DNA of 64,000 nucleotides, taken from IMG/VR virus record IMGVR_UViG_3300035180_000343, positions 32,001 to 96,000 of that record; one strand, 5' to 3'. Of the stretch, positions 1 to 64,000 are shown piece after piece (position 1 is the stretch's first letter; every line of letters begins with the position of its first letter). The DNA comes from a virus. The notes beneath the pieces are model-generated. The model was not told the DNA's origin. It made no database searches and saw only the letters and a list, made by a program, of their open reading frames with translations. The position numbers and the translations under genes were made by a program.

Positions 1-77
1 AAGTGCTTTATATCTCTCCAGAAAAGATTGATGTTCAAGTGCAAGCAGAAACGATTGTGTAATCAGCAAAGGATTGT

Positions 78-2471
78 ATGGCAACCGCATTAGATACCGT
101 AATTTCGTTTCAGTCAAACGTTGCTAGTGTTCTTCCACGTTATTTGCTTGAAGATCAAGCACTCATCATTCCATTTTTAGAAGCATATTACGAATGGTTA
201 GGAACTCCTGGTAATCCATTAAGTGCTGGCGCAAATATTCCGAATTACTCAAATATTGACACCACTAAGGCAGAATTCATTCAGTTCTTTAAAAATACAT
301 TTCTAACAGATTTCCCAGATGTAATTGCAAGTGACAAAACATTACTAATCAAACATATTTTAGATTTCTATAAAGCAAAAGGAACTGAAAAAGCATTCGA
401 ACTTTTCTTTAGAGCAATTTATAATAAACCAGTTGAGTTCTATTATCCAAGAAATGATTTGCTAAGACCTTCTAATGGAAAATGGGAAACCGTTTCTTCG
501 ATGAAGGTTCACTATTCGGGTGAAACGTCCGACGTGTTCAAATTAATTTCAAAGAGCATATATGGCGAAACATCCAAAACTCGGGCTCGTGTAAATAACA
601 TTATTTGTTATCTAGTTGGAACAACGAAAGTTGCAGAACTCTTCGTTGAAGATATAGGAGGAATCGGGTTCCAACCTAACGAAACGATTAGATGTGAGGT
701 TTCACCTGGAATATTTGTTCAGTTTATTTCATCTCCAATTGTTAATCGTATTGAAATTATTTCTGGTGGACATGACTTTGTCCCAGGTGAAACAATTGAA
801 GTTCCAGTATCGTTTTCTTCGAAATGTCTTTTGAATGTTAAATCTGTTCTTGGCGGAGTCGTTTCGTCAATTAAAGTCATGACTCCTGGGTCTAACTATG
901 CGGTCGGAGATAAAGTTGTTTTTGACAATATGGAAACGGGCGGTGGTGGTGCTAGAGCAATCGTCGAATCCGTTACAGTAGATGGCAATATTTCGTCTAT
1001 ACGAATTATTGATGCTGGCAATGGATATTTCAAGTCTCCAGTCGTAACGATTTCTTCTGTAACTGGAAGTGGAGCATCTGTTTTAGCTAATATATCTGGA
1101 AATGGATCCGTTAAAGAACTGGACATTATAGGGTCTGGGTTTGATGTTAATGTGGCACCTACTGGATCTGTTGTGTCCATTGGGAGAAACTGCTTCTTGA
1201 AACTTTTTAGTGGAGCAGTTCATACTTATTCTGGATATAGCAATAAAGACGGGTTCTTAAACGATAAGGATAGAATTCAAGATTCCAATTTCTATCAAGA
1301 TTATTCATATGTTCTGAAAGCGGGCGTTGACGTGTCGCATTATGCAGACATCATTAAAGAGGTTGCACATCCCGCTGGGTTCAAGATGTTTGGCGAGTTT
1401 CAAGATGTAACAGAACTCAATATGAGCATGAATGGATGGAACATCCAAGACGAACTATCATCATATACTTTCTATACTGTGGACTATGATGCGTTCGTTG
1501 CCGGAGTTGGTCTTCTTGAGGACATCATCAATCTTTTCTTAAAGGTTGAAATGTGGAATGGAAATTCGTTCAATATCAATAATAAAATCGACGTAAACAA
1601 ACTTGCAATACAAGAAATTGCCGATATTGAAAATATGATTATCGGAGACGTGTTAGATACTTCTGGATATATTTGCGATTCTCCATTCGTTGTCGATGGG
1701 TATGCTCATGCTGATGAATATGATGATTCTTCATCTCTCGCCGCGATTGAATTAGAAATTAAAGCAAGAGACTGGTGGTTATTGGAAGAATATGTCGTCG
1801 ACGATGCTATTTTAAATACTACTTATAGAGACCCAAACGTATATCGCGAATTTTACGATTTTACAATTCTGGATTTCAACGAACTCATCAATGATCCATA
1901 TAAACGAAAGGAAGTCGAAGTTGCTGCATATGTATTGGGAGAATATGATTACATCCAACCGAGTACATCTTCTTTCTCGACAATGATTGCAAACGGCGAA
2001 ACCTCGAAGCAAATTTGGTTAGATTCTCATTATGTAGTTGATTCGGCATTAAATATAGAAAACGAACAGTTTGAAGTATTTTCGTTGTTTAACAATTCGA
2101 GTTCCTTTGGGACTCCATATTTAAATACAAAGTTACTCGAGAGAATGGCAGGAGATGTAATAGATGATCCACTTTCTCCAAAGACAAGATTTAGTTATAT
2201 GTCGACGCCAGAAATATTATCCTCAGACGACCCAACAAGATATTTCGCTGCAGCTGGTCAATATAACATAGAAACGAAATCGTTTATCTGGAATCAACGA
2301 CAAGTTGTTATTCCTCAACTAATTGGTAATTATAGCACCAATCAAACCAATGTAGGTGATTTTTACGAGTCGCTTGCATATATTGGTCGATATTCAAATT
2401 TGTTCAAGACAAACCCAAAAAGGTTTGAACAAAATAACACGAATGTGTTTGTGACTGTTGATATTTCTTAA
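78..2471 (+). CDS. gp7: Baseplate wedge initiator, T4 gp7-like
   Basis: N-terminal FLEAYYEWL and FYKAKGTEKAFELFFRAIY..FYYPRNDLLRPSNGKW, plus YQDYSYVLK..HPAGFKMFG, are typical of T4-like gp7; late structural context. Confidence 0.8.
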   Translation: MATALDTVISFQSNVASVLPRYLLEDQALIIPFLEAYYEWLGTPGNPLSAGANIPNYSNIDTTKAEFIQFFKNTFLTDFPDVIASDKTLLIKHILDFYKAKGTEKAFELFFRAIYNKPVEFYYPRNDLLRPSNGKWETVSSMKVHYSGETSDVFKLISKSIYGETSKTRARVNNIICYLVGTTKVAELFVEDIGGIGFQPNETIRCEVSPGIFVQFISSPIVNRIEIISGGHDFVPGETIEVPVSFSSKCLLNVKSVLGGVVSSIKVMTPGSNYAVGDKVVFDNMETGGGGARAIVESVTVDGNISSIRIIDAGNGYFKSPVVTISSVTGSGASVLANISGNGSVKELDIIGSGFDVNVAPTGSVVSIGRNCFLKLFSGAVHTYSGYSNKDGFLNDKDRIQDSNFYQDYSYVLKAGVDVSHYADIIKEVAHPAGFKMFGEFQDVTELNMSMNGWNIQDELSSYTFYTVDYDAFVAGVGLLEDIINLFLKVEMWNGNSFNINNKIDVNKLAIQEIADIENMIIGDVLDTSGYICDSPFVVDGYAHADEYDDSSSLAAIELEIKARDWWLLEEYVVDDAILNTTYRDPNVYREFYDFTILDFNELINDPYKRKEVEVAAYVLGEYDYIQPSTSSFSTMIANGETSKQIWLDSHYVVDSALNIENEQFEVFSLFNNSSSFGTPYLNTKLLERMAGDVIDDPLSPKTRFSYMSTPEILSSDDPTRYFAAAGQYNIETKSFIWNQRQVVIPQLIGNYSTNQTNVGDFYESLAYIGRYSNLFKTNPKRFEQNNTNVFVTVDIS

Positions 2472-2482
2472 AGGAGAATACA

Positions 2483-2899
2483 ATGTTTTCGTTTTTAACA
2501 ATGATTAGACCAATCTTGAGTTCGAAGATTCTTTGGATTGGAGTTCTTGTGGTCGTGGTTTTTATTATGGGGATGATGTCTGGGGCTAAGCATACCAGAA
2601 ACCATTATGAACCCATTGTAACTGAATTGAATTCTCGAATTGTGAATTATACAAAAACAATTGAGAATTATCAAGAAGTAATAAAAACACAGAATGCTGC
2701 AGTTGAAAAGTTGAAGGAAATAACTGACCAAAAACAAGTCATGATCGACGAAACTGTTAAGAGATTGGCGGAGCAAAAGAAAGTGTCGGACATTGCTATA
2801 AATACGATTAAGAACACTCCAAAACCTTCTAAGGATTTATGTGAAGCAGCGAGGATTGATTTTATGAAAGAATTGATTGAAGAGAGGAAGACCAAATGA
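2483..2899 (+). CDS. Inner-membrane spanin (Rz-like)
   Basis: N-terminal TM helix followed by a coiled coil; ATGA overlap with a lipoprotein gene. Confidence 0.75.
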   Translation: MFSFLTMIRPILSSKILWIGVLVVVVFIMGMMSGAKHTRNHYEPIVTELNSRIVNYTKTIENYQEVIKTQNAAVEKLKEITDQKQVMIDETVKRLAEQKKVSDIAINTIKNTPKPSKDLCEAARIDFMKELIEERKTK

Positions 2900-3162
2900 A
2901 AATCTTTCCGTTAGTTGTATTGTTGTTTTTGGTTGGATGTGCTGGACAGACAGTTAAGGAGCCAACTGAAGTCAAGGTTCCTGTTTATGTTCCATGTCAA
3001 GTCATTGTTCCCGATACTCCGGCGTTCGAGGTAGATAAATTAAATATCAACGCTGATATCTGGGATATGATGATTGCGTTAAGAGTTGAAAGACAACAAC
3101 GAAAGCAGTTTGAGCTCGAATTGTCAAATTTGCTGAATACTTGTATAAAGGACGCCAAATGA
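2896..3162 (+). CDS. Outer-membrane spanin lipoprotein (Rz1-like)
   Basis: Signal peptide with lipobox LVGC, Pro-rich VKVPVYVPC; directly after the i-spanin. Confidence 0.8.
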   Translation: MKIFPLVVLLFLVGCAGQTVKEPTEVKVPVYVPCQVIVPDTPAFEVDKLNINADIWDMMIALRVERQQRKQFELELSNLLNTCIKDAK

Positions 3163-3662
3163 AATATCTTGATGTCAGATCTCAGATTAAAAGTGGCGAC
3201 GTATTAGCTTGGACTGAGGGAAGTTGGAAGAGTTTGCGCGACATCAAACTTAACATTGTTCGCATTTTTACTAGATCGGAATACTCCCATGTCGGGATTG
3301 CTTGGGTTGTTGGAGAAAGAGTGTTCGTGGTTGAAGCAGTCATTCCACTTGTGCGAATTTACCCTCTTTCAAAACTAACACCATTCTACCTCATCAAGAC
3401 TCCATATAGTTGGAGCAAAGAAGCAGAAGAGAAGATGTTAGAAACGGTTGGGAAACCATATTCACAATGGGAAGCAATCAAGGCATTTCTTGGTCTGAAC
3501 ACTAAAGACGAAAAAGTTTGGGAATGTGCAAAATTAGTAAATGATACATTGGCAACGATTGATCCCAACTTTGAAGAAATTCCAGATATTCCAACCAATA
3601 CCGTTGAATATCTTTTAAAGAATAATTCGGTAATTAGTTTTGTTGAATCAGGAATTTGCTAG
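3159..3662 (+). CDS. Permuted papain-like (NlpC/P60, YaeF/YiiX family) amidase
   Basis: GDVLAW, YSHVGI (His), GKPY and WECAKLV (Cys) in permuted order; ATG at 3159 overlaps the o-spanin stop. Confidence 0.7.
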   Translation: MKYLDVRSQIKSGDVLAWTEGSWKSLRDIKLNIVRIFTRSEYSHVGIAWVVGERVFVVEAVIPLVRIYPLSKLTPFYLIKTPYSWSKEAEEKMLETVGKPYSQWEAIKAFLGLNTKDEKVWECAKLVNDTLATIDPNFEEIPDIPTNTVEYLLKNNSVISFVESGIC

Positions 3663-3681
3663 ATTTGTTAGCCAACATGAA

Positions 3682-3688
3682 CTAAATA
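3682..3688 (+). promoter_or_regulatory. Putative late promoter (CTAAATA)
   Basis: Variant of the T4-like late consensus, intergenic, upstream of the tail-accessory block. Confidence 0.4.
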
Positions 3689-3800
3689 CACAGCCAGCAG
3701 ATTGTGCGTGTTGTACATATCAAGACAAGCACACTGAGTTGGCATGGATGATTTGGCAATGGATATGGGGATACCAGCATGGCTTATAATAGGAGGAAAA

Positions 3801-4007
3801 ATGTCAAACACTGATGAACCGTTAATTTATACGACCAAAGGGAACCTTCCCATTAAGGATTTGAATTATTCCCATTCTTGGGAAGATGCAGATACGTATA
3901 TGAAATTTATTGAAACATATACCCTTGATGGTGAAGTTGTTAAGCAATCGGCACATGTTTTTATGAAACAAGGACAACAACTCAATTCTGAACTGGAGAA
4001 AATCTAA
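3801..4007 (+). CDS. Hypothetical protein (tail-associated block)
   Basis: AGGAGG RBS precedes ATG 3801; stop overlaps the next start (TAATG). Confidence 0.7.
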   Translation: MSNTDEPLIYTTKGNLPIKDLNYSHSWEDADTYMKFIETYTLDGEVVKQSAHVFMKQGQQLNSELEKI

Positions 4008-4474
4008 TGGCTAACACACAAGCAATACCTAAAACCTTCCGCGTCGATCTTCTAAATGGGATTCATGCTTTTGGAACAAGCGTAGTAAGAGGTTCAACAG
4101 CTGCGGATACTTTCAAAGCTGCTCTTTACCTCGCATCTGCAACGATTGATGCAAATATATCGGCATATACTACAACGGGGGAAGTATCTGGTTCAGGATA
4201 TACCGCTGGTGGTATTACCGTTACGAATGCTACCGCCCCCGCAAATACTGGCGGTACAGGCGTTGTCGCCTTCTGGACTCCATCTGCTTCACTTGCCTTT
4301 GGAACAGTTACGCTTTCCACTTCATTTGACTGCGTTATGATCTATAACAACACAGCGGCAGGTAAAAATGCAGTGTCAGTGAACACATTTGGCGCCACTA
4401 CGGTAACTGCCGCTAACTTCACCCTGACAATGCCTACCAACGATTTGACTAACGGCCTCATCAGGATTTCTTGA
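4007..4474 (+). CDS. Conserved phage virion protein (MANTQAI..FRVDLLNGIHAF family)
   Basis: Resembles the widespread MAITQA..SFK.ELL.G.H.F tail-associated proteins; T/A/G-rich. Confidence 0.6.
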   Translation: MANTQAIPKTFRVDLLNGIHAFGTSVVRGSTAADTFKAALYLASATIDANISAYTTTGEVSGSGYTAGGITVTNATAPANTGGTGVVAFWTPSASLAFGTVTLSTSFDCVMIYNNTAAGKNAVSVNTFGATTVTAANFTLTMPTNDLTNGLIRIS

Positions 4475-4476
4475 TC

Positions 4477-4881
4477 ATGACGCTACGTGACGAAATAACG
4501 ACACGCCTGGACTGTGCTGCCGCACTTGCTGCAAGAGATTGTGGTGAGTTGGCACACATCTTGTCTATTGGCCGCACGAAACAGATTGATTTCAATGTTG
4601 GCTATGGCTCGGTGCTGGATACGCTCGGAGCAGAGTCCGGCGCTGCATTTCTTGACGGATTGACTGCACTCGCCGCAACCAACAGCCCAGTGAAATGGGC
4701 ATTAAAACTATTGGATCGCGGCGAATTGAACGTAGGGTCACCGAAAACGCAAGCACAACTGGATGCACTTGCCGCAGGTGGCGTCATGCCCCAGGCTGTA
4801 GCAGATACGCTCAAGGCGCTGGCGCTTGTGCCCGATGTGGTAACTCCGCAGGAAGTACAAACTGCGCTGGAAGGATTCTAA
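4477..4881 (+). CDS. Hypothetical protein, GC-richer prophage-like
   Basis: Tightly packed ORF with visibly higher GC than the flanking T4-like core. Confidence 0.6.
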   Translation: MTLRDEITTRLDCAAALAARDCGELAHILSIGRTKQIDFNVGYGSVLDTLGAESGAAFLDGLTALAATNSPVKWALKLLDRGELNVGSPKTQAQLDALAAGGVMPQAVADTLKALALVPDVVTPQEVQTALEGF

Positions 4882-5331
4882 ATGGCTACGATAAAACAAA
4901 TAGTAGGTACACGCACCAGCCTGAATGTCACCGGCCTGAGTACGCTGGCCGCTGGAACTTATGTGAGTTCAGCAGTTTATATAGCGAACACGAATCAGCC
5001 GCTTGATGTGATTGTTGAAGTCGATATAGCCACAACGAATACGCCTGCTGGCAACAAGCAGGTGGTGGTGTTCGTCCAGGAATCACTCGATGGCACGAAT
5101 TTCCGTTCAGGCCCTGGAAGCGGAACCACAACAACAGATGAGCCTAATCTGCGCCTGCTCGGAACTGTGCCGATGAACAGCGTCACAACTACCCAGATTG
5201 GGACATTCTCGGTAGCGCAGGCATTGGGTTACTGCCCGTATGCGTTCAAGCTCGTGATAAAGAATGATTTGGGCGTAGCGCTCACCAGCGGAACTGCGTT
5301 CACCAGCGAAATTAGTTCGACCGTAGCATAA
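4882..5331 (+). CDS. Hypothetical beta-rich tail accessory protein
   Basis: T/S-rich jelly-roll-like sequence, translationally coupled. Confidence 0.6.
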   Translation: MATIKQIVGTRTSLNVTGLSTLAAGTYVSSAVYIANTNQPLDVIVEVDIATTNTPAGNKQVVVFVQESLDGTNFRSGPGSGTTTTDEPNLRLLGTVPMNSVTTTQIGTFSVAQALGYCPYAFKLVIKNDLGVALTSGTAFTSEISSTVA

Positions 5332-5341
5332 GGATCAGGCA

Positions 5342-7255
5342 ATGAGTAGCCTGATCCTTCCTCGTAGTTGGACTAGCCAGCCACAGACACCGACCCAACT
5401 TGATCCAAAATGGGTTGCACTCGGTGCAAAAGTCTATGTTTCGCCAAATTTTATTGCGCGAAAATCAGGACAAATAGCCGTACCAGTTATTGCATCGCCT
5501 GCAACTACAGCAATTGGCGCAGATGGTAGATGTTTTGACTTTACGGCTGCAAATGCAAAAGTACAACTTAGTTCGTCTGATATACCTTCAAATCCTGAGT
5601 ATTCAATAGTAGCTTCTTTCGTCTGGAAAGCTACCGCAGCCTATGGAAACATTTTTTCTTTGGCTGTGTCAACATTTAATGCCCCTTACTATATTTGGAC
5701 GATAGGCCGAGATGGCAACAGTGGATTCCGCATTGCTTATAGTGATGGCACGACCGCGCATGAACTTTTTGGGACAGGTTCGCTGCAATTAACAGCAGGC
5801 AAATCATATACAGTTGTCTTTGTAAATTCTAAAGCAGGGGCATTTTGCTATATCAATGGCGTCAAGTATGGTGCTGGTGTTTATTCTGCTCCAGGAAGCA
5901 CAACAAGCATTCCAACACTTGGTGTTCTATCCACCAGTTCTGGATATGATTATGATGGATTAGTTTATTCTGGGATTATATTCGATGCTCCTTTATCTAA
6001 TTCTAATGCTAGTAGATTATCGTTAAATCCACATCAAATACTCAATTCGATGCCTCGCCGGTTGTGGGTAGTTGGGGCGGTCGATGGTAATATATCGCTA
6101 GCACTTACAGGTCAATCACTCACTAATAATCTTGGCAATCTATCTGCTTTTGTTGCATCTTCTGTGACTGGAAATGTGACAACACTACAACAAGGATCGG
6201 TAACAGCCAATATAAGCACCACAATAACAGGACAGCAGGTTTCGACAGCACAGGGTTTCATATCTCCTGATGTGCAACCTGCAATAACAGGACAGCAGGT
6301 TTCGACAGCACAGGGTTTAATATCGCCTGACGTAAGCACCACAATAACTGGACAATCGGTATCTTTAGGGCAAGGTTCTACAACTGCATCAATCAGCCTT
6401 GCGCTTACAGGGCAGCAGGTTTCGATAGGACAAGGATCGGTAACAAACGCTGCTAGTAGTGACGTTACAAAAGCTCTATCTGGGCAAAGTTTATATGTGT
6501 CTCAAGGCCCATTAACTACATCAATCAGCCTTGCGCTTACAGGACAGCAGGTTTCGACAGCACAGGGTTTAATATCTCCTGATGTGCAACCTGCAATAAC
6601 AGGACAGCAGGTTTCGACAGCACAGGGTTTCATATCTCCTGATGTGCGATCTATAATAACAGGACAGCAGGTTTCAATAGGGAAAGGTTCTATAACGGCA
6701 TCAGCTAGTTTTGCTCTTACAGGGCAGCAGGTTTCGATAGGACAAGGATCGGTAACAAACGCTGCTAGTAGTGACGTTACAAAAGCTCTATCTGGGCAAA
6801 GTTTATATGTGTCTCAAGGCCCATTAACCGCATCAGTTGGTCTTACACTTAATGGTCAAAGCATTATTTTAAGCGGTGGATCGATATCTCCAATTATTAA
6901 CTCCGCACTTGTGGGGCAACAATCATCTGTTCAACAGGGAAGCACATCTGTAAGCGTTTCTTCTGGATTACTTGGGAATGCTGTTGTTGTATCCAATGGA
7001 ACGGTTGTTCAAGCGGGTTCTGACATTATAAAGGCGCTCACTGGCCAACAGTTAATGCTAACTTTGGCTAACCTGTTCGAGTACAAAACAAGCACCGATC
7101 TGTTATCGAATGTTTCCGCAATCGCAGCCTACGTTCAAGACACGCCAATCGCAGCCTACGTTCAAGACACGCCAATCGTAGCCTACGTTCAAGACATGCC
7201 AATCGTAGCCTACGTTCAAGACACGCCAATTATTGCTATTTCACAAGGTATTTGA
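5342..7255 (+). CDS. Tail fibre/adhesin with LamG (concanavalin A-like) domain and ~20-aa repeats
   Basis: LamG-like SIVASFVW..TVVFV..FCYINGV..FDAPLS, then repeated LTGQQVSTAQG units. Confidence 0.7.
   Translation: MSSLILPRSWTSQPQTPTQLDPKWVALGAKVYVSPNFIARKSGQIAVPVIASPATTAIGADGRCFDFTAANAKVQLSSSDIPSNPEYSIVASFVWKATAAYGNIFSLAVSTFNAPYYIWTIGRDGNSGFRIAYSDGTTAHELFGTGSLQLTAGKSYTVVFVNSKAGAFCYINGVKYGAGVYSAPGSTTSIPTLGVLSTSSGYDYDGLVYSGIIFDAPLSNSNASRLSLNPHQILNSMPRRLWVVGAVDGNISLALTGQSLTNNLGNLSAFVASSVTGNVTTLQQGSVTANISTTITGQQVSTAQGFISPDVQPAITGQQVSTAQGLISPDVSTTITGQSVSLGQGSTTASISLALTGQQVSIGQGSVTNAASSDVTKALSGQSLYVSQGPLTTSISLALTGQQVSTAQGLISPDVQPAITGQQVSTAQGFISPDVRSIITGQQVSIGKGSITASASFALTGQQVSIGQGSVTNAASSDVTKALSGQSLYVSQGPLTASVGLTLNGQSIILSGGSISPIINSALVGQQSSVQQGSTSVSVSSGLLGNAVVVSNGTVVQAGSDIIKALTGQQLMLTLANLFEYKTSTDLLSNVSAIAAYVQDTPIAAYVQDTPIVAYVQDMPIVAYVQDTPIIAISQGI
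6220..6830 (+). repeat. Intragenic ~60-nt (20-aa) repeats including a ~115-nt exact duplication about 300 nt apart
   Basis: acaggacagcaggtttcgacagcacagggtt recurs; cttacagggcagcaggtttcgatagg..ggcccattaac occurs near 6413 and 6716. Confidence 0.9.
7121..7228 (+). repeat. 4 x 27-nt tandem repeat (I[AV]AYVQD[TM]P)
   Basis: atcg(c/t)agcctacgttcaagaca(c/t)gcca x4, directly visible. Confidence 0.95.
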
Positions 7256-7593
7256 TAGGAGCCATCATGGCAATTATAAGACGCAGACGCGGCAATACAC
7301 ACAAGGATTTGCTGACAATCATCAGTTCATCTACGAATTTGCCAATTGACATCACGGGGTGTAGTTTTGTTATGAACATCACCACCGATAAGGCGCCCGA
7401 CTCACTCGGCACCAATTTATTATATTCGCTGACAGGTACAATTGTCGCGCCCGCCACAAACGGCCAAGTCACATTCACGCCAACGTTGGCTCAGGCAACA
7501 CAAGCTGACGGTACCTACTACTACGAAGTAATTATGACGGATACTCAAGGACTGACTGAAACCGTGGCGATGGACAAGTATATCTACTATTGA
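7252..7593 (+). CDS. Small Ig-like/BppU-like tail or baseplate accessory protein
   Basis: PIDITGCSFVMNI..GQVTFTPT..GTYYYEV pattern. Confidence 0.55.
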   Translation: MIGAIMAIIRRRRGNTHKDLLTIISSSTNLPIDITGCSFVMNITTDKAPDSLGTNLLYSLTGTIVAPATNGQVTFTPTLAQATQADGTYYYEVIMTDTQGLTETVAMDKYIYY

Positions 7594-7638
7594 CGGTGAG
7601 AGGATAAATATAATAACAGTAAAAGGGAAAAGATAAAG

Positions 7639-8166
7639 ATGCCATTCGCTTCATTAAATCTTGACGAAACATTTAAAATACAGTTTGATGTCGAAGTGTT
7701 CGGAACGACACTTAGGCCTGCCACTGTTAGATTTGTGTTCGACTCTCCAATTGGAATCTTTATTCTTGGAACTCCTGGAGATGGGACACAAGTTGACTTC
7801 GAAATTCCAAAACTCAATGGGATTCTTCTTCCAGGAGTTTATGATTGTCATATTGAAGCATTCGTTGAAGACAAGGTGTTTGTTCCATTCAGAGATACAA
7901 TCGAAATGTTGGCTCCAGTGCCACTAAGACCATACGAAGCCGAATCGATCGAGGAAAATATTCAAGTGTCTGTTAAAGTAAAGACACCCCAAGAGATCGA
8001 ACCAAAATCACAATTTGAAGTTGAAGAAGCTGACGGAGTAAAATATTTGAAGAACTCGGATGGACTTTATGCTGGTCTACTTCTAGAATCTGGAGAACTT
8101 CTTGTTGAAACTCCAAGTGTGAATAAAAAAGAAGTTATTAAAGAAATTATGCGAGGTGGTAAGTAA
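7639..8166 (+). CDS. Hypothetical virion protein
   Basis: ORF preceded by an ATAAATA late-like motif near 7604 and coupled to gp13. Confidence 0.6.
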   Translation: MPFASLNLDETFKIQFDVEVFGTTLRPATVRFVFDSPIGIFILGTPGDGTQVDFEIPKLNGILLPGVYDCHIEAFVEDKVFVPFRDTIEMLAPVPLRPYEAESIEENIQVSVKVKTPQEIEPKSQFEVEEADGVKYLKNSDGLYAGLLLESGELLVETPSVNKKEVIKEIMRGGK

Positions 8167-8906
8167 TGGCTACTATTATATCAAGATCACAATTAAGAGA
8201 TTATGCTCTTCGCAAACTTGGAAGTCCAGTTGTTCGAATCAATGTTGCCCCAGAACAGTTAGAAGATTGTTTAGACGACGCAATTTTGAAATTCCAAACA
8301 GAGCACATGGATGGCTCTGAAGTCGTATATCTTCCAATTACTATCACTGCTCAAAATTTGATTGATCAATTTTTTGATGTTGACCCAGACATTCTTTCAA
8401 TAACACAGTTGATTCATATTAGCGATCTTGGAATGAATTTATTTTCGGATTCATTCCAATATATCCAGAGTTTTTATCCATTTGCGTTATCTGGTCAAGG
8501 ACTTCTCACATTTGACATGGCATTACAATATAGAAATGTCATCAAGAAAACATTGCTTGGAACTGGGTTACGGTTAAGACATCAATATCATGGAAGAAGA
8601 CTTTTCGTTGATGTTGATTGGACAACGTTTAAAGAGGGTCAGATTATCGTTGTTGAAGCATTTCGTAAAGTTGACCCAGAAGTCGACAATTCAATGTACA
8701 ACGATCCATGGTTGAGACGCTTTGTCGTTGAAACAATAAGACTTCAATGGGGACAAAATATGTCCAAATACGGTTCGGTTCAGATCATGGGTGGAGTGTC
8801 TGTCGATGGAGCCGCAATGGTCCAGCTTGCAAAAGACAACATTGATGAATTGATGGATGAGCTCGAAACCAAATGGACAATGCCCACAGATTTTTTCACT
8901 GGTTGA
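8166..8906 (+). CDS. gp13: Neck protein gp13
   Basis: LRDYALRKLGSPVVRINVAPEQLEDCLDDA and WGQNMSKY..MGGV..G motifs. Confidence 0.93.
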   Translation: MATIISRSQLRDYALRKLGSPVVRINVAPEQLEDCLDDAILKFQTEHMDGSEVVYLPITITAQNLIDQFFDVDPDILSITQLIHISDLGMNLFSDSFQYIQSFYPFALSGQGLLTFDMALQYRNVIKKTLLGTGLRLRHQYHGRRLFVDVDWTTFKEGQIIVVEAFRKVDPEVDNSMYNDPWLRRFVVETIRLQWGQNMSKYGSVQIMGGVSVDGAAMVQLAKDNIDELMDELETKWTMPTDFFTG

Positions 8907-8911
8907 ATTAA

Positions 8912-9574
8912 ATGGCACTTAATCCGTACTTTTCATGGACAAACGAAGCATCCGAACAGAATCTCTATCATGATTTAGCTGAAGAATTCACACAGATGTT
9001 CGGAATCGAAATAATCTATCTCAAGGTTGAAAATCTTGAGGGAGCAAACTACGATCAACTGTTTGGTGAGAATAGACAGCCACTTGTTAAGGCTGGCGTA
9101 CCGTTTGAAGTCTATCCCGCCGACATTGAGAATGTTGAACTTGGAGACGACATGTTTACCAAGTTCGGGCTTCAAGTGGACGACACGATTCACCTTTATT
9201 TTCCATATAAGAGATTTCAAAGTGTATTTAACGAGTTAAGACCAAGAGAAGGTGATTTAATCTTCGTTCAGAAATATGACGACCTGGGAGCAACTGATAT
9301 GTTCAGAATATCCTATGTTCAAAAAGATATCATATTTTATCAATTGGGAAATAACTATTTCTTTGATGTAAAAGCAGTTCGACATTCCTTCTCACACGAA
9401 GTTTATGAAGATGACACATTGAATCCACATGGAGATCTTGCAATAAACGTTGATCAACAGAAAGAACCCGAAAATCAAATTGTTAATGATACAAATACAG
9501 ACAATGCAACAATTGATTCTATTAAGAATTCAATTCTGAACTTCGACGAACATAACCCATTTGGTGATTCCTAA
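8912..9574 (+). CDS. gp14: Neck/head-closure protein gp14
   Basis: MALNPYF..EQNLY..FGIEIIYL..KFGLQVDD..RPREGDLI..FYQLG. Confidence 0.93.
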   Translation: MALNPYFSWTNEASEQNLYHDLAEEFTQMFGIEIIYLKVENLEGANYDQLFGENRQPLVKAGVPFEVYPADIENVELGDDMFTKFGLQVDDTIHLYFPYKRFQSVFNELRPREGDLIFVQKYDDLGATDMFRISYVQKDIIFYQLGNNYFFDVKAVRHSFSHEVYEDDTLNPHGDLAINVDQQKEPENQIVNDTNTDNATIDSIKNSILNFDEHNPFGDS

Positions 9575-10332
9575 TGATTGGAAATTCTCCTTATTATCAT
9601 GAACATATAAAACGATATGTATCGGCATTTGGATCGTTGTTCAATGACATGTCAATCGAAAGAAGGAATTCTTCTGGGGTATTATTAAAGACGATAAAGG
9701 TTCCATTGTCTTATTCAACAAAGGATAAGATAATTCAACGTTTCAAACAAAACATAGATTTGAACAATACGTTCAGAACAACATTGCCAAGAATGGCGTT
9801 CGTTATGACTAGCTTGTCATATGACGGAACAAGGAAACAGAATTCTTTAAATACTACCAAAATTGACTCGACTGGGTTAGTGTCTAATATGATGTATTCG
9901 CCTGCACCATATAATCTTGATTTCGAGCTAAATATTTGGACAAGTCATTTTGAAGATTCTCTCCAGATTGTCGAACAGATTTTGCCATTCTTTCAACCTG
10001 AATATACAATTGCAATAGATGAAATTCCATCTCTTGGGATTGTTAGAGATATTCCAATTGTATTGAATGATGTTTCTTATTCAGACGACGCAGAAGGTAA
10101 TTTCGAAGATGTGCGAACAATTGAATGGAACTTAACATTTACTCTCAAAGGATATATGTTCGGGCCAATTAAAACATCGAAAATTATTAAACAAACCGAC
10201 ACTGATATATTTACGGTTGATTTTAATAGTTCTGGAGAGGATTATCGGTCAACTGTTTCGCCATTGGGTGCAATGGAAACTGATCCACATACGATTGTCG
10301 ACACACAAATATCTATACCGCCAGAAGTATAA
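9574..10332 (+). CDS. gp15: Tail terminator / sheath stabiliser gp15
   Basis: YYHEHIKRYVSAFGSLFND..IKVPLSY..LPRMAF..PYNLDFEL..QIVEQILPFFQP. Confidence 0.95.
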   Translation: MIGNSPYYHEHIKRYVSAFGSLFNDMSIERRNSSGVLLKTIKVPLSYSTKDKIIQRFKQNIDLNNTFRTTLPRMAFVMTSLSYDGTRKQNSLNTTKIDSTGLVSNMMYSPAPYNLDFELNIWTSHFEDSLQIVEQILPFFQPEYTIAIDEIPSLGIVRDIPIVLNDVSYSDDAEGNFEDVRTIEWNLTFTLKGYMFGPIKTSKIIKQTDTDIFTVDFNSSGEDYRSTVSPLGAMETDPHTIVDTQISIPPEV

Positions 10333-10335
10333 ATA
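10328..10335 (+). promoter_or_regulatory. T4-type late promoter TATAAATA
   Basis: Exact consensus 22 nt upstream of the gp8 start. Confidence 0.75.
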
Positions 10336-10357
10336 AGCTAAAAATTGGGATTAAATC

Positions 10358-11647
10358 ATGAGCGCAATTATTACCAAGGAAATGTCTTTTTTCGGTGCTT
10401 CACAATTTATTGAAGCGTTCGGAGAAGGTCAGGATAACGTATACTTAGCAATTGGGAAACAGACACCATGGAATTCTGAGATTGCTCCAGATATTCCAAT
10501 TGATAATGTTTCTTCTTATTATAACGATTATAGAGATATTATTGCGGCTAAGAAGATTACGCCACAAGACGTGTCGTTTGTCATTCCAAGAGTTGAATGG
10601 ACATCTGGAACTGTTTATTCGATGTATGACGATACCGATAATGCAATATATGTCAAAGAGTTCTATGTCAGGACTCCAGACAACAGAGTTTGGAAATGTA
10701 TTTCGAATAATAATAATGCTGTGTCTGTTTCTCAGCCGACACTTCCAATTATCTCCAATGTAACCGATGTCGTTCAAACTGCGGATGGATATTTGTGGAA
10801 GTATATGTTTTCCATTAGCAATGCTCAATTCTTAACTAACAATTGGATTCCAGTTAGCACTCTATTGGCCGATGACGGGTCACACCAATGGACAATTCAA
10901 CAATCGGCAATTGACGGCGCGATTCACGTTATTAAAGTCATAAATCAAGGCTCCGGATATATCGGAACCCCAACTGTTCAGATTGTTGGAGATGGTATCG
11001 GGGCTACAGCAACTGCTAATGTAGTTGGTGGTTTCGTAACATCTATTACAGTGACATCAATTGGGTCGGGATATAATTGGGCAACTGTTACGATTAGTGG
11101 TGGCGGTGGTGTCGGTGCGACTGCTAGAGCAATCATTCCGCCAACTGGCGGCCATGGAAAAGATGCGGTTAAGGAATTGGGCGGTAACCGAGTGATGATC
11201 ATGATGACTCTTAATAATAATGAGTCACAGAAGTTTACGACATCAAACGATTATAGAAAAATTATATTGATTCGAAATCCAATGGCGGTTGGAAACATTC
11301 CTGCATCCGGATCAGTATACGATCTCTCAACTAGATTGACATTCAATTCAACCACTGCTCAATATCAAGTTGACGAAACGATAACAGGACAAACAAGTGG
11401 AGCAACTGCCAGTGTAATTGATTATAATTCGTCCTCAAAAACTGCTAGAATAAATCATGTTTCTGGAACATTTGCAGTCGGAGAAACCGTCGTCGGCGCA
11501 ACATCAACTGCATCTGGAGCAATAAATACGATTACCAATCCAGAATTTAATTTGTTTACTGGTGAAATATTGTTCAGAGACTATCGGTTAGCAATTAACA
11601 GATCTCCAACGCAAAATGAAACCATCGGTCTTGTTGTCGACTTCTAA
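10358..11647 (+). CDS. gp8: Baseplate wedge subunit gp8
   Basis: VIPRVEWTSGTVYSMYDD, FYV..RVWKCISNN, TADGYLWKYMF, GGHGKDAVKELGG. Confidence 0.92.
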   Translation: MSAIITKEMSFFGASQFIEAFGEGQDNVYLAIGKQTPWNSEIAPDIPIDNVSSYYNDYRDIIAAKKITPQDVSFVIPRVEWTSGTVYSMYDDTDNAIYVKEFYVRTPDNRVWKCISNNNNAVSVSQPTLPIISNVTDVVQTADGYLWKYMFSISNAQFLTNNWIPVSTLLADDGSHQWTIQQSAIDGAIHVIKVINQGSGYIGTPTVQIVGDGIGATATANVVGGFVTSITVTSIGSGYNWATVTISGGGGVGATARAIIPPTGGHGKDAVKELGGNRVMIMMTLNNNESQKFTTSNDYRKIILIRNPMAVGNIPASGSVYDLSTRLTFNSTTAQYQVDETITGQTSGATASVIDYNSSSKTARINHVSGTFAVGETVVGATSTASGAINTITNPEFNLFTGEILFRDYRLAINRSPTQNETIGLVVDF

Positions 11648-11657
11648 GGAATCGTAA

Positions 11658-12947
11658 ATGGCAATCACATTAAGAAGAAATAAAGGTTTGCCACTTACCT
11701 TTAGTGAGCTTGACACGAACTTTGACGAATTAAACACAGGCAAGTTAAATAAGGCTGGCGATACAATGACGGGACCATTGGTTCTTTCTGGTGCGCCAAC
11801 TCAAAATTTACATGCGGCAACTAAATTATACGTAGATTCACAGCTTGCATCACCGAGTGGGGCAGTTTTACTTACTGGATCGACGATGTCTGGTCCGTTG
11901 GTTCTTTCCGGCGCACCAACCGTTAATCTTCAAGCTGCAACAAAACTTTATGTCGATAGTGGCATTTCAACTCTAAGTAGCTCTGTTACTACATCCCTTT
12001 CTGGAAAGGTTGATAAATCTGGATCAACGATGACTGGTGCGTTGGGCCTTATAGCTGGTTCCAATTCTTCACCATCATTATTTTTTACTGGGGATATCCA
12101 GACTGGAATATTTAACGGTTCCGCCGGCGAAGTCAGTTTAGTATCTGCTGGAACAAAATCTGCCGCCGCAAATAACGGCGTGTTCGGAATCTTTCAACAT
12201 AACACCACATATTCATCAAATTTAAATATTGGAGCATCGAGAACTGTTGCTGGTACTTCTTCAATTAATCTTATTGGAGATTTAACCTATACAACATTTG
12301 GGCTTCAATTGCAACGGGCTTCGACGGTCAATGGCAATTCGACTATTACACATAGGGGGACGGGTGAACTTTCTTTAAATGTTCAAGACGCCGGATCGTT
12401 GAAGTTCTATATTGGTAGCACTTCTTTTGTAAATATCGGACCCGACGGCACAGTAACTTCCGATAACCTTACTGTCAGACCGAACGCAACGGTTTCGACT
12501 CAAGGTGGGGCGCTATTATTGGCTGGAACTGTTGCTAGAACTGGTTTTTATTTAGATGAAAACAACGATGTCTTTCGAGTTCGAAACGATGGAATTGTTT
12601 ATTTTTCTGTAGACAAGAGTGGCAATATTACTGGGAAGAACGGTTTAATAATTAAACCGTTCTCTGCTTGGACTATTATAACAGGAAACACCATAGCAAC
12701 AGATGGCGGAAGATATTTAGCAAATACAACTTCTGCTGCATTTACTTTAACGCTCCCCGCTTCTCCAACAGTTGGAATGGCAATTAAAGTTAATGACTAT
12801 GCTGGAACATTTGCTTCAAAAAATTTAACAATTGCAAGAAATGGTTCAAATATTATGGGTCTAGCTCAGGATATGACACTGAGCACAAACAATTTCTCGA
12901 GAGAATTCACTTATGTCGATTCTACTCGCGGTTGGCAACTCATTTAA
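11658..12947 (+). CDS. Tail fibre protein
   Basis: MAITLRRNKG.PLTFSELD.NF start; AATKLYVD repeats; C-terminal FTLTLPASPTVG module. Confidence 0.75.
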   Translation: MAITLRRNKGLPLTFSELDTNFDELNTGKLNKAGDTMTGPLVLSGAPTQNLHAATKLYVDSQLASPSGAVLLTGSTMSGPLVLSGAPTVNLQAATKLYVDSGISTLSSSVTTSLSGKVDKSGSTMTGALGLIAGSNSSPSLFFTGDIQTGIFNGSAGEVSLVSAGTKSAAANNGVFGIFQHNTTYSSNLNIGASRTVAGTSSINLIGDLTYTTFGLQLQRASTVNGNSTITHRGTGELSLNVQDAGSLKFYIGSTSFVNIGPDGTVTSDNLTVRPNATVSTQGGALLLAGTVARTGFYLDENNDVFRVRNDGIVYFSVDKSGNITGKNGLIIKPFSAWTIITGNTIATDGGRYLANTTSAAFTLTLPASPTVGMAIKVNDYAGTFASKNLTIARNGSNIMGLAQDMTLSTNNFSREFTYVDSTRGWQLI

Positions 12948-12986
12948 CATATCAACACCGGAAGATAAGATAGGGTTTCAAGCCAC

Positions 12987-15900
12987 ATGGAAAAGATGAA
13001 CACGGGGATCGCCCCATATTTTGATGATTTCGATAAAACAAAACATTTTCATCGTGTTTTGTTCAAGCCCGAAGTCGCAGTGCAAGCGCGAGAACTGAAC
13101 ACCGCACAATCAATTCAACAAAGCCAAATCAATCAATTTGGTGATCATATCTTCAAGAATGGGTCCGTAGTTCGCCCAGGTGGTACATCATATAAGACAG
13201 TGCCATTTATCCGTGTTCAACAAACATATCTTGGAGTAGCAATTGACCCGACGCAATATCTCGACAATATAATTGTTCAAGATTCGACTGGATTGCGAGC
13301 ACGAGTCAACTTTATTGTGACCGACACAACCGAATATAGGTTTTATTTAAATTATCTTAATTCTGGATCACTTGGTACGACGAGAGAGTTCAATAATACC
13401 GAAGCATTTCATGTCGAGGCCGCTCCGGGGATCCAAGTTGTCTATGGTCAACCGAATGCAACAAACCATACTGGTATTGGCCAACTTGCGTCCATTGCAG
13501 ATGGAACATATTATGTTAATGGGTTCTTCGTTGGTGTTGACGCACAGACGGTTGAGATGGGAACAGATGCATCGACGTTAAGTGTTACGGTTGGATTAGA
13601 AGTAATCGAAGAAATCGTAACTCATATGGATGATGAATCTTTATATGACAATGCAATGGGATCTCCTAACGAAAATGCACCTGGAGCCGATCGTCTAAAG
13701 ATTTCTCTCCTGTTCAAATCATATGACTTGACAACAGATCTGACTGGAAAAATATTCATCGAACTTCTTAGATTTGAAAATGGAATTCTTAAAATTCATA
13801 AAATCAATTCTGAATATTCCGATCTTGAAAGAACATTAGCACGTCGTACATATGATGAATCTGGCGATTATTCAGTTGCTCCATATCAAATTGTTGCGTT
13901 AAACCATCAAAAACTTTCCCAAGGAGATTCGCAGGGGTTCGTTATCAATGGCAATCCAGATTGGTTTGCATTATCCATTGGCCCTGGTAAATCATATGTT
14001 CGCGGTTACGAAATTGAAACTATATCAAACGAATATGTCACGGGCGTTAGAGCACGTGGACCCGATCACATTATCCAAACAGATGACAAATCTTTAGTTG
14101 CATATAGTGGTCAGTATATTTGGGTTGCTGGGTTTATTTCTGGACTAACCGCTGGGATTCCAGCAACCACGAATTTCTCAATTAGTTTGTTTTCAGACAC
14201 TGCATTTACAACTCAGATCGGCACTGCAACTGTTCGTGGAGTTCAACTGGATCAAGACTTATTTGGTCAACCTGGAACTCCAAATATAAACGCATATCGG
14301 TTCTATATTCACACGTTGTCGATGAATCCTGGACATCAATTATCTGAATCTGCTGTATGGAAAAATTCTGCGTCAAATCATGGAGTTGTTCTCCATGCCG
14401 TTTCCCTTATAAATGTTACCACGCCGTTTATAACTGGTGATATAATTACAGAATCACAAACACTCAGAACTGCGACAATTTATCGTTGGATTCCAGAATT
14501 AGCAACTGCCCTTGTTTATCGACATAATCCAGCAAACCAGATTCCCAGACAAGGAAAGTTGATCTCGTCTGGAACTAAGACTGCGACTATCCAAAGTGTA
14601 ATTTCTAACAATATAACAGGAGATGTATTAAATATTCCAACATTGTTTACACTGCCGAACCAGTATATTAAGAGTATAAGAAACGCATCGAATGAATCAG
14701 AAGTAAGTTTTTATTATCTGAAACCAGTTCAGGTTATTGCAGATTCAAACGGAGTATTTACATCTGGAACAGTGACTGCTACAAACGAAAGTCTCGAAAC
14801 CAATCTTTCGGAATATGTTGGCGTAGTTCAATCTGGAACATCTGCCGGATTCATGTCAATGCTTCCAACTCAAATGGCTATCAGTTCTGATCAAAAGAGT
14901 TTTATTTGGTCACCAGTTGGGCTAACGGCATCGAATTTTGCTGGTGTTACTGCAACATTTTTAGTTCCAATTTATAAGACTAATGTGGTTGAAAAAACAA
15001 AAACAAAAACAACAATTACGAATGAGCCAGTTAGCATTGCGTCGATTGCAACTTCATACGTAAATCTAACGAAAGCAGACGTAATTCGAATCGTTTCTAT
15101 CACCGATCCTGGAAATTCCAATAGAGACATCACATCCGATTTCTTGTTTGATAACGGACAACGTGATTATGTTTATAAATTGGGATCTATTATGCTAAAA
15201 CCCGGTGCAAATATGCCGCGTGGATCGGACGGAGTTAACAGTGTTATCAGTGTTACATATGAATATTTTAGTCATTCCTCAGGTGATTATATAAGCGTAA
15301 ACAGTTATCCAGTATTCGAAGAGATTCCTCAGTTTGTATCGAAAATTAGTGGAAATACATATAATCTTCGTGATTGTCTCGACTTTAGGCCAATCGAGAA
15401 TGGTTCGTCATCTAGTTTTCTTTTGAATCAATCTAGAGTTAGTTTCAGTTATCAATACTATACGCACAGAATCGACAAGTTAATTTTAATGAGTGACGGA
15501 ACATTCAGACTTCTCAAAGGAATTCCTGGGTCGGCTACTGCACCGCAAGCTCTCGACTCGTCAATGCCAGTTGCGGATATAACAGTTCTTCCATATACAT
15601 ATACGAACAAAGACATCTTGATAAAGATGTATGATAATCGTCGATATACCATGCGAGACATTGGAAAACTTGATGCTAGAATTACCAATGTTGAGAACTA
15701 TACTACAATGTCTCTTTTGGAGATGGATACAAAAAATCTAAAAATCACAGATGCAGAAACTGGGTTAGACCGATTTAAATCTGGATTCTTTGTTGATTCG
15801 TTTGACTCATATGAAAGTGGCAATCAAGGAAACCCAGAGTTCAAATGCACCGTATATTACAAAATGAAATCGGTTTATCCACAAGAAATCAGAGAGAATA

Positions 15901-16166
15901 TTCCACTTCTATTCAATGAGCTTGATAGTGATGATGTTGCGAAGGTGGGCAATAAAATCATGCTTCCATATACAGAAGTGACAAAGATTACACAACCTTA
16001 CGCAACACATACTATTAACCTTCAACCATATGATAGTTATTTCTGGGAAGGGAAGATCCAACTTTTCCCATCGAAAGATGTATGGAACGAAACTGCCTTT
16101 GCACCAGATAAATCGGGGAGCTTTTCTGAAGTAGACTTGCAAGAGGACGTCACCTCTGTTTTTTGA
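12987..16166 (+). CDS. VrlC/DUF4815-type large virion protein, N-terminal part
   Basis: PYFDDFD..FHRVLFKP..VQARELN..Q; NAPGADRLKI; LARRTYDESGDY; DRFKSGFFVDSF. Confidence 0.85.
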   Translation: MEKMNTGIAPYFDDFDKTKHFHRVLFKPEVAVQARELNTAQSIQQSQINQFGDHIFKNGSVVRPGGTSYKTVPFIRVQQTYLGVAIDPTQYLDNIIVQDSTGLRARVNFIVTDTTEYRFYLNYLNSGSLGTTREFNNTEAFHVEAAPGIQVVYGQPNATNHTGIGQLASIADGTYYVNGFFVGVDAQTVEMGTDASTLSVTVGLEVIEEIVTHMDDESLYDNAMGSPNENAPGADRLKISLLFKSYDLTTDLTGKIFIELLRFENGILKIHKINSEYSDLERTLARRTYDESGDYSVAPYQIVALNHQKLSQGDSQGFVINGNPDWFALSIGPGKSYVRGYEIETISNEYVTGVRARGPDHIIQTDDKSLVAYSGQYIWVAGFISGLTAGIPATTNFSISLFSDTAFTTQIGTATVRGVQLDQDLFGQPGTPNINAYRFYIHTLSMNPGHQLSESAVWKNSASNHGVVLHAVSLINVTTPFITGDIITESQTLRTATIYRWIPELATALVYRHNPANQIPRQGKLISSGTKTATIQSVISNNITGDVLNIPTLFTLPNQYIKSIRNASNESEVSFYYLKPVQVIADSNGVFTSGTVTATNESLETNLSEYVGVVQSGTSAGFMSMLPTQMAISSDQKSFIWSPVGLTASNFAGVTATFLVPIYKTNVVEKTKTKTTITNEPVSIASIATSYVNLTKADVIRIVSITDPGNSNRDITSDFLFDNGQRDYVYKLGSIMLKPGANMPRGSDGVNSVISVTYEYFSHSSGDYISVNSYPVFEEIPQFVSKISGNTYNLRDCLDFRPIENGSSSSFLLNQSRVSFSYQYYTHRIDKLILMSDGTFRLLKGIPGSATAPQALDSSMPVADITVLPYTYTNKDILIKMYDNRRYTMRDIGKLDARITNVENYTTMSLLEMDTKNLKITDAETGLDRFKSGFFVDSFDSYESGNQGNPEFKCTVYYKMKSVYPQEIRENIPLLFNELDSDDVAKVGNKIMLPYTEVTKITQPYATHTINLQPYDSYFWEGKIQLFPSKDVWNETAFAPDKSGSFSEVDLQEDVTSVF
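16142..16164 (+). terminator. Weak hairpin plus T-tract (AGAGG-ACGTCA-CCTCT-GTTTTTT) at the end of the VrlC N-part
   Basis: 5-bp stem followed by six T. Confidence 0.35.
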
Positions 16167-16335
16167 CTATTAACATCCACCGATATAGCAAGCTCCAGCA
16201 GTGTCGCCGTCTTAAGCAATTAACACGACTACTCCAGCATTGTGTTCAACTACATAATTTGGTGGCGAATAGGATTTTGTTACTGATCCTAAACTATCCA
16301 TAATAAATACTTCAAATACAACGGATAATATAACA

Positions 16336-18672
16336 ATGTCTATTATTTTAGAGCCTTTTACAGTATCGTCAACAAGAACTAGCATTCTCGGCTCAATTGC
16401 TAGAATTTCCTATACTCAGATTCCTTATATGCGATCGATTGTGATCAGAATATATGGATCTGGGTTCAAACCTAAAACAAAATTGCTTTGTTTTTTCGAC
16501 GACTTGTATGTGGGTCAGTTGGTTAGACCAGTAACAAGTGTTGCTGTCCCTCCGTCGAATTATCAACCAAATTCAACGCTTAATGAAAGACCGCTAGATA
16601 CCAGAAATCTTGTCTCGAGAATATATTCTGCAGAAGAGTTAGCAACTCGCTTTCCAGACTTACTTCTTAATATTCAAGGTTGGGTGAAGGATAAAGTATT
16701 TGCCGATGGGTCTGCTATTTTTAAATCTGAATTTGGACAATCTATTTCACAATTTCCATTTTTAATAAAAGGTACTACAAATTCTGGCACTGCAGTTGTG
16801 CCTGGAGCTCCAGTTTCCGGATCGACATCTGGAGAAACTGGAGCATTCGGCGACGATATTATAACCAATGATAACGGTGAATTTTTATTAGATTTTAATG
16901 TTCCTCCTTTAACATTCAGAACTGGTCGACGAAAATTTCAAGTTACAGATACGACCGATCCAACTGTTACTTCTCTTACTGGCGGGTCTGCTATTTTTAC
17001 CGCAGAGGGAACATTGAACACATATCAAACTACGTATACATATCGGACAATTACTGAAAATGTAACATTTGTAAATAATCCTGAATATACACAGGATACC
17101 ATGCCAGCTGCTCCGACTCTACCGCCAATGATATGGATCGACTCCCGAGTTGATCCAGTTGCACAAACATTCTTCTTAGAAGGCGATGCATTTGCCGGAG
17201 GCGGGTTTCTAACTTCGGTCGATCTTTATTTTGCAAAAAGAGATGATGCAGTTCCAGTTAGATTGGAGATAAGAAACGTTGTCAACGGATATCCAGGGTC
17301 TGATGTCTATTCAACCGTTGTTAAGAATGCAAAAGACATTTTAACGTCAAACGATTCATCTGTCGCAACTAATTTTAGGTTAGATGAACCAATCTTTCTT
17401 GAAGAAAATGGACAGTATTGTTTTGTCGTTATAACGATGTCCAAAAGATATCAAATCTGGGCATCCGAGTTCGGCGAGAAAGCAGTTGATAGTAACAAAA
17501 TTATCACTGAACAACCTAACCTTGGGTCATTGTTTAAATCACAAAACAACACAACATGGACTGCCGAACAAAAAGAAGATTTGAAATTTAGATTGAACTT
17601 CGCAAAGTTTGACATTTCCCAAGATAGAACAGTTAAATTCAACAACGCAATTGGAAGGCAGTTTCATTCTAATACTTCTGTGTTCAGTGCGTCGATGGTA
17701 AATGCTACAACCGTTCGAATTGATATGGTTATGGAAAACCATGGATTTGGAAATAACGGATCAACTGGCAAACTTCCAATAACAGTAAATCCAGAATTTG
17801 TCGATTCTAGAACTGGAATTACCGGATATATGTTGACTGGAACATTTGATGTCATATCTGTTATTAACGAATCAATAGGAGTCGATGATGTCTTGAGTTT
17901 CAATATCACTTATTCCATGCCAGCATCATTGGGATCTACTACTATAAGACTTGATAGCTCTGGGGAAGTATGGGCAGATGGCAATACGTTGATGGATCAA
18001 GTTATGTTTGACATCGGTTCCAGTAAACTTGATGGAACAACTATTCAGTCAAGTGCAAGATTTACGTCTGGTCAAAGCCCATGCTCAACTGTTCAAATTC
18101 CTTATTCGAAAGATATATCGTCGACAGCGTTCGACAATTTGAACTATATTATGTTCAAGCAAACGATGTTAATTGCCAATAAAACAAACGAATGGGCAAA
18201 AATGAATGGAGTTTCTTCAGTTGATGTTGATATAGTATTATCTTCATCTAACGAAAACGTTTCCCCATGGGTTAAGAATGAAATGGCATCGTTGTCCGCA
18301 ACTGGGCATCGAATAAATCGGGTTAATCCAAGCGCGTACCTGACGAATAAAGTAACTCTTGTTACTCCAGCGACTAGTCTAAGGTGTTTCTTGGGTGCAA
18401 GCAAACCACAAGGTTCCGAATTATTGTTGTTCTATCGAGTTTCTGATATAAGTGAAGAGTCCCATGAATCAAAACCATGGATTCAAACTTATGCGGCAGC
18501 AGATGCTACTTCGTCGACTCCAACAGATTTCAAAGAATTTGTTTATGACATTGAAACCGATTCACCATTCACGGTATTTGATTTTAAGATTGTTATGAGA
18601 GGAGAGGCTGATATAGGCAACTCCGCAATGTATCCAATTCTAAAAGACTTCCGCGCGGTTGCAACGGCATGA
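16336..18672 (+). CDS. VrlC/DUF4815-type protein, C-terminal part
   Basis: IPYMRS..GFKPKTKL..FFD; DPVAQTF..GGFLTSVDLYF; SLFKSQN.TTWTA.Q.EDLKF; P.LKDFRAVATA end. Confidence 0.85.
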   Translation: MSIILEPFTVSSTRTSILGSIARISYTQIPYMRSIVIRIYGSGFKPKTKLLCFFDDLYVGQLVRPVTSVAVPPSNYQPNSTLNERPLDTRNLVSRIYSAEELATRFPDLLLNIQGWVKDKVFADGSAIFKSEFGQSISQFPFLIKGTTNSGTAVVPGAPVSGSTSGETGAFGDDIITNDNGEFLLDFNVPPLTFRTGRRKFQVTDTTDPTVTSLTGGSAIFTAEGTLNTYQTTYTYRTITENVTFVNNPEYTQDTMPAAPTLPPMIWIDSRVDPVAQTFFLEGDAFAGGGFLTSVDLYFAKRDDAVPVRLEIRNVVNGYPGSDVYSTVVKNAKDILTSNDSSVATNFRLDEPIFLEENGQYCFVVITMSKRYQIWASEFGEKAVDSNKIITEQPNLGSLFKSQNNTTWTAEQKEDLKFRLNFAKFDISQDRTVKFNNAIGRQFHSNTSVFSASMVNATTVRIDMVMENHGFGNNGSTGKLPITVNPEFVDSRTGITGYMLTGTFDVISVINESIGVDDVLSFNITYSMPASLGSTTIRLDSSGEVWADGNTLMDQVMFDIGSSKLDGTTIQSSARFTSGQSPCSTVQIPYSKDISSTAFDNLNYIMFKQTMLIANKTNEWAKMNGVSSVDVDIVLSSSNENVSPWVKNEMASLSATGHRINRVNPSAYLTNKVTLVTPATSLRCFLGASKPQGSELLLFYRVSDISEESHESKPWIQTYAAADATSSTPTDFKEFVYDIETDSPFTVFDFKIVMRGEADIGNSAMYPILKDFRAVATA

Positions 18673-18905
18673 GTTTAATAAAAGTAAAAGACGAAGAAAG
18701 TCTCGTTCGGGACTCTTCTTCGAATGCTTTAATAAATACTAATCTAAACGATTATCAGAATTTTGTTAAACAAAGAGAAATGGCAAGAATTCATAGAGCA
18801 ACCTTGGAAGAAACTCAATTGGATCTCATGAAATTAAAAGGTACCATTTCCGAGTTAGACAAAAAAATGAACATGATAATTCAGATGTTGACTACAAAGG
18901 ATTGA
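18669..18905 (+). CDS. Conserved small T4-like protein following VrlC
   Basis: IKVKD..SLVRDS.SNALINTN followed by a coiled coil. Confidence 0.7.
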   Translation: MSLIKVKDEESLVRDSSSNALINTNLNDYQNFVKQREMARIHRATLEETQLDLMKLKGTISELDKKMNMIIQMLTTKD

Positions 18906-18912
18906 TTGTAAG

Positions 18913-19359
18913 ATGGCTAAACCAAATATCACCCGTTTTTCGTCGTTCAAGACGTGGCTTGCGAATTTCAATCTTTTAGTAGATTCCGTCGGCGATCTTT
19001 CGACGCTGAACACAAATGCAAAGACTTCGGTTGTTAGTGCAGTGAACGAAGTTGCTTCTAATAGAGTTGCATCTCTTGTTAATGTGACATCTGCTACTTA
19101 TTCAGTTCTTACAACAGATTCTTACTTGACAATAAATTATGCTGGATCCGTTACATTGACATTACCGTCTGCGGCGACTTATCCAAATAGAATTCTTAAT
19201 GTTAGAACAATTACGGCAAATGCGGTCAATTCTGCAAACGCGAACGTAGTTCCAATTACTGGTGGGTCTCCGTCGACTTCGATATTGCCAGCAACCTCTG
19301 GAAAATGGGCACAGCTCATCTCGGATAGTTCAGCTTGGCAAATAGTTTCACAAGGATAA
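18913..19359 (+). CDS. Short fibre/fibritin-like virion protein
   Basis: VGDLSTLNTNAKTSVVSAVNE coiled segment plus TLTLPSA module. Confidence 0.6.
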   Translation: MAKPNITRFSSFKTWLANFNLLVDSVGDLSTLNTNAKTSVVSAVNEVASNRVASLVNVTSATYSVLTTDSYLTINYAGSVTLTLPSAATYPNRILNVRTITANAVNSANANVVPITGGSPSTSILPATSGKWAQLISDSSAWQIVSQG

Positions 19360-19366
19360 CATTTAG

Positions 19367-19975
19367 ATGGCAATAACTCTTCGACAAGCAAAAGGATCTC
19401 CTCTAACAATTGAGGAGATGGATGCTAACTTTTCTTACATTCAGTCTGAAATTGATGCTTTGGTTTCAAGTGGAGTTCCAAATGCGTCGGCAATTCCGGT
19501 TTCTCCTGTTGGTGGAGTGTCATCTACCAATGTCCAGAGCGCAATTGCCGAATTAGACGCCGAAAAAGCAACTCTTGCTCAGGCAGATATTGCTTCCAAT
19601 GTTCATGGGGCTACGTCAAAGACCACTCCAGTTGATGCAGACGAACTAGCAATTTCAGATAGCGCGTCTAGTTGGACATTGAAGAAACTTACGTGGGCGA
19701 ACCTGAAGGCAACATTGTCTTCATACTTTGTAAATATTTTTGCAAATATTTCTGGATCCGCATCCCAATCATTCTCGATGTCAACTGCGGTACCAGATAC
19801 GAACACTACCCAAGGTGCAACGACTGCGTTTGTGATTGGTCAAGCTGGAACGACGACTCCGGTAACTGTTGGCACTGCTGCTATTGGGTCATCGTTGAGA
19901 TATGCAAGGGCCGATCATAGCCATTCTGGTATAAATAATGGATATGCGGATATCGCTTTTTGGATGGGAATGTAA
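19367..19975 (+). CDS. Tail fibre-related protein
   Basis: Same MAITLRQAKGSPLT N-terminus as 11658; TNVQSAIAELD; YARADHSH. Confidence 0.65.
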   Translation: MAITLRQAKGSPLTIEEMDANFSYIQSEIDALVSSGVPNASAIPVSPVGGVSSTNVQSAIAELDAEKATLAQADIASNVHGATSKTTPVDADELAISDSASSWTLKKLTWANLKATLSSYFVNIFANISGSASQSFSMSTAVPDTNTTQGATTAFVIGQAGTTTPVTVGTAAIGSSLRYARADHSHSGINNGYADIAFWMGM

Positions 19976-19978
19976 AGA

Positions 19979-20305
19979 ATGTCTACACTGACAGCAAAAC
20001 AACTTTCACAGACTGCACTGAGTACGACTTTAACAACCGTATTATATACAGTTCCAGCATCTACTTCAACAATAGTAAAAGAAATCGTTCTTTGTAACAC
20101 TGACTCTGTTAGCAGAACTGTTACGCTTCGTGCTGGAAATGGAACTACAGTCGCTCAAACTATTTTAGCAGCAAAATCATTGGTTGCTGGAGAAACATTT
20201 ATACTATCTCTATCAACTGTTTTATCAGCTGCCAATATAATCAGTGGTGGGGCAAGTGTTGGGGCGATGGTTTCTTGTACTATTTCTGGAGTGGAGATAG
20301 TCTAA
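19979..20305 (+). CDS. Small tail-fibre-associated protein
   Basis: TTVLYTVPASTSTIVKEIVLCN family. Confidence 0.6.
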   Translation: MSTLTAKQLSQTALSTTLTTVLYTVPASTSTIVKEIVLCNTDSVSRTVTLRAGNGTTVAQTILAAKSLVAGETFILSLSTVLSAANIISGGASVGAMVSCTISGVEIV

Positions 20306-20613
20306 TGAGTGGAATGTTCTCGACTAGCCCAATAGGAAGTTGGTTGCGAGTAACTGCAAACTATACCGCAGTATCTGGCAACCGCATATCAGCCGACACA
20401 ACAGGTGGAGCGTTTACTATTACTCTTCCAGCTGGTCCATCAATGAACAATTATGTTGAGATTTCAGATGGCGGTGGTGCTTTTCAAGCTAACAACCTGA
20501 CAATTAGTCGGAACGGAAGCACCATCATGGGCCTTTCAGAAGACATGACGCTATCCACTAACAATGTCGGCGTTGGCCTTGTTTACAATGGAACTACCTG
20601 GAGAATCTACTAA
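20305..20613 (+). CDS. Small tail-fibre module protein
   Basis: ADTTGGAFTITLPAGP..TISRNGSTIMGL, paralogous to the C-terminus of 11658..12947; TAATG coupling. Confidence 0.65.
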   Translation: MSGMFSTSPIGSWLRVTANYTAVSGNRISADTTGGAFTITLPAGPSMNNYVEISDGGGAFQANNLTISRNGSTIMGLSEDMTLSTNNVGVGLVYNGTTWRIY

Positions 20614-21581
20614 TGAGTAACCTGAAGCAATTTCTTAACCCTGGTTTCGGCCGTAAGCAAGTTATGTATGTAACGACTAGCCAGACAATCACTGCGCAAA
20701 TTTCTGGAATGTATCGTATTACAGCGATTGGCGCAGGTGGGAGTGGCGCAGCGAAGTCGTCGTCCTCTTCATGTAATGCTTCCGGCGGTGGCGCTGGCGG
20801 TACGTGTATTAAAGAAATGTATATCGCGGCGGGAACATCCATTGTTTGCACGATTGGGGCTGGCGGTGCGGCTGTTGCTCCAATTGCTGGCGGTGCGGCA
20901 AATGGTAATGTAGGGGGAAATACAACAGTTGTTATTGGTTCTACGACCCTGACAGCCAATGGCGGTGGGGGCGGATTGCAATCTGGTGGAACTGCTTCGG
21001 GTGCGTCTGGTGGAACTGCTTCTGGTGGGGACGTAAACCTGACAGGTGGGGGTAGCGGTGTAGCCAACGCAGGAACTCTTGGTGGCGCAACAGGTGGTGG
21101 GGCCATAAACGTTGGTTTTGGAGCCTTTGCCAGTGGAAGTGTTGGAATTGGTGGATATGTTAGTGGCGGAGCAAGCCCATTCGCAGCTTCAATATCCGCT
21201 GATGGTGCCACCACTGGCGCTGGTGGAGCCGGTGCTGGTGGACCCAATAATGGCGCTACTGGTGGACCGAATGTACTTGGCAAAACAGACGGCTCCTATC
21301 CTATAACATTAGCTTATAGTGTAATTCCTATATTCGGTGGTGGTGGCAGCGGCGACGGCACCATCGTCGCCGGTGATGGTGGTGGCGGCGGCACCACCGT
21401 CACCATCGGTGCCGCCAATGGTGGATTTGGCGCTGGCGGAGGAGCTATTAATACCTCCGTCAGCAATCCCGCCGGCAATGGCGGCAGAGGGGCTGGCGGA
21501 GGCGGCGCCGTCAATACTGGTGCTAACGCTATAACCTCTGGTGCTGGCGGTAACGGCATAGTAATTTTGGAGATCTTTTGA
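20613..21581 (+). CDS. Glycine-rich tail/receptor-binding protein
   Basis: ITAIGAGGSG..GGGAGG..GGNGIVILE glycine-rich domain. Confidence 0.75.
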   Translation: MSNLKQFLNPGFGRKQVMYVTTSQTITAQISGMYRITAIGAGGSGAAKSSSSSCNASGGGAGGTCIKEMYIAAGTSIVCTIGAGGAAVAPIAGGAANGNVGGNTTVVIGSTTLTANGGGGGLQSGGTASGASGGTASGGDVNLTGGGSGVANAGTLGGATGGGAINVGFGAFASGSVGIGGYVSGGASPFAASISADGATTGAGGAGAGGPNNGATGGPNVLGKTDGSYPITLAYSVIPIFGGGGSGDGTIVAGDGGGGGTTVTIGAANGGFGAGGGAINTSVSNPAGNGGRGAGGGGAVNTGANAITSGAGGNGIVILEIF

Positions 21582-21934
21582 TGAGATACGAAATCCTTGA
21601 TGCAGTAGACGGTAATGTGGTCAATACAATTGAGGCCAGCGAAGATTTTTGTGCCGAGCACTATCCATTTTATAGACTGGTCAAAGAACCAATCGTGACT
21701 ACTCCCAGTGTTCGCACACTAACCAAACTTGAGTACATGAGCCGCTTTACAGATGCGGAACTCGCTGCAATTTATACGGCAGCCAAATCGAGTGTTCAGG
21801 TTGAAGTTTGGCTAGACAAGTTCAAACTCGCAGAGGAAATAAACCTCGATGACCCGTCAACAATCGCTGGAGTGAAGGCATTGGAAGCTGCTAAATTGCT
21901 TGCCACAGGGCGTTCGACAGAAATCTTGGCTTAA
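21578..21934 (+). CDS. Tail-fibre assembly/chaperone-like protein
   Basis: LTKLEYMSRFT.AE..AI..A..F.LAEEINLDDP family, which usually follows fibre genes. Confidence 0.55.
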   Translation: MMRYEILDAVDGNVVNTIEASEDFCAEHYPFYRLVKEPIVTTPSVRTLTKLEYMSRFTDAELAAIYTAAKSSVQVEVWLDKFKLAEEINLDDPSTIAGVKALEAAKLLATGRSTEILA

Positions 21935-21987
21935 GAAATGACAACCACTAGAAGTAGGATCGCCACTGATCGTTCAGCGTAAATAAG

Positions 21988-22275
21988 ATGGAAAAGATTA
22001 AGTTATTCTGGAAAATATTAAATGAATCCCTCGAGGGATTCTGGGTCATTCTTGATCGTGGAATGGTCGTTCGTCGTGCTTCGTATGTCGTTATGCTCTA
22101 TATGACCACCTACTTCATAAACTGGTCATTGCATTTCGCTGAGACTAGCACAAGAACAGGAACAGATATTGCTGCTATCATCGCCGCAATTGGTGTACCG
22201 TTGTCTGCTTTACAAGGAGTCGTTATGAAAATCTATAGCGACTCGAGAACTCCCACCAACACGCAACAACAATAG
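21988..22275 (+). CDS. Putative holin / membrane protein
   Basis: Two hydrophobic segments, 95 aa; CGTAAATA late-like motif just upstream. Confidence 0.5.
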   Translation: MEKIKLFWKILNESLEGFWVILDRGMVVRRASYVVMLYMTTYFINWSLHFAETSTRTGTDIAAIIAAIGVPLSALQGVVMKIYSDSRTPTNTQQQ

Positions 22276-22287
22276 TGTTAATTAATT

Positions 22288-22758
22288 TTGGAAAACTTAG
22301 CCGTGGTTGAACTTAACAAAAGACGAGCAACTGACAATATTGCTGAAAATCAATCGAAGATTTTAGATTTAATAGAGCAAGAGAACGACCCTAAAGATCG
22401 TGCATTCTTAATTGTTCTCCAACAAATAAATGCGTCTCTTATTGCGAACACGACGACGATCAATGATATTGCAGAAAAACTCGACACTCACTTGACTAAA
22501 TATGAATCTCATACTAGACGAGAGCAAGAGCTAATTGATACTGGGAAGGGGATGTGGAGAGTTGGCGCATGGATTCTTGGAATCGTACAAACGATTGCAA
22601 TTGCCGCAATCGGGTTTGTCTTTAATAACATTGAAGAGTTGAAGAAAACAGAATCAATGATTATTTCGAGAATTTCTGTCATTGAGGATCAACAAAGCAA
22701 ACGATGGTCTCTTCAGCAAAACCCACAACAAACTCCACAACAAAACCAATCTCAATGA
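22288..22758 (+). CDS. Coiled-coil membrane protein (possible lysis accessory)
   Basis: Coiled coil then one TM (VGAWILGIVQTIAIAAIGFVF); TTG start. Confidence 0.5.
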   Translation: MENLAVVELNKRRATDNIAENQSKILDLIEQENDPKDRAFLIVLQQINASLIANTTTINDIAEKLDTHLTKYESHTRREQELIDTGKGMWRVGAWILGIVQTIAIAAIGFVFNNIEELKKTESMIISRISVIEDQQSKRWSLQQNPQQTPQQNQSQ

Positions 22759-22847
22759 TTCGTTGTCCGATTTGTGGACAATTGTATCAGAAGATCTACA
22801 GTTGGCAAGAAATTTGTATTAAGTGTAAAGTGAGTAATGGCAGCTAA
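22755..22847 (+). CDS. 30-aa CxxC..CxxC zinc-finger micro-ORF
   Basis: Hand translation MIRCPICGQLYQKIYSWQEICIKCKVSNGS*; ATGA overlap upstream and overlap with the TerL start downstream. Confidence 0.5.
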   Translation: MIRCPICGQLYQKIYSWQEICIKCKVSNGS

Positions 22848-23235
22848 TCTACCCGCCCCACAAAAAAAGACCTATCTTGGCACGAATCTAAAAGCGGCTG
22901 GAGTCGCAATCAACTATGAACCTTGGATGATTGACGAAATCACCAAGTGCATGGATGACCCAATTTATTTCGTCAAGACTTATGTTAAAATAGTAACCCT
23001 AGATAATGGACTTCAACCGTTCCTCTTATATCCATTTCAAGAAGATCTGATAAAACTGTTCCACGAGAATCGTTTCGTTTGTGCAAAGACTGGCAGGCAG
23101 AATGGAAAGTGTTGTTCTGAAAATACTATTGTGAAGATTAAAAACAAAACTTCTGGCGAAATAGTCGAACTCACAATGGGAGAATTGTATGCGTGGCAAA
23201 AGTTTAGGCAATCGGTCAATGCTTCAACTTTCTGA
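22837..23235 (+). CDS. gp17: Terminase large subunit gp17, N-extein plus N-intein fragment
   Basis: KCMDDPIYFVKTYVKI..F.LYPFQ..GRQNGK (Walker A) then intein block A CCSENTIV. Confidence 0.93.
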   Translation: MAANLPAPQKKTYLGTNLKAAGVAINYEPWMIDEITKCMDDPIYFVKTYVKIVTLDNGLQPFLLYPFQEDLIKLFHENRFVCAKTGRQNGKCCSENTIVKIKNKTSGEIVELTMGELYAWQKFRQSVNASTF

Positions 23236-23581
23236 CATAGTAGAACGAAAGTTCGTCGATTCAATCGAAATATCTGACTGGGAAATTGAAACCGAGTCTG
23301 GTTGGGTTGATATCACGCATATTAACAAAACTATTGAATATGATGTATATAAATTAAATACGTTGAATTGTTCGATTGAATGTGCAGATACTCATATTGT
23401 TTTTAGAGACGACCATTCGGAAGTTTTTGTCAAAGATTTGATTCCTGGTGATGTTATTATTGGACAATATGGCAAAGAAATAGTTATAGGGGTAACCAAA
23501 ACCGACAGGAAAGAACATATGTATGATCTTTCCGTTAGTGGCAATCATACATTCTTTGCGGAAGGATTGCTCCATCATAAT
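23110..23581 (+). mobile_element. Atypically split intein in TerL: IntN 41 aa (23110-23232), IntC about 121 aa (23219-23581)
   Basis: C1 right after GK; block B ECADTH; block F/G MYDLSV..LHHN followed by +1 Thr; two overlapping reading frames. Confidence 0.9.
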
Positions 23582-24964
23582 ACTCAAACAACTGTAGCAT
23601 TTCTTCTCTGGTTCACTCTTTTTAATGAAGACAAGACGTGTGCAATTCTAGCGAACAAAGCCTCAACTGCTAGACAGATTTTAGCGAGATATAAGTTATC
23701 GTTCGAATATCTTCCAGACTGGTTGCAGCAAGGTGTTGTGGAATGGAACAAGGGTTCTGTTGAGCTTGGGAATGGATGTAGAATAATGGCTTCATCTACG
23801 AGTTCAAGCGCAATTCGTGGTGAATCAATTTCGTTCTTGATGTTGGATGAGTTTGCGTTCGTTCCAACAAACATCGCCGAAGACTTCATGGAGTCGGTAT
23901 ATCCAACGATTTCTTCTGGTGTTTCATCAAGAATCATCATCACCTCAACTCCAAACAAGATGAACCACTTTTATAAACTCTACATGGATGCGAAAGAAGG
24001 AAGATCGGATTATGTCCATTATGAGGCAACATGGAGAGCAGTTCCATGGAGAGATGAAGAGTGGATGCGACAGACGATCGCTAATATTGGTGAAGCATCG
24101 TTCCTTCAGGAGTTCGAAGGAAACTTCATGGGTGGCACGGATACCCTGATTGCTCCAGCAGTATTGGCTACGCTAACATATCAAACTCCACTTGTAGTTT
24201 CTGATATTGGTTTAACTGTTTATGAAAAACCAATTGATGGTCACACATACTTCATGACTGTCGATACGTCGAGAGGAACTGGGAATGACTATACTGCAGC
24301 AAACGTTATTGACATCTCTTCGTTTCCATACAAACAAGTAGCTTTGTTCAGAAACAATTCGCTCAACCAATATGTTCTTCCAGAACCGTTGATTGAAATT
24401 GCGAAACAGTATAATGATGCATATATGATTCTAGAGTTGAATGATGCTGGAGAAGGTGTAGCAAATTCAATCTTCTTTGATTTTGAATATGAAAACCTGT
24501 TATGGATTGGAAAGAAGAATGGCAAGTTTTCTCTTGGATCTTCACATAGTGCTTTGCCTGGTATAAGAACAACGGTTTCAACTAAGAGATCATTTTGTGC
24601 CGATTTTAAAGCGATGGTCGAATCTGGTAAACTTATAATTAACGACTTCGAAACAATTAAAGAAATGTCGACGTTCGTTCGTAAAGGCATAACTGGAAAC
24701 AGAATTGAAGCTGAAGACGGAATGCACGATGACATCGTGATGAGTCTTGCTATCTTTGCGTGGGTAGCAACTCAAGATTTTTTCAAAGAACTGTTCGATT
24801 CTAACTTGATGAAAAACATTAGAGACGAACAACGATCCTTAGTTGAAGAAGAACTCGCCCCAATTGGGTTCTTTTCTCACATCGACCCAGAAGAAGAACT
24901 GGTTGGGTTTGAACGTGCAGACACAATCAAACCCGAAGAGCTCAAAACTTGGGATCAAGTTTAG
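23219..24964 (+). CDS. gp17: Terminase large subunit gp17, C-intein plus C-extein
   Basis: ILANK..A, IRGESISFLMLDEFAF, STPN.MNHFY, VDTSRG..DY, HDDIVM; likely start ATG 23219. Confidence 0.93.
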   Translation: MLQLSDIVERKFVDSIEISDWEIETESGWVDITHINKTIEYDVYKLNTLNCSIECADTHIVFRDDHSEVFVKDLIPGDVIIGQYGKEIVIGVTKTDRKEHMYDLSVSGNHTFFAEGLLHHNTQTTVAFLLWFTLFNEDKTCAILANKASTARQILARYKLSFEYLPDWLQQGVVEWNKGSVELGNGCRIMASSTSSSAIRGESISFLMLDEFAFVPTNIAEDFMESVYPTISSGVSSRIIITSTPNKMNHFYKLYMDAKEGRSDYVHYEATWRAVPWRDEEWMRQTIANIGEASFLQEFEGNFMGGTDTLIAPAVLATLTYQTPLVVSDIGLTVYEKPIDGHTYFMTVDTSRGTGNDYTAANVIDISSFPYKQVALFRNNSLNQYVLPEPLIEIAKQYNDAYMILELNDAGEGVANSIFFDFEYENLLWIGKKNGKFSLGSSHSALPGIRTTVSTKRSFCADFKAMVESGKLIINDFETIKEMSTFVRKGITGNRIEAEDGMHDDIVMSLAIFAWVATQDFFKELFDSNLMKNIRDEQRSLVEEELAPIGFFSHIDPEEELVGFERADTIKPEELKTWDQV

Positions 24965-25037
24965 AATTCTTTTTGATCTTCGATCTCCCGCACGTTCTCC
25001 AAAAAAGTATCTTCGCCAGTATCTCACTCCACTTCTT

Positions 25038-25250
25038 TCATTTCATCATCTCTGCAGTATATTCAACAAGTTCAGCAATTTCAACAAGTTCAACAAGTTT
25101 GTGTGCCATTTCGATTGCCCATTCTGGACTACAATAACCATTCTCGTCTGTTTTTCCTCGTGTTTCTAGTTCTCGAGTTAAATCTTCGAAGAATTGTTCT
25201 ACTCGAAAGTAGGTATAACCAAAACTTCCACCGCTCATCATAACCTCCAA
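25038..25250 (-). CDS. Hypothetical early protein
   Basis: Lies directly downstream of a consensus sigma70-type promoter. Confidence 0.55.
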   Translation of the reverse strand: MEVMMSGGSFGYTYFRVEQFFEDLTRELETRGKTDENGYCSPEWAIEMAHKLVELVEIAELVEYTAEMMK

Positions 25251-25271
25251 TTGTTAGTTGACTTAAGTTAG

Positions 25272-25300
25272 ATTATATAGCAAGACAGAAAGAATGTCAA
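25272..25300 (-). promoter_or_regulatory. Early sigma70-type promoter TTGACA-17-TATAAT
   Basis: Perfect consensus and spacing on the - strand. Confidence 0.85.
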
Positions 25301-25410
25301 GTCTTTTTGTGGTTGATTTAAAATCTTTGTCGACGCAAGAATAAATAACCATGCGACACGATGAGTTTTGACAGGTTTTTTTAGTATTTTGACATGTCTG
25401 ACTATTAGGA

Positions 25411-25446
25411 AACAGAAAAAGACGTCATTTAAACGTCTTTTCTGTT
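25411..25446. terminator. Bidirectional-type hairpin terminator
   Basis: aacagaaaaagacgt-catttaa-acgtcttttctgtt inverted repeat downstream of the ART-like cluster. Confidence 0.7.
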
Positions 25447-25528
25447 AAGTCATTGATTCTAAAGAATAAATCTTACTTTAAGTTAATCGTATAACTAATT
25501 GATTCTAAAGTAGAATAGTACATGAGGT

Positions 25529-26317
25529 TTATTTTTTGAACTCATTACACAATGATTCGAAAACGCTTTCACCGAGGCATAGAACTTTTCCGCCAATCCA
25601 CATTTCTGTTTTAGGGCTTGTTGTCGATCTCTTTTCATATTGTTTTGGAGTTAGCAATTCGAATTCTAGATTGTCATATATTTTTCTGACTTTATTGACA
25701 AAATCACCCAATAAGCTCTCTATTGGGCTGCCTTTAACGCCATATTCTACCGAATCTCTAAATTTTTCGTCGGTTTTTAGTTTCTTATCAAAATCAATAA
25801 ATGACTGCCAATTGGTATCCGAAAGTCCAAATTTTCTAAGCATATTAAAATAACTATTTGCACTTACTAGGCCCGTTCTTTCATTTCCCATAACAATTGA
25901 TTTATCCCATATATCTGGAGCATTGACTACACCAATTTTGGCGTCGTTAAATGGTATGATTGCCATAGGGGGTCCATATTCTTTAGCAGTTTCTATATTA
26001 TTCGCACAAATGAGCGATTGACTTCTTTTTGGATAATTTTTGTATCTTGGATGATTGTCAATAATTAACGTGTACCAATTACTCATGGCTGCACTTTTTC
26101 TCTCAGATTTCGTTGTGTCAACGATAGCAACTCCATCTTTTCCTAAGATTGAATCTTGTTGCTTTTCTCCTCTCCATATTGGAGTCTTAGATTCGAACAT
26201 CCATAGCGAATCGGAACAGTTCTTTTTAACGACTTCGATTGCTTCTTGTAAATCAAGCGGAGTTGATTTAATTGGGGTCACTGATGCTTCTTGAATATAT
26301 TGTTTAAATGTTTTCAT
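25529..26317 (-). CDS. Capsid-targeted ART-fold-like protein, paralog 1
   Basis: MKTFKQYIQE N-terminus; IWRGE, SLICAN and TEMWI match an R-S-E ADP-ribosyltransferase layout. Confidence 0.6.
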   Translation of the reverse strand: MKTFKQYIQEASVTPIKSTPLDLQEAIEVVKKNCSDSLWMFESKTPIWRGEKQQDSILGKDGVAIVDTTKSERKSAAMSNWYTLIIDNHPRYKNYPKRSQSLICANNIETAKEYGPPMAIIPFNDAKIGVVNAPDIWDKSIVMGNERTGLVSANSYFNMLRKFGLSDTNWQSFIDFDKKLKTDEKFRDSVEYGVKGSPIESLLGDFVNKVRKIYDNLEFELLTPKQYEKRSTTSPKTEMWIGGKVLCLGESVFESLCNEFKK

Positions 26318-26329
26318 TTTGAACTCGTC

Positions 26330-26371
26330 TTCAACTACCACGCCCCAAAGGCCAAGATTTTATAGCGCCGT
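26330..26371 (-). mobile_element. 42-nt mini IS200/IS605 derivative (fused left and right ends)
   Basis: acggcgctataaaatcttggcctttggggcgtggtagttgaa aligns ungapped with the element at 29261 and with the tnpB element ends. Confidence 0.8.
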
Positions 26372-26373
26372 CG

Positions 26374-27150
26374 TTATAATATGGTTTCAAAAACTTCTTC
26401 ACTAAGAGCCACGACTTTTCCACTAATCCACATTTCTGTTTCGCGTCGTCTTTTCTTTGCTCTTTCTTCATATTGTTTTGGAGTTAGCAATTCGAATCCT
26501 AGATTGTCATATAGTCCTCTAATTTTAACAATAAAATCATCAAATAAGCTCTTTAAAGGTTTGCTTTCAGCATCATCTTCTACTTCCTCTCTAAATTTTT
26601 TATCGGTTTTCAGTTTCTTGTCAAAATCAACGAACGATTGCCAGTTAGTATCAGAAAGTCCGAATTTTTTAAGCGAATCAAAAGCCTTATTTGCTACTTC
26701 GACGTCCATTTTTTTGCCGCCTATAATAACTGATTTATACCATATATCTGGATCATTAACTACTCCAATTTTAGCATCGTTAAACGGTATAACTGCCATG
26801 GGTGCTCCAAAGTCTTCAGCTCTTTCTATATTACTCGTGCAGATAAGCGATTGACTTCTTTTTGGATAGTCTTTATATTTTGGGCTATTGTCGATAATTA
26901 ACGTATACCAATTACTTGTATTTTGACTTTTCCGTTCCGATTTTGTTGTGTCAATAATACCAGCCTCAGTTTTTCCTAGAATTACATCCATATCATATTC
27001 ACCTCTCCATATTGTTCTTCTGCGTTTAAACATCCACAACGAATCGGAGCAGTTCTTTTTAATAATTTCTTCTGCTTTTTCTAGACTTAGCTTAGTTGAT
27101 TTAATTGGAGTTACAGATGCTTCTTGAATATATTGTTTAAATGTTTTCAT
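26374..27150 (-). CDS. Capsid-targeted ART-fold-like protein, paralog 2
   Basis: MKTFKQYIQE; IWRGE, SLICTSN, TEMWI. Confidence 0.6.
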   Translation of the reverse strand: MKTFKQYIQEASVTPIKSTKLSLEKAEEIIKKNCSDSLWMFKRRRTIWRGEYDMDVILGKTEAGIIDTTKSERKSQNTSNWYTLIIDNSPKYKDYPKRSQSLICTSNIERAEDFGAPMAVIPFNDAKIGVVNDPDIWYKSVIIGGKKMDVEVANKAFDSLKKFGLSDTNWQSFVDFDKKLKTDKKFREEVEDDAESKPLKSLFDDFIVKIRGLYDNLGFELLTPKQYEERAKKRRRETEMWISGKVVALSEEVFETIL

Positions 27151-27163
27151 TTTCAATATTGTC

Positions 27164-27226
27164 CTATTGAGTTGATTTAATTGGAGTTATTGATGCTTCT
27201 TGAATATATTGTTTAAATGTTTTCAT
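27164..27226 (-). pseudogene. Truncated fourth paralog start (MKTFKQYIQEASITPIKSTQ*)
   Basis: Near-exact copy of the first 19 codons of the paralogs, then TAG. Confidence 0.7.
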
Positions 27227-28013
27227 TTTTGAACTCGTTACATAATGATTCGAAAATGCTTTCACTGAGACATAGAACTTTTCCACCAATCCATAATTCC
27301 GTGTTTTTTTCAGGTGGGTTTTCTCCATATTGTTTTGGAGTTAGCAATTCGAATCCTAGATTATCATACATTTTTCTAACTTTATTGACAAAATCATCCA
27401 ATAAGCTCTCTAAAGGTTTGCCTTCAACACTAACACTTTTTTCTACTGAATCTCTAAATTTTTTGTCGGTTTTCAGTTTCTTGTCAAAATCAACGAACGA
27501 TTGCCAATTGGTATCGGAAAGCCCAAATTTTTTAAGAATATCAAAATAATCATTTATATCTGAAATATATGTTCTTTTGCCTCCGAAAACAACTGATTTA
27601 TCCCATATATCTGGAGCATTGACTACTCCGATTTTAGCATTATTAAATGGTATAATTGCCATGGGTGATCCGAATGGTCCGGTGGTTGCTATTTTGTTCG
27701 TACAAATTAGCGATTGATTTCTTTTTGGGAATTCTTTATATCTTGGATGATTGTCAATAATTAACGTATACCAATTACTTGTATTCTGACTTTTTCGTTC
27801 AGATTTTGTTGTGTCAACGATGGCAACTCCATCTTTTCCTAAGATTGAATTAAGATCATTTTCACCTCTCCATATCGAAGTCTTGGATTTGAACATCCAT
27901 AATGAATCGGAACAGTTCTTCTTAATGACTTCGATTGCTTCTTGTAAATCAATCGGAGTCGATTTAATTGGAGTTATTGATGCTTCTTGAATAAATTGTA
28001 TAAATGTTTTCAA
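27213..28013 (-). CDS. Capsid-targeted ART-fold-like protein, paralog 3
   Basis: TTG start coupled to the upstream stop; (M)KTFIQFIQE; IWRGE, SLICTN, TELWI. Confidence 0.6.
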   Translation of the reverse strand: MKTFIQFIQEASITPIKSTPIDLQEAIEVIKKNCSDSLWMFKSKTSIWRGENDLNSILGKDGVAIVDTTKSERKSQNTSNWYTLIIDNHPRYKEFPKRNQSLICTNKIATTGPFGSPMAIIPFNNAKIGVVNAPDIWDKSVVFGGKRTYISDINDYFDILKKFGLSDTNWQSFVDFDKKLKTDKKFRDSVEKSVSVEGKPLESLLDDFVNKVRKMYDNLGFELLTPKQYGENPPEKNTELWIGGKVLCLSESIFESLCNEFKNENI

Positions 28014-28744
28014 TTTCGATACCACCCTTCAACTTTCTTGGATAACACGTCCATTGACATCAACTCTGGGGTTAGATATTTATATTTTTCTGCTTTCATT
28101 TTTTCTATTATTCTATTGCCAATTGGATTGTCAATAGGCTTGGAAAAGAACGATTGGGTTTCCTTGAACGCCGCAAGCATTTGAGCATCGCCAAGAGAAT
28201 CGGAATCGTTTTCAACTTGTTTAAAAAATCCTACCTTTGTTTTCAAATATTTAACGTTTTCGTCGTTTCTTGAGTTTACTTCGCGAATAAAATCCTCGTT
28301 GACGTGCCGACCAATTAATTTCGCACGTTCCTGTGCTCGTTTGATTGCGGTTTCCAATGAAGTATGTACGAAAACAACACCAATGTCATATCCAAGCGAT
28401 TCGAGAATACCCATTCGATTGAGAATATTAGATACATCGTTTGACGTACCATCAATGAACAAGGGCAACATACTATTTAGATATTGCGTTAACATTTCTT
28501 TTGTCATTCGTTTTGTGGTATCTTCAAATTCTTTCCAAGTGTCGGATTTAATTTCCTTCTGCCATTTGGATGCCAAAAATTCTGATGCTTTGTCGGTATT
28601 GACTATTTTTGGACTAATCGTGCCGTTAAGTTGTTTTATAGTATAGCTCTTGCCTGCTCCAGGGAGCCCGACAACGAAAATGGCTTTAAAAATGCCCTTG
28701 TCGTTGATGCTTTCGCTTAGAAATTCTTTAAATGTTGCGATCAT
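28010..28744 (-). CDS. P-loop kinase (zeta-toxin/AAA_33-like) with CTS-like N-terminus
   Basis: KAIFVVGLPGAGKS Walker A, FIDGT, TSLETAIKRAQER; MIATFKEFLSE start. Confidence 0.8.
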   Translation of the reverse strand: MIATFKEFLSESINDKGIFKAIFVVGLPGAGKSYTIKQLNGTISPKIVNTDKASEFLASKWQKEIKSDTWKEFEDTTKRMTKEMLTQYLNSMLPLFIDGTSNDVSNILNRMGILESLGYDIGVVFVHTSLETAIKRAQERAKLIGRHVNEDFIREVNSRNDENVKYLKTKVGFFKQVENDSDSLGDAQMLAAFKETQSFFSKPIDNPIGNRIIEKMKAEKYKYLTPELMSMDVLSKKVEGWYRN

Positions 28745-28817
28745 AGTGATGATGTCATCTAGTTTGGGTTATATATTTATGGTTGGCGATTAGGCCAATC
28801 TTTGTTCAACTAGATGA

Positions 28818-29042
28818 TTAAAACCATTTGTAGATGCCCCATGCATTTACGAATCCGAAGTAGATTTGAATGTAAAGAAGAGCCTTCGGTGAATTTGATT
28901 TGACTAGTAGGTAGGCAGACGCAATTCCGCCTACTAGAAAGAACACAAATCCAAATTTCGATAGATCATTGTTGTTTGCTATCAATGACGATCCAATTAC
29001 AGCTCCACCGAATGCTACTATTTCCAAGAATTTGCTAAACAT
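28818..29042 (-). CDS. Small membrane protein
   Basis: Three short hydrophobic segments. Confidence 0.6.
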   Translation of the reverse strand: MFSKFLEIVAFGGAVIGSSLIANNNDLSKFGFVFFLVGGIASAYLLVKSNSPKALLYIQIYFGFVNAWGIYKWF

Positions 29043-29193
29043 CGAATTCGGATTCGTTCAGCGTGTAGCATTCTAGCAATGCAAAAGATTCCAAGATTTC
29101 AGCTTTTTGTCGTGCCTCGGATTCTGAAATTGCGATAACACTGATTGTTTCTTTTCCATTCGAAAACTTGTACATCTTTTTGATCAACAGCAT
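29035..29193 (-). CDS. Small hypothetical protein (52 aa)
   Basis: Hand-translated MLLIKKMYKFSNGKETISVIAISE.. with an upstream AAGGA RBS. Confidence 0.45.
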   Translation of the reverse strand: MLLIKKMYKFSNGKETISVIAISESEARQKAEILESFALLECYTLNESEFDV

Positions 29194-29212
29194 TGATAGT
29201 TCCTTTTTGGAG

Positions 29213-29233
29213 AAAAAGACCCACCGAAGTGGG
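29213..29233 (-). terminator. Intrinsic terminator with UUCG tetraloop
   Basis: - strand cccac-TTCG-gtggg followed by tcttttt. Confidence 0.8.
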
Positions 29234-29260
29234 CCTATGAATTGAAGATTTTTTTACCAG

Positions 29261-29302
29261 ATGGCACCGTAAAACCTTAGCCTTTAGGGCGTGGTAGTTG
29301 AC
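29261..29302 (+). mobile_element. 42-nt mini IS200/IS605 derivative (fused left and right ends)
   Basis: atggcaccgtaaaacctt matches the left end at 45165 and cctttagggcgtggtagttgac matches the right end at 46563-46584. Confidence 0.88.
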
Positions 29303-32300
29303 CTTCCGTTAAGCAGATCCAAGAATTTTGTTATTTCATCTGCATTCCACATAAACTCTTGTGTAGATGCTACACAAAATGTTTCGGATTCTGGATGGTT
29401 ATGTGAGATGACCACTAATGGGCCAGTTTGTCCTGGTTCAATCCTAACACGATCGCCAAATTTCGATGGGTCAAACTCATTCGAACCTACTGCTTTGTTT
29501 TCACTAACTGGAATGTTCCCATCCATAAAAATATATGTCGTCGCGTTCATATAATTTTCGGTTGCTTCTTTGATGAATTCTTTAAATGCTTTGATTTTCA
29601 CTATATTCTCGTTAATTTTATATTGTTCTTTAAGATTTTGTATATAACTTTTGTCAACGATTTCGATCTTGAATGCTTTATAGATTTTCAATTGTTTGTT
29701 CGGAGAAAATACGCACCATTCTGGAGAAATGATATCGTCGCCTCCTAAACCAGCAGATAGATAATCTTTACCTTCTTTCCCAAGCAAAGCATGCATTTGG
29801 AAAACATATCCAACAGTTTTAATCCCTCGAGTAATCTCAATGTCCCCCGTATATTGAGCTACCTTGTCTAAGACGTTTGAAAAATAAATTCCATCGCCAA
29901 GCATTTTGCCACTGGTTTTAATTGGACCGCCAATACCAGTTATGACTGCAAACCCATATCGAAGAATCATGCTTGCCGCAACCGATCCAGTTCCATGAAA
30001 AACAGGATCAAGAACTTTAGTATCTGGCATATATTCTAGAAATTCCTGTTGCCCTTGATTTTGTTTTTCGATATTGACGTCGAACTCTTCAAGAAATTTT
30101 ACCCCGATGTTGCCATGTCTATATTTGTTGAACACATCATATTCGATAGTCAGCCGATCCATTTCTTCTTCTGATTTGTCAAGTTTAGAAACTTTTAAAT
30201 CTTGAATTAGTCCCGAATCTGAAATAGTTTTTCCGATATTTTCTTGTAATGCTTTATATGTCGTCAACTCTTCCTTTTTAACAGCCAGCGACGGAACATG
30301 AATGTCATTATATTCCAAAATAGAAATTAAACTGTTATTATCAATGCTTATCAAAGGCTTAATGACATCGTTGGTTATTAGTTTTGCACTTTGTTCGATA
30401 AACTTTACATTCATTATGCGGTTTGCTAGTTTTTTTCTTGTCGGTGTGTCTACTTTTTGAAAGACATCTTCTAAAACTTCATCTTTGTCTTCAACGACGA
30501 GTTTATCAATAATTCGATTGACAGTCTCGTTCAAAGTATCTTTTATACTTTTTGCATATCCAGAATCAGTCTTTAATAGATTTAAAAAATTGAGTGTTGT
30601 TTTTGTTGAAACTGCTTTCCAATTATCTCCATCAGAAAATGATTTCATTAGACCTACGCTAAATTTGTCAATTTTTATTGGTTGATGATCGAATGTGGTT
30701 TCGACGAATTTATTTGCTTGTTCTGGAGTAAAAAGAACAGTTGCTAATAAACTAGATGTGTGGTCTAGAACTGGAGATTTCATTGTTTGTTCAAACAAAT
30801 TTCCTCTCAATTTTTCTTTCAGCTTTTCTGGAAAGTTCGCGACTCCTGTAAAGTTTTCCAGAAGTTTTCCAGTTTTGACATCGTTATTCAGCAGTTGTTT
30901 CATTTTTACGACTATTTCATCTGGGATTTCATCTCCTAATAGTTGAAAATGTTTTCCCAAACCGACGACTGCCGCTATGTCGGTTGCTGTGTCAACACGT
31001 TGTTCGATCATTGAAAAAAGTTTTTCTTTCATTTTCGGGAAAGCATTATAAATTCGGTTTAAATACTCAGGAAAATCGAAATAAGAGTTCAATATATCAA
31101 AAAATATACGTTTTACGTCGTCATCACTTGGAAGAGGTGTTTCTTTTTGGTTTTGTTTGATTTTAACAGTATTGTTATAAAAAAACTCATAATCAGTCGG
31201 TATATTATATTTAACTCTATACTCGAAAACTTTATCAGCAATTATCGAAGCCGAACTAAAATATGTAGAAGCAACCAATTTTAAGAATTTAAGGCTAAAC
31301 CCAACATCGAACATTCTGGACGCTATTGTCGAATCCTTGGCCATATTCCAAAATTGTTTTGCATCGACGGTGTCGTCGTTCCATACTAATTTGTATACTC
31401 CGATTACGATATCATTCAAAACATTTCGTTTCGCATTGCTCATGCGGTTTATCGTATTTTGATTAAATTTTTGTAAAAATCCCCCAAGATTTGTTCCAAC
31501 GACTGGTTGTGCTTTTGCTTGTCTAATTCCCTCGGTTATAGCAGATTGAGTGAACTCTTTCATATCGGAATTTTTAGTCAATTGGTCAAAATAACTAAAA
31601 TTCTGCTGATTCATCGTTAACGCTCGAACGAACTCATATACGATTTCCGCTGGAGTTCTGGTTTTGACGATTTTAAATATTTTAAACGGTAGATCCATGT
31701 CAATAACTCGTCTAATTGACATTGGAAGAATGTTATGATTGTCAGACGAAATTTCGATTGTGTCTGGGTCGGGAGAATATATTAAAGAATCTTCTCCCAA
31801 CCTTATTAGAAGATTCTCAATTCCAGTCTTAATGGAGGATAGTATATTTGGAAGAACTACGTTCGATGTCGAACACATTCTAAATGAGATGAATGCCTTT
31901 AATGTAGATTCGTCGCCGTTGCTGAGGCTATACTTTATTGAATCCATGTTCGACATTATTGGAGTATAACTCTTATTTGGTATCAACTCTCTATAAAATG
32001 ATCCAGCAAAAACTAAGAATTCTGAAATTTGTTTAATTCTATCTTCGCTATTGTCTTCTTTTAATAGGTTGAATATCTCTTCATTTTTGCGTCGCAAAAA
32101 TGCATAAATTCGTACCATATCACCAGGCTTGGCGTCGCGCTTTGACAAAATCAAATTGTTATTGTCTATGATCGTTTTTGCGACTGCTTTTAGTCTAGCT
32201 TCACATTGACTAATATTTGAAATGTCTTCAAATACGTCATTCAGTTCATTCATAGTTAATTTAACAAATAAATTGGTGCCTAATTTTTTCAGTTGCTTAT

Positions 32301-33243
32301 AAACTTCCCAATTTGAGAACAGTGGATAATTGCCATGAGTCGAATTTAAACCGAGATCGATATCGACAAAAGTAACTTTATCCGTTGCTTCAAACTTGTT
32401 GACGCCATAAGTTTTTAAAACTGCATTATATTCGGCGGCGGTTCTAGTGTTAAATAGGTCAATCCAGAATTGGTTGGATATTCCTTTTGGCGATTGTATA
32501 GTAGGAGTTATCGTTGCTTGAGTTTCCGGCGAAACTACATCTTTCAGTTTCTTTGGCGCAGGCGAATCGTTCTTTACAACAGTTGACGTATCTGCCGTGG
32601 GAGTTTTGACAGTCGATTGAGAAGTTGTCGTGGGTGTTTGTGTAGTTGTGGTAGATGGAGGCACATAGTCTCCCATCTTTCCAAAGATCGTGTTATATTT
32701 GCCTTTCATCACCAACTCTCGGACTTCAAGCGTCCCATCTTTATTTGGTTTAATTTTCGAAAGAAGATACAATTCCTTGGCGGTATGTTCGAGATCCAAT
32801 TTTCCATCTTGGAATTGTTCGACAATCGCTAATACTTTTTGGGATGGTCTGAAAGTCTTATACTTGATATCGGCGATAATTCCTCGAATTAAATTTTCGT
32901 CGAGATCCTTTCCAGACAATCTTTTTGATTTAATTAGAAACAACAGTTTCGTAATTCTTGTCGTTACCGCAGGAAGAAGAAACCCGGAATCATATGCCAG
33001 TTTAACCGAAACCGACACGTCATGGTTATCGTCCCCGATATTATCAATTTGCAACTTTCCTTCGGCAGTTTCATAATTCTTCATCCCTGCTGTCTGATCG
33101 TTCATCTTGAACATGCCGAGAAACATTAGGAAATTGAAGAAAAAGAGGTTCATCACCTTTTCTTTGTCTGCTAGCACTGCTGCTTTTTCTGCTGGAGTGG
33201 TGTAGATTGTGTTTTCTTCAAGAAAAGAATTTAGTTGTTTCAT
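29284..33243 (-). CDS. Large virion-associated protein with C-terminal PARP-like ADP-ribosyltransferase domain
   Basis: VFHGTGS..ILRYGF, GKMLGDGIYFS..KVAQY, PEWCVF (H-Y-E ART motifs); MKQLNSFLEE start; ATAAATA late-like motif upstream. Confidence 0.7.
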   Translation of the reverse strand: MKQLNSFLEENTIYTTPAEKAAVLADKEKVMNLFFFNFLMFLGMFKMNDQTAGMKNYETAEGKLQIDNIGDDNHDVSVSVKLAYDSGFLLPAVTTRITKLLFLIKSKRLSGKDLDENLIRGIIADIKYKTFRPSQKVLAIVEQFQDGKLDLEHTAKELYLLSKIKPNKDGTLEVRELVMKGKYNTIFGKMGDYVPPSTTTTQTPTTTSQSTVKTPTADTSTVVKNDSPAPKKLKDVVSPETQATITPTIQSPKGISNQFWIDLFNTRTAAEYNAVLKTYGVNKFEATDKVTFVDIDLGLNSTHGNYPLFSNWEVYKQLKKLGTNLFVKLTMNELNDVFEDISNISQCEARLKAVAKTIIDNNNLILSKRDAKPGDMVRIYAFLRRKNEEIFNLLKEDNSEDRIKQISEFLVFAGSFYRELIPNKSYTPIMSNMDSIKYSLSNGDESTLKAFISFRMCSTSNVVLPNILSSIKTGIENLLIRLGEDSLIYSPDPDTIEISSDNHNILPMSIRRVIDMDLPFKIFKIVKTRTPAEIVYEFVRALTMNQQNFSYFDQLTKNSDMKEFTQSAITEGIRQAKAQPVVGTNLGGFLQKFNQNTINRMSNAKRNVLNDIVIGVYKLVWNDDTVDAKQFWNMAKDSTIASRMFDVGFSLKFLKLVASTYFSSASIIADKVFEYRVKYNIPTDYEFFYNNTVKIKQNQKETPLPSDDDVKRIFFDILNSYFDFPEYLNRIYNAFPKMKEKLFSMIEQRVDTATDIAAVVGLGKHFQLLGDEIPDEIVVKMKQLLNNDVKTGKLLENFTGVANFPEKLKEKLRGNLFEQTMKSPVLDHTSSLLATVLFTPEQANKFVETTFDHQPIKIDKFSVGLMKSFSDGDNWKAVSTKTTLNFLNLLKTDSGYAKSIKDTLNETVNRIIDKLVVEDKDEVLEDVFQKVDTPTRKKLANRIMNVKFIEQSAKLITNDVIKPLISIDNNSLISILEYNDIHVPSLAVKKEELTTYKALQENIGKTISDSGLIQDLKVSKLDKSEEEMDRLTIEYDVFNKYRHGNIGVKFLEEFDVNIEKQNQGQQEFLEYMPDTKVLDPVFHGTGSVAASMILRYGFAVITGIGGPIKTSGKMLGDGIYFSNVLDKVAQYTGDIEITRGIKTVGYVFQMHALLGKEGKDYLSAGLGGDDIISPEWCVFSPNKQLKIYKAFKIEIVDKSYIQNLKEQYKINENIVKIKAFKEFIKEATENYMNATTYIFMDGNIPVSENKAVGSNEFDPSKFGDRVRIEPGQTGPLVVISHNHPESETFCVASTQEFMWNADEITKFLDLLNGRSTTTP

Positions 33244-33282
33244 GATGGCTCTTTGAAGTTAATTGGGAACTTAGAGTATTTA

Positions 33283-33474
33283 TTATTTGGTTTTGAAATC
33301 GGTCTCATAGAATCCAGTGCCGTTGAAGATTGGCCGTCCTGGTATAGAAACTTGTTTGACGAGAGAACCCTCAGACTTGCAAATCGGACAATCTTTCAAA
33401 TTGTCGTCTTTGATTGATTGGTAGGCTTCGATCAATTCGTTACATTTTTGACATCGATATTCATAAAGTGGCAT
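33283..33474 (-). CDS. FmdB-family zinc-ribbon protein
   Basis: MPLYEYRCQKC..CPIC..FNGTGFYETDF. Confidence 0.85.
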   Translation of the reverse strand: MPLYEYRCQKCNELIEAYQSIKDDNLKDCPICKSEGSLVKQVSIPGRPIFNGTGFYETDFKTK

Positions 33475-33475
33475 T

Positions 33476-34084
33476 TCAATCTTCTCCAAATACGTCTTGG
33501 TAAACTGTTTTCATTCTGATGATGTCCGCACAAGTGTCGTGTAGACAATTGTGAGCAATCAACCCAGGAATATTCAAATTTTTGTACTTTCCGTATCCGT
33601 CGGTTGATCCAGTCAGAACATCGATGAAAGTTCTGATGTCGCGGATTGCCCAGGTATTGAACGGAAGATTCTTTCCAATCTGTTGATGCATTGACTCGAT
33701 CATGGGGAAATCAAAATAGTTGCCGCGACAAAAGACAAATGATTTTCTGTCATCGAATCGATATTCAGATTCGTGAAGATATTTAGACAGTTCGGTTAAC
33801 CCATCTTCCATCGTCATGTCTTCGTCGGAGTCTTCATAAACAGCTCTCGCCTCAGAACTCTGTTTCTTCCACCAGTCGATGGTGCTTTTGTCAACTGTTC
33901 GACGATATTTGTCCCTTTGTTCGCGTTTGTTGAATTTGACTGAGAATCCATCTTTAACATATTCTTCGAAGGATTTGTTTTCGTCAATTCGAAATGGAAC
34001 ACAGGCTAAAGACAACACAATTGAACTTGGCCGAGTCCCAAGAGTCTCGACGTCGAAATTTAGGAAAATTGGCGAATCTGTCAT
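33476..34084 (-). CDS. DEDDh 3'-5' exonuclease (DexA/DUF5051-like)
   Basis: FDVETLG, RGNYFDFP, IRDIRT, HNCLHDTCAD. Confidence 0.85.
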   Translation of the reverse strand: MTDSPIFLNFDVETLGTRPSSIVLSLACVPFRIDENKSFEEYVKDGFSVKFNKREQRDKYRRTVDKSTIDWWKKQSSEARAVYEDSDEDMTMEDGLTELSKYLHESEYRFDDRKSFVFCRGNYFDFPMIESMHQQIGKNLPFNTWAIRDIRTFIDVLTGSTDGYGKYKNLNIPGLIAHNCLHDTCADIIRMKTVYQDVFGED

Positions 34085-34593
34085 TTTTTGCTTCCCATGA
34101 GCAGTATATAACGGTTAATATGTTTGATTTCTTTTTCAAATGGATCAATATCCAACAATGCAATTGGCTGATATTTCGCCAGAGCTGCAACGGTATCAAG
34201 AGAAATTACGTTATTGATTGCTGACTGAATGATATTCTCTCTTGTTTGTCCAATACATTGTTCTTTCTCACGTTCAATGTTGGCATCTAAATTTTCCCGA
34301 AATTTGAAGAACTCGTCTGCCACTTGATATGCATGTTTAGACGCCATTAGATTTAGATACGGAGGACGGTCGAATTGTCTAAGGTTAGCAACGAAGTGAT
34401 ATTTGATTTTCTCCATGTCTGCGTCATAGTGATTCAACAACGACAAGCATTGTAAGTTGTATTTCAAATACTTTGAATCCGTTGATTTCGTCCATCCAAG
34501 TTTAGTAAAATCGTATTTTCCTTGAAAGTGTAAATATAGTCCCATGAAACAGTTGTAAACATCGATGGGAGAAAACGTTGTTGTGACCATCAA
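34081..34593 (-). CDS. gp59: Helicase loader gp59-like
   Basis: DVYNCFMGLYLHFQG.YDF.K..W pattern; lies next to gp33. Confidence 0.65.
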   Translation of the reverse strand: MMVTTTFSPIDVYNCFMGLYLHFQGKYDFTKLGWTKSTDSKYLKYNLQCLSLLNHYDADMEKIKYHFVANLRQFDRPPYLNLMASKHAYQVADEFFKFRENLDANIEREKEQCIGQTRENIIQSAINNVISLDTVAALAKYQPIALLDIDPFEKEIKHINRYILLMGSKK

Positions 34594-34877
34594 AACTCCA
34601 TCATTTGATTTGAAGTTCGTTTCAATAATCCAACACTTTCTCCTTGGACTCTAAGTTTCTCTTTAAGGGATTCCGATAACATTGCTGGGATGTCTTCGAA
34701 ATCTACCTTATTAAGTTCGCTCCATTGAAGCAGTGCTTGGATATAATCCCCGTCAGTTTCGAGCACTGCTAACAATTCGATCTCTTCCGATACATTTCGT
34801 GGATTATCAAATTGACGATCAAACTTTTCAATTGGATCATTGATATGTTCGATGTCGTCAAAGAATAAATTATTCAT
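34590..34877 (-). CDS. gp33: Late-transcription coactivator gp33
   Basis: YIQALLQWSE..VDFEDIPAMLSESLKEKL..G..GLLK. Confidence 0.75.
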   Translation of the reverse strand: MNNLFFDDIEHINDPIEKFDRQFDNPRNVSEEIELLAVLETDGDYIQALLQWSELNKVDFEDIPAMLSESLKEKLRVQGESVGLLKRTSNQMMEF

Positions 34878-34888
34878 CTGCTATTCTC

Positions 34889-35944
34889 CTATCTTTTCCA
34901 AAGATTTTGTAAATTAAGATCGCCCAAATCATTCCTCACAGAGGATGTTAGATAACTAGACAATTCTACTTCCTGTGGAGCCACCTGTGAATTTTCGCTA
35001 GTGAAGTGCTTTTCAATCCAAGGTAAAGGATGCTCAATTCGTGGGATGCCATCCACCAGTTTCACCGCCTTCATACGTCGAGGTAACAAGTAGTCAATAT
35101 AATTTGACAGAATTTTCTCGTTCAAACCCAACATCGTTCCATTCTCAAACAAATACCTCGCCCATTCTTTTTCTTGTTCTGCCGCCGCCATGAAAATCTG
35201 TGTTGCATTCTTTCGATTGTCGCCGATGATTTGCACGAATTCTGGGTCATCTTGTGGAAGTAGCTTTAAGATGTGCTGAACTAAAACAAGGTGCATGTTC
35301 TCGTCACGAGCGATCATCTTGATAGTCTTAGCTGATGCTTCAACCATTCCTCGTTCCATGAATGCGAACGTGCATGCAAAAGAAACATAGAATCTGATGG
35401 CTTCAAGTGCATTTGCAGAAATCAGCGCAAGATAAAGATTTTCTTTGTTTGGATTGTTGCGTAGACGATCATATGATTCGGTGATGTCATGTGCGCAATC
35501 CACGATTGGACGAATATTGGGCATGTCGTCAACCACTTCAGCAGGGTTTGGATAGATAGCCCGTAAGATGTAGGTATAACTTGCACTGTGGATAGACTCG
35601 AAAAACGACCATGTTAGAATGGCATTTTCTAATGTCGGGTCAGTGCAGTGTTCCAAGAAAGTGAGAGCTGGTGCCCTTCCCTGGATTGAATCCAATAAGA
35701 TTTGTCGTTTAAGATTAGATGTAAAGATGAACTGTTCGGCATCTGTCATCTTATCGAAACTACGTTTCTCTTGAGAAAAGTCGATTTCCTGTGGACGCCA
35801 AAAAAAGGATTTCATCTTCTCGTCAATTTTGTCCAAGATTGGATAACGTATTGTATCGTAACGACAGATGCCATGTCCACTCTCGCCAAAGAATAACTTG
35901 TCGGGGTGAACATTCATTGATAGAACTGGTTGAAAAGTGGTCAT
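34889..35944 (-). CDS. nrdB: Class Ia ribonucleotide reductase beta subunit
   Basis: FWRPQEID, QILLDSIQG, ESIHSASY, LEAIRFYVSFAC, IARDENMH, APQEVELSSY. Confidence 0.96.
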   Translation of the reverse strand: MTTFQPVLSMNVHPDKLFFGESGHGICRYDTIRYPILDKIDEKMKSFFWRPQEIDFSQEKRSFDKMTDAEQFIFTSNLKRQILLDSIQGRAPALTFLEHCTDPTLENAILTWSFFESIHSASYTYILRAIYPNPAEVVDDMPNIRPIVDCAHDITESYDRLRNNPNKENLYLALISANALEAIRFYVSFACTFAFMERGMVEASAKTIKMIARDENMHLVLVQHILKLLPQDDPEFVQIIGDNRKNATQIFMAAAEQEKEWARYLFENGTMLGLNEKILSNYIDYLLPRRMKAVKLVDGIPRIEHPLPWIEKHFTSENSQVAPQEVELSSYLTSSVRNDLGDLNLQNLWKR

Positions 35945-35964
35945 TAGTAACTCCATAAAGTTTA

Positions 35965-35993
35965 ATTATACGCTAAATTACCTGATAAGTCAA
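35965..35993 (-). promoter_or_regulatory. Sigma70-type promoter TTGACT-17-TATAAT upstream of nrdB
   Basis: Spacing counted directly. Confidence 0.7.
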
Positions 35994-35994
35994 G

Positions 35995-38241
35995 TCAGAG
36001 TTTACATGCACCACTTTCACATCCACCATCTTCTAACATATCATCCCCGGATCCATCATATGTGTTTGAATAGTATAACGTTTTCACTCCAGACTGATAA
36101 GCAAACAATAGGTCAGAAATAAGACAACTCATAGTAATTTCACCACGGGATGGGTTATAACTGGTATTTGCTGAGATTGATTGGTCAACCCAACGTTGCA
36201 TTACTGCAACTGTTTTAAGATAATCTCGAACATCGACATTCCATAGAGTCTCATATACGTTATTCAGTTTGCTAAATTCTGGAACAACTTGTGGCAATAC
36301 ACCCTCTTTGGATCCTTTGATGGTGATTAGACTTCTTGGCGGTTCAAATCCAGATGTTTCGTTCGATAGCTGTGAACTTGTTTCACAGGGCATTAGTGCC
36401 ATTAAAGTTGCGTTACGAATACCATATTTGAGTGCTCGAGTTTTCAATGCATCCCAATCCATTCTAGTTTGCCCTGGCACCACACTGACGTCTTTGGGGA
36501 AAATGCCGTCATGATATCGAGTGCGAACATCAATGCTTCCTCGTTCTTCCGCAAGACTGATTGACGATTCTGTTAGATAATAAGCAATACGCTCCATCAA
36601 CTTATCGGTTTCTAGCAGTGCTTCATCTGATCCCCATGTCATTCGACCTTTAGCTAACCAGTGTGCATATCCAATAATACCTATTCCAAGTGGACGATAC
36701 CGTTCGGTGTGACGTCGGGCAGCGTCGTTCATATAGTCTTGATATGATAAAAGCTCATCCAACCCTCTGTTTAAAACTTGACAACAATCTCTAAGAATAT
36801 CAATCTGTGACTCTGTCATTTCTTTGCTGAATTTACCAACATTAACAGCGGCCAGAGTGCATAGAGCAATGAGGGATTCATTATTGCCCATTGGTGCAGT
36901 AGGAAGACAGATTTCTTGGCATAGGTTAGATAAGAAAATGTGTTCATAGAATGGAGTTTGCGTATTTACGTTATCAGCATTAAAGATATAGATTCGACCA
37001 GTCTCAAATCGTTCGTTCATCAACTTGGAAAAATATTCCATTGCTGGGATACTTTTACGAGTGACCTTTGGAGACGTTTCGTATTTTTCATACAAAGTTT
37101 TGAAAAGTTCGGTGTCATTGCTATAGAAGGCATCATATAAATCTGGTACTTCTTCTGGGCTGAATAAAGTAATATTGCCACCAGTTACAAGTCGTTCATA
37201 CATGAATCCATTTAACGCAACCGAATAATCCATGGTTCTGATTCGTGTTTCTTCTGTCCCTTTGTTGTTCTTAAGCTCAATCAAGCTCTCGAACTCAATA
37301 TGCCAACCTGGATACGACATCGTAGCAGATGCACCACGAACTGATCCCTGTGAACATGATTTAAGTGCGGCATTGAAATACTTTGCAAAAGGAATGACCC
37401 CAGTAGTAACTGCTGTGCCTTTGTTGACTAATTGTCCAACACCACGAATACGCCCGACATTGATACCAATTCCTGCTTTCTTGGATGCATATTCAACAAT
37501 AGCGGAAGCAGTGGAATTTATAGATGACAGCGAATCTCCACTATCAATTACCGTACAAGATGAGAATTGTTTTACTGGTGTTCTCATACCAGCCATAATT
37601 GGCGTGGGCAATGAAATATAATGTTGACTTGCCAAATCGTAGAATTTCTTAACCCACATCATTCGAGTTTCTTTCGGATAACGTGCAAATAGCGTAGCAG
37701 CAACCATGATATATGGAAACTGGAAAGATTCATATATCTTCCTCGTCTTTCTATTTTGTACCAAATATTTCTTGCGCATCTGTTCGGCGCCGGCATATCT
37801 GAACAGATCGTCTCGACGGTGGTCGATCATTGAATTGAGTTCGTCTATTTCTTCATCGTTATAATATTGTAGAATATCGCCCGAGTAGAACCCAGATTCA
37901 ATGTTGCGATTTAAAACTGTTCGCAGGTGAGGTGGCATGTTAGTGCCGAATGCTTCTTTGCGAACTGTAAACCAAACCAGTCTTGCTGCCACGTGGTCAT
38001 AGTTTGGTGTGTCTTCGGAAATCAAGTCAGATGCTGCTTTTATTAGAAGTGAATGTATCTCACTTGTTTTCATCCTGTTGTAGAAATGTATTTGTGCCTG
38101 CATTTCTATATGCGACACGGAGACGCATCGAATGGGTGTGAGGCCATCGTCGTTGTCGCCACCACATGCCCATTCAAGGACATTATGGATTTTAGTTAAA
38201 TCAAGAGGTTGGACTGATCCGTCACGTTTAATTACGTTCAA
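35995..38241 (-). CDS. nrdA: Class Ia ribonucleotide reductase alpha subunit with ATP cone
   Basis: VIKRDG ATP cone, QFSSC, SNLCQEI, LMPCETSSQ, C-terminal CESGACKL. Confidence 0.97.
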   Translation of the reverse strand: MNVIKRDGSVQPLDLTKIHNVLEWACGGDNDDGLTPIRCVSVSHIEMQAQIHFYNRMKTSEIHSLLIKAASDLISEDTPNYDHVAARLVWFTVRKEAFGTNMPPHLRTVLNRNIESGFYSGDILQYYNDEEIDELNSMIDHRRDDLFRYAGAEQMRKKYLVQNRKTRKIYESFQFPYIMVAATLFARYPKETRMMWVKKFYDLASQHYISLPTPIMAGMRTPVKQFSSCTVIDSGDSLSSINSTASAIVEYASKKAGIGINVGRIRGVGQLVNKGTAVTTGVIPFAKYFNAALKSCSQGSVRGASATMSYPGWHIEFESLIELKNNKGTEETRIRTMDYSVALNGFMYERLVTGGNITLFSPEEVPDLYDAFYSNDTELFKTLYEKYETSPKVTRKSIPAMEYFSKLMNERFETGRIYIFNADNVNTQTPFYEHIFLSNLCQEICLPTAPMGNNESLIALCTLAAVNVGKFSKEMTESQIDILRDCCQVLNRGLDELLSYQDYMNDAARRHTERYRPLGIGIIGYAHWLAKGRMTWGSDEALLETDKLMERIAYYLTESSISLAEERGSIDVRTRYHDGIFPKDVSVVPGQTRMDWDALKTRALKYGIRNATLMALMPCETSSQLSNETSGFEPPRSLITIKGSKEGVLPQVVPEFSKLNNVYETLWNVDVRDYLKTVAVMQRWVDQSISANTSYNPSRGEITMSCLISDLLFAYQSGVKTLYYSNTYDGSGDDMLEDGGCESGACKL

Positions 38242-38324
38242 GTTGAAGACTCCGCGATGTTAGATGAAAAGCCACGAATTTTTAGGCTCGTGGCAGGTAA
38301 TTGACATACGATATATAAAATTTG

Positions 38325-38501
38325 CTATTCTTTTTGTGGAAAATTATTGATAATTTCAGCATCTTTTGGATTAGACGGGTCAAACTTTTGAATGCGAAAT
38401 CCTTTGGCATACTCTTCGTCGACTTTAGTTATTCTAACGAGTGGATATTTATTCCAATTCGTTCGTATATACTTTACATCGGTTTCGTTTTTAATCGTCA
38501 T
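38325..38501 (-). CDS. Hypothetical 58-aa protein
   Basis: Hand-translated MTIKNETDVKYIRTNWNKYPLV..; fills the gap on the coding strand. Confidence 0.55.
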   Translation of the reverse strand: MTIKNETDVKYIRTNWNKYPLVRITKVDEEYAKGFRIQKFDPSNPKDAEIINNFPQKE

Positions 38502-38514
38502 TATTCTTAAGCAC

Positions 38515-38778
38515 TTATAGTCCGACTTCGAGATGATAAAGCGCGTTCACTTCATATACTTCTAAATCGCCAATTTTTAGTGATTGGTTATCTTCTTCTG
38601 AACTCAGGACATTTTTTGTTAATGCATCCTTTTCTGCTCGAACGATTGCTAACTCGATACTACCGAGATATACCTTAGTTGGCTTCTTTCCAGTTTCGCG
38701 CTCAAAGTAGTATGCTTTTTTGAAAATCGTGGTGGAAATACTAGTAGATTGTTGCATTAAGTTACCTCGAGAAATCAA
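38515..38778 (-). CDS. Hypothetical protein
   Basis: ORF on the coding strand. Confidence 0.55.
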   Translation of the reverse strand: MISRGNLMQQSTSISTTIFKKAYYFERETGKKPTKVYLGSIELAIVRAEKDALTKNVLSSEEDNQSLKIGDLEVYEVNALYHLEVGL

Positions 38779-39212
38779 TAGAAGTCGACTTCAACACCGC
38801 TTTCATTAAACATGGTGGCTGCTACTTCAAAACTGTCGGCCCACCGACCGTCTATCTCGGGTAAAGGGGCGATAACTTTAGTAATTCCTGCCTGGATGAT
38901 TAGTTTAGCGCATTCCGCGCATGGATGGAGCGCACTGACAATAAGTGTCCCACCTGCAACGGATATTCCTGAGCGTGCGGCAGTTGCTATCGCATTGGCC
39001 TCAGCGTGAATAACATACTTCAGCTTTGTAGCTCTGTCATTCAGTCTTGCATCGGTATCCTCCACCCCAACGGGGAATCCATTATACCCGATGCTTAATA
39101 TGCGATTCGCTTCGTTGACAATACAGCACCCGACCTTGGTACTTGGGTCTTTTGACCATGATCCTACCAAATGTGCCAGGTCCACAAATTTTGATTGCCA
39201 TGATGGTTTCAT
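38775..39212 (-). CDS. dCMP deaminase
   Basis: WSKDPSTKVGC, GYNGFP, HAEANAI, PCAECAK; likely start ATG 39212. Confidence 0.93.
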   Translation of the reverse strand: MKPSWQSKFVDLAHLVGSWSKDPSTKVGCCIVNEANRILSIGYNGFPVGVEDTDARLNDRATKLKYVIHAEANAIATAARSGISVAGGTLIVSALHPCAECAKLIIQAGITKVIAPLPEIDGRWADSFEVAATMFNESGVEVDFY

Positions 39213-39300
39213 TCGCCTGTTCCAACGCCGATAAACCAACCAAGAAACAGGGAAACTGGTATCGACAAGAGAAACCAGAACAATAGTGCGAGCAAGTAAT

Positions 39301-39570
39301 TCATTTCGTTCTCCTTTCACTTCGGCGCACAGGCTCGTATGTCACATCGAAAATATCCGGCTTACAGGGATATAACTCACCTTTGACACCCCGAATTATC
39401 CAATCCCCGATGTTTGCTTTCATCGTTCCTTCCAAGGTTACGATGTAAAGCCCTTCAGGACGGTTTCTAATTTCTCGCGTACCTCCCATGTTCATAATCC
39501 GCTCAACGCTTTCATTAGTCCCATCGTAGCATTCTGCTTCAATTACAACCGGCTTCTTTCTAAATTTCAT
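39301..39570 (-). CDS. Conserved phage hypothetical (MKFRKKPVVIEA..GELYPCKPDIF)
   Basis: Widespread small phage family motif. Confidence 0.75.
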   Translation of the reverse strand: MKFRKKPVVIEAECYDGTNESVERIMNMGGTREIRNRPEGLYIVTLEGTMKANIGDWIIRGVKGELYPCKPDIFDVTYEPVRRSERRTK

Positions 39571-39606
39571 GATTTTTAGTTTTCCTTTGTTGTTTATATC
39601 TTCGCG

Positions 39607-39939
39607 TCAGGCACCAGTCGCTTTCGACCCCATTAACGCTGCAAGCGTGTCCGATGTCATCGCGTCAGTGTTGCGCCCCTTGTCCAAATACATCAGTGTC
39701 AGTCTCCGTACAGCGGTCAGTGCCTCCACCTCGGTCAGCCCGGCAAGGCCGCCGCAGTGCGCAAGGTCTGCGATCTGCTTTAGCGTATTCTCTTCCTCCG
39801 CCACGTCGGTTTCTCGACGCGTTCTCAGTTCGCGCAGCCATCGCACAAGCTCCGCATGCTCATTTCCACAGTCCGTACCGCGGCACTTGTAAGCCTGCGC
39901 ATCTGCATGTGCTATCGCTTCGTCAATTGTCATATTCAT
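39607..39939 (-). CDS. Hypothetical protein (GC-richer accessory block)
   Basis: MTIDEAIAHA..C..EH..L..WL.EL motif. Confidence 0.6.
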   Translation of the reverse strand: MNMTIDEAIAHADAQAYKCRGTDCGNEHAELVRWLRELRTRRETDVAEEENTLKQIADLAHCGGLAGLTEVEALTAVRRLTLMYLDKGRNTDAMTSDTLAALMGSKATGA

Positions 39940-40084
39940 GTCTCCGTAGTGTGTTCTAACCCAACAGTCGATGTGGACGTCTGAGCAATGAAGCTGTTAC
40001 AAGGCCAGTGACTTCTATGTTAGAGCACTCGCGTATACCCACGGCGCAATTGTGCGCCCCGTCGTGGTTATTCCATTCTCCTTT

Positions 40085-40675
40085 CTACCCATCAATACGC
40101 TTGAACTCAATATGAGTTCCATTGCCACCGACCTCTATTACATATCTAGGGATAGTACTTCCTTCGGGAATCTCATCAAATTCCGGTGACAGAGCCGTGT
40201 ATTCAATTGCATCGGTATAGTACATCGTTTCACACCGAATAACAATACAGCGCCCCATGATAGATCTGACTATATCGGGGCGCTCTTCTATTAGTTTACG
40301 GCTTATCTCGAAACGGCCTACTCGTCTGTTCTCATTCGTCTGAGTTATTTTTCCATGTTCGTCATTCGTCGGGGCGGCGGACAATTCTTCTGCGTTATCG
40401 GATGGCTTTAAATGTACTGTCATTTGTGAACTATCTAAGGCAGTGCACTTCAGCACATCGACTCCAGAACGTACAGAGTAATCAGCGCCACCACTAGACC
40501 ATGAGTTAGTAATGGTTATAGTATTAATCATGTCGCTTACTTGATCACAATCATCACTACCTTGCTTCCAGTCACAGGAGTCACACTCCCACTTGCCGTT
40601 GCGCTCTTTAATGTTTCCACCACAGGCACATGGGAAACTAGGTTCTTTATCTTCCGGTATGCTATCGAACGCCAT
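40085..40675 (-). CDS. Hypothetical protein with N-terminal Zn ribbon
   Basis: CACGG..WECDSC; mosaic-looking. Confidence 0.55.
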   Translation of the reverse strand: MAFDSIPEDKEPSFPCACGGNIKERNGKWECDSCDWKQGSDDCDQVSDMINTITITNSWSSGGADYSVRSGVDVLKCTALDSSQMTVHLKPSDNAEELSAAPTNDEHGKITQTNENRRVGRFEISRKLIEERPDIVRSIMGRCIVIRCETMYYTDAIEYTALSPEFDEIPEGSTIPRYVIEVGGNGTHIEFKRIDG

Positions 40676-40692
40676 TTAGTTCTCCTTGTTGT

Positions 40693-40902
40693 TCATATCT
40701 TCGCACCAGGCCATTGTCCGATGTCTCGGTGCAACTGCTCCAGCTCGCCGTCCCACGGAACGAACGCACGTACACTGTCATTCATTCCCCACTCTTTGCC
40801 ACATCGCGTACAACCAACCTTCCGGCTTGTCTGGCTGAAAACCCGTTGCACCACGTAGCGATGTCCAAACAGCGCGCAAATTAGTTTCTTAAGCACTTTC
40901 AT
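40693..40902 (-). CDS. Hypothetical protein (DUF1660-like)
   Basis: LICALFGHRY..CTRCGK. Confidence 0.6.
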   Translation of the reverse strand: MKVLKKLICALFGHRYVVQRVFSQTSRKVGCTRCGKEWGMNDSVRAFVPWDGELEQLHRDIGQWPGAKI

Positions 40903-41330
40903 CATTCTTTATGTTTGCCGCTGCCAATTCCAAGCCCCTCGTTAATCGTATCTAACGCGCGTACTACTGCATCAAGCATGCTAATGATGTCGCCTAGTAA
41001 TTTTTCAGAACTTCGGGAGGGTTCTTCAATATCTGACTTCACTGAGTTGTTCGGATATGACACGTCAGGTAGCTTAATCTCAACTGGCTTGCGGGTTTCA
41101 AATCCGCAGCATCGACCGACCAGATCAATTTTTCCGCATTGGGTGCACCTCCACATAACTTGTACTTTGTCACATGGTTGATCATTACTCAGCCAACGTT
41201 TAATGCCGTCCGATCCTACGTACCATTTCGGTGTTCCGGCAAATTCTGTTTTATTTACGCCGTACTTATCCAGTACGGCCTGCAAGTCATTTGTGAATGC
41301 CTGTGTTACTTGTTCCTTTGTCTGCATCAT
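40902..41330 (-). CDS. Hypothetical early protein
   Basis: First ORF downstream of the early promoter at 41360-41388. Confidence 0.55.
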   Translation of the reverse strand: MMQTKEQVTQAFTNDLQAVLDKYGVNKTEFAGTPKWYVGSDGIKRWLSNDQPCDKVQVMWRCTQCGKIDLVGRCCGFETRKPVEIKLPDVSYPNNSVKSDIEEPSRSSEKLLGDIISMLDAVVRALDTINEGLGIGSGKHKE

Positions 41331-41359
41331 TTTGTTCTCTGTTTATGCATTATGAACAA

Positions 41360-41388
41360 ATTATATAAGAAGACCGAAAGAATGTCAA
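41360..41388 (-). promoter_or_regulatory. Early sigma70-type promoter TTGACA-17-TATAAT
   Basis: Perfect consensus. Confidence 0.85.
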
Positions 41389-41567
41389 GACTTTTTCTGA
41401 ATTTTGTTCTTCAGAATCCACTTGTCTCCAAGTGTTTCAATTGCTTTTAATCGTTTCTGTTCAAGTCTATCGGCAGCATCTTCGTCGACTTTGATACGTT
41501 TAACTGAAATGTATTCTTCATCGTCGATAGCAGAAGCAGAGAAAAGATTCCTGAAAAAGTTAAACAT
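41385..41567 (-). CDS. Hypothetical protein
   Basis: TAATG-coupled to the PRTase. Confidence 0.55.
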   Translation of the reverse strand: MFNFFRNLFSASAIDDEEYISVKRIKVDEDAADRLEQKRLKAIETLGDKWILKNKIQKKS

Positions 41568-42346
41568 TATTCGATTCCTTTAATAATTGCATCACGACCA
41601 CGGCTCATCTTCTTTACGTCTGCCATTGTTGGGTGGAAACCTTGAACTAAAATTGGGTCGTCAAATCGATTTCCAGTAGAAAGCGAAATTAGACAACATA
41701 TCTTAGGAAGAACTTGGGCAAGAATATATTCATTTTCGACTCCATCGTCATCTCTGATATTAACTCTTGAACCCAAAGGAACTTCTTTAAGAAGCTCTGA
41801 CTCTAATTCTTCCCTCCGTTTAATAAGTTCCGAGATCTGATCGTCAATTGTTTCTATCGTTTCCGGCTGCTCGACATATTCGGATTCAAACGGTTGCACT
41901 ATCCATTGATCGATTGGAACATTTTGTTCAACCACGAAATCTGGGGAACATTTAGAATTTTCTTTTTGCCACAATGTTGCGATACGCCAGAAATACAAAT
42001 CAACATATGACTCGATTAAAACTCGCTTAATTTTGTTAAGAGTTTCTCCAGAATCGACAAGATCATCCACTATAAGAAAGTTTGTCTGCCCATTTTTGTT
42101 CATATCTGGCGGAAGTATTAGATCCGAAACCAAGACATTTCCTGTTTTCTTCGTTCCTTCATATGATTTAGCAACGACAAAAATCAATGGAATATTTAAT
42201 GCCTCACTGATTCGATTTGCGACATAATATCCACCTCGCATTACTGCGACTACATGGGTGAACTTATAATTCGAACCTTTGATTTTATCAATCAATTGAT
42301 CGCAAAGTTTATTATACTCATTCCAGCTTACATATCGTTTTTTCAT
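41567..42346 (-). CDS. Type I phosphoribosyltransferase (purine PRTase-like)
   Basis: VVAVMRGG, LIVDDLVDSGETL PRPP loop, WIVQPFE. Confidence 0.88.
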   Translation of the reverse strand: MKKRYVSWNEYNKLCDQLIDKIKGSNYKFTHVVAVMRGGYYVANRISEALNIPLIFVVAKSYEGTKKTGNVLVSDLILPPDMNKNGQTNFLIVDDLVDSGETLNKIKRVLIESYVDLYFWRIATLWQKENSKCSPDFVVEQNVPIDQWIVQPFESEYVEQPETIETIDDQISELIKRREELESELLKEVPLGSRVNIRDDDGVENEYILAQVLPKICCLISLSTGNRFDDPILVQGFHPTMADVKKMSRGRDAIIKGIE

Positions 42347-42381
42347 TTATTTCTCCTTCACTGTTTAACTACTATGGACAA

Positions 42382-42410
42382 ATTATATAAGAAGCCCGGA
42401 AGAATGTCAA
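42382..42410 (-). promoter_or_regulatory. Early sigma70-type promoter TTGACA-17-TATAAT
   Basis: Perfect consensus; leader shared with the copy at 63437. Confidence 0.85.
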
Positions 42411-42423
42411 GAACTTCGTGAGA

Positions 42424-42846
42424 TCAATTGAATTTGGATTGACGATAGAAAAAATGATTCCCAATCACGGCAGTTCGAATCATCTTTTTCGTCCATCCTG
42501 GCCGAACTGTTTGGTTGTGGAAAAATTCTGCACCGTGTGTTGTATCCGAATGCGGCGAATGTAGGAAACGATATGCAATATCCAAGGATTGTTTCCATTC
42601 TGGGTTCTCTGAACTTGGAATGATGGTCGGCGGCACAAAAACTTCATCTTCTCCGACGGGCTTGTGGACGAATCTTGATGTCCAAGAAAATTGTTTCCTC
42701 TCAAAAACAACACCACAGGTTGATTTGTCGGAACTATCTGATCTATTGAATGTTACGTGTGCGATGGCTTCTTTGCCACGAATTGATTCGTGCGATGCCT
42801 CGTAAAAAATGTTCAAAGCAAGACACATGAAAGTGCTAATAATCAT
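42424..42846 (-). CDS. SleB/Hydrolase_2 cell-wall hydrolase
   Basis: CLALNIFYEA..E..G..A.A.V..NR, QFSW, GAEFFH, IGNHFFY. Confidence 0.9.
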   Translation of the reverse strand: MIISTFMCLALNIFYEASHESIRGKEAIAHVTFNRSDSSDKSTCGVVFERKQFSWTSRFVHKPVGEDEVFVPPTIIPSSENPEWKQSLDIAYRFLHSPHSDTTHGAEFFHNQTVRPGWTKKMIRTAVIGNHFFYRQSKFN

Positions 42847-42948
42847 AGCTGGTCTCCTGACAGGGGAATAGAGTGTTTAGTGATCCTTCAGTTAAAATCA
42901 GTTGAAAATGGGAGGAACAAATCCTCCCAGGTTGTGACAAGAATGATA

Positions 42949-43638
42949 CTACTTGAATGCTGGCTCGGAACCATACTTCAGAAAAGCATGTGCTCCAGTT
43001 TCAGAGTTTTTAACTAGAATTGGTTTCTTAGGATAGGAGCTATGATATGCTTTGATTTCTTTTCCGACTGGATGATCGTCTGGGAAAAAGTCTGTCCATC
43101 TCTGACCCTTTTGTCTACCTTTGAAAGCCTTGTTCCAATCTTCTGGAGACAATTCAAACACTTGAGTGTCGAATATCTTTTCTTTTCTATCAACCCAATT
43201 GCGTCGTCTAACCATTCCACCCAATGGAACTCCAACATTCGTCGATGTAGATGACCCATCTCCAACAGAGTTAGCAGCAACATCTTCCATGATTGGTTGA
43301 AGAATTGAATCCAACTTTTCTTCTAGAATCGAAATATCATTCTCAGATACTCCACGTTCCATTAGTTCCTCCTTTAATAGAGCAATTGACGTAAAAAGTG
43401 TTGCAACTCGTGTTTTTCCAAGTGGAACAATTTCTAGCATTCGTTTAATATTGAACACTAATCTATCGAGTAGTGTATAAGCATCTTTTTCTTCGGTTGT
43501 TTTGAGCTCGGAATATTTCCGTAAGACTTTTCCGTTTGCGTCAATAATTCCAAGTTTAAACGCATCAGTCTCGTCCCATTTTTGATTCAACTTTTGAAGA
43601 ATCCTGAACGTAATAATCGAATCGAGAAATCTGCTCAT
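42949..43638 (-). CDS. Conserved T4-like hypothetical protein
   Basis: FRILQKL..W.E.DAFKLGIIDANGK..AYT.LDRLVFNIKR family. Confidence 0.7.
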   Translation of the reverse strand: MSRFLDSIITFRILQKLNQKWDETDAFKLGIIDANGKVLRKYSELKTTEEKDAYTLLDRLVFNIKRMLEIVPLGKTRVATLFTSIALLKEELMERGVSENDISILEEKLDSILQPIMEDVAANSVGDGSSTSTNVGVPLGGMVRRRNWVDRKEKIFDTQVFELSPEDWNKAFKGRQKGQRWTDFFPDDHPVGKEIKAYHSSYPKKPILVKNSETGAHAFLKYGSEPAFK

Positions 43639-44051
43639 CTTGGTCTTTCCTGGGTAAACTCTTCTAGTTTGGCTAACATTCCGAAATCGAATTGTGTTCT
43701 GTCGGGTCGAATTGTTAAAGTTGAATTTATTCGCAATTCATCTGGCATGATTTCAAGCCACGTGAACAAACATGCCAGATGATTTTCTAAATTTCTCGAA
43801 TCTAACAGAAATGTGGATCTAACTACAAAATCAACATCCAAACAATTGCAAGCAATGACTACATTATTGATTGCTAATTTTAAGAATTTTTCATCCCCAC
43901 TCGAAATAAACTTGCTTAGGCTTAGGGAAATTCTCGAAATAGTATCGCAATCTTCTTGAAACGTCCGCATCGACACTGGCTGAACTTTATAAGCCTTTGC
44001 CGCATAAATTTGAAAATTTGATCTAGTCAGCTCCCGATAAGCAGTTGTCAA
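43635..44051 (-). CDS. Conserved T4-like hypothetical protein
   Basis: ELT..NF.IYAAKAY..F.ED..LAINNVVI family. Confidence 0.7.
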   Translation of the reverse strand: MTTAYRELTRSNFQIYAAKAYKVQPVSMRTFQEDCDTISRISLSLSKFISSGDEKFLKLAINNVVIACNCLDVDFVVRSTFLLDSRNLENHLACLFTWLEIMPDELRINSTLTIRPDRTQFDFGMLAKLEEFTQERPR

Positions 44052-44052
44052 T

Positions 44053-44487
44053 TTAGAAGAATTCCTTTAGTTCATCTTCTTCTTCGTTGAAGTCTGCACC
44101 GTCGTCATCCTCTTCGTCATCTTCAACATTTTCGCTTCGAAGAAGAATGGATACGTTATATCCTTGATTAAAGGAAAGTGAGAATTCATACTTCTCATTA
44201 TCTTTATCAAACATATCGATGTCAATTGAGATCAGGTCGTCCCCAATAGTTTCTGCAATTTCAGAATAGAGACCTGAAACCAACTCGTCTCTATTGAGTT
44301 CGACGTCTGGCTCAAGTCCGATTTCTTTAAGAGCATCCATACAAGCCAAAGTAAGATCGACGATTTCTTCTGGGGTCTTGCAATCGAATTCGTCGGAAAC
44401 ATCTGACAATGTATCAATTACTTCCTGTTCATCTTCACCCATCTCGTCGTCGTTGTTGAACATGACTGCGACAATTGCTGACATCAT
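44053..44487 (-). CDS. Acidic hypothetical protein
   Basis: D/E-rich ORF on the coding strand. Confidence 0.6.
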   Translation of the reverse strand: MMSAIVAVMFNNDDEMGEDEQEVIDTLSDVSDEFDCKTPEEIVDLTLACMDALKEIGLEPDVELNRDELVSGLYSEIAETIGDDLISIDIDMFDKDNEKYEFSLSFNQGYNVSILLRSENVEDDEEDDDGADFNEEEDELKEFF

Positions 44488-44493
44488 CTATCC

Positions 44494-44844
44494 TTATTGG
44501 TTTTTTGGTTGATCGTTAGATTCTGGAGCAACTGGAGCAGCCACTTCTGGAGCAACTGGAGCAGCCACTTCTGGAGCCACTGGAGCAGCCACTTCTGGAG
44601 CCACTGGAGCAGCCGCCACTTCTGGAGTCGCATTGGGGTTTGAAGGTTCAACTTTTTCGACTTCAGCTTTAACTTCTTCTACAACCTTTTCAACTTCAGC
44701 TTTAACTTCTTCAACAACTTGTTCCATATACTTTGCCATATCAGGCACAGCTATCAACAGCTCTCCAGTGATACGATGTCTCCATCCTTCTTCAGACTTA
44801 ACTGCATCTTTACACCATTCTGGTGCTTTGTCGTAAATAGACAT
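44494..44844 (-). CDS. Small protein, paralog A, with EVKAEVEKV and VAAPVAPE repeats
   Basis: MSIYDKAPEWCKDAVK..GW.H..TGELLI. Confidence 0.7.
   Translation of the reverse strand: MSIYDKAPEWCKDAVKSEEGWRHRITGELLIAVPDMAKYMEQVVEEVKAEVEKVVEEVKAEVEKVEPSNPNATPEVAAAPVAPEVAAPVAPEVAAPVAPEVAAPVAPESNDQPKNQ
44521..44720. repeat. 24-nt and 33-nt intragenic tandem repeats
   Basis: tggagc(a/c)actggagcagccacttc about x4; ttc(g/a)acttcagctttaacttcttc x2. Confidence 0.9.
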
Positions 44845-44871
44845 ACTTTTCTCCTGATTGATAATTTTGTT

Positions 44872-45126
44872 TTATTTATCTACAACATCCGTTGCTTTTG
44901 GCGTAGACTTCTTAGTTCTTGGTTTCTTAACTACCAGTGGTTTTTCTTCAACAGTCTCAACTACCAGTGGTTTTTCTTCAACAGTCTCGACTGTCTCAAC
45001 TACTTCCATATACTTATCCATTTCTGGAACAGAAATTAAGAGTTCCCCTGTAACATGATGTGCCCACCCTTTAGGTGTCTTGACCGCATTTTTGCACCAA
45101 TGTGGTGCTTCATCATAAACAGACAT
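44872..45126 (-). CDS. Small protein, paralog B, with VETVEEKPLV repeat
   Basis: MSVYDEAPHWCKNAVK..GWAHHVTGELLI; 30-nt duplication. Confidence 0.7.
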   Translation of the reverse strand: MSVYDEAPHWCKNAVKTPKGWAHHVTGELLISVPEMDKYMEVVETVETVEEKPLVVETVEEKPLVVKKPRTKKSTPKATDVVDK

Positions 45127-45226
45127 ACTTTTCTCCTGGCTAATGATTTTGTTTTATTTATCAGATGGCACCGTAAAACCTTGGCCTTTATGTCAGGGAT
45201 ATAAGGCGTGTTTTTAACTTGTTCCA

Positions 45227-45255
45227 AGTATATATTAGTAAAACCATTTTGTCAA
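45227..45255 (-). promoter_or_regulatory. Outward-facing sigma70 promoter in the element left end (TTGACA-17-TATACT)
   Basis: Same arrangement at 53753-53781 (TACACT) and 60858-60886 (TATACT). Confidence 0.7.
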
Positions 45256-45295
45256 GTGCTTTGACAATAATGAGTTCGTCAAAGTTGAACAATTA

Positions 45296-45303
45296 TATAA
45301 ATA
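45296..45303 (+). promoter_or_regulatory. T4 late-promoter consensus TATAAATA just upstream of tnpB
   Basis: Exact in all three copies (also 53821-53828 and 60926-60933), 5-7 nt before the ATG. Confidence 0.65.
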
Positions 45304-45310
45304 TACGTAT

Positions 45311-46579
45311 ATGAAACAATTACTCGCATACAAATATCGGATTTATCCAACAAAGGATCAAGAAATCCTCTTGAGCAAAACCTTTGGTTGTAAGAGAGTA
45401 ATCTTCAACCATTACCTAGAAGTGCAGCAAACCAGATACAAAAACAAAGAACCTCGGTTAAGCAATTTCGACATCAACAAAGACATCACCAAGTTAAAAG
45501 ATGAAAAGGAATGGTTGAGGGAAGTCGATATAAACGCACTACAAGCGGCGGCGGGAGATTTGTCTGTTGCATATGACAATTTCTTCAAGTCGGTTACTGG
45601 TAAGAGAAAAGGTCCGAAGATTTCTCCACCGAAGTTCAAGAACAAAAATTCTAGACAGTCGTATAGGACTCGTAATGTTCGCGTCAATGAAGACGGTTCT
45701 TTACAGATACCAAAACTAAAGTCAGTCAAAGCAGCCATCCACAGAGAAATTCCAGAAGGATCGATAATTAAATCGGCGACCATATCAAGGAACCCAGATG
45801 GAAGATATTACGCATCAATATTAGTTGAAACAGAAGTAGCATTGCAGCCAATGACAGGTAAAGAAGTCGGTTGCGATTTAGGTCTCAAGGATTTGTTAAT
45901 CACTTCAAGTGGTATAAAATTCAAAAGACCCGATGATTTACCAAACATTGCGAGAACCAAGCAATTGTTGAAGTTGAAGCAAAGACAGTTCGCAAGAACC
46001 GTTAAAGGTAGCAAAAATCACGAATCGTTAAGACTTCAAGTAGCACGACTTTATTCGAAGAGCACAAGACAAAGAAATGAATATTATCATCTAGTTAGCA
46101 GATACTTGGTTGATAATTACGATTCTATCTACGTCGAAGACTTGTCGAGTAAAAATATGTTACAGAATAGGAAGTTGAGTCGAGCGATTCATGAAGTGGC
46201 TTGGACAACTTTGTCCAATATGATTTCATATAAATCATCTTGGGCTGGTAAAACTTATCATCAAATCGATCGTTGGTATCCAAGTAGCAAGACCTGTAGC
46301 TCTTGTGGTCATAAGCTCGAGAAACTTGATCTTGGCACTAGAGAATGGACTTGTCCGTCTTGTGGAACTCATCATGATCGTGATTTAAATGCTGCTATGA
46401 ACATTCTTCATGTCGGTCAAGCCGACTGCTACGGAGAAGAAATGAAGTCGCAAGCAACAGGCGACTTGGGACTAGAGATCCCAGTGGCCCTACAGAAAAT
46501 GACCATTAAAATCGAGAGATCCAACGCTACGTTGGTTGGTCATGGGAGTGGGCAAGCTACGTCCTTTAGGGCGTGGTAG
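45311..46579 (+). CDS. tnpB: RNA-guided endonuclease TnpB, copy 1
   Basis: HTH YKYRIYPT..FG; RuvC GCDLGLK / VEDL / DRDLNAA all intact; CSSC..CPSC Zn finger. Confidence 0.96.
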   Translation: MKQLLAYKYRIYPTKDQEILLSKTFGCKRVIFNHYLEVQQTRYKNKEPRLSNFDINKDITKLKDEKEWLREVDINALQAAAGDLSVAYDNFFKSVTGKRKGPKISPPKFKNKNSRQSYRTRNVRVNEDGSLQIPKLKSVKAAIHREIPEGSIIKSATISRNPDGRYYASILVETEVALQPMTGKEVGCDLGLKDLLITSSGIKFKRPDDLPNIARTKQLLKLKQRQFARTVKGSKNHESLRLQVARLYSKSTRQRNEYYHLVSRYLVDNYDSIYVEDLSSKNMLQNRKLSRAIHEVAWTTLSNMISYKSSWAGKTYHQIDRWYPSSKTCSSCGHKLEKLDLGTREWTCPSCGTHHDRDLNAAMNILHVGQADCYGEEMKSQATGDLGLEIPVALQKMTIKIERSNATLVGHGSGQATSFRAW

Positions 46580-46604
46580 TTGACCATAAATTGACATTTT
46601 GATT
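46430..46604 (+). ncRNA. Putative omegaRNA (scaffold in the tnpB 3' end, guide from the right flank); equivalents in copies 2 and 3
   Basis: Conserved 3' segment in all copies ending at gtagttgac; established TnpB architecture; 5' boundary approximate. Confidence 0.6.
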
Positions 46605-46615
46605 CTCCTATATCT

Positions 46616-47443
46616 TCAATGTTTTTTCGGTTTAGCAGTTTCCATCCGCTTAAGAGTTGTTTGCCACAACTTTCTAAACTTCCCACGAACAACTCCACCT
46701 CTAGCAAACGACAAGATTTGCTTTGACGCAAACCGATTCGACGATGACGTAGATTTCGATTTATCCCAAATTTGCTTCAATGATTTATATGGCAACCCAG
46801 TTATTTTTACAAGTTTTGCTACTTCTGGATTTGTTCGTCCTTCTTCAATGAAATCTCCGTCTATCGAATCTTGAACCATCTCGTCAATTAAATCCGCAAG
46901 CGCCAATTCATTTTCTTCTAGAATTGTCCGGAGTTCTTCAAAGAGTTTCTTAGCAGATGTAGCAGTCGCCGTCGACGGACACATCGACTTAAATAACTGG
47001 AAATTATTTGTTTTGACTGCTTCTCTTGATTTGGTTGCGCTAACGTCTTCGTCTGTTCTTGGGGACTGGATGATTTCAACTTTTGTAAATCCTTTGTCAG
47101 TGGCCCACTTTTCAAGACTCTTAGCATAACCACCAGTAGCTTGATCTTCACCAACAACTATATATAATTGGGTATATCCGAGTTCTTTTAACGCTGTTAC
47201 CATTTTAAATGGATCTCGGATTTTATCGTTTTCAATGACTGTTATGTTTTTAAAGAATGTCTTGACCCATTTGACCTTGGAATTGAAATCCAATGGATTT
47301 TTCTTGTTATCTTGTGTATGCGAAAGACAAAGTATTGGATCCCCGTTGACTTTCTTTGCAGTCTCGACCGCAAGATTTACAAGTTTTTCGTGTCCGGATG
47401 TCGGGGGATTAAACCTCCCAAAGATTGCAACTGCTGTTTTCAT
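46616..47443 (-). CDS. HIGH-family nucleotidyl/cytidylyltransferase
   Basis: AIFGRFNPPTSGHEKL, LSHTQD.KKNPL, VVGEDQ, SATK.R. Confidence 0.88.
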   Translation of the reverse strand: MKTAVAIFGRFNPPTSGHEKLVNLAVETAKKVNGDPILCLSHTQDNKKNPLDFNSKVKWVKTFFKNITVIENDKIRDPFKMVTALKELGYTQLYIVVGEDQATGGYAKSLEKWATDKGFTKVEIIQSPRTDEDVSATKSREAVKTNNFQLFKSMCPSTATATSAKKLFEELRTILEENELALADLIDEMVQDSIDGDFIEEGRTNPEVAKLVKITGLPYKSLKQIWDKSKSTSSSNRFASKQILSFARGGVVRGKFRKLWQTTLKRMETAKPKKH

Positions 47444-47943
47444 TGTTCCAGTTCCGAGTAAAGAAGTCTAGGTCTAAACGAAAAACTATCGACCCCAACA
47501 TCTAAGAGTTTCCTATGTGTTTTGGTATTTGTGCCATGGCAATGACCATGCAAAAACAAATCAATTTCATCCCCAATCTTTTCAATATCTTTTGGATCGA
47601 TTGGACGATGTGACATGAAGAATGTGTTACCACCAACTTCTATTGTTGCACAATCCTGAATCTCAACCCATTCTAAATCAAGTGTTTTCTTCTTATCATG
47701 GTTCCCGATAATAAGAACCTTTTGTCCGTTCAATCTAGAAAATATTTCGGAATTCAGTTCGGTAGAAATTCCACATGAAAAATCCCCTAGATGAAACACC
47801 AGATCATCTGGTGATATCGATTCATTCCATCGTTGGATCATAGTTTCGTTCATTTCTTCCGATGTTTCGAATGGACGATTGCAGTATTTAATGATATTCC
47901 GATGCCCAAAATGTGTATCCGACGTAACCCAAATTTTACTCAT
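47440..47943 (-). CDS. Calcineurin-like metallophosphoesterase
   Basis: TSDTHFGH, HLGDF, GNHD, LHGHCH, DVGVD. Confidence 0.92.
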   Translation of the reverse strand: MSKIWVTSDTHFGHRNIIKYCNRPFETSEEMNETMIQRWNESISPDDLVFHLGDFSCGISTELNSEIFSRLNGQKVLIIGNHDKKKTLDLEWVEIQDCATIEVGGNTFFMSHRPIDPKDIEKIGDEIDLFLHGHCHGTNTKTHRKLLDVGVDSFSFRPRLLYSELEQ

Positions 47944-47944
47944 C

Positions 47945-48844
47945 TCAAACCTTTCTTTTAGAGTCTTTAAACTCTTTCGTCGTTACTTTAAGAGATTTGC
48001 CATTGATCGCAAGGACAATCCCTTCAATTTCTTTTCCAAACTTATCTTTTCCGTCGATATCAGCATTTAGAATCAACGTCGCAAGGTCTTCTTTTACTTT
48101 ATTGACAATAGCAAGCAAATTCTCTTTTTGAATTTTGTCGGCTGCTTTTCTACTTTTCAAAATTTCTATATGAGAATCATCAAAATTGACTAGAGGATCA
48201 ATAGTAGCATTTATATCCAATGAGTCTATTTTCATTGAAGTATCGGCAAATTTAATTTTATCATTGCTAAACTTGAACAAATTTTTCTTTATAGACTCTT
48301 GTTGATCTTTTGGCAACTGTTCGCCAGTTGAAGCAACAACAAAATCAATTGGAAAAATAGTCATCAAACTTCCGAGTTTTGTCTTGTCATATTTTATAGT
48401 GACAAACGTAATCCCAGTGTCGTCTTCGGTTGCCATTGGGTTATAAAATATCTCACATATAAGTTTAACGTCATTTGGGATTGCTGTCAAGAAGTCTGCC
48501 GATTTAAAAATGTCAAACATATCGTCATAGTGTTGAGCACGGATAACAATTTCGTCCTTTGCTCCTTTTGCTTTTGCATGAGTCGAGAATGCTTTTGGTT
48601 CAAATATCGGACCAGTTCTTGACCCCTCAACAAACACTTTTCCGTCTTTGTTTTTTCCAATACGAAATCCTAGTCCGTCTACTTTCAATGATACCGGAAT
48701 ATCTTTTAAAACCCCACCTAATTCAGATTTAAACGATTTTACGAGGGAGATGAATTCTTCCGGTTTCATCGCTTGTAGATGTTCCATTGTAGTTCGTTTT
48801 GTCTGGACTACGTCTTCATAAATGAACTGTCGAAATGTTTTCAA
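47945..48844 (-). CDS. ATP-dependent ligase-like (covalent nucleotidyltransferase) protein with CTS-like start
   Basis: Motif I SLKVDG, motif III ICEIF, motif IV EGIV, motif V LKV; MKTFRQFIYE start. Confidence 0.65.
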   Translation of the reverse strand: MKTFRQFIYEDVVQTKRTTMEHLQAMKPEEFISLVKSFKSELGGVLKDIPVSLKVDGLGFRIGKNKDGKVFVEGSRTGPIFEPKAFSTHAKAKGAKDEIVIRAQHYDDMFDIFKSADFLTAIPNDVKLICEIFYNPMATEDDTGITFVTIKYDKTKLGSLMTIFPIDFVVASTGEQLPKDQQESIKKNLFKFSNDKIKFADTSMKIDSLDINATIDPLVNFDDSHIEILKSRKAADKIQKENLLAIVNKVKEDLATLILNADIDGKDKFGKEIEGIVLAINGKSLKVTTKEFKDSKRKV

Positions 48845-50088
48845 AGTTGAAACCCCATCTTGTCTGCGGCGCGGCCATCGAGTGACCCTCTAACCTGATA
48901 CGATTTTGACCTAAGATATACTCTTGAGGACGACATATTATTCAATAAATCTTTTCCAGTTAAAACTTCCCATTTTGGGATACCAGTTGCGCCAATGTCT
49001 AGTTTTACATAAACTAAATCGGATGACAATGCATCTGAAATAAATGGTCTAAAATCTAACCTTGGGTCGGTTTTCGAATAAGTCTCAATCAATTGTCCAA
49101 CTACTTGACTCAGCCCAATTGTTGTAATGCCCTTATTCCAAAAATCAATCTTGGATGGGTCAACTGATTCAATCCACTTCATTGCCGCATACGGAATGAG
49201 TTCATCTTTTCTCGCGTTCTTTTGAACCCACGAAGAATCAAATGTCTTGAACTCTTTGAACTTCATTTCTTTCAGATATTCCCCAGCTTTTATAGGACCA
49301 ACCCAAGCAGTATTTGACTCGATCTCCCGAATTATATTCGTCATTGGATCATTAAACCACTTCGACTTCTTATCTAACATTGAAAGAAGATCGGAACCCT
49401 TGACGGTATTTGTATGTTTTGCTGCAGTCTTTGCAGATACATTTATTACGCCAGTTGACTCAATAATATAGTCGAGCAATGGTTCGTTTGGTCTTTTTGG
49501 AAATTCAACGATTGAATATTTGTTGGCAACCTTTCCGATTGTTGCAAACATATCATTTTCAACAATTGCAATCGGTCCGAGACATTCTCCAAAGTCCTTC
49601 ATCACTGATGCGATGTCAATATTCTTTCTATGTTCTTTGAAAAAATCAACCAACGTGGAATTTGGAATTTTGCCCAATTGATGAGAAATTAACATTGAAC
49701 AATAAGACCCAGTCATTCCTAATTTTAACTCGTTTGTATTTCCTTGTAAAGTCTCGACATATTTTGGATATTTCAGGGGTTGAGTTAGACCAAACTTATC
49801 GGGTTTCAGAACATTTTGAGGAAGACGAGTTGACGTCACTTCGATTTTCATAACAATGAATTCGGTTGGGCTTATTTCGATATATCCTTTGGATGATTTC
49901 AAAATGCCGGACCCGTTTGTTTTTCTCTTCCATTTTGGGTTGTGATCTAGAAGTGTGGTGATTGCTCCCGCTCGTTGTGCATTCGGCAAGAATATATGAT
50001 AAACCGTCTTCTTAGGTCTTCCTTGTGTCAGAACAGAAATATCAGACGCACCAGTGATTTCTTTTAGCTCTTCAACAAAATCTTTCAC
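48841..50088 (-). CDS. Putative PD-(D/E)xK-like endonuclease
   Basis: ECLG..FP..NEPLLDYII..NVSAK pattern. Confidence 0.45.
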   Translation of the reverse strand: MKDFVEELKEITGASDISVLTQGRPKKTVYHIFLPNAQRAGAITTLLDHNPKWKRKTNGSGILKSSKGYIEISPTEFIVMKIEVTSTRLPQNVLKPDKFGLTQPLKYPKYVETLQGNTNELKLGMTGSYCSMLISHQLGKIPNSTLVDFFKEHRKNIDIASVMKDFGECLGPIAIVENDMFATIGKVANKYSIVEFPKRPNEPLLDYIIESTGVINVSAKTAAKHTNTVKGSDLLSMLDKKSKWFNDPMTNIIREIESNTAWVGPIKAGEYLKEMKFKEFKTFDSSWVQKNARKDELIPYAAMKWIESVDPSKIDFWNKGITTIGLSQVVGQLIETYSKTDPRLDFRPFISDALSSDLVYVKLDIGATGIPKWEVLTGKDLLNNMSSSRVYLRSKSYQVRGSLDGRAADKMGFQL

Positions 50089-51209
50089 TTGTACCTCGCG
50101 TAGAAGGATTTCTTCATTTCGTCGAAGTCTTTAACGGATCCACCGAGTTTCTTAGTTAGAACGCTAATCATCGCATTCTTCTCATCGAGATCCTTGTCTG
50201 GATCTCCACGGTATAGTCCCTGTGCCGAATCTCCCCAGAGTGTATAAGCAAACCCAGTAACAATCGGCTTCCATGTGGACTTCGGAAGATTTTTTTGAAT
50301 GAGGTCGATAAGTCCCGTGAAACTACTAAATTGTTTGAGCTCGTCCGAAGATGGAGAATGTCCAAACCATTCTTTAAATACGAAATCTAGATCAGTGTTG
50401 CCAGGAGATTCTGTTGTCGACATTTCTCTATAATGTGGAATGTCGTTTGTCTTTATTTGTTTTCCAGAATCATCTTTGATTGGGGAAAGTTTGGTTCGTA
50501 GCCCACCAGTAACACTGAATGCGCGCTCACTTGAAAGGATTTCTTTATCTTTCCCTCTAGACGTCTTTGCTGGAATCAAAACCTTCTTAAGATTTGGAGC
50601 TTCCATTGCGCGCAGAAGATATTTGTGAGCAACTCCCTTAATACCTTGCTCCATATCTTCCCATGCTGAGGAATGACTAAACTGTGCCCATGGCGTCGGT
50701 TTGCCAGTTTTGTCGAATTCTACCAACTCCATATCAATCTGAATGTTGGTATCATATGGAACAAGTGTCCATAGAGTGATAAATTGTCCAGCCGATTTCT
50801 TATATCCAACGAATGTCAACGGGCCAAATGTTTCACCTTCGATACCAGAATTCAAGAATTTTTCAACAAACGGTTCAAGGTTGCCATCGACTTGAGTGTC
50901 AATATCTCCAACCGACTGTTTCACTTTAGAAAACTTTTCGTCTTCAATTTTCTTCAAGTCAAAGAAATGAAATGCAGAACCAGAAAGAAATTCTTTAGAC
51001 TTGAAAAGAGAATCGTTCCACAAATAAAGACCAGTCGACTTCGAAAATGCTTTATTGATTTCAGACAATCCCTTATCAATAACAGGGACGATTTCTTTTC
51101 TTGATAGTTTTGTCAGGTCAATTCGTTGTGCTTCGGCGTCTCCCAAACGAACATTTCCACCTTCTGAAACGAACTTTCTAAAACTTTTTAACACGAGATT
51201 TCCACCCAA
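50085..51209 (-). CDS. Pol-beta-superfamily nucleotidyltransferase with CTS-like segment
   Basis: LSGSA..GDIDTQVD, IQIDMEL; LKSFRKFVSE near the start; CATAAATA late-like motif upstream. Confidence 0.65.
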   Translation of the reverse strand: MGGNLVLKSFRKFVSEGGNVRLGDAEAQRIDLTKLSRKEIVPVIDKGLSEINKAFSKSTGLYLWNDSLFKSKEFLSGSAFHFFDLKKIEDEKFSKVKQSVGDIDTQVDGNLEPFVEKFLNSGIEGETFGPLTFVGYKKSAGQFITLWTLVPYDTNIQIDMELVEFDKTGKPTPWAQFSHSSAWEDMEQGIKGVAHKYLLRAMEAPNLKKVLIPAKTSRGKDKEILSSERAFSVTGGLRTKLSPIKDDSGKQIKTNDIPHYREMSTTESPGNTDLDFVFKEWFGHSPSSDELKQFSSFTGLIDLIQKNLPKSTWKPIVTGFAYTLWGDSAQGLYRGDPDKDLDEKNAMISVLTKKLGGSVKDFDEMKKSFYARYK

Positions 51210-51227
51210 AGTAATTTCCTTATCGTG

Positions 51228-51980
51228 TTATTTATGGACATTTCGATACTTGACAATCATATCGATCATAACTTGTTCGTCTTGGTTTGGATTCTCACAC
51301 TTTAAATAGGAATCCATTAAATCATTTGCAAACTTGGATGTGCTTGGATCGACTTTATAAACTTCGTCAATTCCATTCAACTTCATTACGAGAAACCGTT
51401 TGACGCATTGTTTACATTCGCCACATGGGACTCCATCATTATGCCAACAACTTGTAGTTTCTTTCAGTTCTGGAATGATTTCTTTTCCGAATGTCTCGAT
51501 AGCCCATTTTACGGTGTCAACCTTTGACATCTTCTCTTCGACGAACGGAAACCTAACTTTACATCCATTGATGAATGGAGATAGCACATATGACAATACT
51601 TCCGAAGTCATTGCCCTAAACTTTTCATTCTTGTCGGTTGCTTGTTCGTTGTCCTCGTCAAACAATGTCCCCATCCATACTTCATCTGGAAGTTCTTGGC
51701 TTGCGGCCAGAGTAGCAAATACAAGATTCCTTCCAGGAATATAGATAGCAGATGCAAACGGATCAGACTTCTTGGACACGGGACGAATACCAGCTGGAGA
51801 TAACCAATCAATAGTTCGAATCTCAACATATTCTGGAAGTCGGTCAATCTCAACCTCTTCGGAATCTGCTCCATGTGCATAGTAAATACACTTTACATCC
51901 GCATCTGGATAATTCTTCTCGGCATATTTCTTCATCAGGAAACTGTCCAACCCACCACTATACAAAATCACAATCTTCAT
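51228..51980 (-). CDS. queC: QueC-like 7-cyano-7-deazaguanine synthase (PP-loop ATPase)
   Basis: YSGGLDS, IPGRNLVF, TSCW..PCGECKQC Zn site. Confidence 0.85.
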   Translation of the reverse strand: MKIVILYSGGLDSFLMKKYAEKNYPDADVKCIYYAHGADSEEVEIDRLPEYVEIRTIDWLSPAGIRPVSKKSDPFASAIYIPGRNLVFATLAASQELPDEVWMGTLFDEDNEQATDKNEKFRAMTSEVLSYVLSPFINGCKVRFPFVEEKMSKVDTVKWAIETFGKEIIPELKETTSCWHNDGVPCGECKQCVKRFLVMKLNGIDEVYKVDPSTSKFANDLMDSYLKCENPNQDEQVMIDMIVKYRNVHK

Positions 51981-51999
51981 TTGGAATCCTTAAAAATAA

Positions 52000-52386
52000 T
52001 CATTTGTGCCTTACGTTCTCTTTAGTAACCAAATCGTGCACAATTCTAACAACTTTTACGTCAGGACACAACCTTTCAATTTCGTCGGCCTGGATTGGGT
52101 CGTCTTCGTAGTGAATTACTATTTTCATGTCAAAAATAGAGTTCAACAGATTGATGGTTTTTCCTTTATGAGTCCCAGACGACAATCTACTCTTTTTGTC
52201 GAATGGAAGTGGATTGAAGAAGGGGTAATTCATAATCCCCCTACTCTTCAACATCGCTATCGTTTCTGGAATTTCTTCAAACGACCTTCCAGTGATAATG
52301 ACATCGTTTTCTCTTGGAGTTAATCCAGGATATTCTCCCATGAAAATAACTCCGTCAATGTCATAACTCGCAATAGGATCATTCAT
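52000..52386 (-). CDS. HAD-superfamily phosphatase
   Basis: YDIDGVI, IITGRS, K, HYEDD motifs I-IV; overlaps the MIPS stop. Confidence 0.85.
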   Translation of the reverse strand: MNDPIASYDIDGVIFMGEYPGLTPRENDVIITGRSFEEIPETIAMLKSRGIMNYPFFNPLPFDKKSRLSSGTHKGKTINLLNSIFDMKIVIHYEDDPIQADEIERLCPDVKVVRIVHDLVTKENVRHK

Positions 52387-53665
52387 AGTCAGTCTTTCCA
52401 GCTTGAAATGTATATGGAAGATCTTTCGCCCTTGGCCGTTTGTCTTTTAGTTGAGGCTCAGTCAACTTTGTCAACACTCTCCTTGCAAGTGCATCACACT
52501 CAAACTTTGCATCGTTGGTTGAAAGTTGAAGAGGAGGAGTTTTCTGAGTCCAAGCAGAAGGACCACGCAAAAATCCAACGACTCCAAGTTCCGAAGCCAC
52601 TTTGCAGAATCGAATTGCCGAGATAACCACTCCACCGGAATTAGGAGAATCTTGAACCGACATTCGACATGCAAGCTCATAACGAGCTCCAGCAAATCCG
52701 TAAGCAACTATGTCGATATTACAAATCTTATTATCAGACCCAACATATTGTCCACCTGGTTTCTGATGAACAGTTAATGATGGGCCAGCATAGAGTGTCA
52801 TTCCGGCAATTGATTCATTTCGAACCGAGTTTTGTCCCTTCAATACGTTTTCTTTTGAAACGTGTTTACTATGGAGCCTATCTTTGCTCGACATATTTAA
52901 GAAATCGGTATTTGCCGTTCTACCAGTTCTAATATGTTCCTGACCCTGTGTGCTTCCCGCGCTCATATTAAGTTGAATATGCTGAGAAACTATAAGACCA
53001 GAATCGAGCATTGCTCCTTGGAGAACTTCGGAAAGTCTCGATGCTCCCCATGCCGACCGCATATCTGACCCAACAATTGTTAGCCCAGCATCAATAAATT
53101 TCTGTTCATATTCCATAGTCTCTTCGGTTGAAATTAGTGTCGGAATACAATTTACTACATGGCATTTTGCTTGAATTGCGGCGTCAATATAAAACCGACT
53201 TGCTTCTTCTGAACCAACTGGAAGGTAGTTAATTACTACGTCGACCTTATGATATTTTAAAAGATCGACAATTCGTTGGAACGGCTCGGCTGGAATTGCT
53301 CCAGTCCTAAATGAAACATCTTCTGGGAAATCTAGCATATAGGGAGCAACTCCGTCGAGCTCAGGTCCAGAGTAGACAATTGCTCCCTTTTCGACACACG
53401 CAGTCGGTCCAGTGTCAACAATCTGCCGAACGTGGTCCATCGCACAATTTGGTTTAGCGCGAAGTGCTTCGATTAGTGGACGGTTAACTTTTCGAATATC
53501 AACATCAAACCCACAAACGAATTCAATATCGTGAGCAGTATAACCCCCAATATCATGATACATCAACCCGACTTTATCGGTCGGGTTTTCATTGTAATAT
53601 TGGACTCCCTCAACTAAACTTTTTGCACAATTTCCAACACCAACAATCGCGACTCTGATTTTCAT
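52379..53665 (-). CDS. ino1: Myo-inositol-1-phosphate synthase
   Basis: VAIVGVGNCAKSLVEG, NYLPVGSEEA, GATD-equivalent GASRL, NTDFLNM, SVQDSPNSGG. Confidence 0.93.
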   Translation of the reverse strand: MKIRVAIVGVGNCAKSLVEGVQYYNENPTDKVGLMYHDIGGYTAHDIEFVCGFDVDIRKVNRPLIEALRAKPNCAMDHVRQIVDTGPTACVEKGAIVYSGPELDGVAPYMLDFPEDVSFRTGAIPAEPFQRIVDLLKYHKVDVVINYLPVGSEEASRFYIDAAIQAKCHVVNCIPTLISTEETMEYEQKFIDAGLTIVGSDMRSAWGASRLSEVLQGAMLDSGLIVSQHIQLNMSAGSTQGQEHIRTGRTANTDFLNMSSKDRLHSKHVSKENVLKGQNSVRNESIAGMTLYAGPSLTVHQKPGGQYVGSDNKICNIDIVAYGFAGARYELACRMSVQDSPNSGGVVISAIRFCKVASELGVVGFLRGPSAWTQKTPPLQLSTNDAKFECDALARRVLTKLTEPQLKDKRPRAKDLPYTFQAGKTDYE

Positions 53666-53687
53666 ACAATTTCCTTCATTATATCAG

Positions 53688-55111
53688 TTAGTGCCATAAA
53701 ATCTTGGTCTTTAGGCCAAAAATATAAGGCGTGGTTTTCAACTTGTTTTAATAGTGTATATTAGTGGAATGATTTTGTCAAGTGCTTTGACAAAATTATT
53801 TCGTCAAAGTTGAACAATTATATAAATACGTAATATGAAACAATTTATCTCGTACAAATATCGGATTTATCCAACAGAAGACCAACAAGTTCTTCTGAGT
53901 AAAACCTTTGGCTGTAAACGAGCGATTTTCAACCATTACCTTGAAATACAGGAAACTCGATTTAAAAACAAAGAACCTCGGTTAAGCAATTTCGACATCA
54001 ATAAAGACATTACCAAACTGAAGAAAGAAAAGGAATGGCTATATGAAGTTGATAATGCTGCATTACAATCTTCTGCTGAAGACTTAACAAAAGCATACGA
54101 CAATTTCTTCAAGTCGGTTACTGGTAAGAGAAAAGGTCCGAAGATATCTCCACCGAAGTTCAAGAACAAGAATTCGCGCCAATCATATAGAACTCACTAC
54201 GTTCACGTTAATGAAGACGGAACACTGCATATTCCGAAACTAAAGTCAGTCAAAGCAGCCATCCACAGAGAAATTCCAGAAGGATCGAAAATTAAATCGG
54301 CGACCGTTTCAAGAAATCCTGACGGAAGATATTATGCATCAATTTTAGTAGAAACAGAAGTAACATCAAGGCCGATGACCTATCGGGAAGTCGGTTGCGA
54401 TTTAGGTCTCAAGGATTTGTTAATTACCTCAAGTGGTATAAAATTCAAGAGGCCAGATGAATTGCCGAACATTGCGAGAACCAAGCAATTATTGAAGTTG
54501 AAGCAAAAACAGTTCGCGAGAACCGTTAAAGGTAGCAAAAATCACGAATCTTTAAGACTCCAAGTAGCACGGCTTTATTCGAAGAGCACAAGACAAAGAA
54601 ACGAATATTATCATCTAGTTAGTAGATACTTGGTTGATAATTACGATTCTATCTACGTTGAAGACTTGTCGAGTAAAAATATGTTACAAAACAGGAAGTT
54701 GAGTCGAGCAATCCACGAAGTGGCGTGGTCAACCTTGTCTGGGATGATCCAGTACAAATCATCTTGGGCTGGTAAAACTTATCATCGGATTGATCGTTGG
54801 TATCCAAGTAGCAAGACTTGCTCTTCTTGTGGTCATAAACTTGAAACACTTGACCTCGGCACCAGAGAATGGACTTGTCCGAACTGTGGAACTCATCATG
54901 ACCGTGATTTAAATGCTGCTATGAACATTCTTCATGTCGGACAATCCGACTGTTATGGAGAAGCAATAAAGTCGCATGCAATAGGCGACTTGGGACTAGA
55001 AATCCCATCGGCCCTACAGAAAATGACCATTAAAATCGAGAGATCCAATGCTAATGTGTTGGTTGGTCATGGGAGTGGGCAAGCCGCGTCCTTTAGGAAG
55101 CGGTAGTTGAC
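53688..55111 (+). mobile_element. tnpB-only IS200/IS605-family element, copy 2
   Basis: Shared left and right ends; sits between dpdA-like and ino1. Confidence 0.92.
53835..55106 (+). CDS. tnpB: RNA-guided endonuclease TnpB, copy 2
   Basis: Intact RuvC D-E-D and Zn finger; close paralog of copy 1. Confidence 0.96.
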   Translation: MKQFISYKYRIYPTEDQQVLLSKTFGCKRAIFNHYLEIQETRFKNKEPRLSNFDINKDITKLKKEKEWLYEVDNAALQSSAEDLTKAYDNFFKSVTGKRKGPKISPPKFKNKNSRQSYRTHYVHVNEDGTLHIPKLKSVKAAIHREIPEGSKIKSATVSRNPDGRYYASILVETEVTSRPMTYREVGCDLGLKDLLITSSGIKFKRPDELPNIARTKQLLKLKQKQFARTVKGSKNHESLRLQVARLYSKSTRQRNEYYHLVSRYLVDNYDSIYVEDLSSKNMLQNRKLSRAIHEVAWSTLSGMIQYKSSWAGKTYHRIDRWYPSSKTCSSCGHKLETLDLGTREWTCPNCGTHHDRDLNAAMNILHVGQSDCYGEAIKSHAIGDLGLEIPSALQKMTIKIERSNANVLVGHGSGQAASFRKR

Positions 55112-55116
55112 CAAGC

Positions 55117-56388
55117 TCAAAAGAAACTACTGATGTCGACTTGCTTTTCTTTCACTGCAACTGATTTCATTGACGATTTAAAAATGTTCGACCATTCGTC
55201 AAAATCTGTTTTTGTATCTACATCTTGAAACGAACGATACATCGAAAACTTTTTCATGTCAACAACATCCTCAAGTCTTGGAGCAGACAAGAATGTTTTT
55301 ATAGCTTCCAACAATGCCAAACTCGATGTAACAGCAAATGCCGTCCATACTCTAACAATCTCATTCTTATCTTTTCCAGCAGCAATATGTTTTTCGTTGC
55401 TGCTGTTGATTACATTGTGTAGGTGCTTTGGGCTATGGACTCCATCCAACTGGTCTATCTCTTTGATTTTGTTGAATATTTTTTCATATGCTACTTGGTC
55501 ATAATGCCGTCCAAATGAAAATTGATTTTGGTCTGGACCGTCCGCAACATAAAAACAACCTTTTGTGATTCCACTTGTATGAGATGTCGAATCGAAACTT
55601 AAAATAACATCTGAATTTCTACCATCTCTAAAGCATACCAAGTTTGGTACGAGCCGACGCATTGATCCAACACCCAAAAGGTGAATCTGTTTGTTTTTTA
55701 GATTATATTTTCGAAGTATTTGGAAACTAGCGAATGTTCGAACAAAGGATTCATATTCTCCATTTCCAAGTGAGGTTGAACCAAGAGAAATTCCACCTAA
55801 GTAGTCATGATAATCTGGGGGAAGTTCGTTCAGAATAATATCCGCCCATTGTAAAAAAGTGTCGACATCATTTCCCTGAACAATCATCAATGGTTTGCTA
55901 ACTGTTCCGAATTCTCTAAAGGCGTCGATTTGCTCTTTCAGATTAGCTGCCGAATCCTTCGCACACTTTACGAAAATATCCTTATCGAAGAATCTGTCAC
56001 CAGTGCTACCAATCTTTGAGGAAGCAGTTGGGGTATAAAGAGGAATCTCGTCAAACGACATCGCAATTGTTGAGTTCTTTGCTTGAGACTCATATATTTT
56101 TCGCTTGATGCCAGAGTCAATCTTCGACCCACGAGTGATAATTTGAAGACCGCCAGAATCAGCATGAATATCACAAATTACATCTCGTAGATATTTGTTC
56201 AGTACATCTCCTCCCGATTTTTCCGTAAATGCGTTATATAACATTCCAAGAGAATATCCTTTTGCCTTTACCTTTTTGAATAAATTGCGAAGGAACTCGG
56301 TATTCTCTTCTGTATAAGACGAATTCATCAAGAGTTTTGGATATCCAACTCCAGACATAATGTAGTGGAACCGATCAACATCAACCAT
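55117..56388 (-). CDS. dpdA: DpdA/TGT-like base-exchange transglycosylase
   Basis: ADSGGLQI, MSFDEIP, IVQGN, IHLLGVG and SFDSTSH are TGT-fold motifs; adjacent to folE. Confidence 0.75.
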   Translation of the reverse strand: MVDVDRFHYIMSGVGYPKLLMNSSYTEENTEFLRNLFKKVKAKGYSLGMLYNAFTEKSGGDVLNKYLRDVICDIHADSGGLQIITRGSKIDSGIKRKIYESQAKNSTIAMSFDEIPLYTPTASSKIGSTGDRFFDKDIFVKCAKDSAANLKEQIDAFREFGTVSKPLMIVQGNDVDTFLQWADIILNELPPDYHDYLGGISLGSTSLGNGEYESFVRTFASFQILRKYNLKNKQIHLLGVGSMRRLVPNLVCFRDGRNSDVILSFDSTSHTSGITKGCFYVADGPDQNQFSFGRHYDQVAYEKIFNKIKEIDQLDGVHSPKHLHNVINSSNEKHIAAGKDKNEIVRVWTAFAVTSSLALLEAIKTFLSAPRLEDVVDMKKFSMYRSFQDVDTKTDFDEWSNIFKSSMKSVAVKEKQVDISSFF

Positions 56389-57065
56389 TATTTTTGCCTT
56401 GCTAAAGAAAGAAATTCTTGTCGAGCACTTGGATTATCTCTAAACGCACCCGACAAGAAACTTGTCGATGTTGTTGCTCCAGTTGACTCAACACCTCTCC
56501 ATGAAACGCAAAAATGTTCACATTCCATTACAACGGCGACATCGTCTGTCTCACAAATAAATTTTACTGTTTCACCAATCTGTTGGGTCTGAAGTTCTTG
56601 GAGTGTCGGGCGGCGAGAAAAATATTCAACAATTCGTGGGAGTTTAGATAGTCCCAATGCAATATTCTTGGGCTTATAAGCAATTGTGCATGTTCCAACA
56701 ATCGGAACAATATGATGAGAGCAGCTACTTTTCACTGGAATATTATGCTCGATAACAATCTCATCATAATGGTGGTCATTTGGAAACCCAGTACACTTGG
56801 GGAAATTTTCGGGTTTCAGACCCCACATTGTTTCTTTAACTAACATCTTCGCAACTCGTTTTGGAGTGTCAACATGGGATGGGTTTGTCATATCCATACC
56901 AATAGTCGTCAACATTTCCAAAACATTCTGTTGAATTTTCTCAATTTTTTCATCGTCTGGAACATTTAACATTGCTTCATCTACCGCACTTTCGAGGTGC
57001 AAAGATTTTAAATGTTGAAGAACCTTCAATCCAAGAACTGGATCACATTTCGTTGATTGTAGCAT
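56388..57065 (-). CDS. folE: GTP cyclohydrolase I
   Basis: TPKRVAKM, SSCSHHIVP, GLSKLPRIV..RRP.LQE, CEHFCV..RGV, T.TS. Confidence 0.95.
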   Translation of the reverse strand: MLQSTKCDPVLGLKVLQHLKSLHLESAVDEAMLNVPDDEKIEKIQQNVLEMLTTIGMDMTNPSHVDTPKRVAKMLVKETMWGLKPENFPKCTGFPNDHHYDEIVIEHNIPVKSSCSHHIVPIVGTCTIAYKPKNIALGLSKLPRIVEYFSRRPTLQELQTQQIGETVKFICETDDVAVVMECEHFCVSWRGVESTGATTSTSFLSGAFRDNPSARQEFLSLARQK

Positions 57066-57094
57066 TCGAGTTTCCTTTTTGTTTTCGAATTTAA

Positions 57095-57123
57095 ATTGTA
57101 ACTTAAACTTGAGGAATTGTCAA
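57095..57123 (-). promoter_or_regulatory. Sigma70-type promoter TTGACA-17-TACAAT heading the folE operon
   Basis: Spacing counted directly. Confidence 0.75.
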
Positions 57124-57149
57124 GTCCTCATACCTACTTATGCGAGGTT

Positions 57150-58985
57150 TTACACCTCAATTGATGAGAAATCTTTCTTCTTTTTCAATGTGCTAAATCC
57201 ACTTGGGCCACTTTTTTCTTCTTTTTCGTCTGGACTTCCCTTCTCGAGTATTCTACCGTTAGCAGGTTGATCGACGTTGTAGAGAAGCATCTTTGCCCGA
57301 TCAACTCCGACAACGAATCTCTTGTTCATCACTGGATCGGAAAACCGATTCTTCAACTGCTTAAACATAATCATGTTCTGTTCATCAAGTGCTTCGGTTC
57401 TAATGATAGCAAATATTGCATCTGCAATCATTGCTGTTCCGAACGAATCTGAGATTTCGGTGATTTCCGAATCGGAATTATTGTTACCAGATCTGGAGAA
57501 CTGTGTACTACTTATAATCGGAACATTAAATTCAATTGCCAACCCACGCAATTCTTCTGCAATCGATTTTACCATACTATAACTATTAACATTATTCCCT
57601 GCTTTATATCGAACAGACGACATAATATTAACATAATCAACCATTATAATATCTGGAACAAATTCTTGTTTCAATTGAAGGTCATTTAGAAGTGCTCGAA
57701 AATGTGCAACATTTGCGCCAGCAGTTGGATATTCTTTAACCACCATCTTTCCAGTTATTGTTGGCAGAACCTCGGACATTCGTTGAACATATTTTTCCTT
57801 TGACCACTTCTCAAGCTCGCCAAGATTCGTTTGCAAAAGATTTGCGTCAATACGTTCGAGGATGCGTTCTTCAGCCATCTCTAGTGTGATATAAAGAACA
57901 TTTTTCCCAGACTTGATATAAGACGATGCGAGGCTACATTTTACCATGCTTTTGCCAGCATTGGTATTATGTGAGCTAACATTTTCTGTCCAGTATCTAT
58001 GATTAGGATGGTCAATTACAACGTCAACAATTGGAATTCGATTCCCCGTCTTTTGTATTACGTATTCCGTTCGATATCCAGATTTTGTTAGAATATTTAG
58101 ATGGGGAATATTATTCGCGTCAAGATCAAGCAGTTCTTTTGCAGAAAACCACCCAGATACAGTTTCGAATAAATGATTCTCATTACACCTAATCAAGTGA
58201 CCGTCTATTTGGAGGATATATTCGTCCCATATCCCCTTATCAACATATTCCGCAATCGGAACCCATCCATCGGGCGAGTCAATTTCAACATCGGAATTAT
58301 TCATCAACTGTTGAATTCTACCAACCGTTGAGTTCAACTCGTGCCAATGTTGCGTAGACTTTTGTCGAGTTCTAATCTTAACTTTAGTATCTGGATGAAC
58401 ACAACCCGCTATTAGCAACGTCAATGTTTTCTTAGGCAATCCACCACCGGTAATGGTATTGAGCATGTCGATATCAAACGGAATTCGAACCGATTCCGCA
58501 TGCAACTTCTCAAACCGTTCTTCAACGTCAGTTAATGACTGCCCAACCGATTTATTAAAAGATACTGATAATGCATCTTTTAGAATATCCGGAAGTTGAT
58601 CTCGGCTTTGTTCTTCGTCGTTAATAATTTCAATACATTTTAGAACAGAATTATAAACACTTCGTTCTTTAATCCAGGCTTCGGCGTGTTCGACTAACCA
58701 TGCCTGGCTTGGCTCCTTAATTCTCGATGATGCAACCTCAGCAAGGACGCACTCCGCTTGTGTTACAGAATCTTCTGAAAGTTTATTGTTCGTTCGTAAA
58801 GAAACAATAATCTCATCTTTTGACGGCAGAACATTGTATTTAGAAACAAACTCGTCCACTGCTTTGAAAACAGTTTTTTTGCTTGTTTCTGTGAAATATT
58901 CCTCCTTCAAAAAAGGAAGAACATGCTTAGCAAAGTCTGGGTTAAAGAAGAGACCATGTAAAACTTGCTCTTCGATTCCAGACAT
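57150..58985 (-). CDS. gp41: Replicative helicase gp41 (DnaB-like) with intein
   Basis: IPFDI..LN..TGGG..K.L..G..GKS, YITLEM.E..I..RID, VDYVNI, AEELRGLA, LKNR. Confidence 0.95.
   Translation of the reverse strand: MSGIEEQVLHGLFFNPDFAKHVLPFLKEEYFTETSKKTVFKAVDEFVSKYNVLPSKDEIIVSLRTNNKLSEDSVTQAECVLAEVASSRIKEPSQAWLVEHAEAWIKERSVYNSVLKCIEIINDEEQSRDQLPDILKDALSVSFNKSVGQSLTDVEERFEKLHAESVRIPFDIDMLNTITGGGLPKKTLTLLIAGCVHPDTKVKIRTRQKSTQHWHELNSTVGRIQQLMNNSDVEIDSPDGWVPIAEYVDKGIWDEYILQIDGHLIRCNENHLFETVSGWFSAKELLDLDANNIPHLNILTKSGYRTEYVIQKTGNRIPIVDVVIDHPNHRYWTENVSSHNTNAGKSMVKCSLASSYIKSGKNVLYITLEMAEERILERIDANLLQTNLGELEKWSKEKYVQRMSEVLPTITGKMVVKEYPTAGANVAHFRALLNDLQLKQEFVPDIIMVDYVNIMSSVRYKAGNNVNSYSMVKSIAEELRGLAIEFNVPIISSTQFSRSGNNNSDSEITEISDSFGTAMIADAIFAIIRTEALDEQNMIMFKQLKNRFSDPVMNKRFVVGVDRAKMLLYNVDQPANGRILEKGSPDEKEEKSGPSGFSTLKKKKDFSSIEV
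57966..58403 (-). mobile_element. Contiguous 146-aa mini-intein in the gp41 Walker A
   Basis: CVHPDT start, RCNENH block B, HPNHRYW..SSHN end, +1 Thr; no endonuclease domain. Confidence 0.92.
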
Positions 58986-59311
58986 TATTCTTCCTCATTG
59001 ATGAATTTAGTGGATTCAAGCAGATGTTTGAGTACGATATCATAAATGATATCTTGAATTTTCAATTTAATATCGCCTTCCAATTCAACATCTTCTTCGT
59101 CCAAATTAAATGTATTGTATTCAAAACTCAAGACACCGTCTTTCAACTCAAATGTTTTAGAGTTAAGTTTGACCAAGACTTTCTCGTCCTCTAACGCAAT
59201 TAAGATATCTTGATCCAACGAAGAAATTGCATACTTAACGTTTGCTAATTTATCATCAACTGCCTTTATAAGTTCGTCGATGGAGGTAATGTTTTCATAA
59301 GAGTTACTCAT
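58985..59311 (-). CDS. Hypothetical protein between uvsX and gp41 (gp40 position)
   Basis: ATGA-type coupling to uvsX; acidic. Confidence 0.6.
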   Translation of the reverse strand: MSNSYENITSIDELIKAVDDKLANVKYAISSLDQDILIALEDEKVLVKLNSKTFELKDGVLSFEYNTFNLDEEDVELEGDIKLKIQDIIYDIVLKHLLESTKFINEEE

Positions 59312-60368
59312 TCGTTGTCTCCTCTGGTTGGGCCTCATCTGTATCTACTTCTCCTGCACCATAACAAAACAATGGTTTCATTTTCTCATTGATGAGATCC
59401 AATATTTCCTTTGTAAAATACTTCTCGGGGTCTCGATTTATTTGCGTTCCAAACACCTTTCTACCATCTGGGAGAACAAGCCGAGTCGAATCCTTCTTGA
59501 AGACTCCACATTTTTCCGCAATATCAACTAAACCATAGTATCGTTGTAGGCCGGTGTCGTGCCGAATCAAGACGGAAACCTCTGCTCCAGTCTTAGTCAA
59601 CCTAGATTTATAAAGATTCGCGCGAATATTCAATCCAACCAGTTGGCCATCTTCTTTCTCTTTGCGCTTGTTCAGGATAACAATTGTCGATGCCGCATAC
59701 TTGACACCACTTCCACCACCTATCTCGGCTGGACTATACATATCAAAAACGGCGTAGACATGGTTGGTCAAAATCATCGGGACTTTTGCTTGTGCCAGCT
59801 TCAGTGTTAAAATCCTGAATGCTCCCTTAATAAGCTGCGTCCGAGTCATGTCTTTTACATCTTTTCCCTCTGTAGTATCCTTTACCTCTTTATTAGTCGA
59901 CAACATGCCAAGAGAATCTAGAACAAACAACATTCGTGGCCGAGATTCCTTCTTTGCTTCGATATATTTGTCAAGAATCCTAACTGCCTGAGTCCGAAAG
60001 TCTTCAACTGTTGCAACTGGAATAATGAATATGCGCTTTGAATCAATCCCACGACTTTCAATATCTTCCTTTGTAATTGCACCTTCTGATTCAAAATAAA
60101 AGCAAGCAGAATCGGGATGTGCTTCCAAGAAGTTTTTTGTTCCAGTCAAGACCGCAAAAGATTTTCCCGAGGCTTCCTCACCAGCTAAAGCAGTCACTTT
60201 CCCAACTGGATATCCTTTGTAAATATCCCCAGAAATCAAAGCATTGAGCGCATATGAACCAGAGTCGATATATTCCGTTATATCCCCACTCATTACACCG
60301 TCACATACTGCTTGTGCCATGTTGTTCTTTGTTTCTTTTACCAAACTATTCCATAGTGCGTCACTCAT
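59304..60368 (-). CDS. uvsX: RecA-like recombinase UvsX
   Basis: IDSGSYALNALISG, AGEEASGKS, FESEGA, DSLGMLST.KE, GGGSG.KYAAS. Confidence 0.95.
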   Translation of the reverse strand: MSDALWNSLVKETKNNMAQAVCDGVMSGDITEYIDSGSYALNALISGDIYKGYPVGKVTALAGEEASGKSFAVLTGTKNFLEAHPDSACFYFESEGAITKEDIESRGIDSKRIFIIPVATVEDFRTQAVRILDKYIEAKKESRPRMLFVLDSLGMLSTNKEVKDTTEGKDVKDMTRTQLIKGAFRILTLKLAQAKVPMILTNHVYAVFDMYSPAEIGGGSGVKYAASTIVILNKRKEKEDGQLVGLNIRANLYKSRLTKTGAEVSVLIRHDTGLQRYYGLVDIAEKCGVFKKDSTRLVLPDGRKVFGTQINRDPEKYFTKEILDLINEKMKPLFCYGAGEVDTDEAQPEETTNE

Positions 60369-60394
60369 AGTTACATCCTTCTTGTAAAATTTGA

Positions 60395-60423
60395 AGTATA
60401 ACGGATTCTTTTCGAAAAGTCAA
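60395..60423 (-). promoter_or_regulatory. Sigma70-type promoter TTGACT-17-TATACT upstream of uvsX
   Basis: Spacing counted directly. Confidence 0.7.
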
Positions 60424-60431
60424 GAGACAAA

Positions 60432-60462
60432 AACAAGAATGAGGCCGAAGCCTCATTCTGTT
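60432..60462 (-). terminator. Intrinsic terminator with UUCG loop
   Basis: - strand agaatgaggc-TTCG-gcctcattct followed by tgttttt. Confidence 0.85.
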
Positions 60463-60477
60463 TGGTTGGATTGTTGG

Positions 60478-60762
60478 TTAGCCGACAACGTAAGCATTAA
60501 CTTTTCCGTCAGTATAACCTGTAACTGTTGCCATCATTTTCGGATATTTGTCCGTTAGAGATAACTTGGCAATTGGAGCCGCCGGAGTTGTCGAGCATGT
60601 TCCAAGAGGTAACCAATTCACTCCAGTAACAGATCCGTAGAAGGTTACCGTGCTTGTTCCAACATTCTCGACGACAAACGTACCATCCATTTCTAATAGT
60701 GCTTCAATTACTGCCGAATCGTTCAACGTCGAAGAGTTTTCAAAAAACTTTCTAACTTTCAT
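60478..60762 (-). CDS. Small late protein with CTS-like start
   Basis: MKVRKFFE; ATAAATA motif upstream. Confidence 0.6.
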   Translation of the reverse strand: MKVRKFFENSSTLNDSAVIEALLEMDGTFVVENVGTSTVTFYGSVTGVNWLPLGTCSTTPAAPIAKLSLTDKYPKMMATVTGYTDGKVNAYVVG

Positions 60763-60792
60763 GATTTATTCCTTCAAAACCATATTTATCAG

Positions 60793-62214
60793 GTGGCGCC
60801 GTAAAACCTTGGCCTTCAGGCCAGGGATATAAGGCGTGCTTTTTAACTCGTTCCAATAGTATATGTTAGTGAAACCATTTTGTCAAGTGCTTCGACGAAA
60901 TAATTTCATCAGAATTAAATAATTGTATAAATACGTATATGAAACAATTACTCGCATTCAAATATCGGATTTACCCGACAAAGGATCAAGAAATCCTCTT
61001 GAGTAAAACCTTTGGCTGCAAGCGAGCAATCTTCAATCATTACCTAGAAGTGCAGCAAACCAGATACAAAAACAAAGAACCTCGGTTAAGCAATTTCGAC
61101 ATCAACAAAGACATCACCAAACTAAAAGATGAGAAGGAATGGTTAAGGGAAGTCGATTCGGTTGCTCTACAATCTTCTGCTGAAGATCTAACAAAAGCAT
61201 ATGACAATTTCTTCAAATCCGTAACTGGTAAAAGAAAAGGTCCAAAGATTTCGCCACCGAAGTTCAAGAACAAGAATTCACGTCAGTCGTATCGAACTCG
61301 TAATGTTCGAATTAATGAAGACGGTTCGTTACAAATACCGAAACTAAAGTCAGTCAAAGCAGCCATCCATAGAGAAATCCCAGAAGGATCGGTGATCAAG
61401 ACAACGACCATTTCGAGGAATCCAGATGGAAGATATTATGCATCAATTTTAGTAGAAACAGAAGTAGCACTGCAACCAATGACCCATAGGGAAGTCGGTT
61501 GCGACCTCGGGTTAAAGGATTTGCTTATCACCTCAAGAGGTATAAAATTTAAAAGACCAGATGAATTACCGAACATTGCGAGAACCAAGCAATTGTTAAA
61601 AGCAAAGCAAAAACAGTTCGCAAGAACTGAAAAGAGTAGCAAAAATCACGAATCTTTAAGACTTCAAGTGGCACGTTTATATTCAAAGGTCACCCGACAA
61701 AGAAATGAATATTATCATCTAGTTAGTAGATACTTGGTTGATAACTATGACTCCATCTATGTCGAAGACTTGTCGAGTAAGAACATGCTACAAAACAGGA
61801 AGTTGAGTCGAGCGATTCATGAGGTAGCTTGGTCAACCTTATCTGGGATGATCCAATATAAATCATCTTGGGCTGGTAAAACTTATCATCGGATTGATCG
61901 TTGGTACCCAAGCTCAAAGACCTGTTCTAGTTGTGGTCATAAACTTGAAACACTTGACCTCGGCACCAGAGAATGGACTTGTCCAGATTGCGGAACTCAT
62001 CATGATCGTGATTTGAATGCTGCTATGAACATTCTTCAGGTCGGTCAAGCCGACTGCTACGGAGAAGCAATAAAGTCGCATGCAATAGGCGACTTGGGAG
62101 AAATCCCATCGGCCCTACAGAAAATGATCATTAAAATCGAGAGATCCAATGTTGATACGTTGGTTGGTCATGGGAGTGGGCAAGCCGCGTCCTATAAAGG
62201 ACGCGGTAGTTGAC
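60793..62214 (+). mobile_element. tnpB-only IS200/IS605-family element, copy 3
   Basis: Left end gtggcgccgtaaaaccttggccttcaggccagggatataaggcg; right end gcggtagttgac. Confidence 0.92.
60939..62213 (+). CDS. tnpB: RNA-guided endonuclease TnpB, copy 3
   Basis: Intact RuvC D-E-D and Zn finger. Confidence 0.96.
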   Translation: MKQLLAFKYRIYPTKDQEILLSKTFGCKRAIFNHYLEVQQTRYKNKEPRLSNFDINKDITKLKDEKEWLREVDSVALQSSAEDLTKAYDNFFKSVTGKRKGPKISPPKFKNKNSRQSYRTRNVRINEDGSLQIPKLKSVKAAIHREIPEGSVIKTTTISRNPDGRYYASILVETEVALQPMTHREVGCDLGLKDLLITSRGIKFKRPDELPNIARTKQLLKAKQKQFARTEKSSKNHESLRLQVARLYSKVTRQRNEYYHLVSRYLVDNYDSIYVEDLSSKNMLQNRKLSRAIHEVAWSTLSGMIQYKSSWAGKTYHRIDRWYPSSKTCSSCGHKLETLDLGTREWTCPDCGTHHDRDLNAAMNILQVGQADCYGEAIKSHAIGDLGEIPSALQKMIIKIERSNVDTLVGHGSGQAASYKGRGS

Positions 62215-62216
62215 GC

Positions 62217-62513
62217 TTAGCCTGTCGACTCAGCATCACCCAAAAGGGTTTCGGCCAAGATTTGAAACTCTTCGTCTTCCGAAATCAACTCATTCAGATT
62301 GTTCTTAAAATACGTTTTGGCAAGTTTCCGTAGATGTTTGGGAGCAATCTTATACTTTTCCGAAAGAGCCTTGATTTCTTCTGAAATAAACGATCTCTCT
62401 CCTGCAATACGAATCTGACAATCGCCGATTTCTTTAATCGACTTCATAATTGTGTCGCGAACTTTAGGATCCGCTAGTACGTTGGTAATGCTTGATTGGT
62501 CAATTTCTTTCAT
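62217..62513 (-). CDS. Conserved T4-like small protein (possible DNA-binding regulator)
   Basis: I.GE..FI.E....LSE...I..K.LRKLAKTY.K family. Confidence 0.65.
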   Translation of the reverse strand: MKEIDQSSITNVLADPKVRDTIMKSIKEIGDCQIRIAGERSFISEEIKALSEKYKIAPKHLRKLAKTYFKNNLNELISEDEEFQILAETLLGDAESTG

Positions 62514-62540
62514 CTTTCATTTTCCTAATTGAATCTTCGT

Positions 62541-62759
62541 TCAAATGTCGTCTAGCACTGCTTGAATTTCATCTGGATCAATTGCTTGGCCACAGACAAG
62601 CTGGTCTTTGACGTATCCCAATGCTTCGTAAAGTTCATCAGCATCATTGGCAACCTTTTTCAATCTTTCACCATCTACGTAATTCGCGACGGCCACTTTA
62701 ATGATTCCTCTTCCGTCACGAACATCTATTTCAAATAGATACATTTCGTTTCTCCTCAT
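62541..62759 (-). CDS. Hypothetical protein
   Basis: ORF on the coding strand. Confidence 0.55.
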   Translation of the reverse strand: MRRNEMYLFEIDVRDGRGIIKVAVANYVDGERLKKVANDADELYEALGYVKDQLVCGQAIDPDEIQAVLDDI

Positions 62760-62968
62760 CGTCCCATGCCTCTAAAAATGCGTCGAGAGAACTGAAGACG
62801 ACGCTTCATGTTTTTAGGGGGAACTGAAGAAAAGAATGGCAAATTATATTCGCCTGTGGCAAACTCATTTCCGCATTCCGACATACGAACAAAATTCATC
62901 TTCGTTCCTTTATCGTCGGCATCAGCTGTTGCGAACTTTACAAATGGGACTTGTTGATATTTGTACAT
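62756..62968 (-). CDS. Hypothetical protein
   Basis: ATGA-coupled ORF. Confidence 0.5.
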   Translation of the reverse strand: MYKYQQVPFVKFATADADDKGTKMNFVRMSECGNEFATGEYNLPFFSSVPPKNMKRRLQFSRRIFRGMGR

Positions 62969-63001
62969 TTTCTTTCTTCTTAATCGCGTTAGAAAACAAC
63001 T

Positions 63002-63400
63002 TTACTTAACATCTCCAGAAACTTTCATGTTTCCTCTGATATGCATTGTCCCATTGACTACTGCATTTCCACGAATCTTTGCGTTCGAATAGACACTCGC
63101 ACAATCGCAAACCTCTGCATTCTCAAAAACTTCCGAGTCTCCAGCAACCCACGAGTCACCACAAACCTTTGCGTTTCCGTAGATCATTGCATTTCCATAA
63201 ACCCATGCGTTCTCAAAGACTTGTGCGTCGTCAAACACCATTGCGTTTTCATAAACCCAAGAATCTCCATCTTGGGACAAATTTGCTTCGGACGCAATCC
63301 AGCCGCCAAGATCACCGGCCTTTACATTGCCGAAGTCCTTGAGTGCTTTGATTTGGAACAGGCCGCGGTCGTTCTTGATATCCGTCAACTCATATTTCAT
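63002..63400 (-). CDS. Hexapeptide-repeat (left-handed beta-helix) phage protein
   Basis: LFQIKALKDFG.VKAGDLGGWI then repeated A.VYGNA.V. Confidence 0.85.
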   Translation of the reverse strand: MKYELTDIKNDRGLFQIKALKDFGNVKAGDLGGWIASEANLSQDGDSWVYENAMVFDDAQVFENAWVYGNAMIYGNAKVCGDSWVAGDSEVFENAEVCDCASVYSNAKIRGNAVVNGTMHIRGNMKVSGDVK

Positions 63401-63436
63401 TTTATTACTCCTTCACTGTTTAACCACTATAAACAA

Positions 63437-63465
63437 ATTATAAAAGAAGTCTGAGAGAATGTCAA
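63437..63465 (-). promoter_or_regulatory. Early sigma70-type promoter TTGACA-17-TATAAT
   Basis: Perfect consensus. Confidence 0.85.
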
Positions 63466-63485
63466 GAACTTTTCGAAATTTTTAC

Positions 63486-63523
63486 AAAAAAATGTGGAGG
63501 ACATTTTGACATGTCTTCCACAC
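63486..63523 (-). terminator. Hairpin terminator after gp32
   Basis: tgtggaggaca..tgtcttccaca inverted repeat with a T-run on the - strand. Confidence 0.7.
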
Positions 63524-63531
63524 ATCCAACA

Positions 63532-64000
63532 TTAGAACGGGATGTCGTCTTCGTCGCTTGCCAAGGATTTGAAGAAGTCGTCGTCATCGCTGTTTAGGAC
63601 AGTCTCTTTCTTCTCTGCTCCCCGCGATTGTGTCGGCTTTTCAAATGGGGTTTCGGTTTCCTTAACTCCACTTGTCATTGCCTCAAGCTCTTTTTCTGCC
63701 TTGACATCTTCAATGCCGATGATAGAATTGAATTTCTTGGTCAGCTCTTCGAACGATTTGAAATGCACTGGAGAAACGATCTCTTGAAGATCAGTCATTT
63801 CCTCAAGAATAGCCTCCAACTTCTTTTCATCTCCGTCGAACAAGTCCTCGGCTGGAGATACCTCGGACAGGTCATAGTTACGATAACCTTCGACCTTCCG
63901 AATCTTCAACTTCATAATACAACCGTCGAAGAAAGCAAACGGATCTCGTGGCTCTTCGCCAAATTCTGCTGGGGGATCCATTGCCAATTTTAGCTTGTCA
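63532..64000 (-). CDS. gp32: Single-stranded DNA-binding protein gp32, C-terminal part (5' end outside the window)
   Basis: PFAFFDGC..KLKIRKVEGYRNYD.SE, FKSFEEL.KKF, acidic DDDDFF..L..D tail. Confidence 0.93.
   Translation of the reverse strand, partial: DKLKLAMDPPAEFGEEPRDPFAFFDGCIMKLKIRKVEGYRNYDLSEVSPAEDLFDGDEKKLEAILEEMTDLQEIVSPVHFKSFEELTKKFNSIIGIEDVKAEKELEAMTSGVKETETPFEKPTQSRGAEKKETVLNSDDDDFFKSLASDEDDIPF

Follow-up and report, generated by a model that had tools for sequence, protein, structure and literature searches.

Are the three tnpB genes carried by a T4-like virus ordinary insertions acquired from a host, or do they belong to a lineage adapted to life in phages? TnpB is the ancestor of Cas12. 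In nature it serves transposon retention through RNA-guided homing, a role demonstrated, to our knowledge, in bacterial chromosomes alone. The window, that is, the whole 64-kb stretch analysed here, comes from the 129-kb record (71% complete) of a T4-like virus and contains three intact tnpB-only IS200/IS605 elements (IS605-type):

45162-46584, plus strand: element copy 1, 1423 nt, after TTTAT on its left; right end ...GGTAGTTGAC
53685-55111, plus strand: element copy 2, 1427 nt; left flank TATAT (53680-53684)
60790-62214, plus strand: element copy 3, 1425 nt; best preserved copy, at a site polymorphic in the population
45311-46579, plus strand: tnpB copy 1, 422 aa; D189/E276/D358 (RuvC) and CxxC...CxxC zinc motif intact
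53835-55106, plus strand: tnpB copy 2, 423 aa
60939-62213, plus strand: tnpB copy 3, 424 aa

Three intact nucleases and no transposase

The TnpB proteins are 88-90% identical to that of copy 1, and the domains HTH_OrfB_IS605, OrfB_IS605 (RuvC) and Cas12f1-like_TNB (zinc ribbon) score above the Pfam cut-offs in all three. Copy 1 TnpB matched ISDra2 TnpB structures with an E value of 3e-67. Residues D189, E276 and D358 and the four cysteines are invariant across 13 relatives, and the RuvC D-E-D residues align with the GxDxG, VEDL and HDRD motifs of a TnpB-like nuclease of known structure. No Y1_Tnp domain (tnpA) was detected in the window or in the whole 129-kb record, which confirms the earlier description, made from the sequence only, of three intact tnpB-only elements with no tnpA in the window. 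A divergent tnpA is carried by four relatives (L012, L018, L020 and L162); the window copies are a non-autonomous tnpB-only form that has lost most of tnpA.

Right-end hairpins occur in all copies (z from -2.1 to -6.8). A strong left-end hairpin is found in copy 3 (-10.8 kcal/mol), while those of copies 1 and 2 fall at shuffle level and have decayed. Because of this decay and the lack of tnpA in the record, current transposition is doubtful. The flanking genes are all on the minus strand, so all three copies lie opposite to the phage genes. The sequences of the copies part ways after their right ends (...GTTGAC), which lie 5 nt (copy 2), 2 nt (copy 3) and 31 nt (copy 1) from the stop codon of the neighbouring gene; both the orientation and the proximity of copies 2 and 3 to phage stop codons had been correctly described.

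A late-promoter-like box at the tnpB start

Each tnpB is closely preceded by the same octamer:

45296-45303, plus strand: TATAAATA, late-promoter-like, 7 nt upstream of tnpB ATG (copy 1)
53821-53828, plus strand: TATAAATA, 6 nt upstream of tnpB ATG (copy 2)
60926-60933, plus strand: TATAAATA, 5 nt upstream of tnpB ATG (copy 3)

The tnpB starts have no purine-rich Shine-Dalgarno sequence; neighbouring phage genes have AGGAGA or AAGGAA. Since the three window copies are homologous, their shared motifs do not represent three independent events; what backs the motif independently is a set of 25 distinct relatives (54-90% identity), all on phage-like contigs. The tnpB start carries NATAAATA or CTAAATA in 25/25 of them. 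The exact box without a Shine-Dalgarno, as noted earlier for the three copies, is confirmed there. The distance from box to ATG is 5 nt in 18 of the 25 and neighbouring positions vary, the information content upstream of tnpB being highest at -12 to -6. TGTCAAA, 11-12 nt upstream of the box, is also conserved, and a second TATAAATA lies ~45 nt upstream in relatives L017, L018 and L020. No sigma70-like promoter facing tnpB was found in the left end of the element.

The phage appears equipped to use such a box. It encodes homologues of the late sigma factor gp55 (G000 127166-127567, E 3e-17) and of the clamp gp45 (G000 122819-123478, E 9e-19). In a genome that is 91% coding, TATAAATA is intergenic in 10 of 14 occurrences and NATAAATA in 27 of 44. 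Boxes of these types precede the genes for the tail sheath, a baseplate wedge protein, the small terminase subunit and a gp2-like end protector, and the 8-mer is strongly enriched ahead of structural genes at varying distances (4-52 nt). Four native genes, including ones that are late in T4, share the tnpB-like layout, NATAAATA-N4-6-ATG without a Shine-Dalgarno: those for the gp2-like DNA end protector, a DNA helicase, the small terminase subunit and a 560-aa HNH homing endonuclease (CATAAATA-N4-ATG). The segment upstream of tnpB is identical to the tail-sheath promoter segment at 29/32 nt. These observations suggest that leaderless late mRNAs are regular in this phage group.

Comparison thus supports the late-promoter reading and the phage adaptation proposed earlier: the motif keeps its place relative to the ATG across the clade, the phage has homologues of gp55 and gp45, and native genes show the same layout. 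We infer that the box is a T4-type late promoter, predicted to drive tnpB late in infection. Transcription would presumably start ~6 nt after the box, the exact offset being our assumption carried over from T4, with putative leaderless translation of tnpB. The T4-type late start has been placed "about one helical turn" from the box (PMC2988020).

An outward sigma70-like site inside a tnpA remnant

A leftward TTGACA-17-TAYACT promoter had also been proposed. It is present in all three copies, on the minus strand:

45227-45255, minus strand: TTGACA-17-TATACT, copy 1, 11/12 consensus positions, inside the remnant of the tnpA 3' end
53753-53781, minus strand: TTGACA-17-TACACT, copy 2, outward sigma70-like
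60858-60886, minus strand: TTGACA-17-TATACT, copy 3, outward sigma70-like

Its explanation as the relic promoter of tnpA had to be abandoned. In full-length relatives the counterparts of both hexamers fall within the final ~50 nt of the tnpA coding sequence, not between tnpA and tnpB, and the region of the genuine tnpA promoter adjoins the tnpB start; the site is thus part of what is left of the tnpA 3' end. A captured phage early promoter was also ruled out, as phage early promoters have a different extended consensus, TTGACATTCTTTCGGACTTCTTATATAAT.

The insertion target is the complement of the box

The left flanks of copies 1 and 3 contain the same pentanucleotide:

45157-45161, plus strand: TTTAT, TAM/target of copy 1; the minus strand, including the first element base, reads GATAAATA (45155-45162)
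60785-60789, plus strand: TTTAT, TAM/target of copy 3; the minus strand reads GATAAATA (60783-60790)

The GATAAATA of copy 1 lies 28 nt upstream of an 84-aa gene (44872-45126), and that of copy 3 lies 20 nt upstream of the gene at 60478-60762, where the empty allele has TATAAATA. Among 21 distinct left flanks, 15 have TTTAT and 10 have TA at -7/-6 (binomial p 7e-6); A occupies -6 in 15 of the 16 T-rich TTTAT-type flanks (binomial p 2e-7). Of the left-flank pattern (T/A)TA(T/C)CAG noted earlier, the shared flank stood (TTTAT; TATAT in copy 2), while CAG proved, from the empty allele, to be the first three bases of the element. Likewise, of the TTAT- or YCAG-like motifs that had been expected as TAM, only the former agrees with the target, TTTAT, extended to (T/G)ATTTAT. 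This target is the complement of the predicted late-promoter core, which would account for the antisense positions at gene boundaries. Such positions hold for the three window copies but are no rule of the lineage: relatives L028-L033, which have no visible left end, and a mini-element described below are co-oriented with phage genes.

The empty alleles that the sequence-only reading had suggested looking for in related phages were found for copy 3. In contigs L121/L122 (96% identical), window position 60789 is joined to 62217 with 2 nt between, so that the plus strand reads TATTTAT/AT... when empty and TATTTAT/CAG...GTTGAC/GC... when filled (slashes mark the junctions); the left end abuts TTTAT without target duplication. 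In addition, runs that contain filled contigs also contain contigs joining 60789 to 62216 across copy 3, so that both alleles coexist in the same metagenomes. This allele pair makes the homing hypothesis testable. For copy 1, neither flanking gene had related loci in which an empty allele could be sought. The alternative allele of copy 2 (L042) is not a clean empty site and holds an unrelated 105-nt spacer; as a decayed element this spacer was rejected, its left-end similarity being 29 against a mean of 26 and a maximum of 45 for shuffles.

omegaRNAs, guides and mini-elements

The last ~150 nt of each element, which take in the 3' end of tnpB together with the right end, form an omegaRNA scaffold, followed by the predicted guide, whose length was taken from known TnpB systems:

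46435-46582, plus strand: omegaRNA scaffold, copy 1, covariance model 163 bits
54959-55109, plus strand: omegaRNA scaffold, copy 2, covariance model 160 bits
62063-62209, plus strand: omegaRNA scaffold, copy 3, covariance model 152 bits
46585-46604, plus strand: predicted guide, copy 1, flank immediately downstream of the right end
55112-55131, plus strand: predicted guide, copy 2, overlapping the 3' end of the minus-strand gene 55117-56388
62215-62234, plus strand: predicted guide, copy 3, overlapping the stop codon and 3' end of the regulator gene 62217-62513

The fold, derived from a 23-sequence alignment, contains 36 consensus pairs, 22 of them with compensatory changes. The covariance model detected exactly five scaffolds in the record (152-163 bits), three with tnpB and two orphans. 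Searches against Rfam gave no family for the omegaRNA or for the L041/L042 spacer, and two tRNAs in L004 only.

Directly behind TATTTAT, the empty alleles carry a match to the copy 3 guide with 3-4 mismatches, among them positions 1 and 2; in the X1/X4 contigs position 1 is mismatched. Because these mismatches are proximal to the TAM, the known empty alleles may resist cutting rather than serve as targets. None of the guides has a further match behind a TAM elsewhere in the record, as self-targeting would require.

The orphan scaffolds belong to two TnpB-less mini-elements, outside the window in the same record. Mini-element A has a left and a right end, no tnpB, and the orientation of the phage genes; mini-element B is reduced to the right end plus some of the left-end interior. 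Such elements retain precisely the omegaRNA scaffold, in most cases preceded by a TATAAATA box, and would provide a trans-acting TnpB with additional guides.

Distribution of the lineage

Two scans of representative genomes from 185,579 species, one with a single protein and one with a 13-sequence alignment, revealed no bacterial or archaeal relative. All relatives down to 50% identity are on phage-like contigs. Four TnpBs of bacterial plasmids (40-42% identity) lack the box-ATG arrangement, so the bacterial homologues with the motif that would have spoken against phage adaptation were not seen in these searches. A megablast of the phage collection with copy 1 gave no match, and the best TnpB from phage records reaches 42.7% identity; TnpB is annotated in 432 phage records and in thousands of plasmids. 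The lineage has so far been found only on phage-like contigs, an assignment based on the genes that these contigs carry and on searches that depend on shared short peptides. One homologue in a bacterial context, P0282, adjoins a GGDEF/EAL gene.

A model of late-expressed homing and its alternatives

We consider it reasonably probable that these elements form a tnpB-only, IS605-type phage lineage that spreads by late-expressed RNA-guided homing. Late in infection, a gp55-type RNA polymerase would initiate at the NATAAATA box, which precedes the tnpB AUG by 5-7 nt, and yield a leaderless or nearly leaderless mRNA. The transcript would extend past the right end into the flank, and TnpB would make the omegaRNA from its 3' part with the flank as guide. 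The complex would cut only where a TTTAT TAM directly abuts that flank, that is, in empty alleles of co-infecting relatives or at excised sites, and the recombination machinery of the phage, which encodes a UvsX homologue and a DNA helicase, would repair the break from the filled copy and so copy the element in. New insertions would need TnpA in trans; they would land in late promoters of opposite-strand genes, split these between T and ATAAATA, and leave a usable GATAAATA. Predicted homing fits the anatomy, with intact RuvC residues, a covarying omegaRNA, a predicted TAM with a guide match in the empty allele, and coexisting alleles.

Ordinary host-derived IS200/IS605 insertions, with TATAAATA as mere AT-rich sequence or a weak sigma70 -10 box and no phage adaptation, might be expected given how common TnpB is in phage records and plasmids, the T4-like Campylobacter phages reported in 2010 to have several tnpB-only IS elements (PMC2853527) and the homology of the three copies, whose motifs are not independent. 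We nevertheless regard this as very unlikely: the scans of representative genomes revealed no relative, every relative of at least 50% identity is on a phage-like contig, the box persists in 25/25 diverged relatives while its neighbours vary, native phage genes share the layout, and the NATAAATA variants lack the -7 T of a -10 box. The box could instead be a signal for translation or regulation, such as an A-rich ribosome-loading or protein site, with the tnpB mRNA starting elsewhere and having a longer leader, so that it would not be leaderless and need not be late. The conserved TGTCAAA and the second TATAAATA of three relatives do hint at a larger signal; the occurrence of the 8-mer at 4-52 nt before structural genes fits a promoter better than a ribosome signal, the gp55 homologue is present and the left end has no sigma70-like promoter facing tnpB, which makes this reading unlikely.

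Domestication of TnpB by the phage, for instance for regulation or for RNA-guided attack on rival phages, in copies no longer mobile as selfish elements, would suit the missing tnpA, the decayed left-end hairpins of copies 1 and 2, the co-oriented relatives with no visible left end and the additional guides of the orphan omegaRNAs. It seems quite unlikely in view of the sharp ends, the intact hairpin and clean presence/absence polymorphism of copy 3, and guides that each correspond to the flank of their own element with no other match behind a TAM, which points to element maintenance and not to chosen targets. Beyond late-expressed homing itself, we raise as a tentative and rather doubtful extension that the phage late promoter is both expression signal and insertion target of this lineage in T4-like and jumbo phages: the split promoter would be rebuilt, the element's own late promoter would produce the leaderless nuclease mRNA, and omegaRNA-only satellites would use TnpB in trans, together forming a multi-guide RNA-programmed gene drive with marker exclusion between co-infecting phages.

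Relation to known systems

Transposon-retention homing by TnpB is known from IS200/IS605 elements (ISDra2, IS608/IS605 and those of G. stearothermophilus; PMC10055086). The present elements share their domain architecture, RuvC triad, omegaRNA from the tnpB 3' end and right end, subterminal hairpins (at the right end in all copies, at the left end only in copy 3), insertion 3' of a pentanucleotide without duplication, a predicted TAM equal to the target and a predicted guide equal to the right flank; full-length relatives likewise have a divergent tnpA. They differ in that the lineage is found only on phage-like contigs, tnpA is deleted in the window copies, tnpB lacks a Shine-Dalgarno and follows a T4-type box at a distance of 5-7 nt, the complement of this box serves as the target, and homing would act between co-infecting phage genomes, not sister chromosomes.

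Intronless homing is the mode of the free-standing endonucleases Seg, Mob and I-Tev of T4-like phages (PMC155333 as cited in PMC13565253). In common with these, tnpB is a nuclease gene located between conserved phage genes, present in some close relatives and absent from others; in mixed infections it would spread through its predicted late expression and through break repair by the phage recombination machinery, and the phage's own 560-aa HNH endonuclease shares its start layout. In contrast, recognition would rely on an RNA guide and TAM instead of a protein, with the insertion itself setting self against non-self, and the element adds transposon ends and non-autonomous mini derivatives. If homing is true, this would be natural RNA-guided homing between viral genomes, open to direct comparison with the protein-guided Seg, Mob and Tev endonucleases of T4.

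Similar by description are ISCaje1-4, tnpB-only IS200/IS605 elements of the T4-like Campylobacter phages CP220 and CPt10 (PMC2853527), also several copies in a virulent T4-like myovirus with differing sites in related phages; that report predates TnpB function and is silent on promoters, target motif and guide RNA. Mini-elements A and B resemble MITE/PATE-like IS200/IS605 derivatives in lacking tnpB, and differ in retaining exactly the omegaRNA scaffold, usually with TATAAATA upstream. The lineage thus appears resident in virulent phages, using their late-gene signal and targeting its complement, and it provides compact TnpB-omegaRNA pairs with a defined, predicted AT-rich TAM as well as natural omegaRNA-only cassettes.

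A GTP cyclohydrolase gene adjoins copy 2, where a 7-deazaguanine DNA-modification operon seems to be located; such modification might alter cleavage by TnpB.

The phage and its TnpB elements

The 129,321-bp IMG/VR record, of which the window covers bases 32001-96000, is a T4-like myovirus, 71% complete according to CheckV. The + strand carries the genes for baseplate wedge proteins and for the large subunit of terminase; ribonucleotide reductase, a DnaB-like helicase, a UvsX-like recombinase and GTP cyclohydrolase are encoded on the minus strand. Cyanomyovirus large terminases are 44% identical to that of the record, and near-identical DNA is found in microbial-mat and sediment metagenomes. 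The record also encodes homologues of two T4 proteins, the late sigma factor gp55 (E 3e-17) and gp45, the sliding clamp (E 9e-19).

Three intact tnpB copies had been reported from the sequence alone, and database searches agree:

Window 45162-46584, + strand: copy 1, tnpB-only element
Window 53685-55111, + strand: copy 2, tnpB-only element
Window 60790-62214, + strand: copy 3, tnpB-only element

Their ORFs, on the + strand, encode 422-424 aa, with 88-90% identity to copy 1. All three match HTH_OrfB_IS605, OrfB_IS605 and Cas12f1-like_TNB, and ISDra2 TnpB structures match at E 3e-67. Residues D189, E276 and D358 and four zinc-ribbon cysteines showed no variation among 13 relatives. The absence of tnpA extends to the whole record, where a search for a Y1 transposase found none. 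All copies share the right terminus ...GGTAGTTGAC, beyond which the sequences are unrelated; as had been noticed, the right ends of copies 2 and 3 lie close to the neighbour's stop codon, falling 5 and 2 nt short of it. Right-end hairpins fold well in all copies; at the left end, only copy 3 has a strong hairpin, those of copies 1 and 2 having decayed.

A late-promoter-like box before tnpB

The sequence-only reading had placed a T4-type late promoter directly before each tnpB. The exact TATAAATA indeed stands 7, 6 and 5 nt before the ATG of copies 1, 2 and 3, where no Shine-Dalgarno sequence is present; neighbouring phage genes carry AGGAGA or AAGGAA. Upstream of tnpB, NATAAATA (first base T, C, A or G) or CTAAATA was found in all 25 distinct regions of the phage clade, mostly with 5 nt between it and the ATG (18 regions); this gap is 4-7 nt in a further six and 10 nt in the remaining one; information content across the 25 regions is highest at -12 to -6, adjacent positions being variable. 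Within the record, which is 91% coding, TATAAATA is intergenic in 10 of 14 occurrences (p 3e-8) and NATAAATA in 27 of 44 (p 1e-17), and boxes lie 4-52 nt before the tail sheath gene, one baseplate wedge gene and other + strand genes. The box thus behaves like a promoter in the phage that carries the elements. Four phage genes have the arrangement found at tnpB, NATAAATA-N4-6-ATG without a Shine-Dalgarno sequence:

Record (G000:C1) 3885, 11206 and 20594 (+ strand) and 128914 (minus strand): a gp2-like DNA end protector, a 560-aa HNH homing endonuclease, a DNA helicase (PHROG 'DNA helicase', which we take to be UvsW-like) and the small terminase subunit

This recurrence suggests that leaderless late mRNAs may be a regular feature of the phage. 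The late-promoter reading is supported by a clade-wide box at a near-fixed distance from the ATG, by the gp55 and gp45 homologues and by the phage's own genes with the same layout. The last A of a T4 late promoter box lies at about -6, a spacing from which tnpB transcription is predicted to start on or beside the A of the AUG; by this analogy, we infer that the tnpB mRNA would be a leaderless late transcript. The T4 promoter itself consists of an 8-bp box, roughly one turn of the helix upstream of where transcription starts (PMC2988020). Bacterial homologues with the box would have spoken against the sequence-only reading, but none was seen: four bacterial plasmid TnpBs (40-42% identity) lack the layout, two of them having a normal Shine-Dalgarno sequence. 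A segment of the tail-sheath promoter is identical at 29 of 32 nt to a tnpB upstream segment (TTTCGTCAAAATCGAACGATTATATAAATAC; record 8568-8600, numbered 4769-4801 in L130), a likeness suggestive of promoter capture, or of gene conversion between phage and element.

Distribution and ancestry of the lineage

No bacterial or archaeal relatives were found in two scans of one representative genome per species (185,579 species). IMG/VR yielded 21 loci at 62-90% identity, and the best 120 of 6,204 metagenomic homologues scored at E <= 0.001 are 74-100% identical. In a library clustered at 50% identity, values step from 81% to 54% and 50%, and then to 46% or less. All inspected contexts are phage-like, either T4-type neighbourhoods with UvsX, DnaB and PolB or contigs of 63-572 kb with small unannotated genes, HNH, Lar and terminase traces. 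The TnpB lineage has so far been seen only on phage-like contigs.

In six relatives (L012, L013, L018, L019, L020 and L027) tnpB is immediately preceded by a divergent Y1 tnpA of 132 aa, and L162 and L163 have a tnpA too; the ancestor was therefore a full IS605-type element. The tnpA-tnpB intergenic region of full-length relatives (~50-75 nt; L012 2553-3003; also L018, L020 and L027) contains NATAAATA boxes toward both genes, which implies that their transposase may be expressed late as well. Several independent deletion derivatives occur among the relatives. On IMG/VR contig L138, an internally deleted tnpB retains its N- and C-terminal parts behind GATAAATA, and contig L146 keeps the left end, a tnpA remnant, two CATAAATA boxes and the scaffold; these two are deletion derivatives of independent origin.

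Empty alleles and the insertion target

A clean empty site for copy 3 was found in contigs L121 and L122 (96% identical), in which 2 nt separate window position 62217 from 60789. On the + strand, with slashes at the joints, the alleles read:

Copy 3, empty: TATTTAT/ATTTAGCC...
Copy 3, filled: TATTTAT/(CAG...GTTGAC)/GCTTAGCC...

The left end therefore begins directly after TTTAT, and target duplication is absent. A shared left-flank pattern including CAG had been proposed; the empty allele assigns the CAG to the element itself. Insertion thus follows the IS200/IS605 mode. In Logan contigs from four sequencing runs, the empty joint of copy 3 occurs beside filled contigs, and the two alleles are thus present together within samples. 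For run X1, depth is 79 at the joint (60789 to 62216, one letter between), against about 250-275 for the backbone.

A search for an empty allele at site 1 found none. At site 2, the allele without the element is a replacement and not a clean insertion: a 105-nt hairpin-rich spacer with its own TTGACA-17-TACAAT takes the place of copy 2 (L042 3372-3476, allele of window 53685-55111), and in L041 3128-3485 the same spacer also contains a reversed, left-end-truncated mini-element. This intergenic site looks to be a hot spot for cassette exchange.

Among the 21 distinct left flanks read, 15 have TTTAT and the others NTTAT, TTCAT or TATAT; of the 16 T-rich TTTAT-type flanks, 15 have A at -6, and TA occupies -7/-6 in 10 of all 21. 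The reverse complement of (T/G)ATTTAT is ATAAAT(A/C), the late-promoter core. In the empty allele of copy 3, a perfect TATAAATA precedes the ATG of a minus-strand gene of 94 aa by 20 nt; insertion cuts T/ATAAATA, and the terminal CAG of the element converts the box into GATAAATA, a form also found before other phage genes. Copy 1 has a like geometry, with GATAAATA 28 nt before an 84-aa gene. Insertion after the complement of a promoter forces an element to face away from the gene that the promoter serves. The antisense, gene-boundary positions thus follow from the target, and a separate rule is unnecessary. Antisense insertion, part of the sequence-only reading, is explained in this way for the window copies but is not universal, since L028-L033 and mini-element A run in the same direction as the genes beside them.

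OmegaRNA scaffolds and mini-elements

The last ~150 nt of the element form a conserved structure of 36 consensus pairs, 22 of which show compensatory changes in an alignment of 23 sequences; we read it as a putative omegaRNA scaffold. With the covariance model built from this alignment, the record yields five scaffolds and no more. Three belong to the tnpB copies; the other two are orphans beyond the window:

Record 108431-108715 (L004 about 1494-1777), minus strand: mini-element A, 285 nt, no tnpB
Record 119509-119700 (L005), minus strand: orphan omegaRNA scaffold B

Mini-element A comprises a complete left end after CTTAT, a TATAAATA box, a small hairpin and the scaffold. It lies 28 nt before a co-oriented 357-aa gene, so its predicted guide covers the ribosome-binding site of that gene. 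Orphan B has the same deletion junction; it is without the left-end hairpin, its right end has mutated to GTTAAC, and it is probably immobile. L140, L145 and L009 contain minis resembling mini-element A, and L041 has one in reverse orientation. Another relic of the element, an inverted left-end fragment (L004 1800-1836; TATTTAT/CAGATGGCGTCATAAAACCTTAGCCTT), is located where a 109-aa ORF ends, some 50 nt upstream of mini-element A. The neighbourhood also contains two phage tRNA genes, at L004 2380-2538 on the minus strand (Rfam RF00005, 72 and 50 bits).

Proposed mechanism

In the mechanism we propose, gp55-dependent late transcription from the box would give a tnpB mRNA extending into the flank, and TnpB would make the omegaRNA from the 3' end of this transcript, as has been shown for other TnpBs (PMC10278001). 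The complex would then cut TTTAT plus flank, a combination expected only in empty alleles, and phage recombination would copy the element into the cut allele, a step that resembles the homing of transposons (PMC10055086) and intronless homing in T4 (see the review PMC13565253). Two findings count in support: immediately after TATTTAT the empty alleles match the guide of copy 3, and a second target in the record was found for none of the guides. Empty alleles differ from the copy 3 guide at positions 1-2 (in runs X1 and X4, at position 1 only), and these differences could mark resistant survivors or simple divergence.

TnpB genes are common in phage genomes; several tnpB-only IS elements were described in T4-like Campylobacter phages in 2010 (PMC2853527), and a 2026 review considers coinfected phages conceivable targets of transposon homing (PMC13565253). 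A full-text literature search returned no paper in which phage late promoters are connected with TnpB or IS605 elements in the way set out above.

The outward sigma70-like site

Leftward TTGACA-17-TA(T/C)ACT sites are present in the copies as previously noticed, that of copy 1 matching 11/12 consensus positions; the record has 33 sites at 11/12 or better, versus 5-11 in shuffles. Their interpretation as a relic tnpA promoter was wrong, because both hexamers align with the final ~50 nt of coding sequence in the tnpA of full-length relatives (...ASTETIAKYIAEQG, then stop), that is, with its 3' end, and the tnpA promoter region is at the opposite end, adjoining tnpB. The site is missing in more distant relatives and is unlike the early-promoter consensus of the phage:

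Window 25300-63465 and beyond (e.g. 41388, 42410, 63465), minus strand: early-promoter consensus TTGACATTCTTTCGGACTTCTTATATAAT

This extended consensus is highly conserved, with at least 12 close copies, mostly 20-40 nt before minus-strand genes. The outward site might restore early transcription of downstream genes. Its -35 hexamer lies inside an imperfect palindrome, TTGTCAAGTGCTTTGACAA (window 45240-45260, and at the same place in copies 2 and 3), which is confined to the closest relatives and could be a protein binding site.

What the first reader, a model, noticed from the sequence alone, without database searches (positions are those of the whole stretch)
51228..57065. Inositol synthase plus HAD phosphatase embedded in a 7-deazaguanine DNA-modification operon: candidate new hypermodified base
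Seen: with the tnpB insertion (53688-55111) removed, the - strand reads folE > dpdA-like > ino1 (MIPS) > HAD phosphatase > queC. One sigma70 promoter (57095-57123) heads the run, folE/dpdA are TAATG-coupled and ino1/HAD overlap. Established: FolE, QueC and DpdA make and insert 7-deazaguanine bases (preQ0, ADG and others) into phage DNA. MIPS turns glucose-6-P into inositol-1-P, and a phosphatase yields free myo-inositol. I know of no described inositol-bearing deazaguanine. Inference: the inositol genes are interleaved because inositol (or inositol-P) is attached to the base. For example, the QueC-like adenylating enzyme could activate the CDG carboxylate and use inositol instead of ammonia, giving a bulky anti-restriction or anti-CRISPR modification.
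Basis: partly seen in the sequence, partly recalled or inferred. Interest (0 to 1): 0.88.

Follow-up and report, generated by a model that had tools for sequence, protein, structure and literature searches.

The report
Inositol genes wired into deazaguanine cluster
An uncultured T4-like phage keeps a two-gene kit for making an inositol-type sugar alcohol directly in front of an unusual QueC-type enzyme inside its 7-deazaguanine DNA-modification genes, and comparison with about 100 related phage contigs shows this pairing is maintained by selection, which points to an inositol-bearing DNA base that has not yet been shown chemically.

Summary
On the - strand lie folE, a DpdA2-type transglycosylase, a TnpB element (53690-55111, absent from 96%-identical relatives), a MIPS-family cyclitol-phosphate synthase, a 128-aa capless HAD phosphatase and a divergent QueC. 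QueD and QueE lie just beyond the window.

Most phage MIPS+HAD pairs are not next to queC. They sit in pyrimidine hypermodification clusters (5-hmdU DNA kinase, or TET plus amino-acid:DNA transferase). But the MIPS-linked QueCs form one supported clade (18 of 19 informative members have MIPS directly upstream). Their MIPS genes are polyphyletic, so they have been swapped with copies from pyrimidine clusters. That pattern argues for functional coupling.

This QueC lacks two canonical substrate motifs (YxQxHxxE, YPDC). It keeps the ATP loop, the VPxRN-type motif and the zinc site. Its structural neighbours include Cap9 and QatC, QueC-family ligases that join carboxy-deazaguanine to nucleophiles other than ammonia. 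This genome has no pyrimidine hypermodification genes, so deazaguanine is the only visible acceptor.

No chemistry has been shown. No paper found links inositol to DNA bases. This scan has noted the same association on other DNA. It can be tested directly in cultured Stenotrophomonas Menderavirus phages.

The parts
57095..57123 (-). sigma-70-like promoter in front of folE
   Evidence: TTGACA-17-TACAAT, 11 of 12, the best site in 50000-59500. This is a consensus match only.
56388..57065 (-). folE, GTP cyclohydrolase I (225 aa)
   Evidence: Pfam PF01227 3.5e-51. NCBIfam NF006824 equivalog 215.4 bits against a cut-off of 202. phrog_2197.
55117..56388 (-). DpdA2-type DNA guanine transglycosylase (423 aa)
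   Evidence: No Pfam hit at E 0.01; phrog_10773 1e-83. A profile of 12 homologues hits bacterial TGT structures (E 8e-4), with DSGGxQ, D113, QG and D266-S aligned on the Z. mobilis D102, D156 and D280 motifs. 30-33% identical over residues 7-275 to Vibrio phages VH7D, nt-1 and KVP40. The VH7D and nt-1 proteins are the tested DpdA2 of PMC10516641.
53690..55111 (+). TnpB-only IS200/IS605-type element (tnpB ORF 53835-55106), a recent insertion between dpdA and the MIPS gene
   Evidence: NCBIfam guided_TnpB 320.7 bits against 100; Pfam OrfB_IS605 and Cas12f1-like TNB. Absent from L012 and L011, which are 96% identical on both sides. Two further copies about 85% identical lie in the window.
53753..53781 (-). 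second promoter-like site, inside the end of the TnpB element, upstream of the MIPS gene
   Evidence: TTGACA-17-TACACT, 10 of 12. TnpB-free relatives carry TTGACA-17-TACAAT at the same intergenic place.
52379..53665 (-). MIPS-family cyclitol-phosphate synthase (428 aa)
   Evidence: Full-length match to M. tuberculosis Ino1 1GR0 (E 1.4e-54); next best is the five-membered-cyclitol-phosphate synthase 6K96 (1.2e-29). TIGR03450 220 bits, below its 638 cut-off. Pfam PF01658 34.7 bits against 27. GxGN Rossmann motif, NxDF, SKxxSK, DxK, DSPNS and K..PP are at least 98% conserved in 88 phage homologues.
52000..52386 (-). capless (C0) HAD-superfamily phosphatase (128 aa)
   Evidence: D9 and D11 (motif I) and K74 (motif III) are invariant, and T32 (motif II) and E94-D95-D96 (motif IV) at least 90% conserved, in 30 homologues. 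AF2 model pLDDT 94. Best structural matches are the Pnkp1 and T4 Pnkp 3'-phosphatase domains, Z 12.6 and 12.3 with rmsd 2.3-2.5 over 111 residues, against about 8 for the general run of HADs.
51228..51980 (-). divergent QueC-family PP-loop ATP-dependent enzyme (250 aa), member of the MIPS-linked phage subclade
   Evidence: Pfam QueC 52 bits against 22. TIGR00364 51.9 bits against a cut-off of 150.3. AF2 pLDDT 90; Foldseek best hits are QueC 3BL5 and 2PG3, then Cap9 9NTO, LarE and QatC. It has SGGLDS, IPGRN and C-x7-CxxCxxC, but HGADSEE in place of YxQxHxxE and ATDK in place of YPDC.
41567..42346 (-). purine-type phosphoribosyltransferase (259 aa), a possible accessory (guanine salvage or deazapurine nucleotide formation)
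   Evidence: Pfam PF00156 2.7e-19. Best solved relatives are purine PRTases GpT-1 and GpT-2 and XGPRT. Homologues lie next to folE or directly upstream of queC in related loci. Whether it belongs to the system is inferred only.

Best explanation
This is a phage 7-deazaguanine DNA-modification system with an added cyclitol branch.

Shown by homology:
- FolE (in the window) with QueD and QueE (3 and 7 kb beyond the window end) make 7-carboxy-7-deazaguanine (CDG) from GTP.
- A DpdA2-type transglycosylase exchanges a deazaguanine base for guanine in DNA.
- The MIPS-family enzyme makes a cyclitol phosphate, most likely inositol phosphate from glucose-6-phosphate.
- The small protein is a capless HAD phosphatase.

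Inferred:
- The QueC-family enzyme still adenylates the CDG carboxylate. It has lost two substrate-facing motifs of canonical QueC. Instead of (or besides) ammonia it couples the carboxylate to a hydroxyl of the cyclitol or cyclitol phosphate, giving an ester-linked cyclitol-CDG.
- The HAD enzyme removes the phosphate, either before coupling or afterwards. Its nearest structures are polynucleotide 3'-phosphatases, which suggests it may act on the base-linked or DNA-linked adduct.
- DpdA2 puts the base into DNA, or inserts CDG first with coupling then happening on DNA.
- The bulky adduct would block restriction enzymes and other DNA-targeting defences.

The same MIPS+HAD kit serves pyrimidine hypermodification clusters in other phages. 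There it sits next to the ATP-dependent activating enzyme: a 5-hmdU DNA kinase or a P-loop kinase.
For: 1. All five pathway enzymes are present and look intact.

2. Linkage. In 77 phage loci holding a QueC-like gene, the MIPS-linked QueCs form one supported clade (SH-aLRT 96). Its 20 rows are 18 with MIPS directly upstream, 1 on a contig cut off at the HAD gene, and 1 exception. Order is MIPS-(methyltransferase)-HAD-queC throughout, while folE, dpdA and queE change places.

3. Incongruent trees. MIPS genes next to queC are not one clade (AU test dlnL 194, p 6e-40). The window's MIPS is 85% identical to that of a jumbo phage with no QueC or FolE. The QueCs are compatible with one clade (p 0.33) and reject the MIPS topology (p 6e-4). 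So the MIPS partner was replaced at least three times while the adjacency was kept.

4. The same MIPS+HAD pair sits in two other kinds of DNA base-modification cluster: thymidylate-synthase-like plus 5-hmdU DNA kinase plus C5-methylase; and Tet/JBP plus amino-acid:DNA transferase plus P-loop kinase.

5. This phage's 129 kb holds none of those pyrimidine genes and only one QueC-family gene.

6. The QueC lacks the Y of YxQxHxxE and the YPDC motif, both essential in E. coli QueC, and keeps the ATP loop, RN motif and zinc site.

7. Cap9 and QatC show that the QueC scaffold ligates CDG to nucleophiles other than ammonia, and they appear among the structural neighbours.

8. Small-molecule tailoring genes are inserted in relatives: SAM and FkbM-type methyltransferases between MIPS and HAD or queC, and a GT1 glycosyltransferase after queC.

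9. Tested DpdA2 enzymes are promiscuous, accepting preQ1, preQ0 and CDG. RP13, which has the pair, is reported to have heavily modified DNA.
Against: - No chemical evidence of any kind exists. No inositol-bearing base has been reported.
- The ATDKN replacement of YPDC is also invariant in the sister QueC clade that has no MIPS. The motif loss is therefore not specific to MIPS linkage.
- The QueC-MIPS association may have a single origin, so the number of independent events is small on the QueC side.
- An ester to a sugar alcohol is chemically less robust than known DNA adducts.
- No dedicated transferase is identified.
- In L100 the HAD gene is missing between MIPS and queC.
- The MIPS score is far below the NCBIfam equivalog cut-off and the protein has two insertions near active-site motifs. 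The product may not be myo-inositol phosphate.
- The trees for searches are quick trees, and the groups were named after seeing them.
- The genome is only about 71% complete.
Confidence: 0.45

Rival explanations
1. Ordinary deazaguanine DNA (dPreQ0, dADG or dCDG) plus an unrelated metabolic kit. The QueC-like enzyme does the canonical or amide-forming reaction. MIPS+HAD make free inositol for some other purpose, such as host metabolism, another acceptor or a signalling or anti-defence role. The genes lie together because they share the early and middle expression region next to the replication genes.
For: - Most MIPS+HAD pairs occur without any QueC, DpdA or FolE.
- The pair always lies in the plastic region near uvsX, gp41 and gp43.
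- TnpB-free relatives have a separate promoter in front of MIPS.
- The motif changes of this QueC are shared with a sister clade that has no MIPS.
- Pfam still places the protein in the QueC family above its gathering score.
Against: - 18 of 19 informative members of the QueC subclade keep MIPS directly upstream, although the other pathway genes move about.
- The MIPS partner was replaced several times while the adjacency was kept.
- In every context the pair sits inside a DNA base-modification cluster and next to its ATP-dependent activating enzyme.
- Two motifs essential for canonical QueC are lost.
Confidence: 0.27
2. The cyclitol is attached to the deazaguanine or to DNA, but not by the QueC-like enzyme and not as a CDG ester. 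Examples are an unrecognised transferase acting on DNA after insertion, or a phosphodiester-linked inositol phosphate. The QueC-like enzyme only supplies ADG or preQ0.
For: - The capless HAD is closest to polynucleotide 3'-phosphatase domains, which act on nucleic acid rather than small molecules.
- Several genes downstream on the same strand have no assigned function: 50085-51209, 48841-50088 and 47945-48844. One of them has a weak nucleotidyltransferase lead.
- A cytidylyltransferase-like gene lies at 46616-47443.
- A GT1 glycosyltransferase follows queC in L100.
Against: - None of these downstream genes is conserved across the MIPS-queC loci.
- The only gene always adjacent to the kit is queC.
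Confidence: 0.15
3. The genes make a free deazapurine pseudo-nucleoside or nucleoside-type small molecule, in the manner of toyocamycin or aristeromycin pathways. That molecule acts on the host, and the cyclitol is not in DNA.
For: - The second-best solved relative of the MIPS-like enzyme is the aristeromycin five-membered-cyclitol-phosphate synthase 6K96.
- The sister QueC clade has HAD plus purine PRTase directly upstream of queC. From my own knowledge, this recalls ToyH and ToyI of the toyocamycin cluster.
- This phage also has a purine PRTase.
Against: - A DpdA2 transglycosylase is present in this cluster and in most related loci where the contig allows.
- The same MIPS+HAD kit is joined to DNA-directed enzymes (5-hmdU DNA kinase, Tet/JBP, amino-acid:DNA transferase) in other phages.
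- No enzyme for N-alkylation by a cyclitol is seen.
Confidence: 0.07

Closest known systems
Phage 7-deazaguanine DNA modification (FolE-QueD-QueE-QueC plus DpdA; dPreQ0, dADG, dG+, dPreQ1, mdPreQ1, fdPreQ1, dDG, dCDG; PMC6884629, PMC10516641)
   Same: FolE, QueD, QueE, a QueC-family enzyme and a DpdA are all present. The DpdA is of the DpdA2 subfamily, whose tested members are from Vibrio phages VH7D and nt-1.
   Different: The QueC is a separate deep clade, at most 26% identical to any phage QueC or Gat-QueC outside Menderavirus. It lacks two canonical motifs. A cyclitol-phosphate synthase and a HAD phosphatase are inserted directly upstream. None of the known tailoring enzymes was found: QueF, ArcS, DpdL, DpdM and DpdN were not searched for by name, and none appears among the annotated neighbours. 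Neither paper mentions inositol or these phages in its main text.
Cap9 (type IV CBASS) and QatC (QatABCD): QueC-family ligases that attach carboxy-deazaguanine to a protein N-terminus (PMC13329287, PMC11996544)
   Same: The QueC fold, the ATP loop and the zinc site are shared. These enzymes set the precedent that the adenylated CDG carboxylate can be passed to a nucleophile other than ammonia. Both appear among the structural neighbours of the model.
   Different: Those are bacterial defence proteins acting on a protein amine, and they are encoded next to a CD-NTase or QatA, QatB and QatD. This one is a phage gene next to cyclitol synthesis and DpdA. Cap9 keeps YxQ and YxDC, which this protein does not. 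QatC has long extensions, which this protein lacks.
Gat-QueC of phage 9g and relatives (makes dG+)
   Same: This is the nearest cultured-phage relative of the QueC domain outside Menderavirus, at about 26% identity. The logic is the same: a QueC-type domain is paired with a module that supplies the group to be added.
   Different: In Gat-QueC a fused glutamine amidotransferase delivers ammonia. Here there is no such domain, and separate MIPS and HAD genes stand in its place.
Thymidine hypermodification by 5-hmdU DNA kinase plus amino-acid:DNA transferase or aGPT-Pplase (phages ViI, M6, PaMx11; Lee et al., cited)
   Same: The base is activated with ATP and then attacked by a small-molecule nucleophile. 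The same MIPS+HAD kit lies next to the kinase in many relatives of this phage.
   Different: The acceptor base is different (T or C rather than 7-deazaguanine) and so is the activating enzyme. None of those genes is in this genome.
myo-Inositol-1-phosphate synthase Ino1 (M. tuberculosis 1GR0) with inositol monophosphatase
   Same: Full-length homology, with the NAD-binding motif and the conserved Lys and Asp motifs kept. It is followed by a phosphatase.
   Different: The NCBIfam score is a third of the equivalog cut-off, and there are two insertions. The phosphatase is a 128-aa capless HAD, not an IMPase-family enzyme.

Membership tests
Canonical QueC (PF06508 cluster 1, preQ0 synthase; signature of PMC13329287) | SGGxDS ATP-binding loop | tested here: met
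   SGGLDS at residues 8-13; S8, G10, L11, D12 and S13 invariant (G9 at least 90%) in 16 and in 39 homologues.
Canonical QueC (PF06508 cluster 1, preQ0 synthase; signature of PMC13329287) | YxQxHxxE motif (Y35 essential in E. coli) | tested here: not met
   The aligned stretch is H36-G-A-D-S-E-E. Tyr is replaced by an invariant His and the motif His is absent (alignment to 2PG3; signature).
Canonical QueC (PF06508 cluster 1, preQ0 synthase; signature of PMC13329287) | VPxRN motif (R99 essential) | tested here: met
   IPGRN at 81-85, invariant.
Canonical QueC (PF06508 cluster 1, preQ0 synthase; signature of PMC13329287) | YPDC motif (aromatic Y131 essential) | tested here: not met
   The aligned stretch is A-T115-D116-K117, with TDK invariant in the whole phage clade.
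Canonical QueC (PF06508 cluster 1, preQ0 synthase; signature of PMC13329287) | C(x)8CxxCxxC zinc site | tested here: met
   C178-x7-C186-x2-C189-x2-C192, invariant. The spacing is one residue shorter than canonical.
Canonical QueC (PF06508 cluster 1, preQ0 synthase; signature of PMC13329287) | Curated family scores | tested here: inconclusive
   Pfam PF06508 gives 52 bits against a gathering score of 22 (met). NCBIfam equivalog TIGR00364 gives 51.9 bits against 150.3 (not met).
Canonical QueC (PF06508 cluster 1, preQ0 synthase; signature of PMC13329287) | Converts CDG to preQ0 with ATP and ammonia | not testable with these tools
   Needs complementation of an E. coli queC deletion, or an in vitro assay.
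DpdA2 DNA transglycosylase (PMC10516641) | Sequence relationship to the tested DpdA2 of Vibrio phages VH7D and nt-1 | tested here: met
   tblastn gives 30-31% identity over residues 9-275, E 4e-28 to 5e-30. Those proteins are named DpdA2.
DpdA2 DNA transglycosylase (PMC10516641) | TGT-superfamily catalytic aspartates | tested here: met
   D77 (DSGGxQ), D113 and D266 are invariant in 12 homologues. They align on the D102, D156 and D280 motifs of Z. mobilis TGT. The profile match itself is weak (E 8e-4), and Pfam TGT gives no hit at 0.01.
DpdA2 DNA transglycosylase (PMC10516641) | Exchanges guanine in DNA for a 7-deazaguanine | not testable with these tools
   Needs expression with LC-MS of DNA.
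myo-Inositol-phosphate synthase (MIPS, Ino1) | N-terminal NAD-binding GxGxxA motif and full-length homology to a solved MIPS | tested here: met
   VAIVGVGNCA at residues 5-14. Residues 2-389 align with 15-360 of 1GR0, E 1.4e-54.
myo-Inositol-phosphate synthase (MIPS, Ino1) | Conserved active-site motifs (NxDF, SKxxSK, DxK, DSPNS, K..PP) | tested here: met
   All are present and at least 98% conserved in 88 phage homologues. Mapping them to catalytic roles rests on my knowledge of the yeast and A. fulgidus enzymes.
myo-Inositol-phosphate synthase (MIPS, Ino1) | Curated equivalog score | tested here: not met
   TIGR03450 gives 219.7 bits against a cut-off of 638. Pfam PF01658 passes at 34.7 against 27.
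myo-Inositol-phosphate synthase (MIPS, Ino1) | Cyclises glucose-6-phosphate to inositol phosphate | not testable with these tools
   The related enzyme 6K96 uses another hexose phosphate and makes a five-membered ring, so the substrate cannot be read from the sequence.
HAD-superfamily phosphatase | Motifs I-IV (DxDx[TV], T/S, K, [ED]D) | tested here: met
   D9-I-D11-G-V, T32, K74 and E94-D95-D96. D9, D11 and K74 are invariant and T32, E94, D95 and D96 at least 90% conserved in 30 homologues.
HAD-superfamily phosphatase | Rossmann-like HAD core fold | tested here: met
   AF2 pLDDT 94. VIA Z 12.6 (4XRP Pnkp1) and 12.3 (5UJ0 T4 Pnkp phosphatase), followed by many HADs at Z 7-10. There is no cap insertion.
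Gat-QueC (archaeosine-type synthase of phage 9g) | N-terminal class-II glutamine amidotransferase domain fused to the QueC domain | tested here: not met
   The protein is 250 aa and is QueC domain only. The 9g, CA8 and StAugustine proteins are 462-471 aa. It forms a separate clade in the tree.
Cap9 / QatC protein deazaguanylation systems | Encoded with a CD-NTase (Cap9) or with QatA, QatB and QatD (QatC) | tested here: not met
   The neighbours are FolE, DpdA2, MIPS, HAD, a helicase and UvsX. No such family appears among the Pfam hits of 20 surrounding genes.
TnpB (IS200/IS605 RNA-guided endonuclease) | Curated family score and domain set | tested here: met
   NF040570 gives 320.7 bits against 100. 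HTH_OrfB, OrfB_IS605 and the TNB zinc-ribbon domains are present. No TnpA is adjacent.

The most novel reading that the evidence does not exclude
Phage DNA contains a cyclitol-conjugated 7-deazaguanine, for example an inositol ester of 7-carboxy-7-deazaguanine. It would be made by a QueC-family ligase that uses an oxygen nucleophile. The same phage-borne MIPS+HAD kit would feed cyclitol into three chemically different base-modification routes (T, C and G). 'Inositol-DNA' would then be a widespread, undescribed class of hypermodification in aquatic and soil phages.
Probability: 0.4. Interest if true: 0.9.

Novelty: new variant of a known kind. Interest (0 to 1): 0.8.

Why it matters
Eight 7-deazaguanine derivatives are known in phage DNA, and none carries a sugar alcohol. 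A cyclitol-bearing one would be a new class of bulky purine adduct. It would also be a new reaction for the QueC scaffold (O-acylation rather than amidation or nitrile formation) and a new use of inositol in biology.

Such an adduct would bear on how phages evade restriction enzymes, CRISPR and DNA glycosylases. It would also bear on why such genomes sequence poorly.

The question is directly testable. Cultured Stenotrophomonas Menderavirus phages carry the same folE-MIPS-HAD-queC-dpdA-queE cassette. Cultured phages RP13 and Cr30 carry the kit without deazaguanine genes and could serve as contrasts.

The comparative result itself is also useful: one QueC clade stays bound to a MIPS partner that is repeatedly replaced. 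It is a stronger argument than co-occurrence counts alone.

Tried and rejected
- Megablast of the 5.8-kb region against 50,697 phage records: no match.
- Single-protein search for QueC loci: found only the two near-identical contigs. Alignments were needed.
- Rfam over the whole window, looking in particular for a preQ1 riboswitch: nothing.
- Idea that MIPS+HAD here serve a pyrimidine hypermodification encoded elsewhere in the genome: rejected for the 129 kb held. There is no homologue of the 5-hmdU kinase, c3, C5-methylase, TS-like, Tet/JBP, amino-acid:DNA transferase or P-loop kinase genes.
- Idea that the genes downstream of queC (50085-51209, 48841-50088, 47945-48844) are the missing transferase: there are no Pfam or NCBIfam hits and only a weak nucleotidyltransferase lead. 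They are not conserved in other MIPS-queC loci.
- Idea that loss of YPDC marks the MIPS-linked enzymes: rejected, because the sister clade without MIPS shares it.
- Literature searches for inositol together with deazaguanine, hypermodification or 5-hmdU: nothing relevant.
- The supplement of PMC10516641 is not held.
No expression data or neighbourhoods from the large protein collection could be obtained.

Full report
**What is there**

The window is bases 32001-96000 of a 129-kb IMG/VR virus record, estimated 71% complete. It is a T4-like phage: family B DNA polymerase, UvsX and a gp41-type helicase flank the region.

- folE, 56388-57065. It passes the NCBIfam equivalog cut-off.
- A 423-aa transglycosylase, 55117-56388.
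- A 428-aa MIPS-family protein, 52379-53665.
- A 128-aa protein, 52000-52386.
- A 250-aa QueC-family protein, 51228-51980.

The junction details hold. The folE stop and dpdA start read TAATG. MIPS and the small gene overlap by 8 bases.

QueD (PTPS domain) and QueE (radical SAM) lie on the same strand 3 and 7 kb beyond the window end. The route from GTP to 7-carboxy-7-deazaguanine (CDG) is therefore complete.

**The TnpB insertion**

Two contigs 96% identical on both sides (L012, L011) lack window 53690-55111. They carry 105 or 358 bases there instead. That stretch holds a TTGACA-17-TACAAT promoter directly in front of MIPS. L011 also holds a remnant of an element end.

So the insertion is recent and displaced an internal promoter. 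The ancestral arrangement is two units, folE-dpdA and MIPS-HAD-queC, not one operon. In the window a promoter-like site inside the element end (53781-53753) may drive MIPS. The window holds three such elements about 85% identical to each other.

**The proteins**

*MIPS-like enzyme.*
- It aligns over its full length with M. tuberculosis Ino1 (E 1.4e-54).
- It aligns less well with the aristeromycin five-membered-cyclitol-phosphate synthase.
- The NAD motif and the conserved Lys and Asp motifs are kept, and are at least 98% conserved in 88 phage homologues.
- Its NCBIfam score is a third of the equivalog cut-off, and it has two insertions.
- I therefore call it a cyclitol-phosphate synthase, most likely MIPS.

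*The small protein.*
- It has all four HAD motifs, invariant or at least 90% conserved in 30 homologues.
- It has a confident model (pLDDT 94).
- It has no cap.
- Its best structural matches are the 3'-phosphatase domains of Pnkp1 and T4 Pnkp (Z 12.6 and 12.3). These stand above the general run of HADs at about 8.

*The transglycosylase.*
- It has no Pfam hit. A profile of 12 homologues finds bacterial TGT with the three catalytic aspartate motifs aligned.
- It is 30-33% identical to the proteins of Vibrio phages VH7D, nt-1 and KVP40. This is the DpdA2 subfamily, whose tested members insert preQ1, preQ0 and some CDG.

*The QueC-family protein.*
- It folds like QueC.
- Measured against the refined canonical signature, it keeps SGGxDS, the RN motif and the zinc cysteines.
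- It has His for the essential Tyr of YxQxHxxE and ATDK for YPDC.
- Among 50,697 cultured-phage records only Menderavirus has a close relative (55%). The next best, at most 26%, are QueC domains of Gat-QueC.

**Is the inositol kit tied to deazaguanine?**

*From the MIPS side, mostly not.*
- IMG/VR holds 221 close relatives of the MIPS.
- In the 80 kept, MIPS and the HAD gene are an almost constant pair. Only four contigs have queC nearby.
- The usual neighbours are one of two sets. The first is a thymidylate-synthase-like gene, DUF6552, a 5-hmdU DNA kinase, an unknown 335-aa protein and a C5 methylase. The second is a Tet/JBP oxygenase, an amino-acid:DNA transferase and a P-loop kinase.
- Cultured phages RP13 and Cr30 have the pair and no QueC, DpdA or FolE anywhere. 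So does a complete 359-kb jumbo phage whose MIPS is 85% identical to the window's.
- The kit is therefore a separable module that always sits in a DNA base-modification cluster, of three different kinds.

*From the QueC side, the link is tight.*
- In 77 loci with a QueC-like gene, those with MIPS directly upstream form one supported clade.
- The clade has 20 rows: 18 with MIPS, one contig cut off at the HAD gene, and one exception (L132, which has QueE upstream).
- The sister clade instead has a purine-type phosphoribosyltransferase directly upstream of queC, often with a cap-bearing HAD.
- Inside the MIPS-linked clade the order MIPS-(methyltransferase)-HAD-queC is constant, while folE, dpdA and queE move.

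*The two trees disagree.*
- The MIPS genes next to queC cannot be one clade (dlnL 194, p 6e-40). The window's, L080's and L088's MIPS nest among MIPS of pyrimidine clusters.
- The QueCs are compatible with one clade (p 0.33) and reject the MIPS topology (p 6e-4).
- The simplest reading is that one QueC lineage acquired a MIPS partner and kept one ever since, exchanging it at least three times for copies from pyrimidine cassettes. That is what a functional dependence predicts, and it implies the kits make the same product in all contexts.
- Caveats: the trees are quick trees, and the groups were named after seeing them.

*This genome has no alternative acceptor pathway.* None of the pyrimidine-cluster genes has a homologue in the 129 kb, and there is one QueC-family gene.

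**Mechanism**

*Shown by homology:* CDG synthesis, a DpdA2 base exchanger, cyclitol-phosphate synthesis and a phosphatase.

*Inferred:* the QueC-like enzyme adenylates the CDG carboxylate and passes it to a cyclitol hydroxyl.

*Precedent:* Cap9 and QatC are QueC-family ligases that join CDG to a protein amine, and both are structural neighbours of the model.

*Parallel:* in the pyrimidine clusters the kit lies next to the ATP-dependent activator (kinase), and here it lies next to the adenylating enzyme.

*Further support:* methyltransferases inserted between MIPS and HAD or queC, and a glycosyltransferase after queC in relatives, fit a small-molecule donor that is tailored.

*Unsettled points:*
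- The capless, Pnkp-like HAD hints that the phosphate may be removed after coupling, possibly on DNA. This is inference only.
- Whether coupling precedes or follows insertion by DpdA2 cannot be told.

*Weak points:*
- There is no chemistry.
- An ester is a less robust linkage than those of known DNA adducts.
- The motif changes are shared with the MIPS-free sister clade.
- HAD is missing in one locus.
- The QueC-side association may have a single origin.

**Novelty**

No paper found links inositol with deazaguanine or DNA hypermodification. The two main deazaguanine surveys do not mention inositol or these phages in their text. The 2026 survey of the QueC family describes no such cluster. The Ps15 paper lists the MIPS gene as a stray bacterial-like gene, apart from the queuosine cluster. 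RP13 is reported to have heavily modified DNA of unsolved structure.

Earlier notes of this scan report the same association on other genomes. I reached the three-context result before reading them and treat them as agreeing, not as evidence.

**Verdict**

This is a new variant of the known deazaguanine systems, with a well-founded but unproven prediction of a cyclitol-bearing base. It is testable in cultured Menderavirus phages.

Noticed in passing
window 45159-46586, 53682-55113, 60787-62214 (+ strand): Three TnpB-only IS200/IS605-type elements, about 85% identical over about 1430 bases. All are on the strand opposite to the surrounding phage genes, and no TnpA is seen. Relative L011 has a solo remnant of an element end, in the opposite orientation, at the same dpdA/MIPS intergenic site. 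The site therefore looks like a repeated target.
   Followed up: partly
L012:6041-6145 and L011:6053-6410 (intergenic dpdA/MIPS in TnpB-free relatives): A TTGACA-17-TACAAT promoter is followed by a conserved GC-rich stretch that looks hairpin-forming (GGCAGCTACTCACTTCGGTGCC...CTGCCTTCGG; not folded) just upstream of the MIPS start. In the window this stretch is replaced by the TnpB element.
   Followed up: no
L133, L135, L139-L141, L143, L144, L155, L163, L167 (and L104, L106, L107): In the sister clade of the QueC-like family, a purine-type phosphoribosyltransferase lies directly upstream of queC in place of MIPS, often preceded by a cap-bearing HAD phosphatase. The arrangement recalls the PRTase and HAD steps of toyocamycin biosynthesis (my own knowledge). 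It may mean a nucleotide-level step or salvage of the guanine that DpdA releases.
   Followed up: partly
window 41567-42346 (-): A purine-type phosphoribosyltransferase (259 aa) with a C-terminal extension of about 100 aa of unknown nature, 9 kb downstream of queC on the same strand. It is 31% identical to the PRTase next to queC in L106.
   Followed up: partly
L091:9404-10000, L099:8948-9610, L013:11904-12722, L100:10795-12192: Tailoring-type genes are inserted into the kit in relatives. These are a SAM methyltransferase between MIPS and queC, an FkbM-type methyltransferase between MIPS and HAD, and a methyltransferase between MIPS and HAD in a 5-hmdU-kinase context. A GT1 glycosyltransferase lies right after queC. 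This suggests methylated or glycosylated cyclitol variants.
   Followed up: partly
window 46616-47443 and 47440-47943 (-): A cytidylyltransferase-like nucleotidyltransferase (275 aa) overlaps a calcineurin-like metallophosphoesterase (167 aa), four genes downstream of queC. They could be NAD salvage or a nucleotide-activating step for a phosphorylated alcohol.
   Followed up: no
window 50085-51209 (-): The 374-aa gene right after queC has no Pfam or NCBIfam hit (phrog_19290, unknown function). A language-model look-up puts it near viral clusters, one of them named nucleotidyltransferase, with NTP_transf_2 on a third of the members of another. It is shared with L012 and, at another place in the genome, with Menderavirus.
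   Followed up: partly
L092:11272-11817, L094:12420-12896, L001 (RP13):12631-13221: An Acb1-type anti-CBASS phosphodiesterase homologue (Pfam PF23474, 8.7e-28) lies a few genes from the MIPS kit in several relatives, including phage RP13.
   Followed up: no
genome 97849-98499 and 104533-105018 (beyond the window end): ThyX-type thymidylate synthase and a dCMP deaminase flank QueD and QueE. This phage uses ThyX rather than the TS-like hydroxymethylase seen next to the kit in pyrimidine-type relatives.
   Followed up: no
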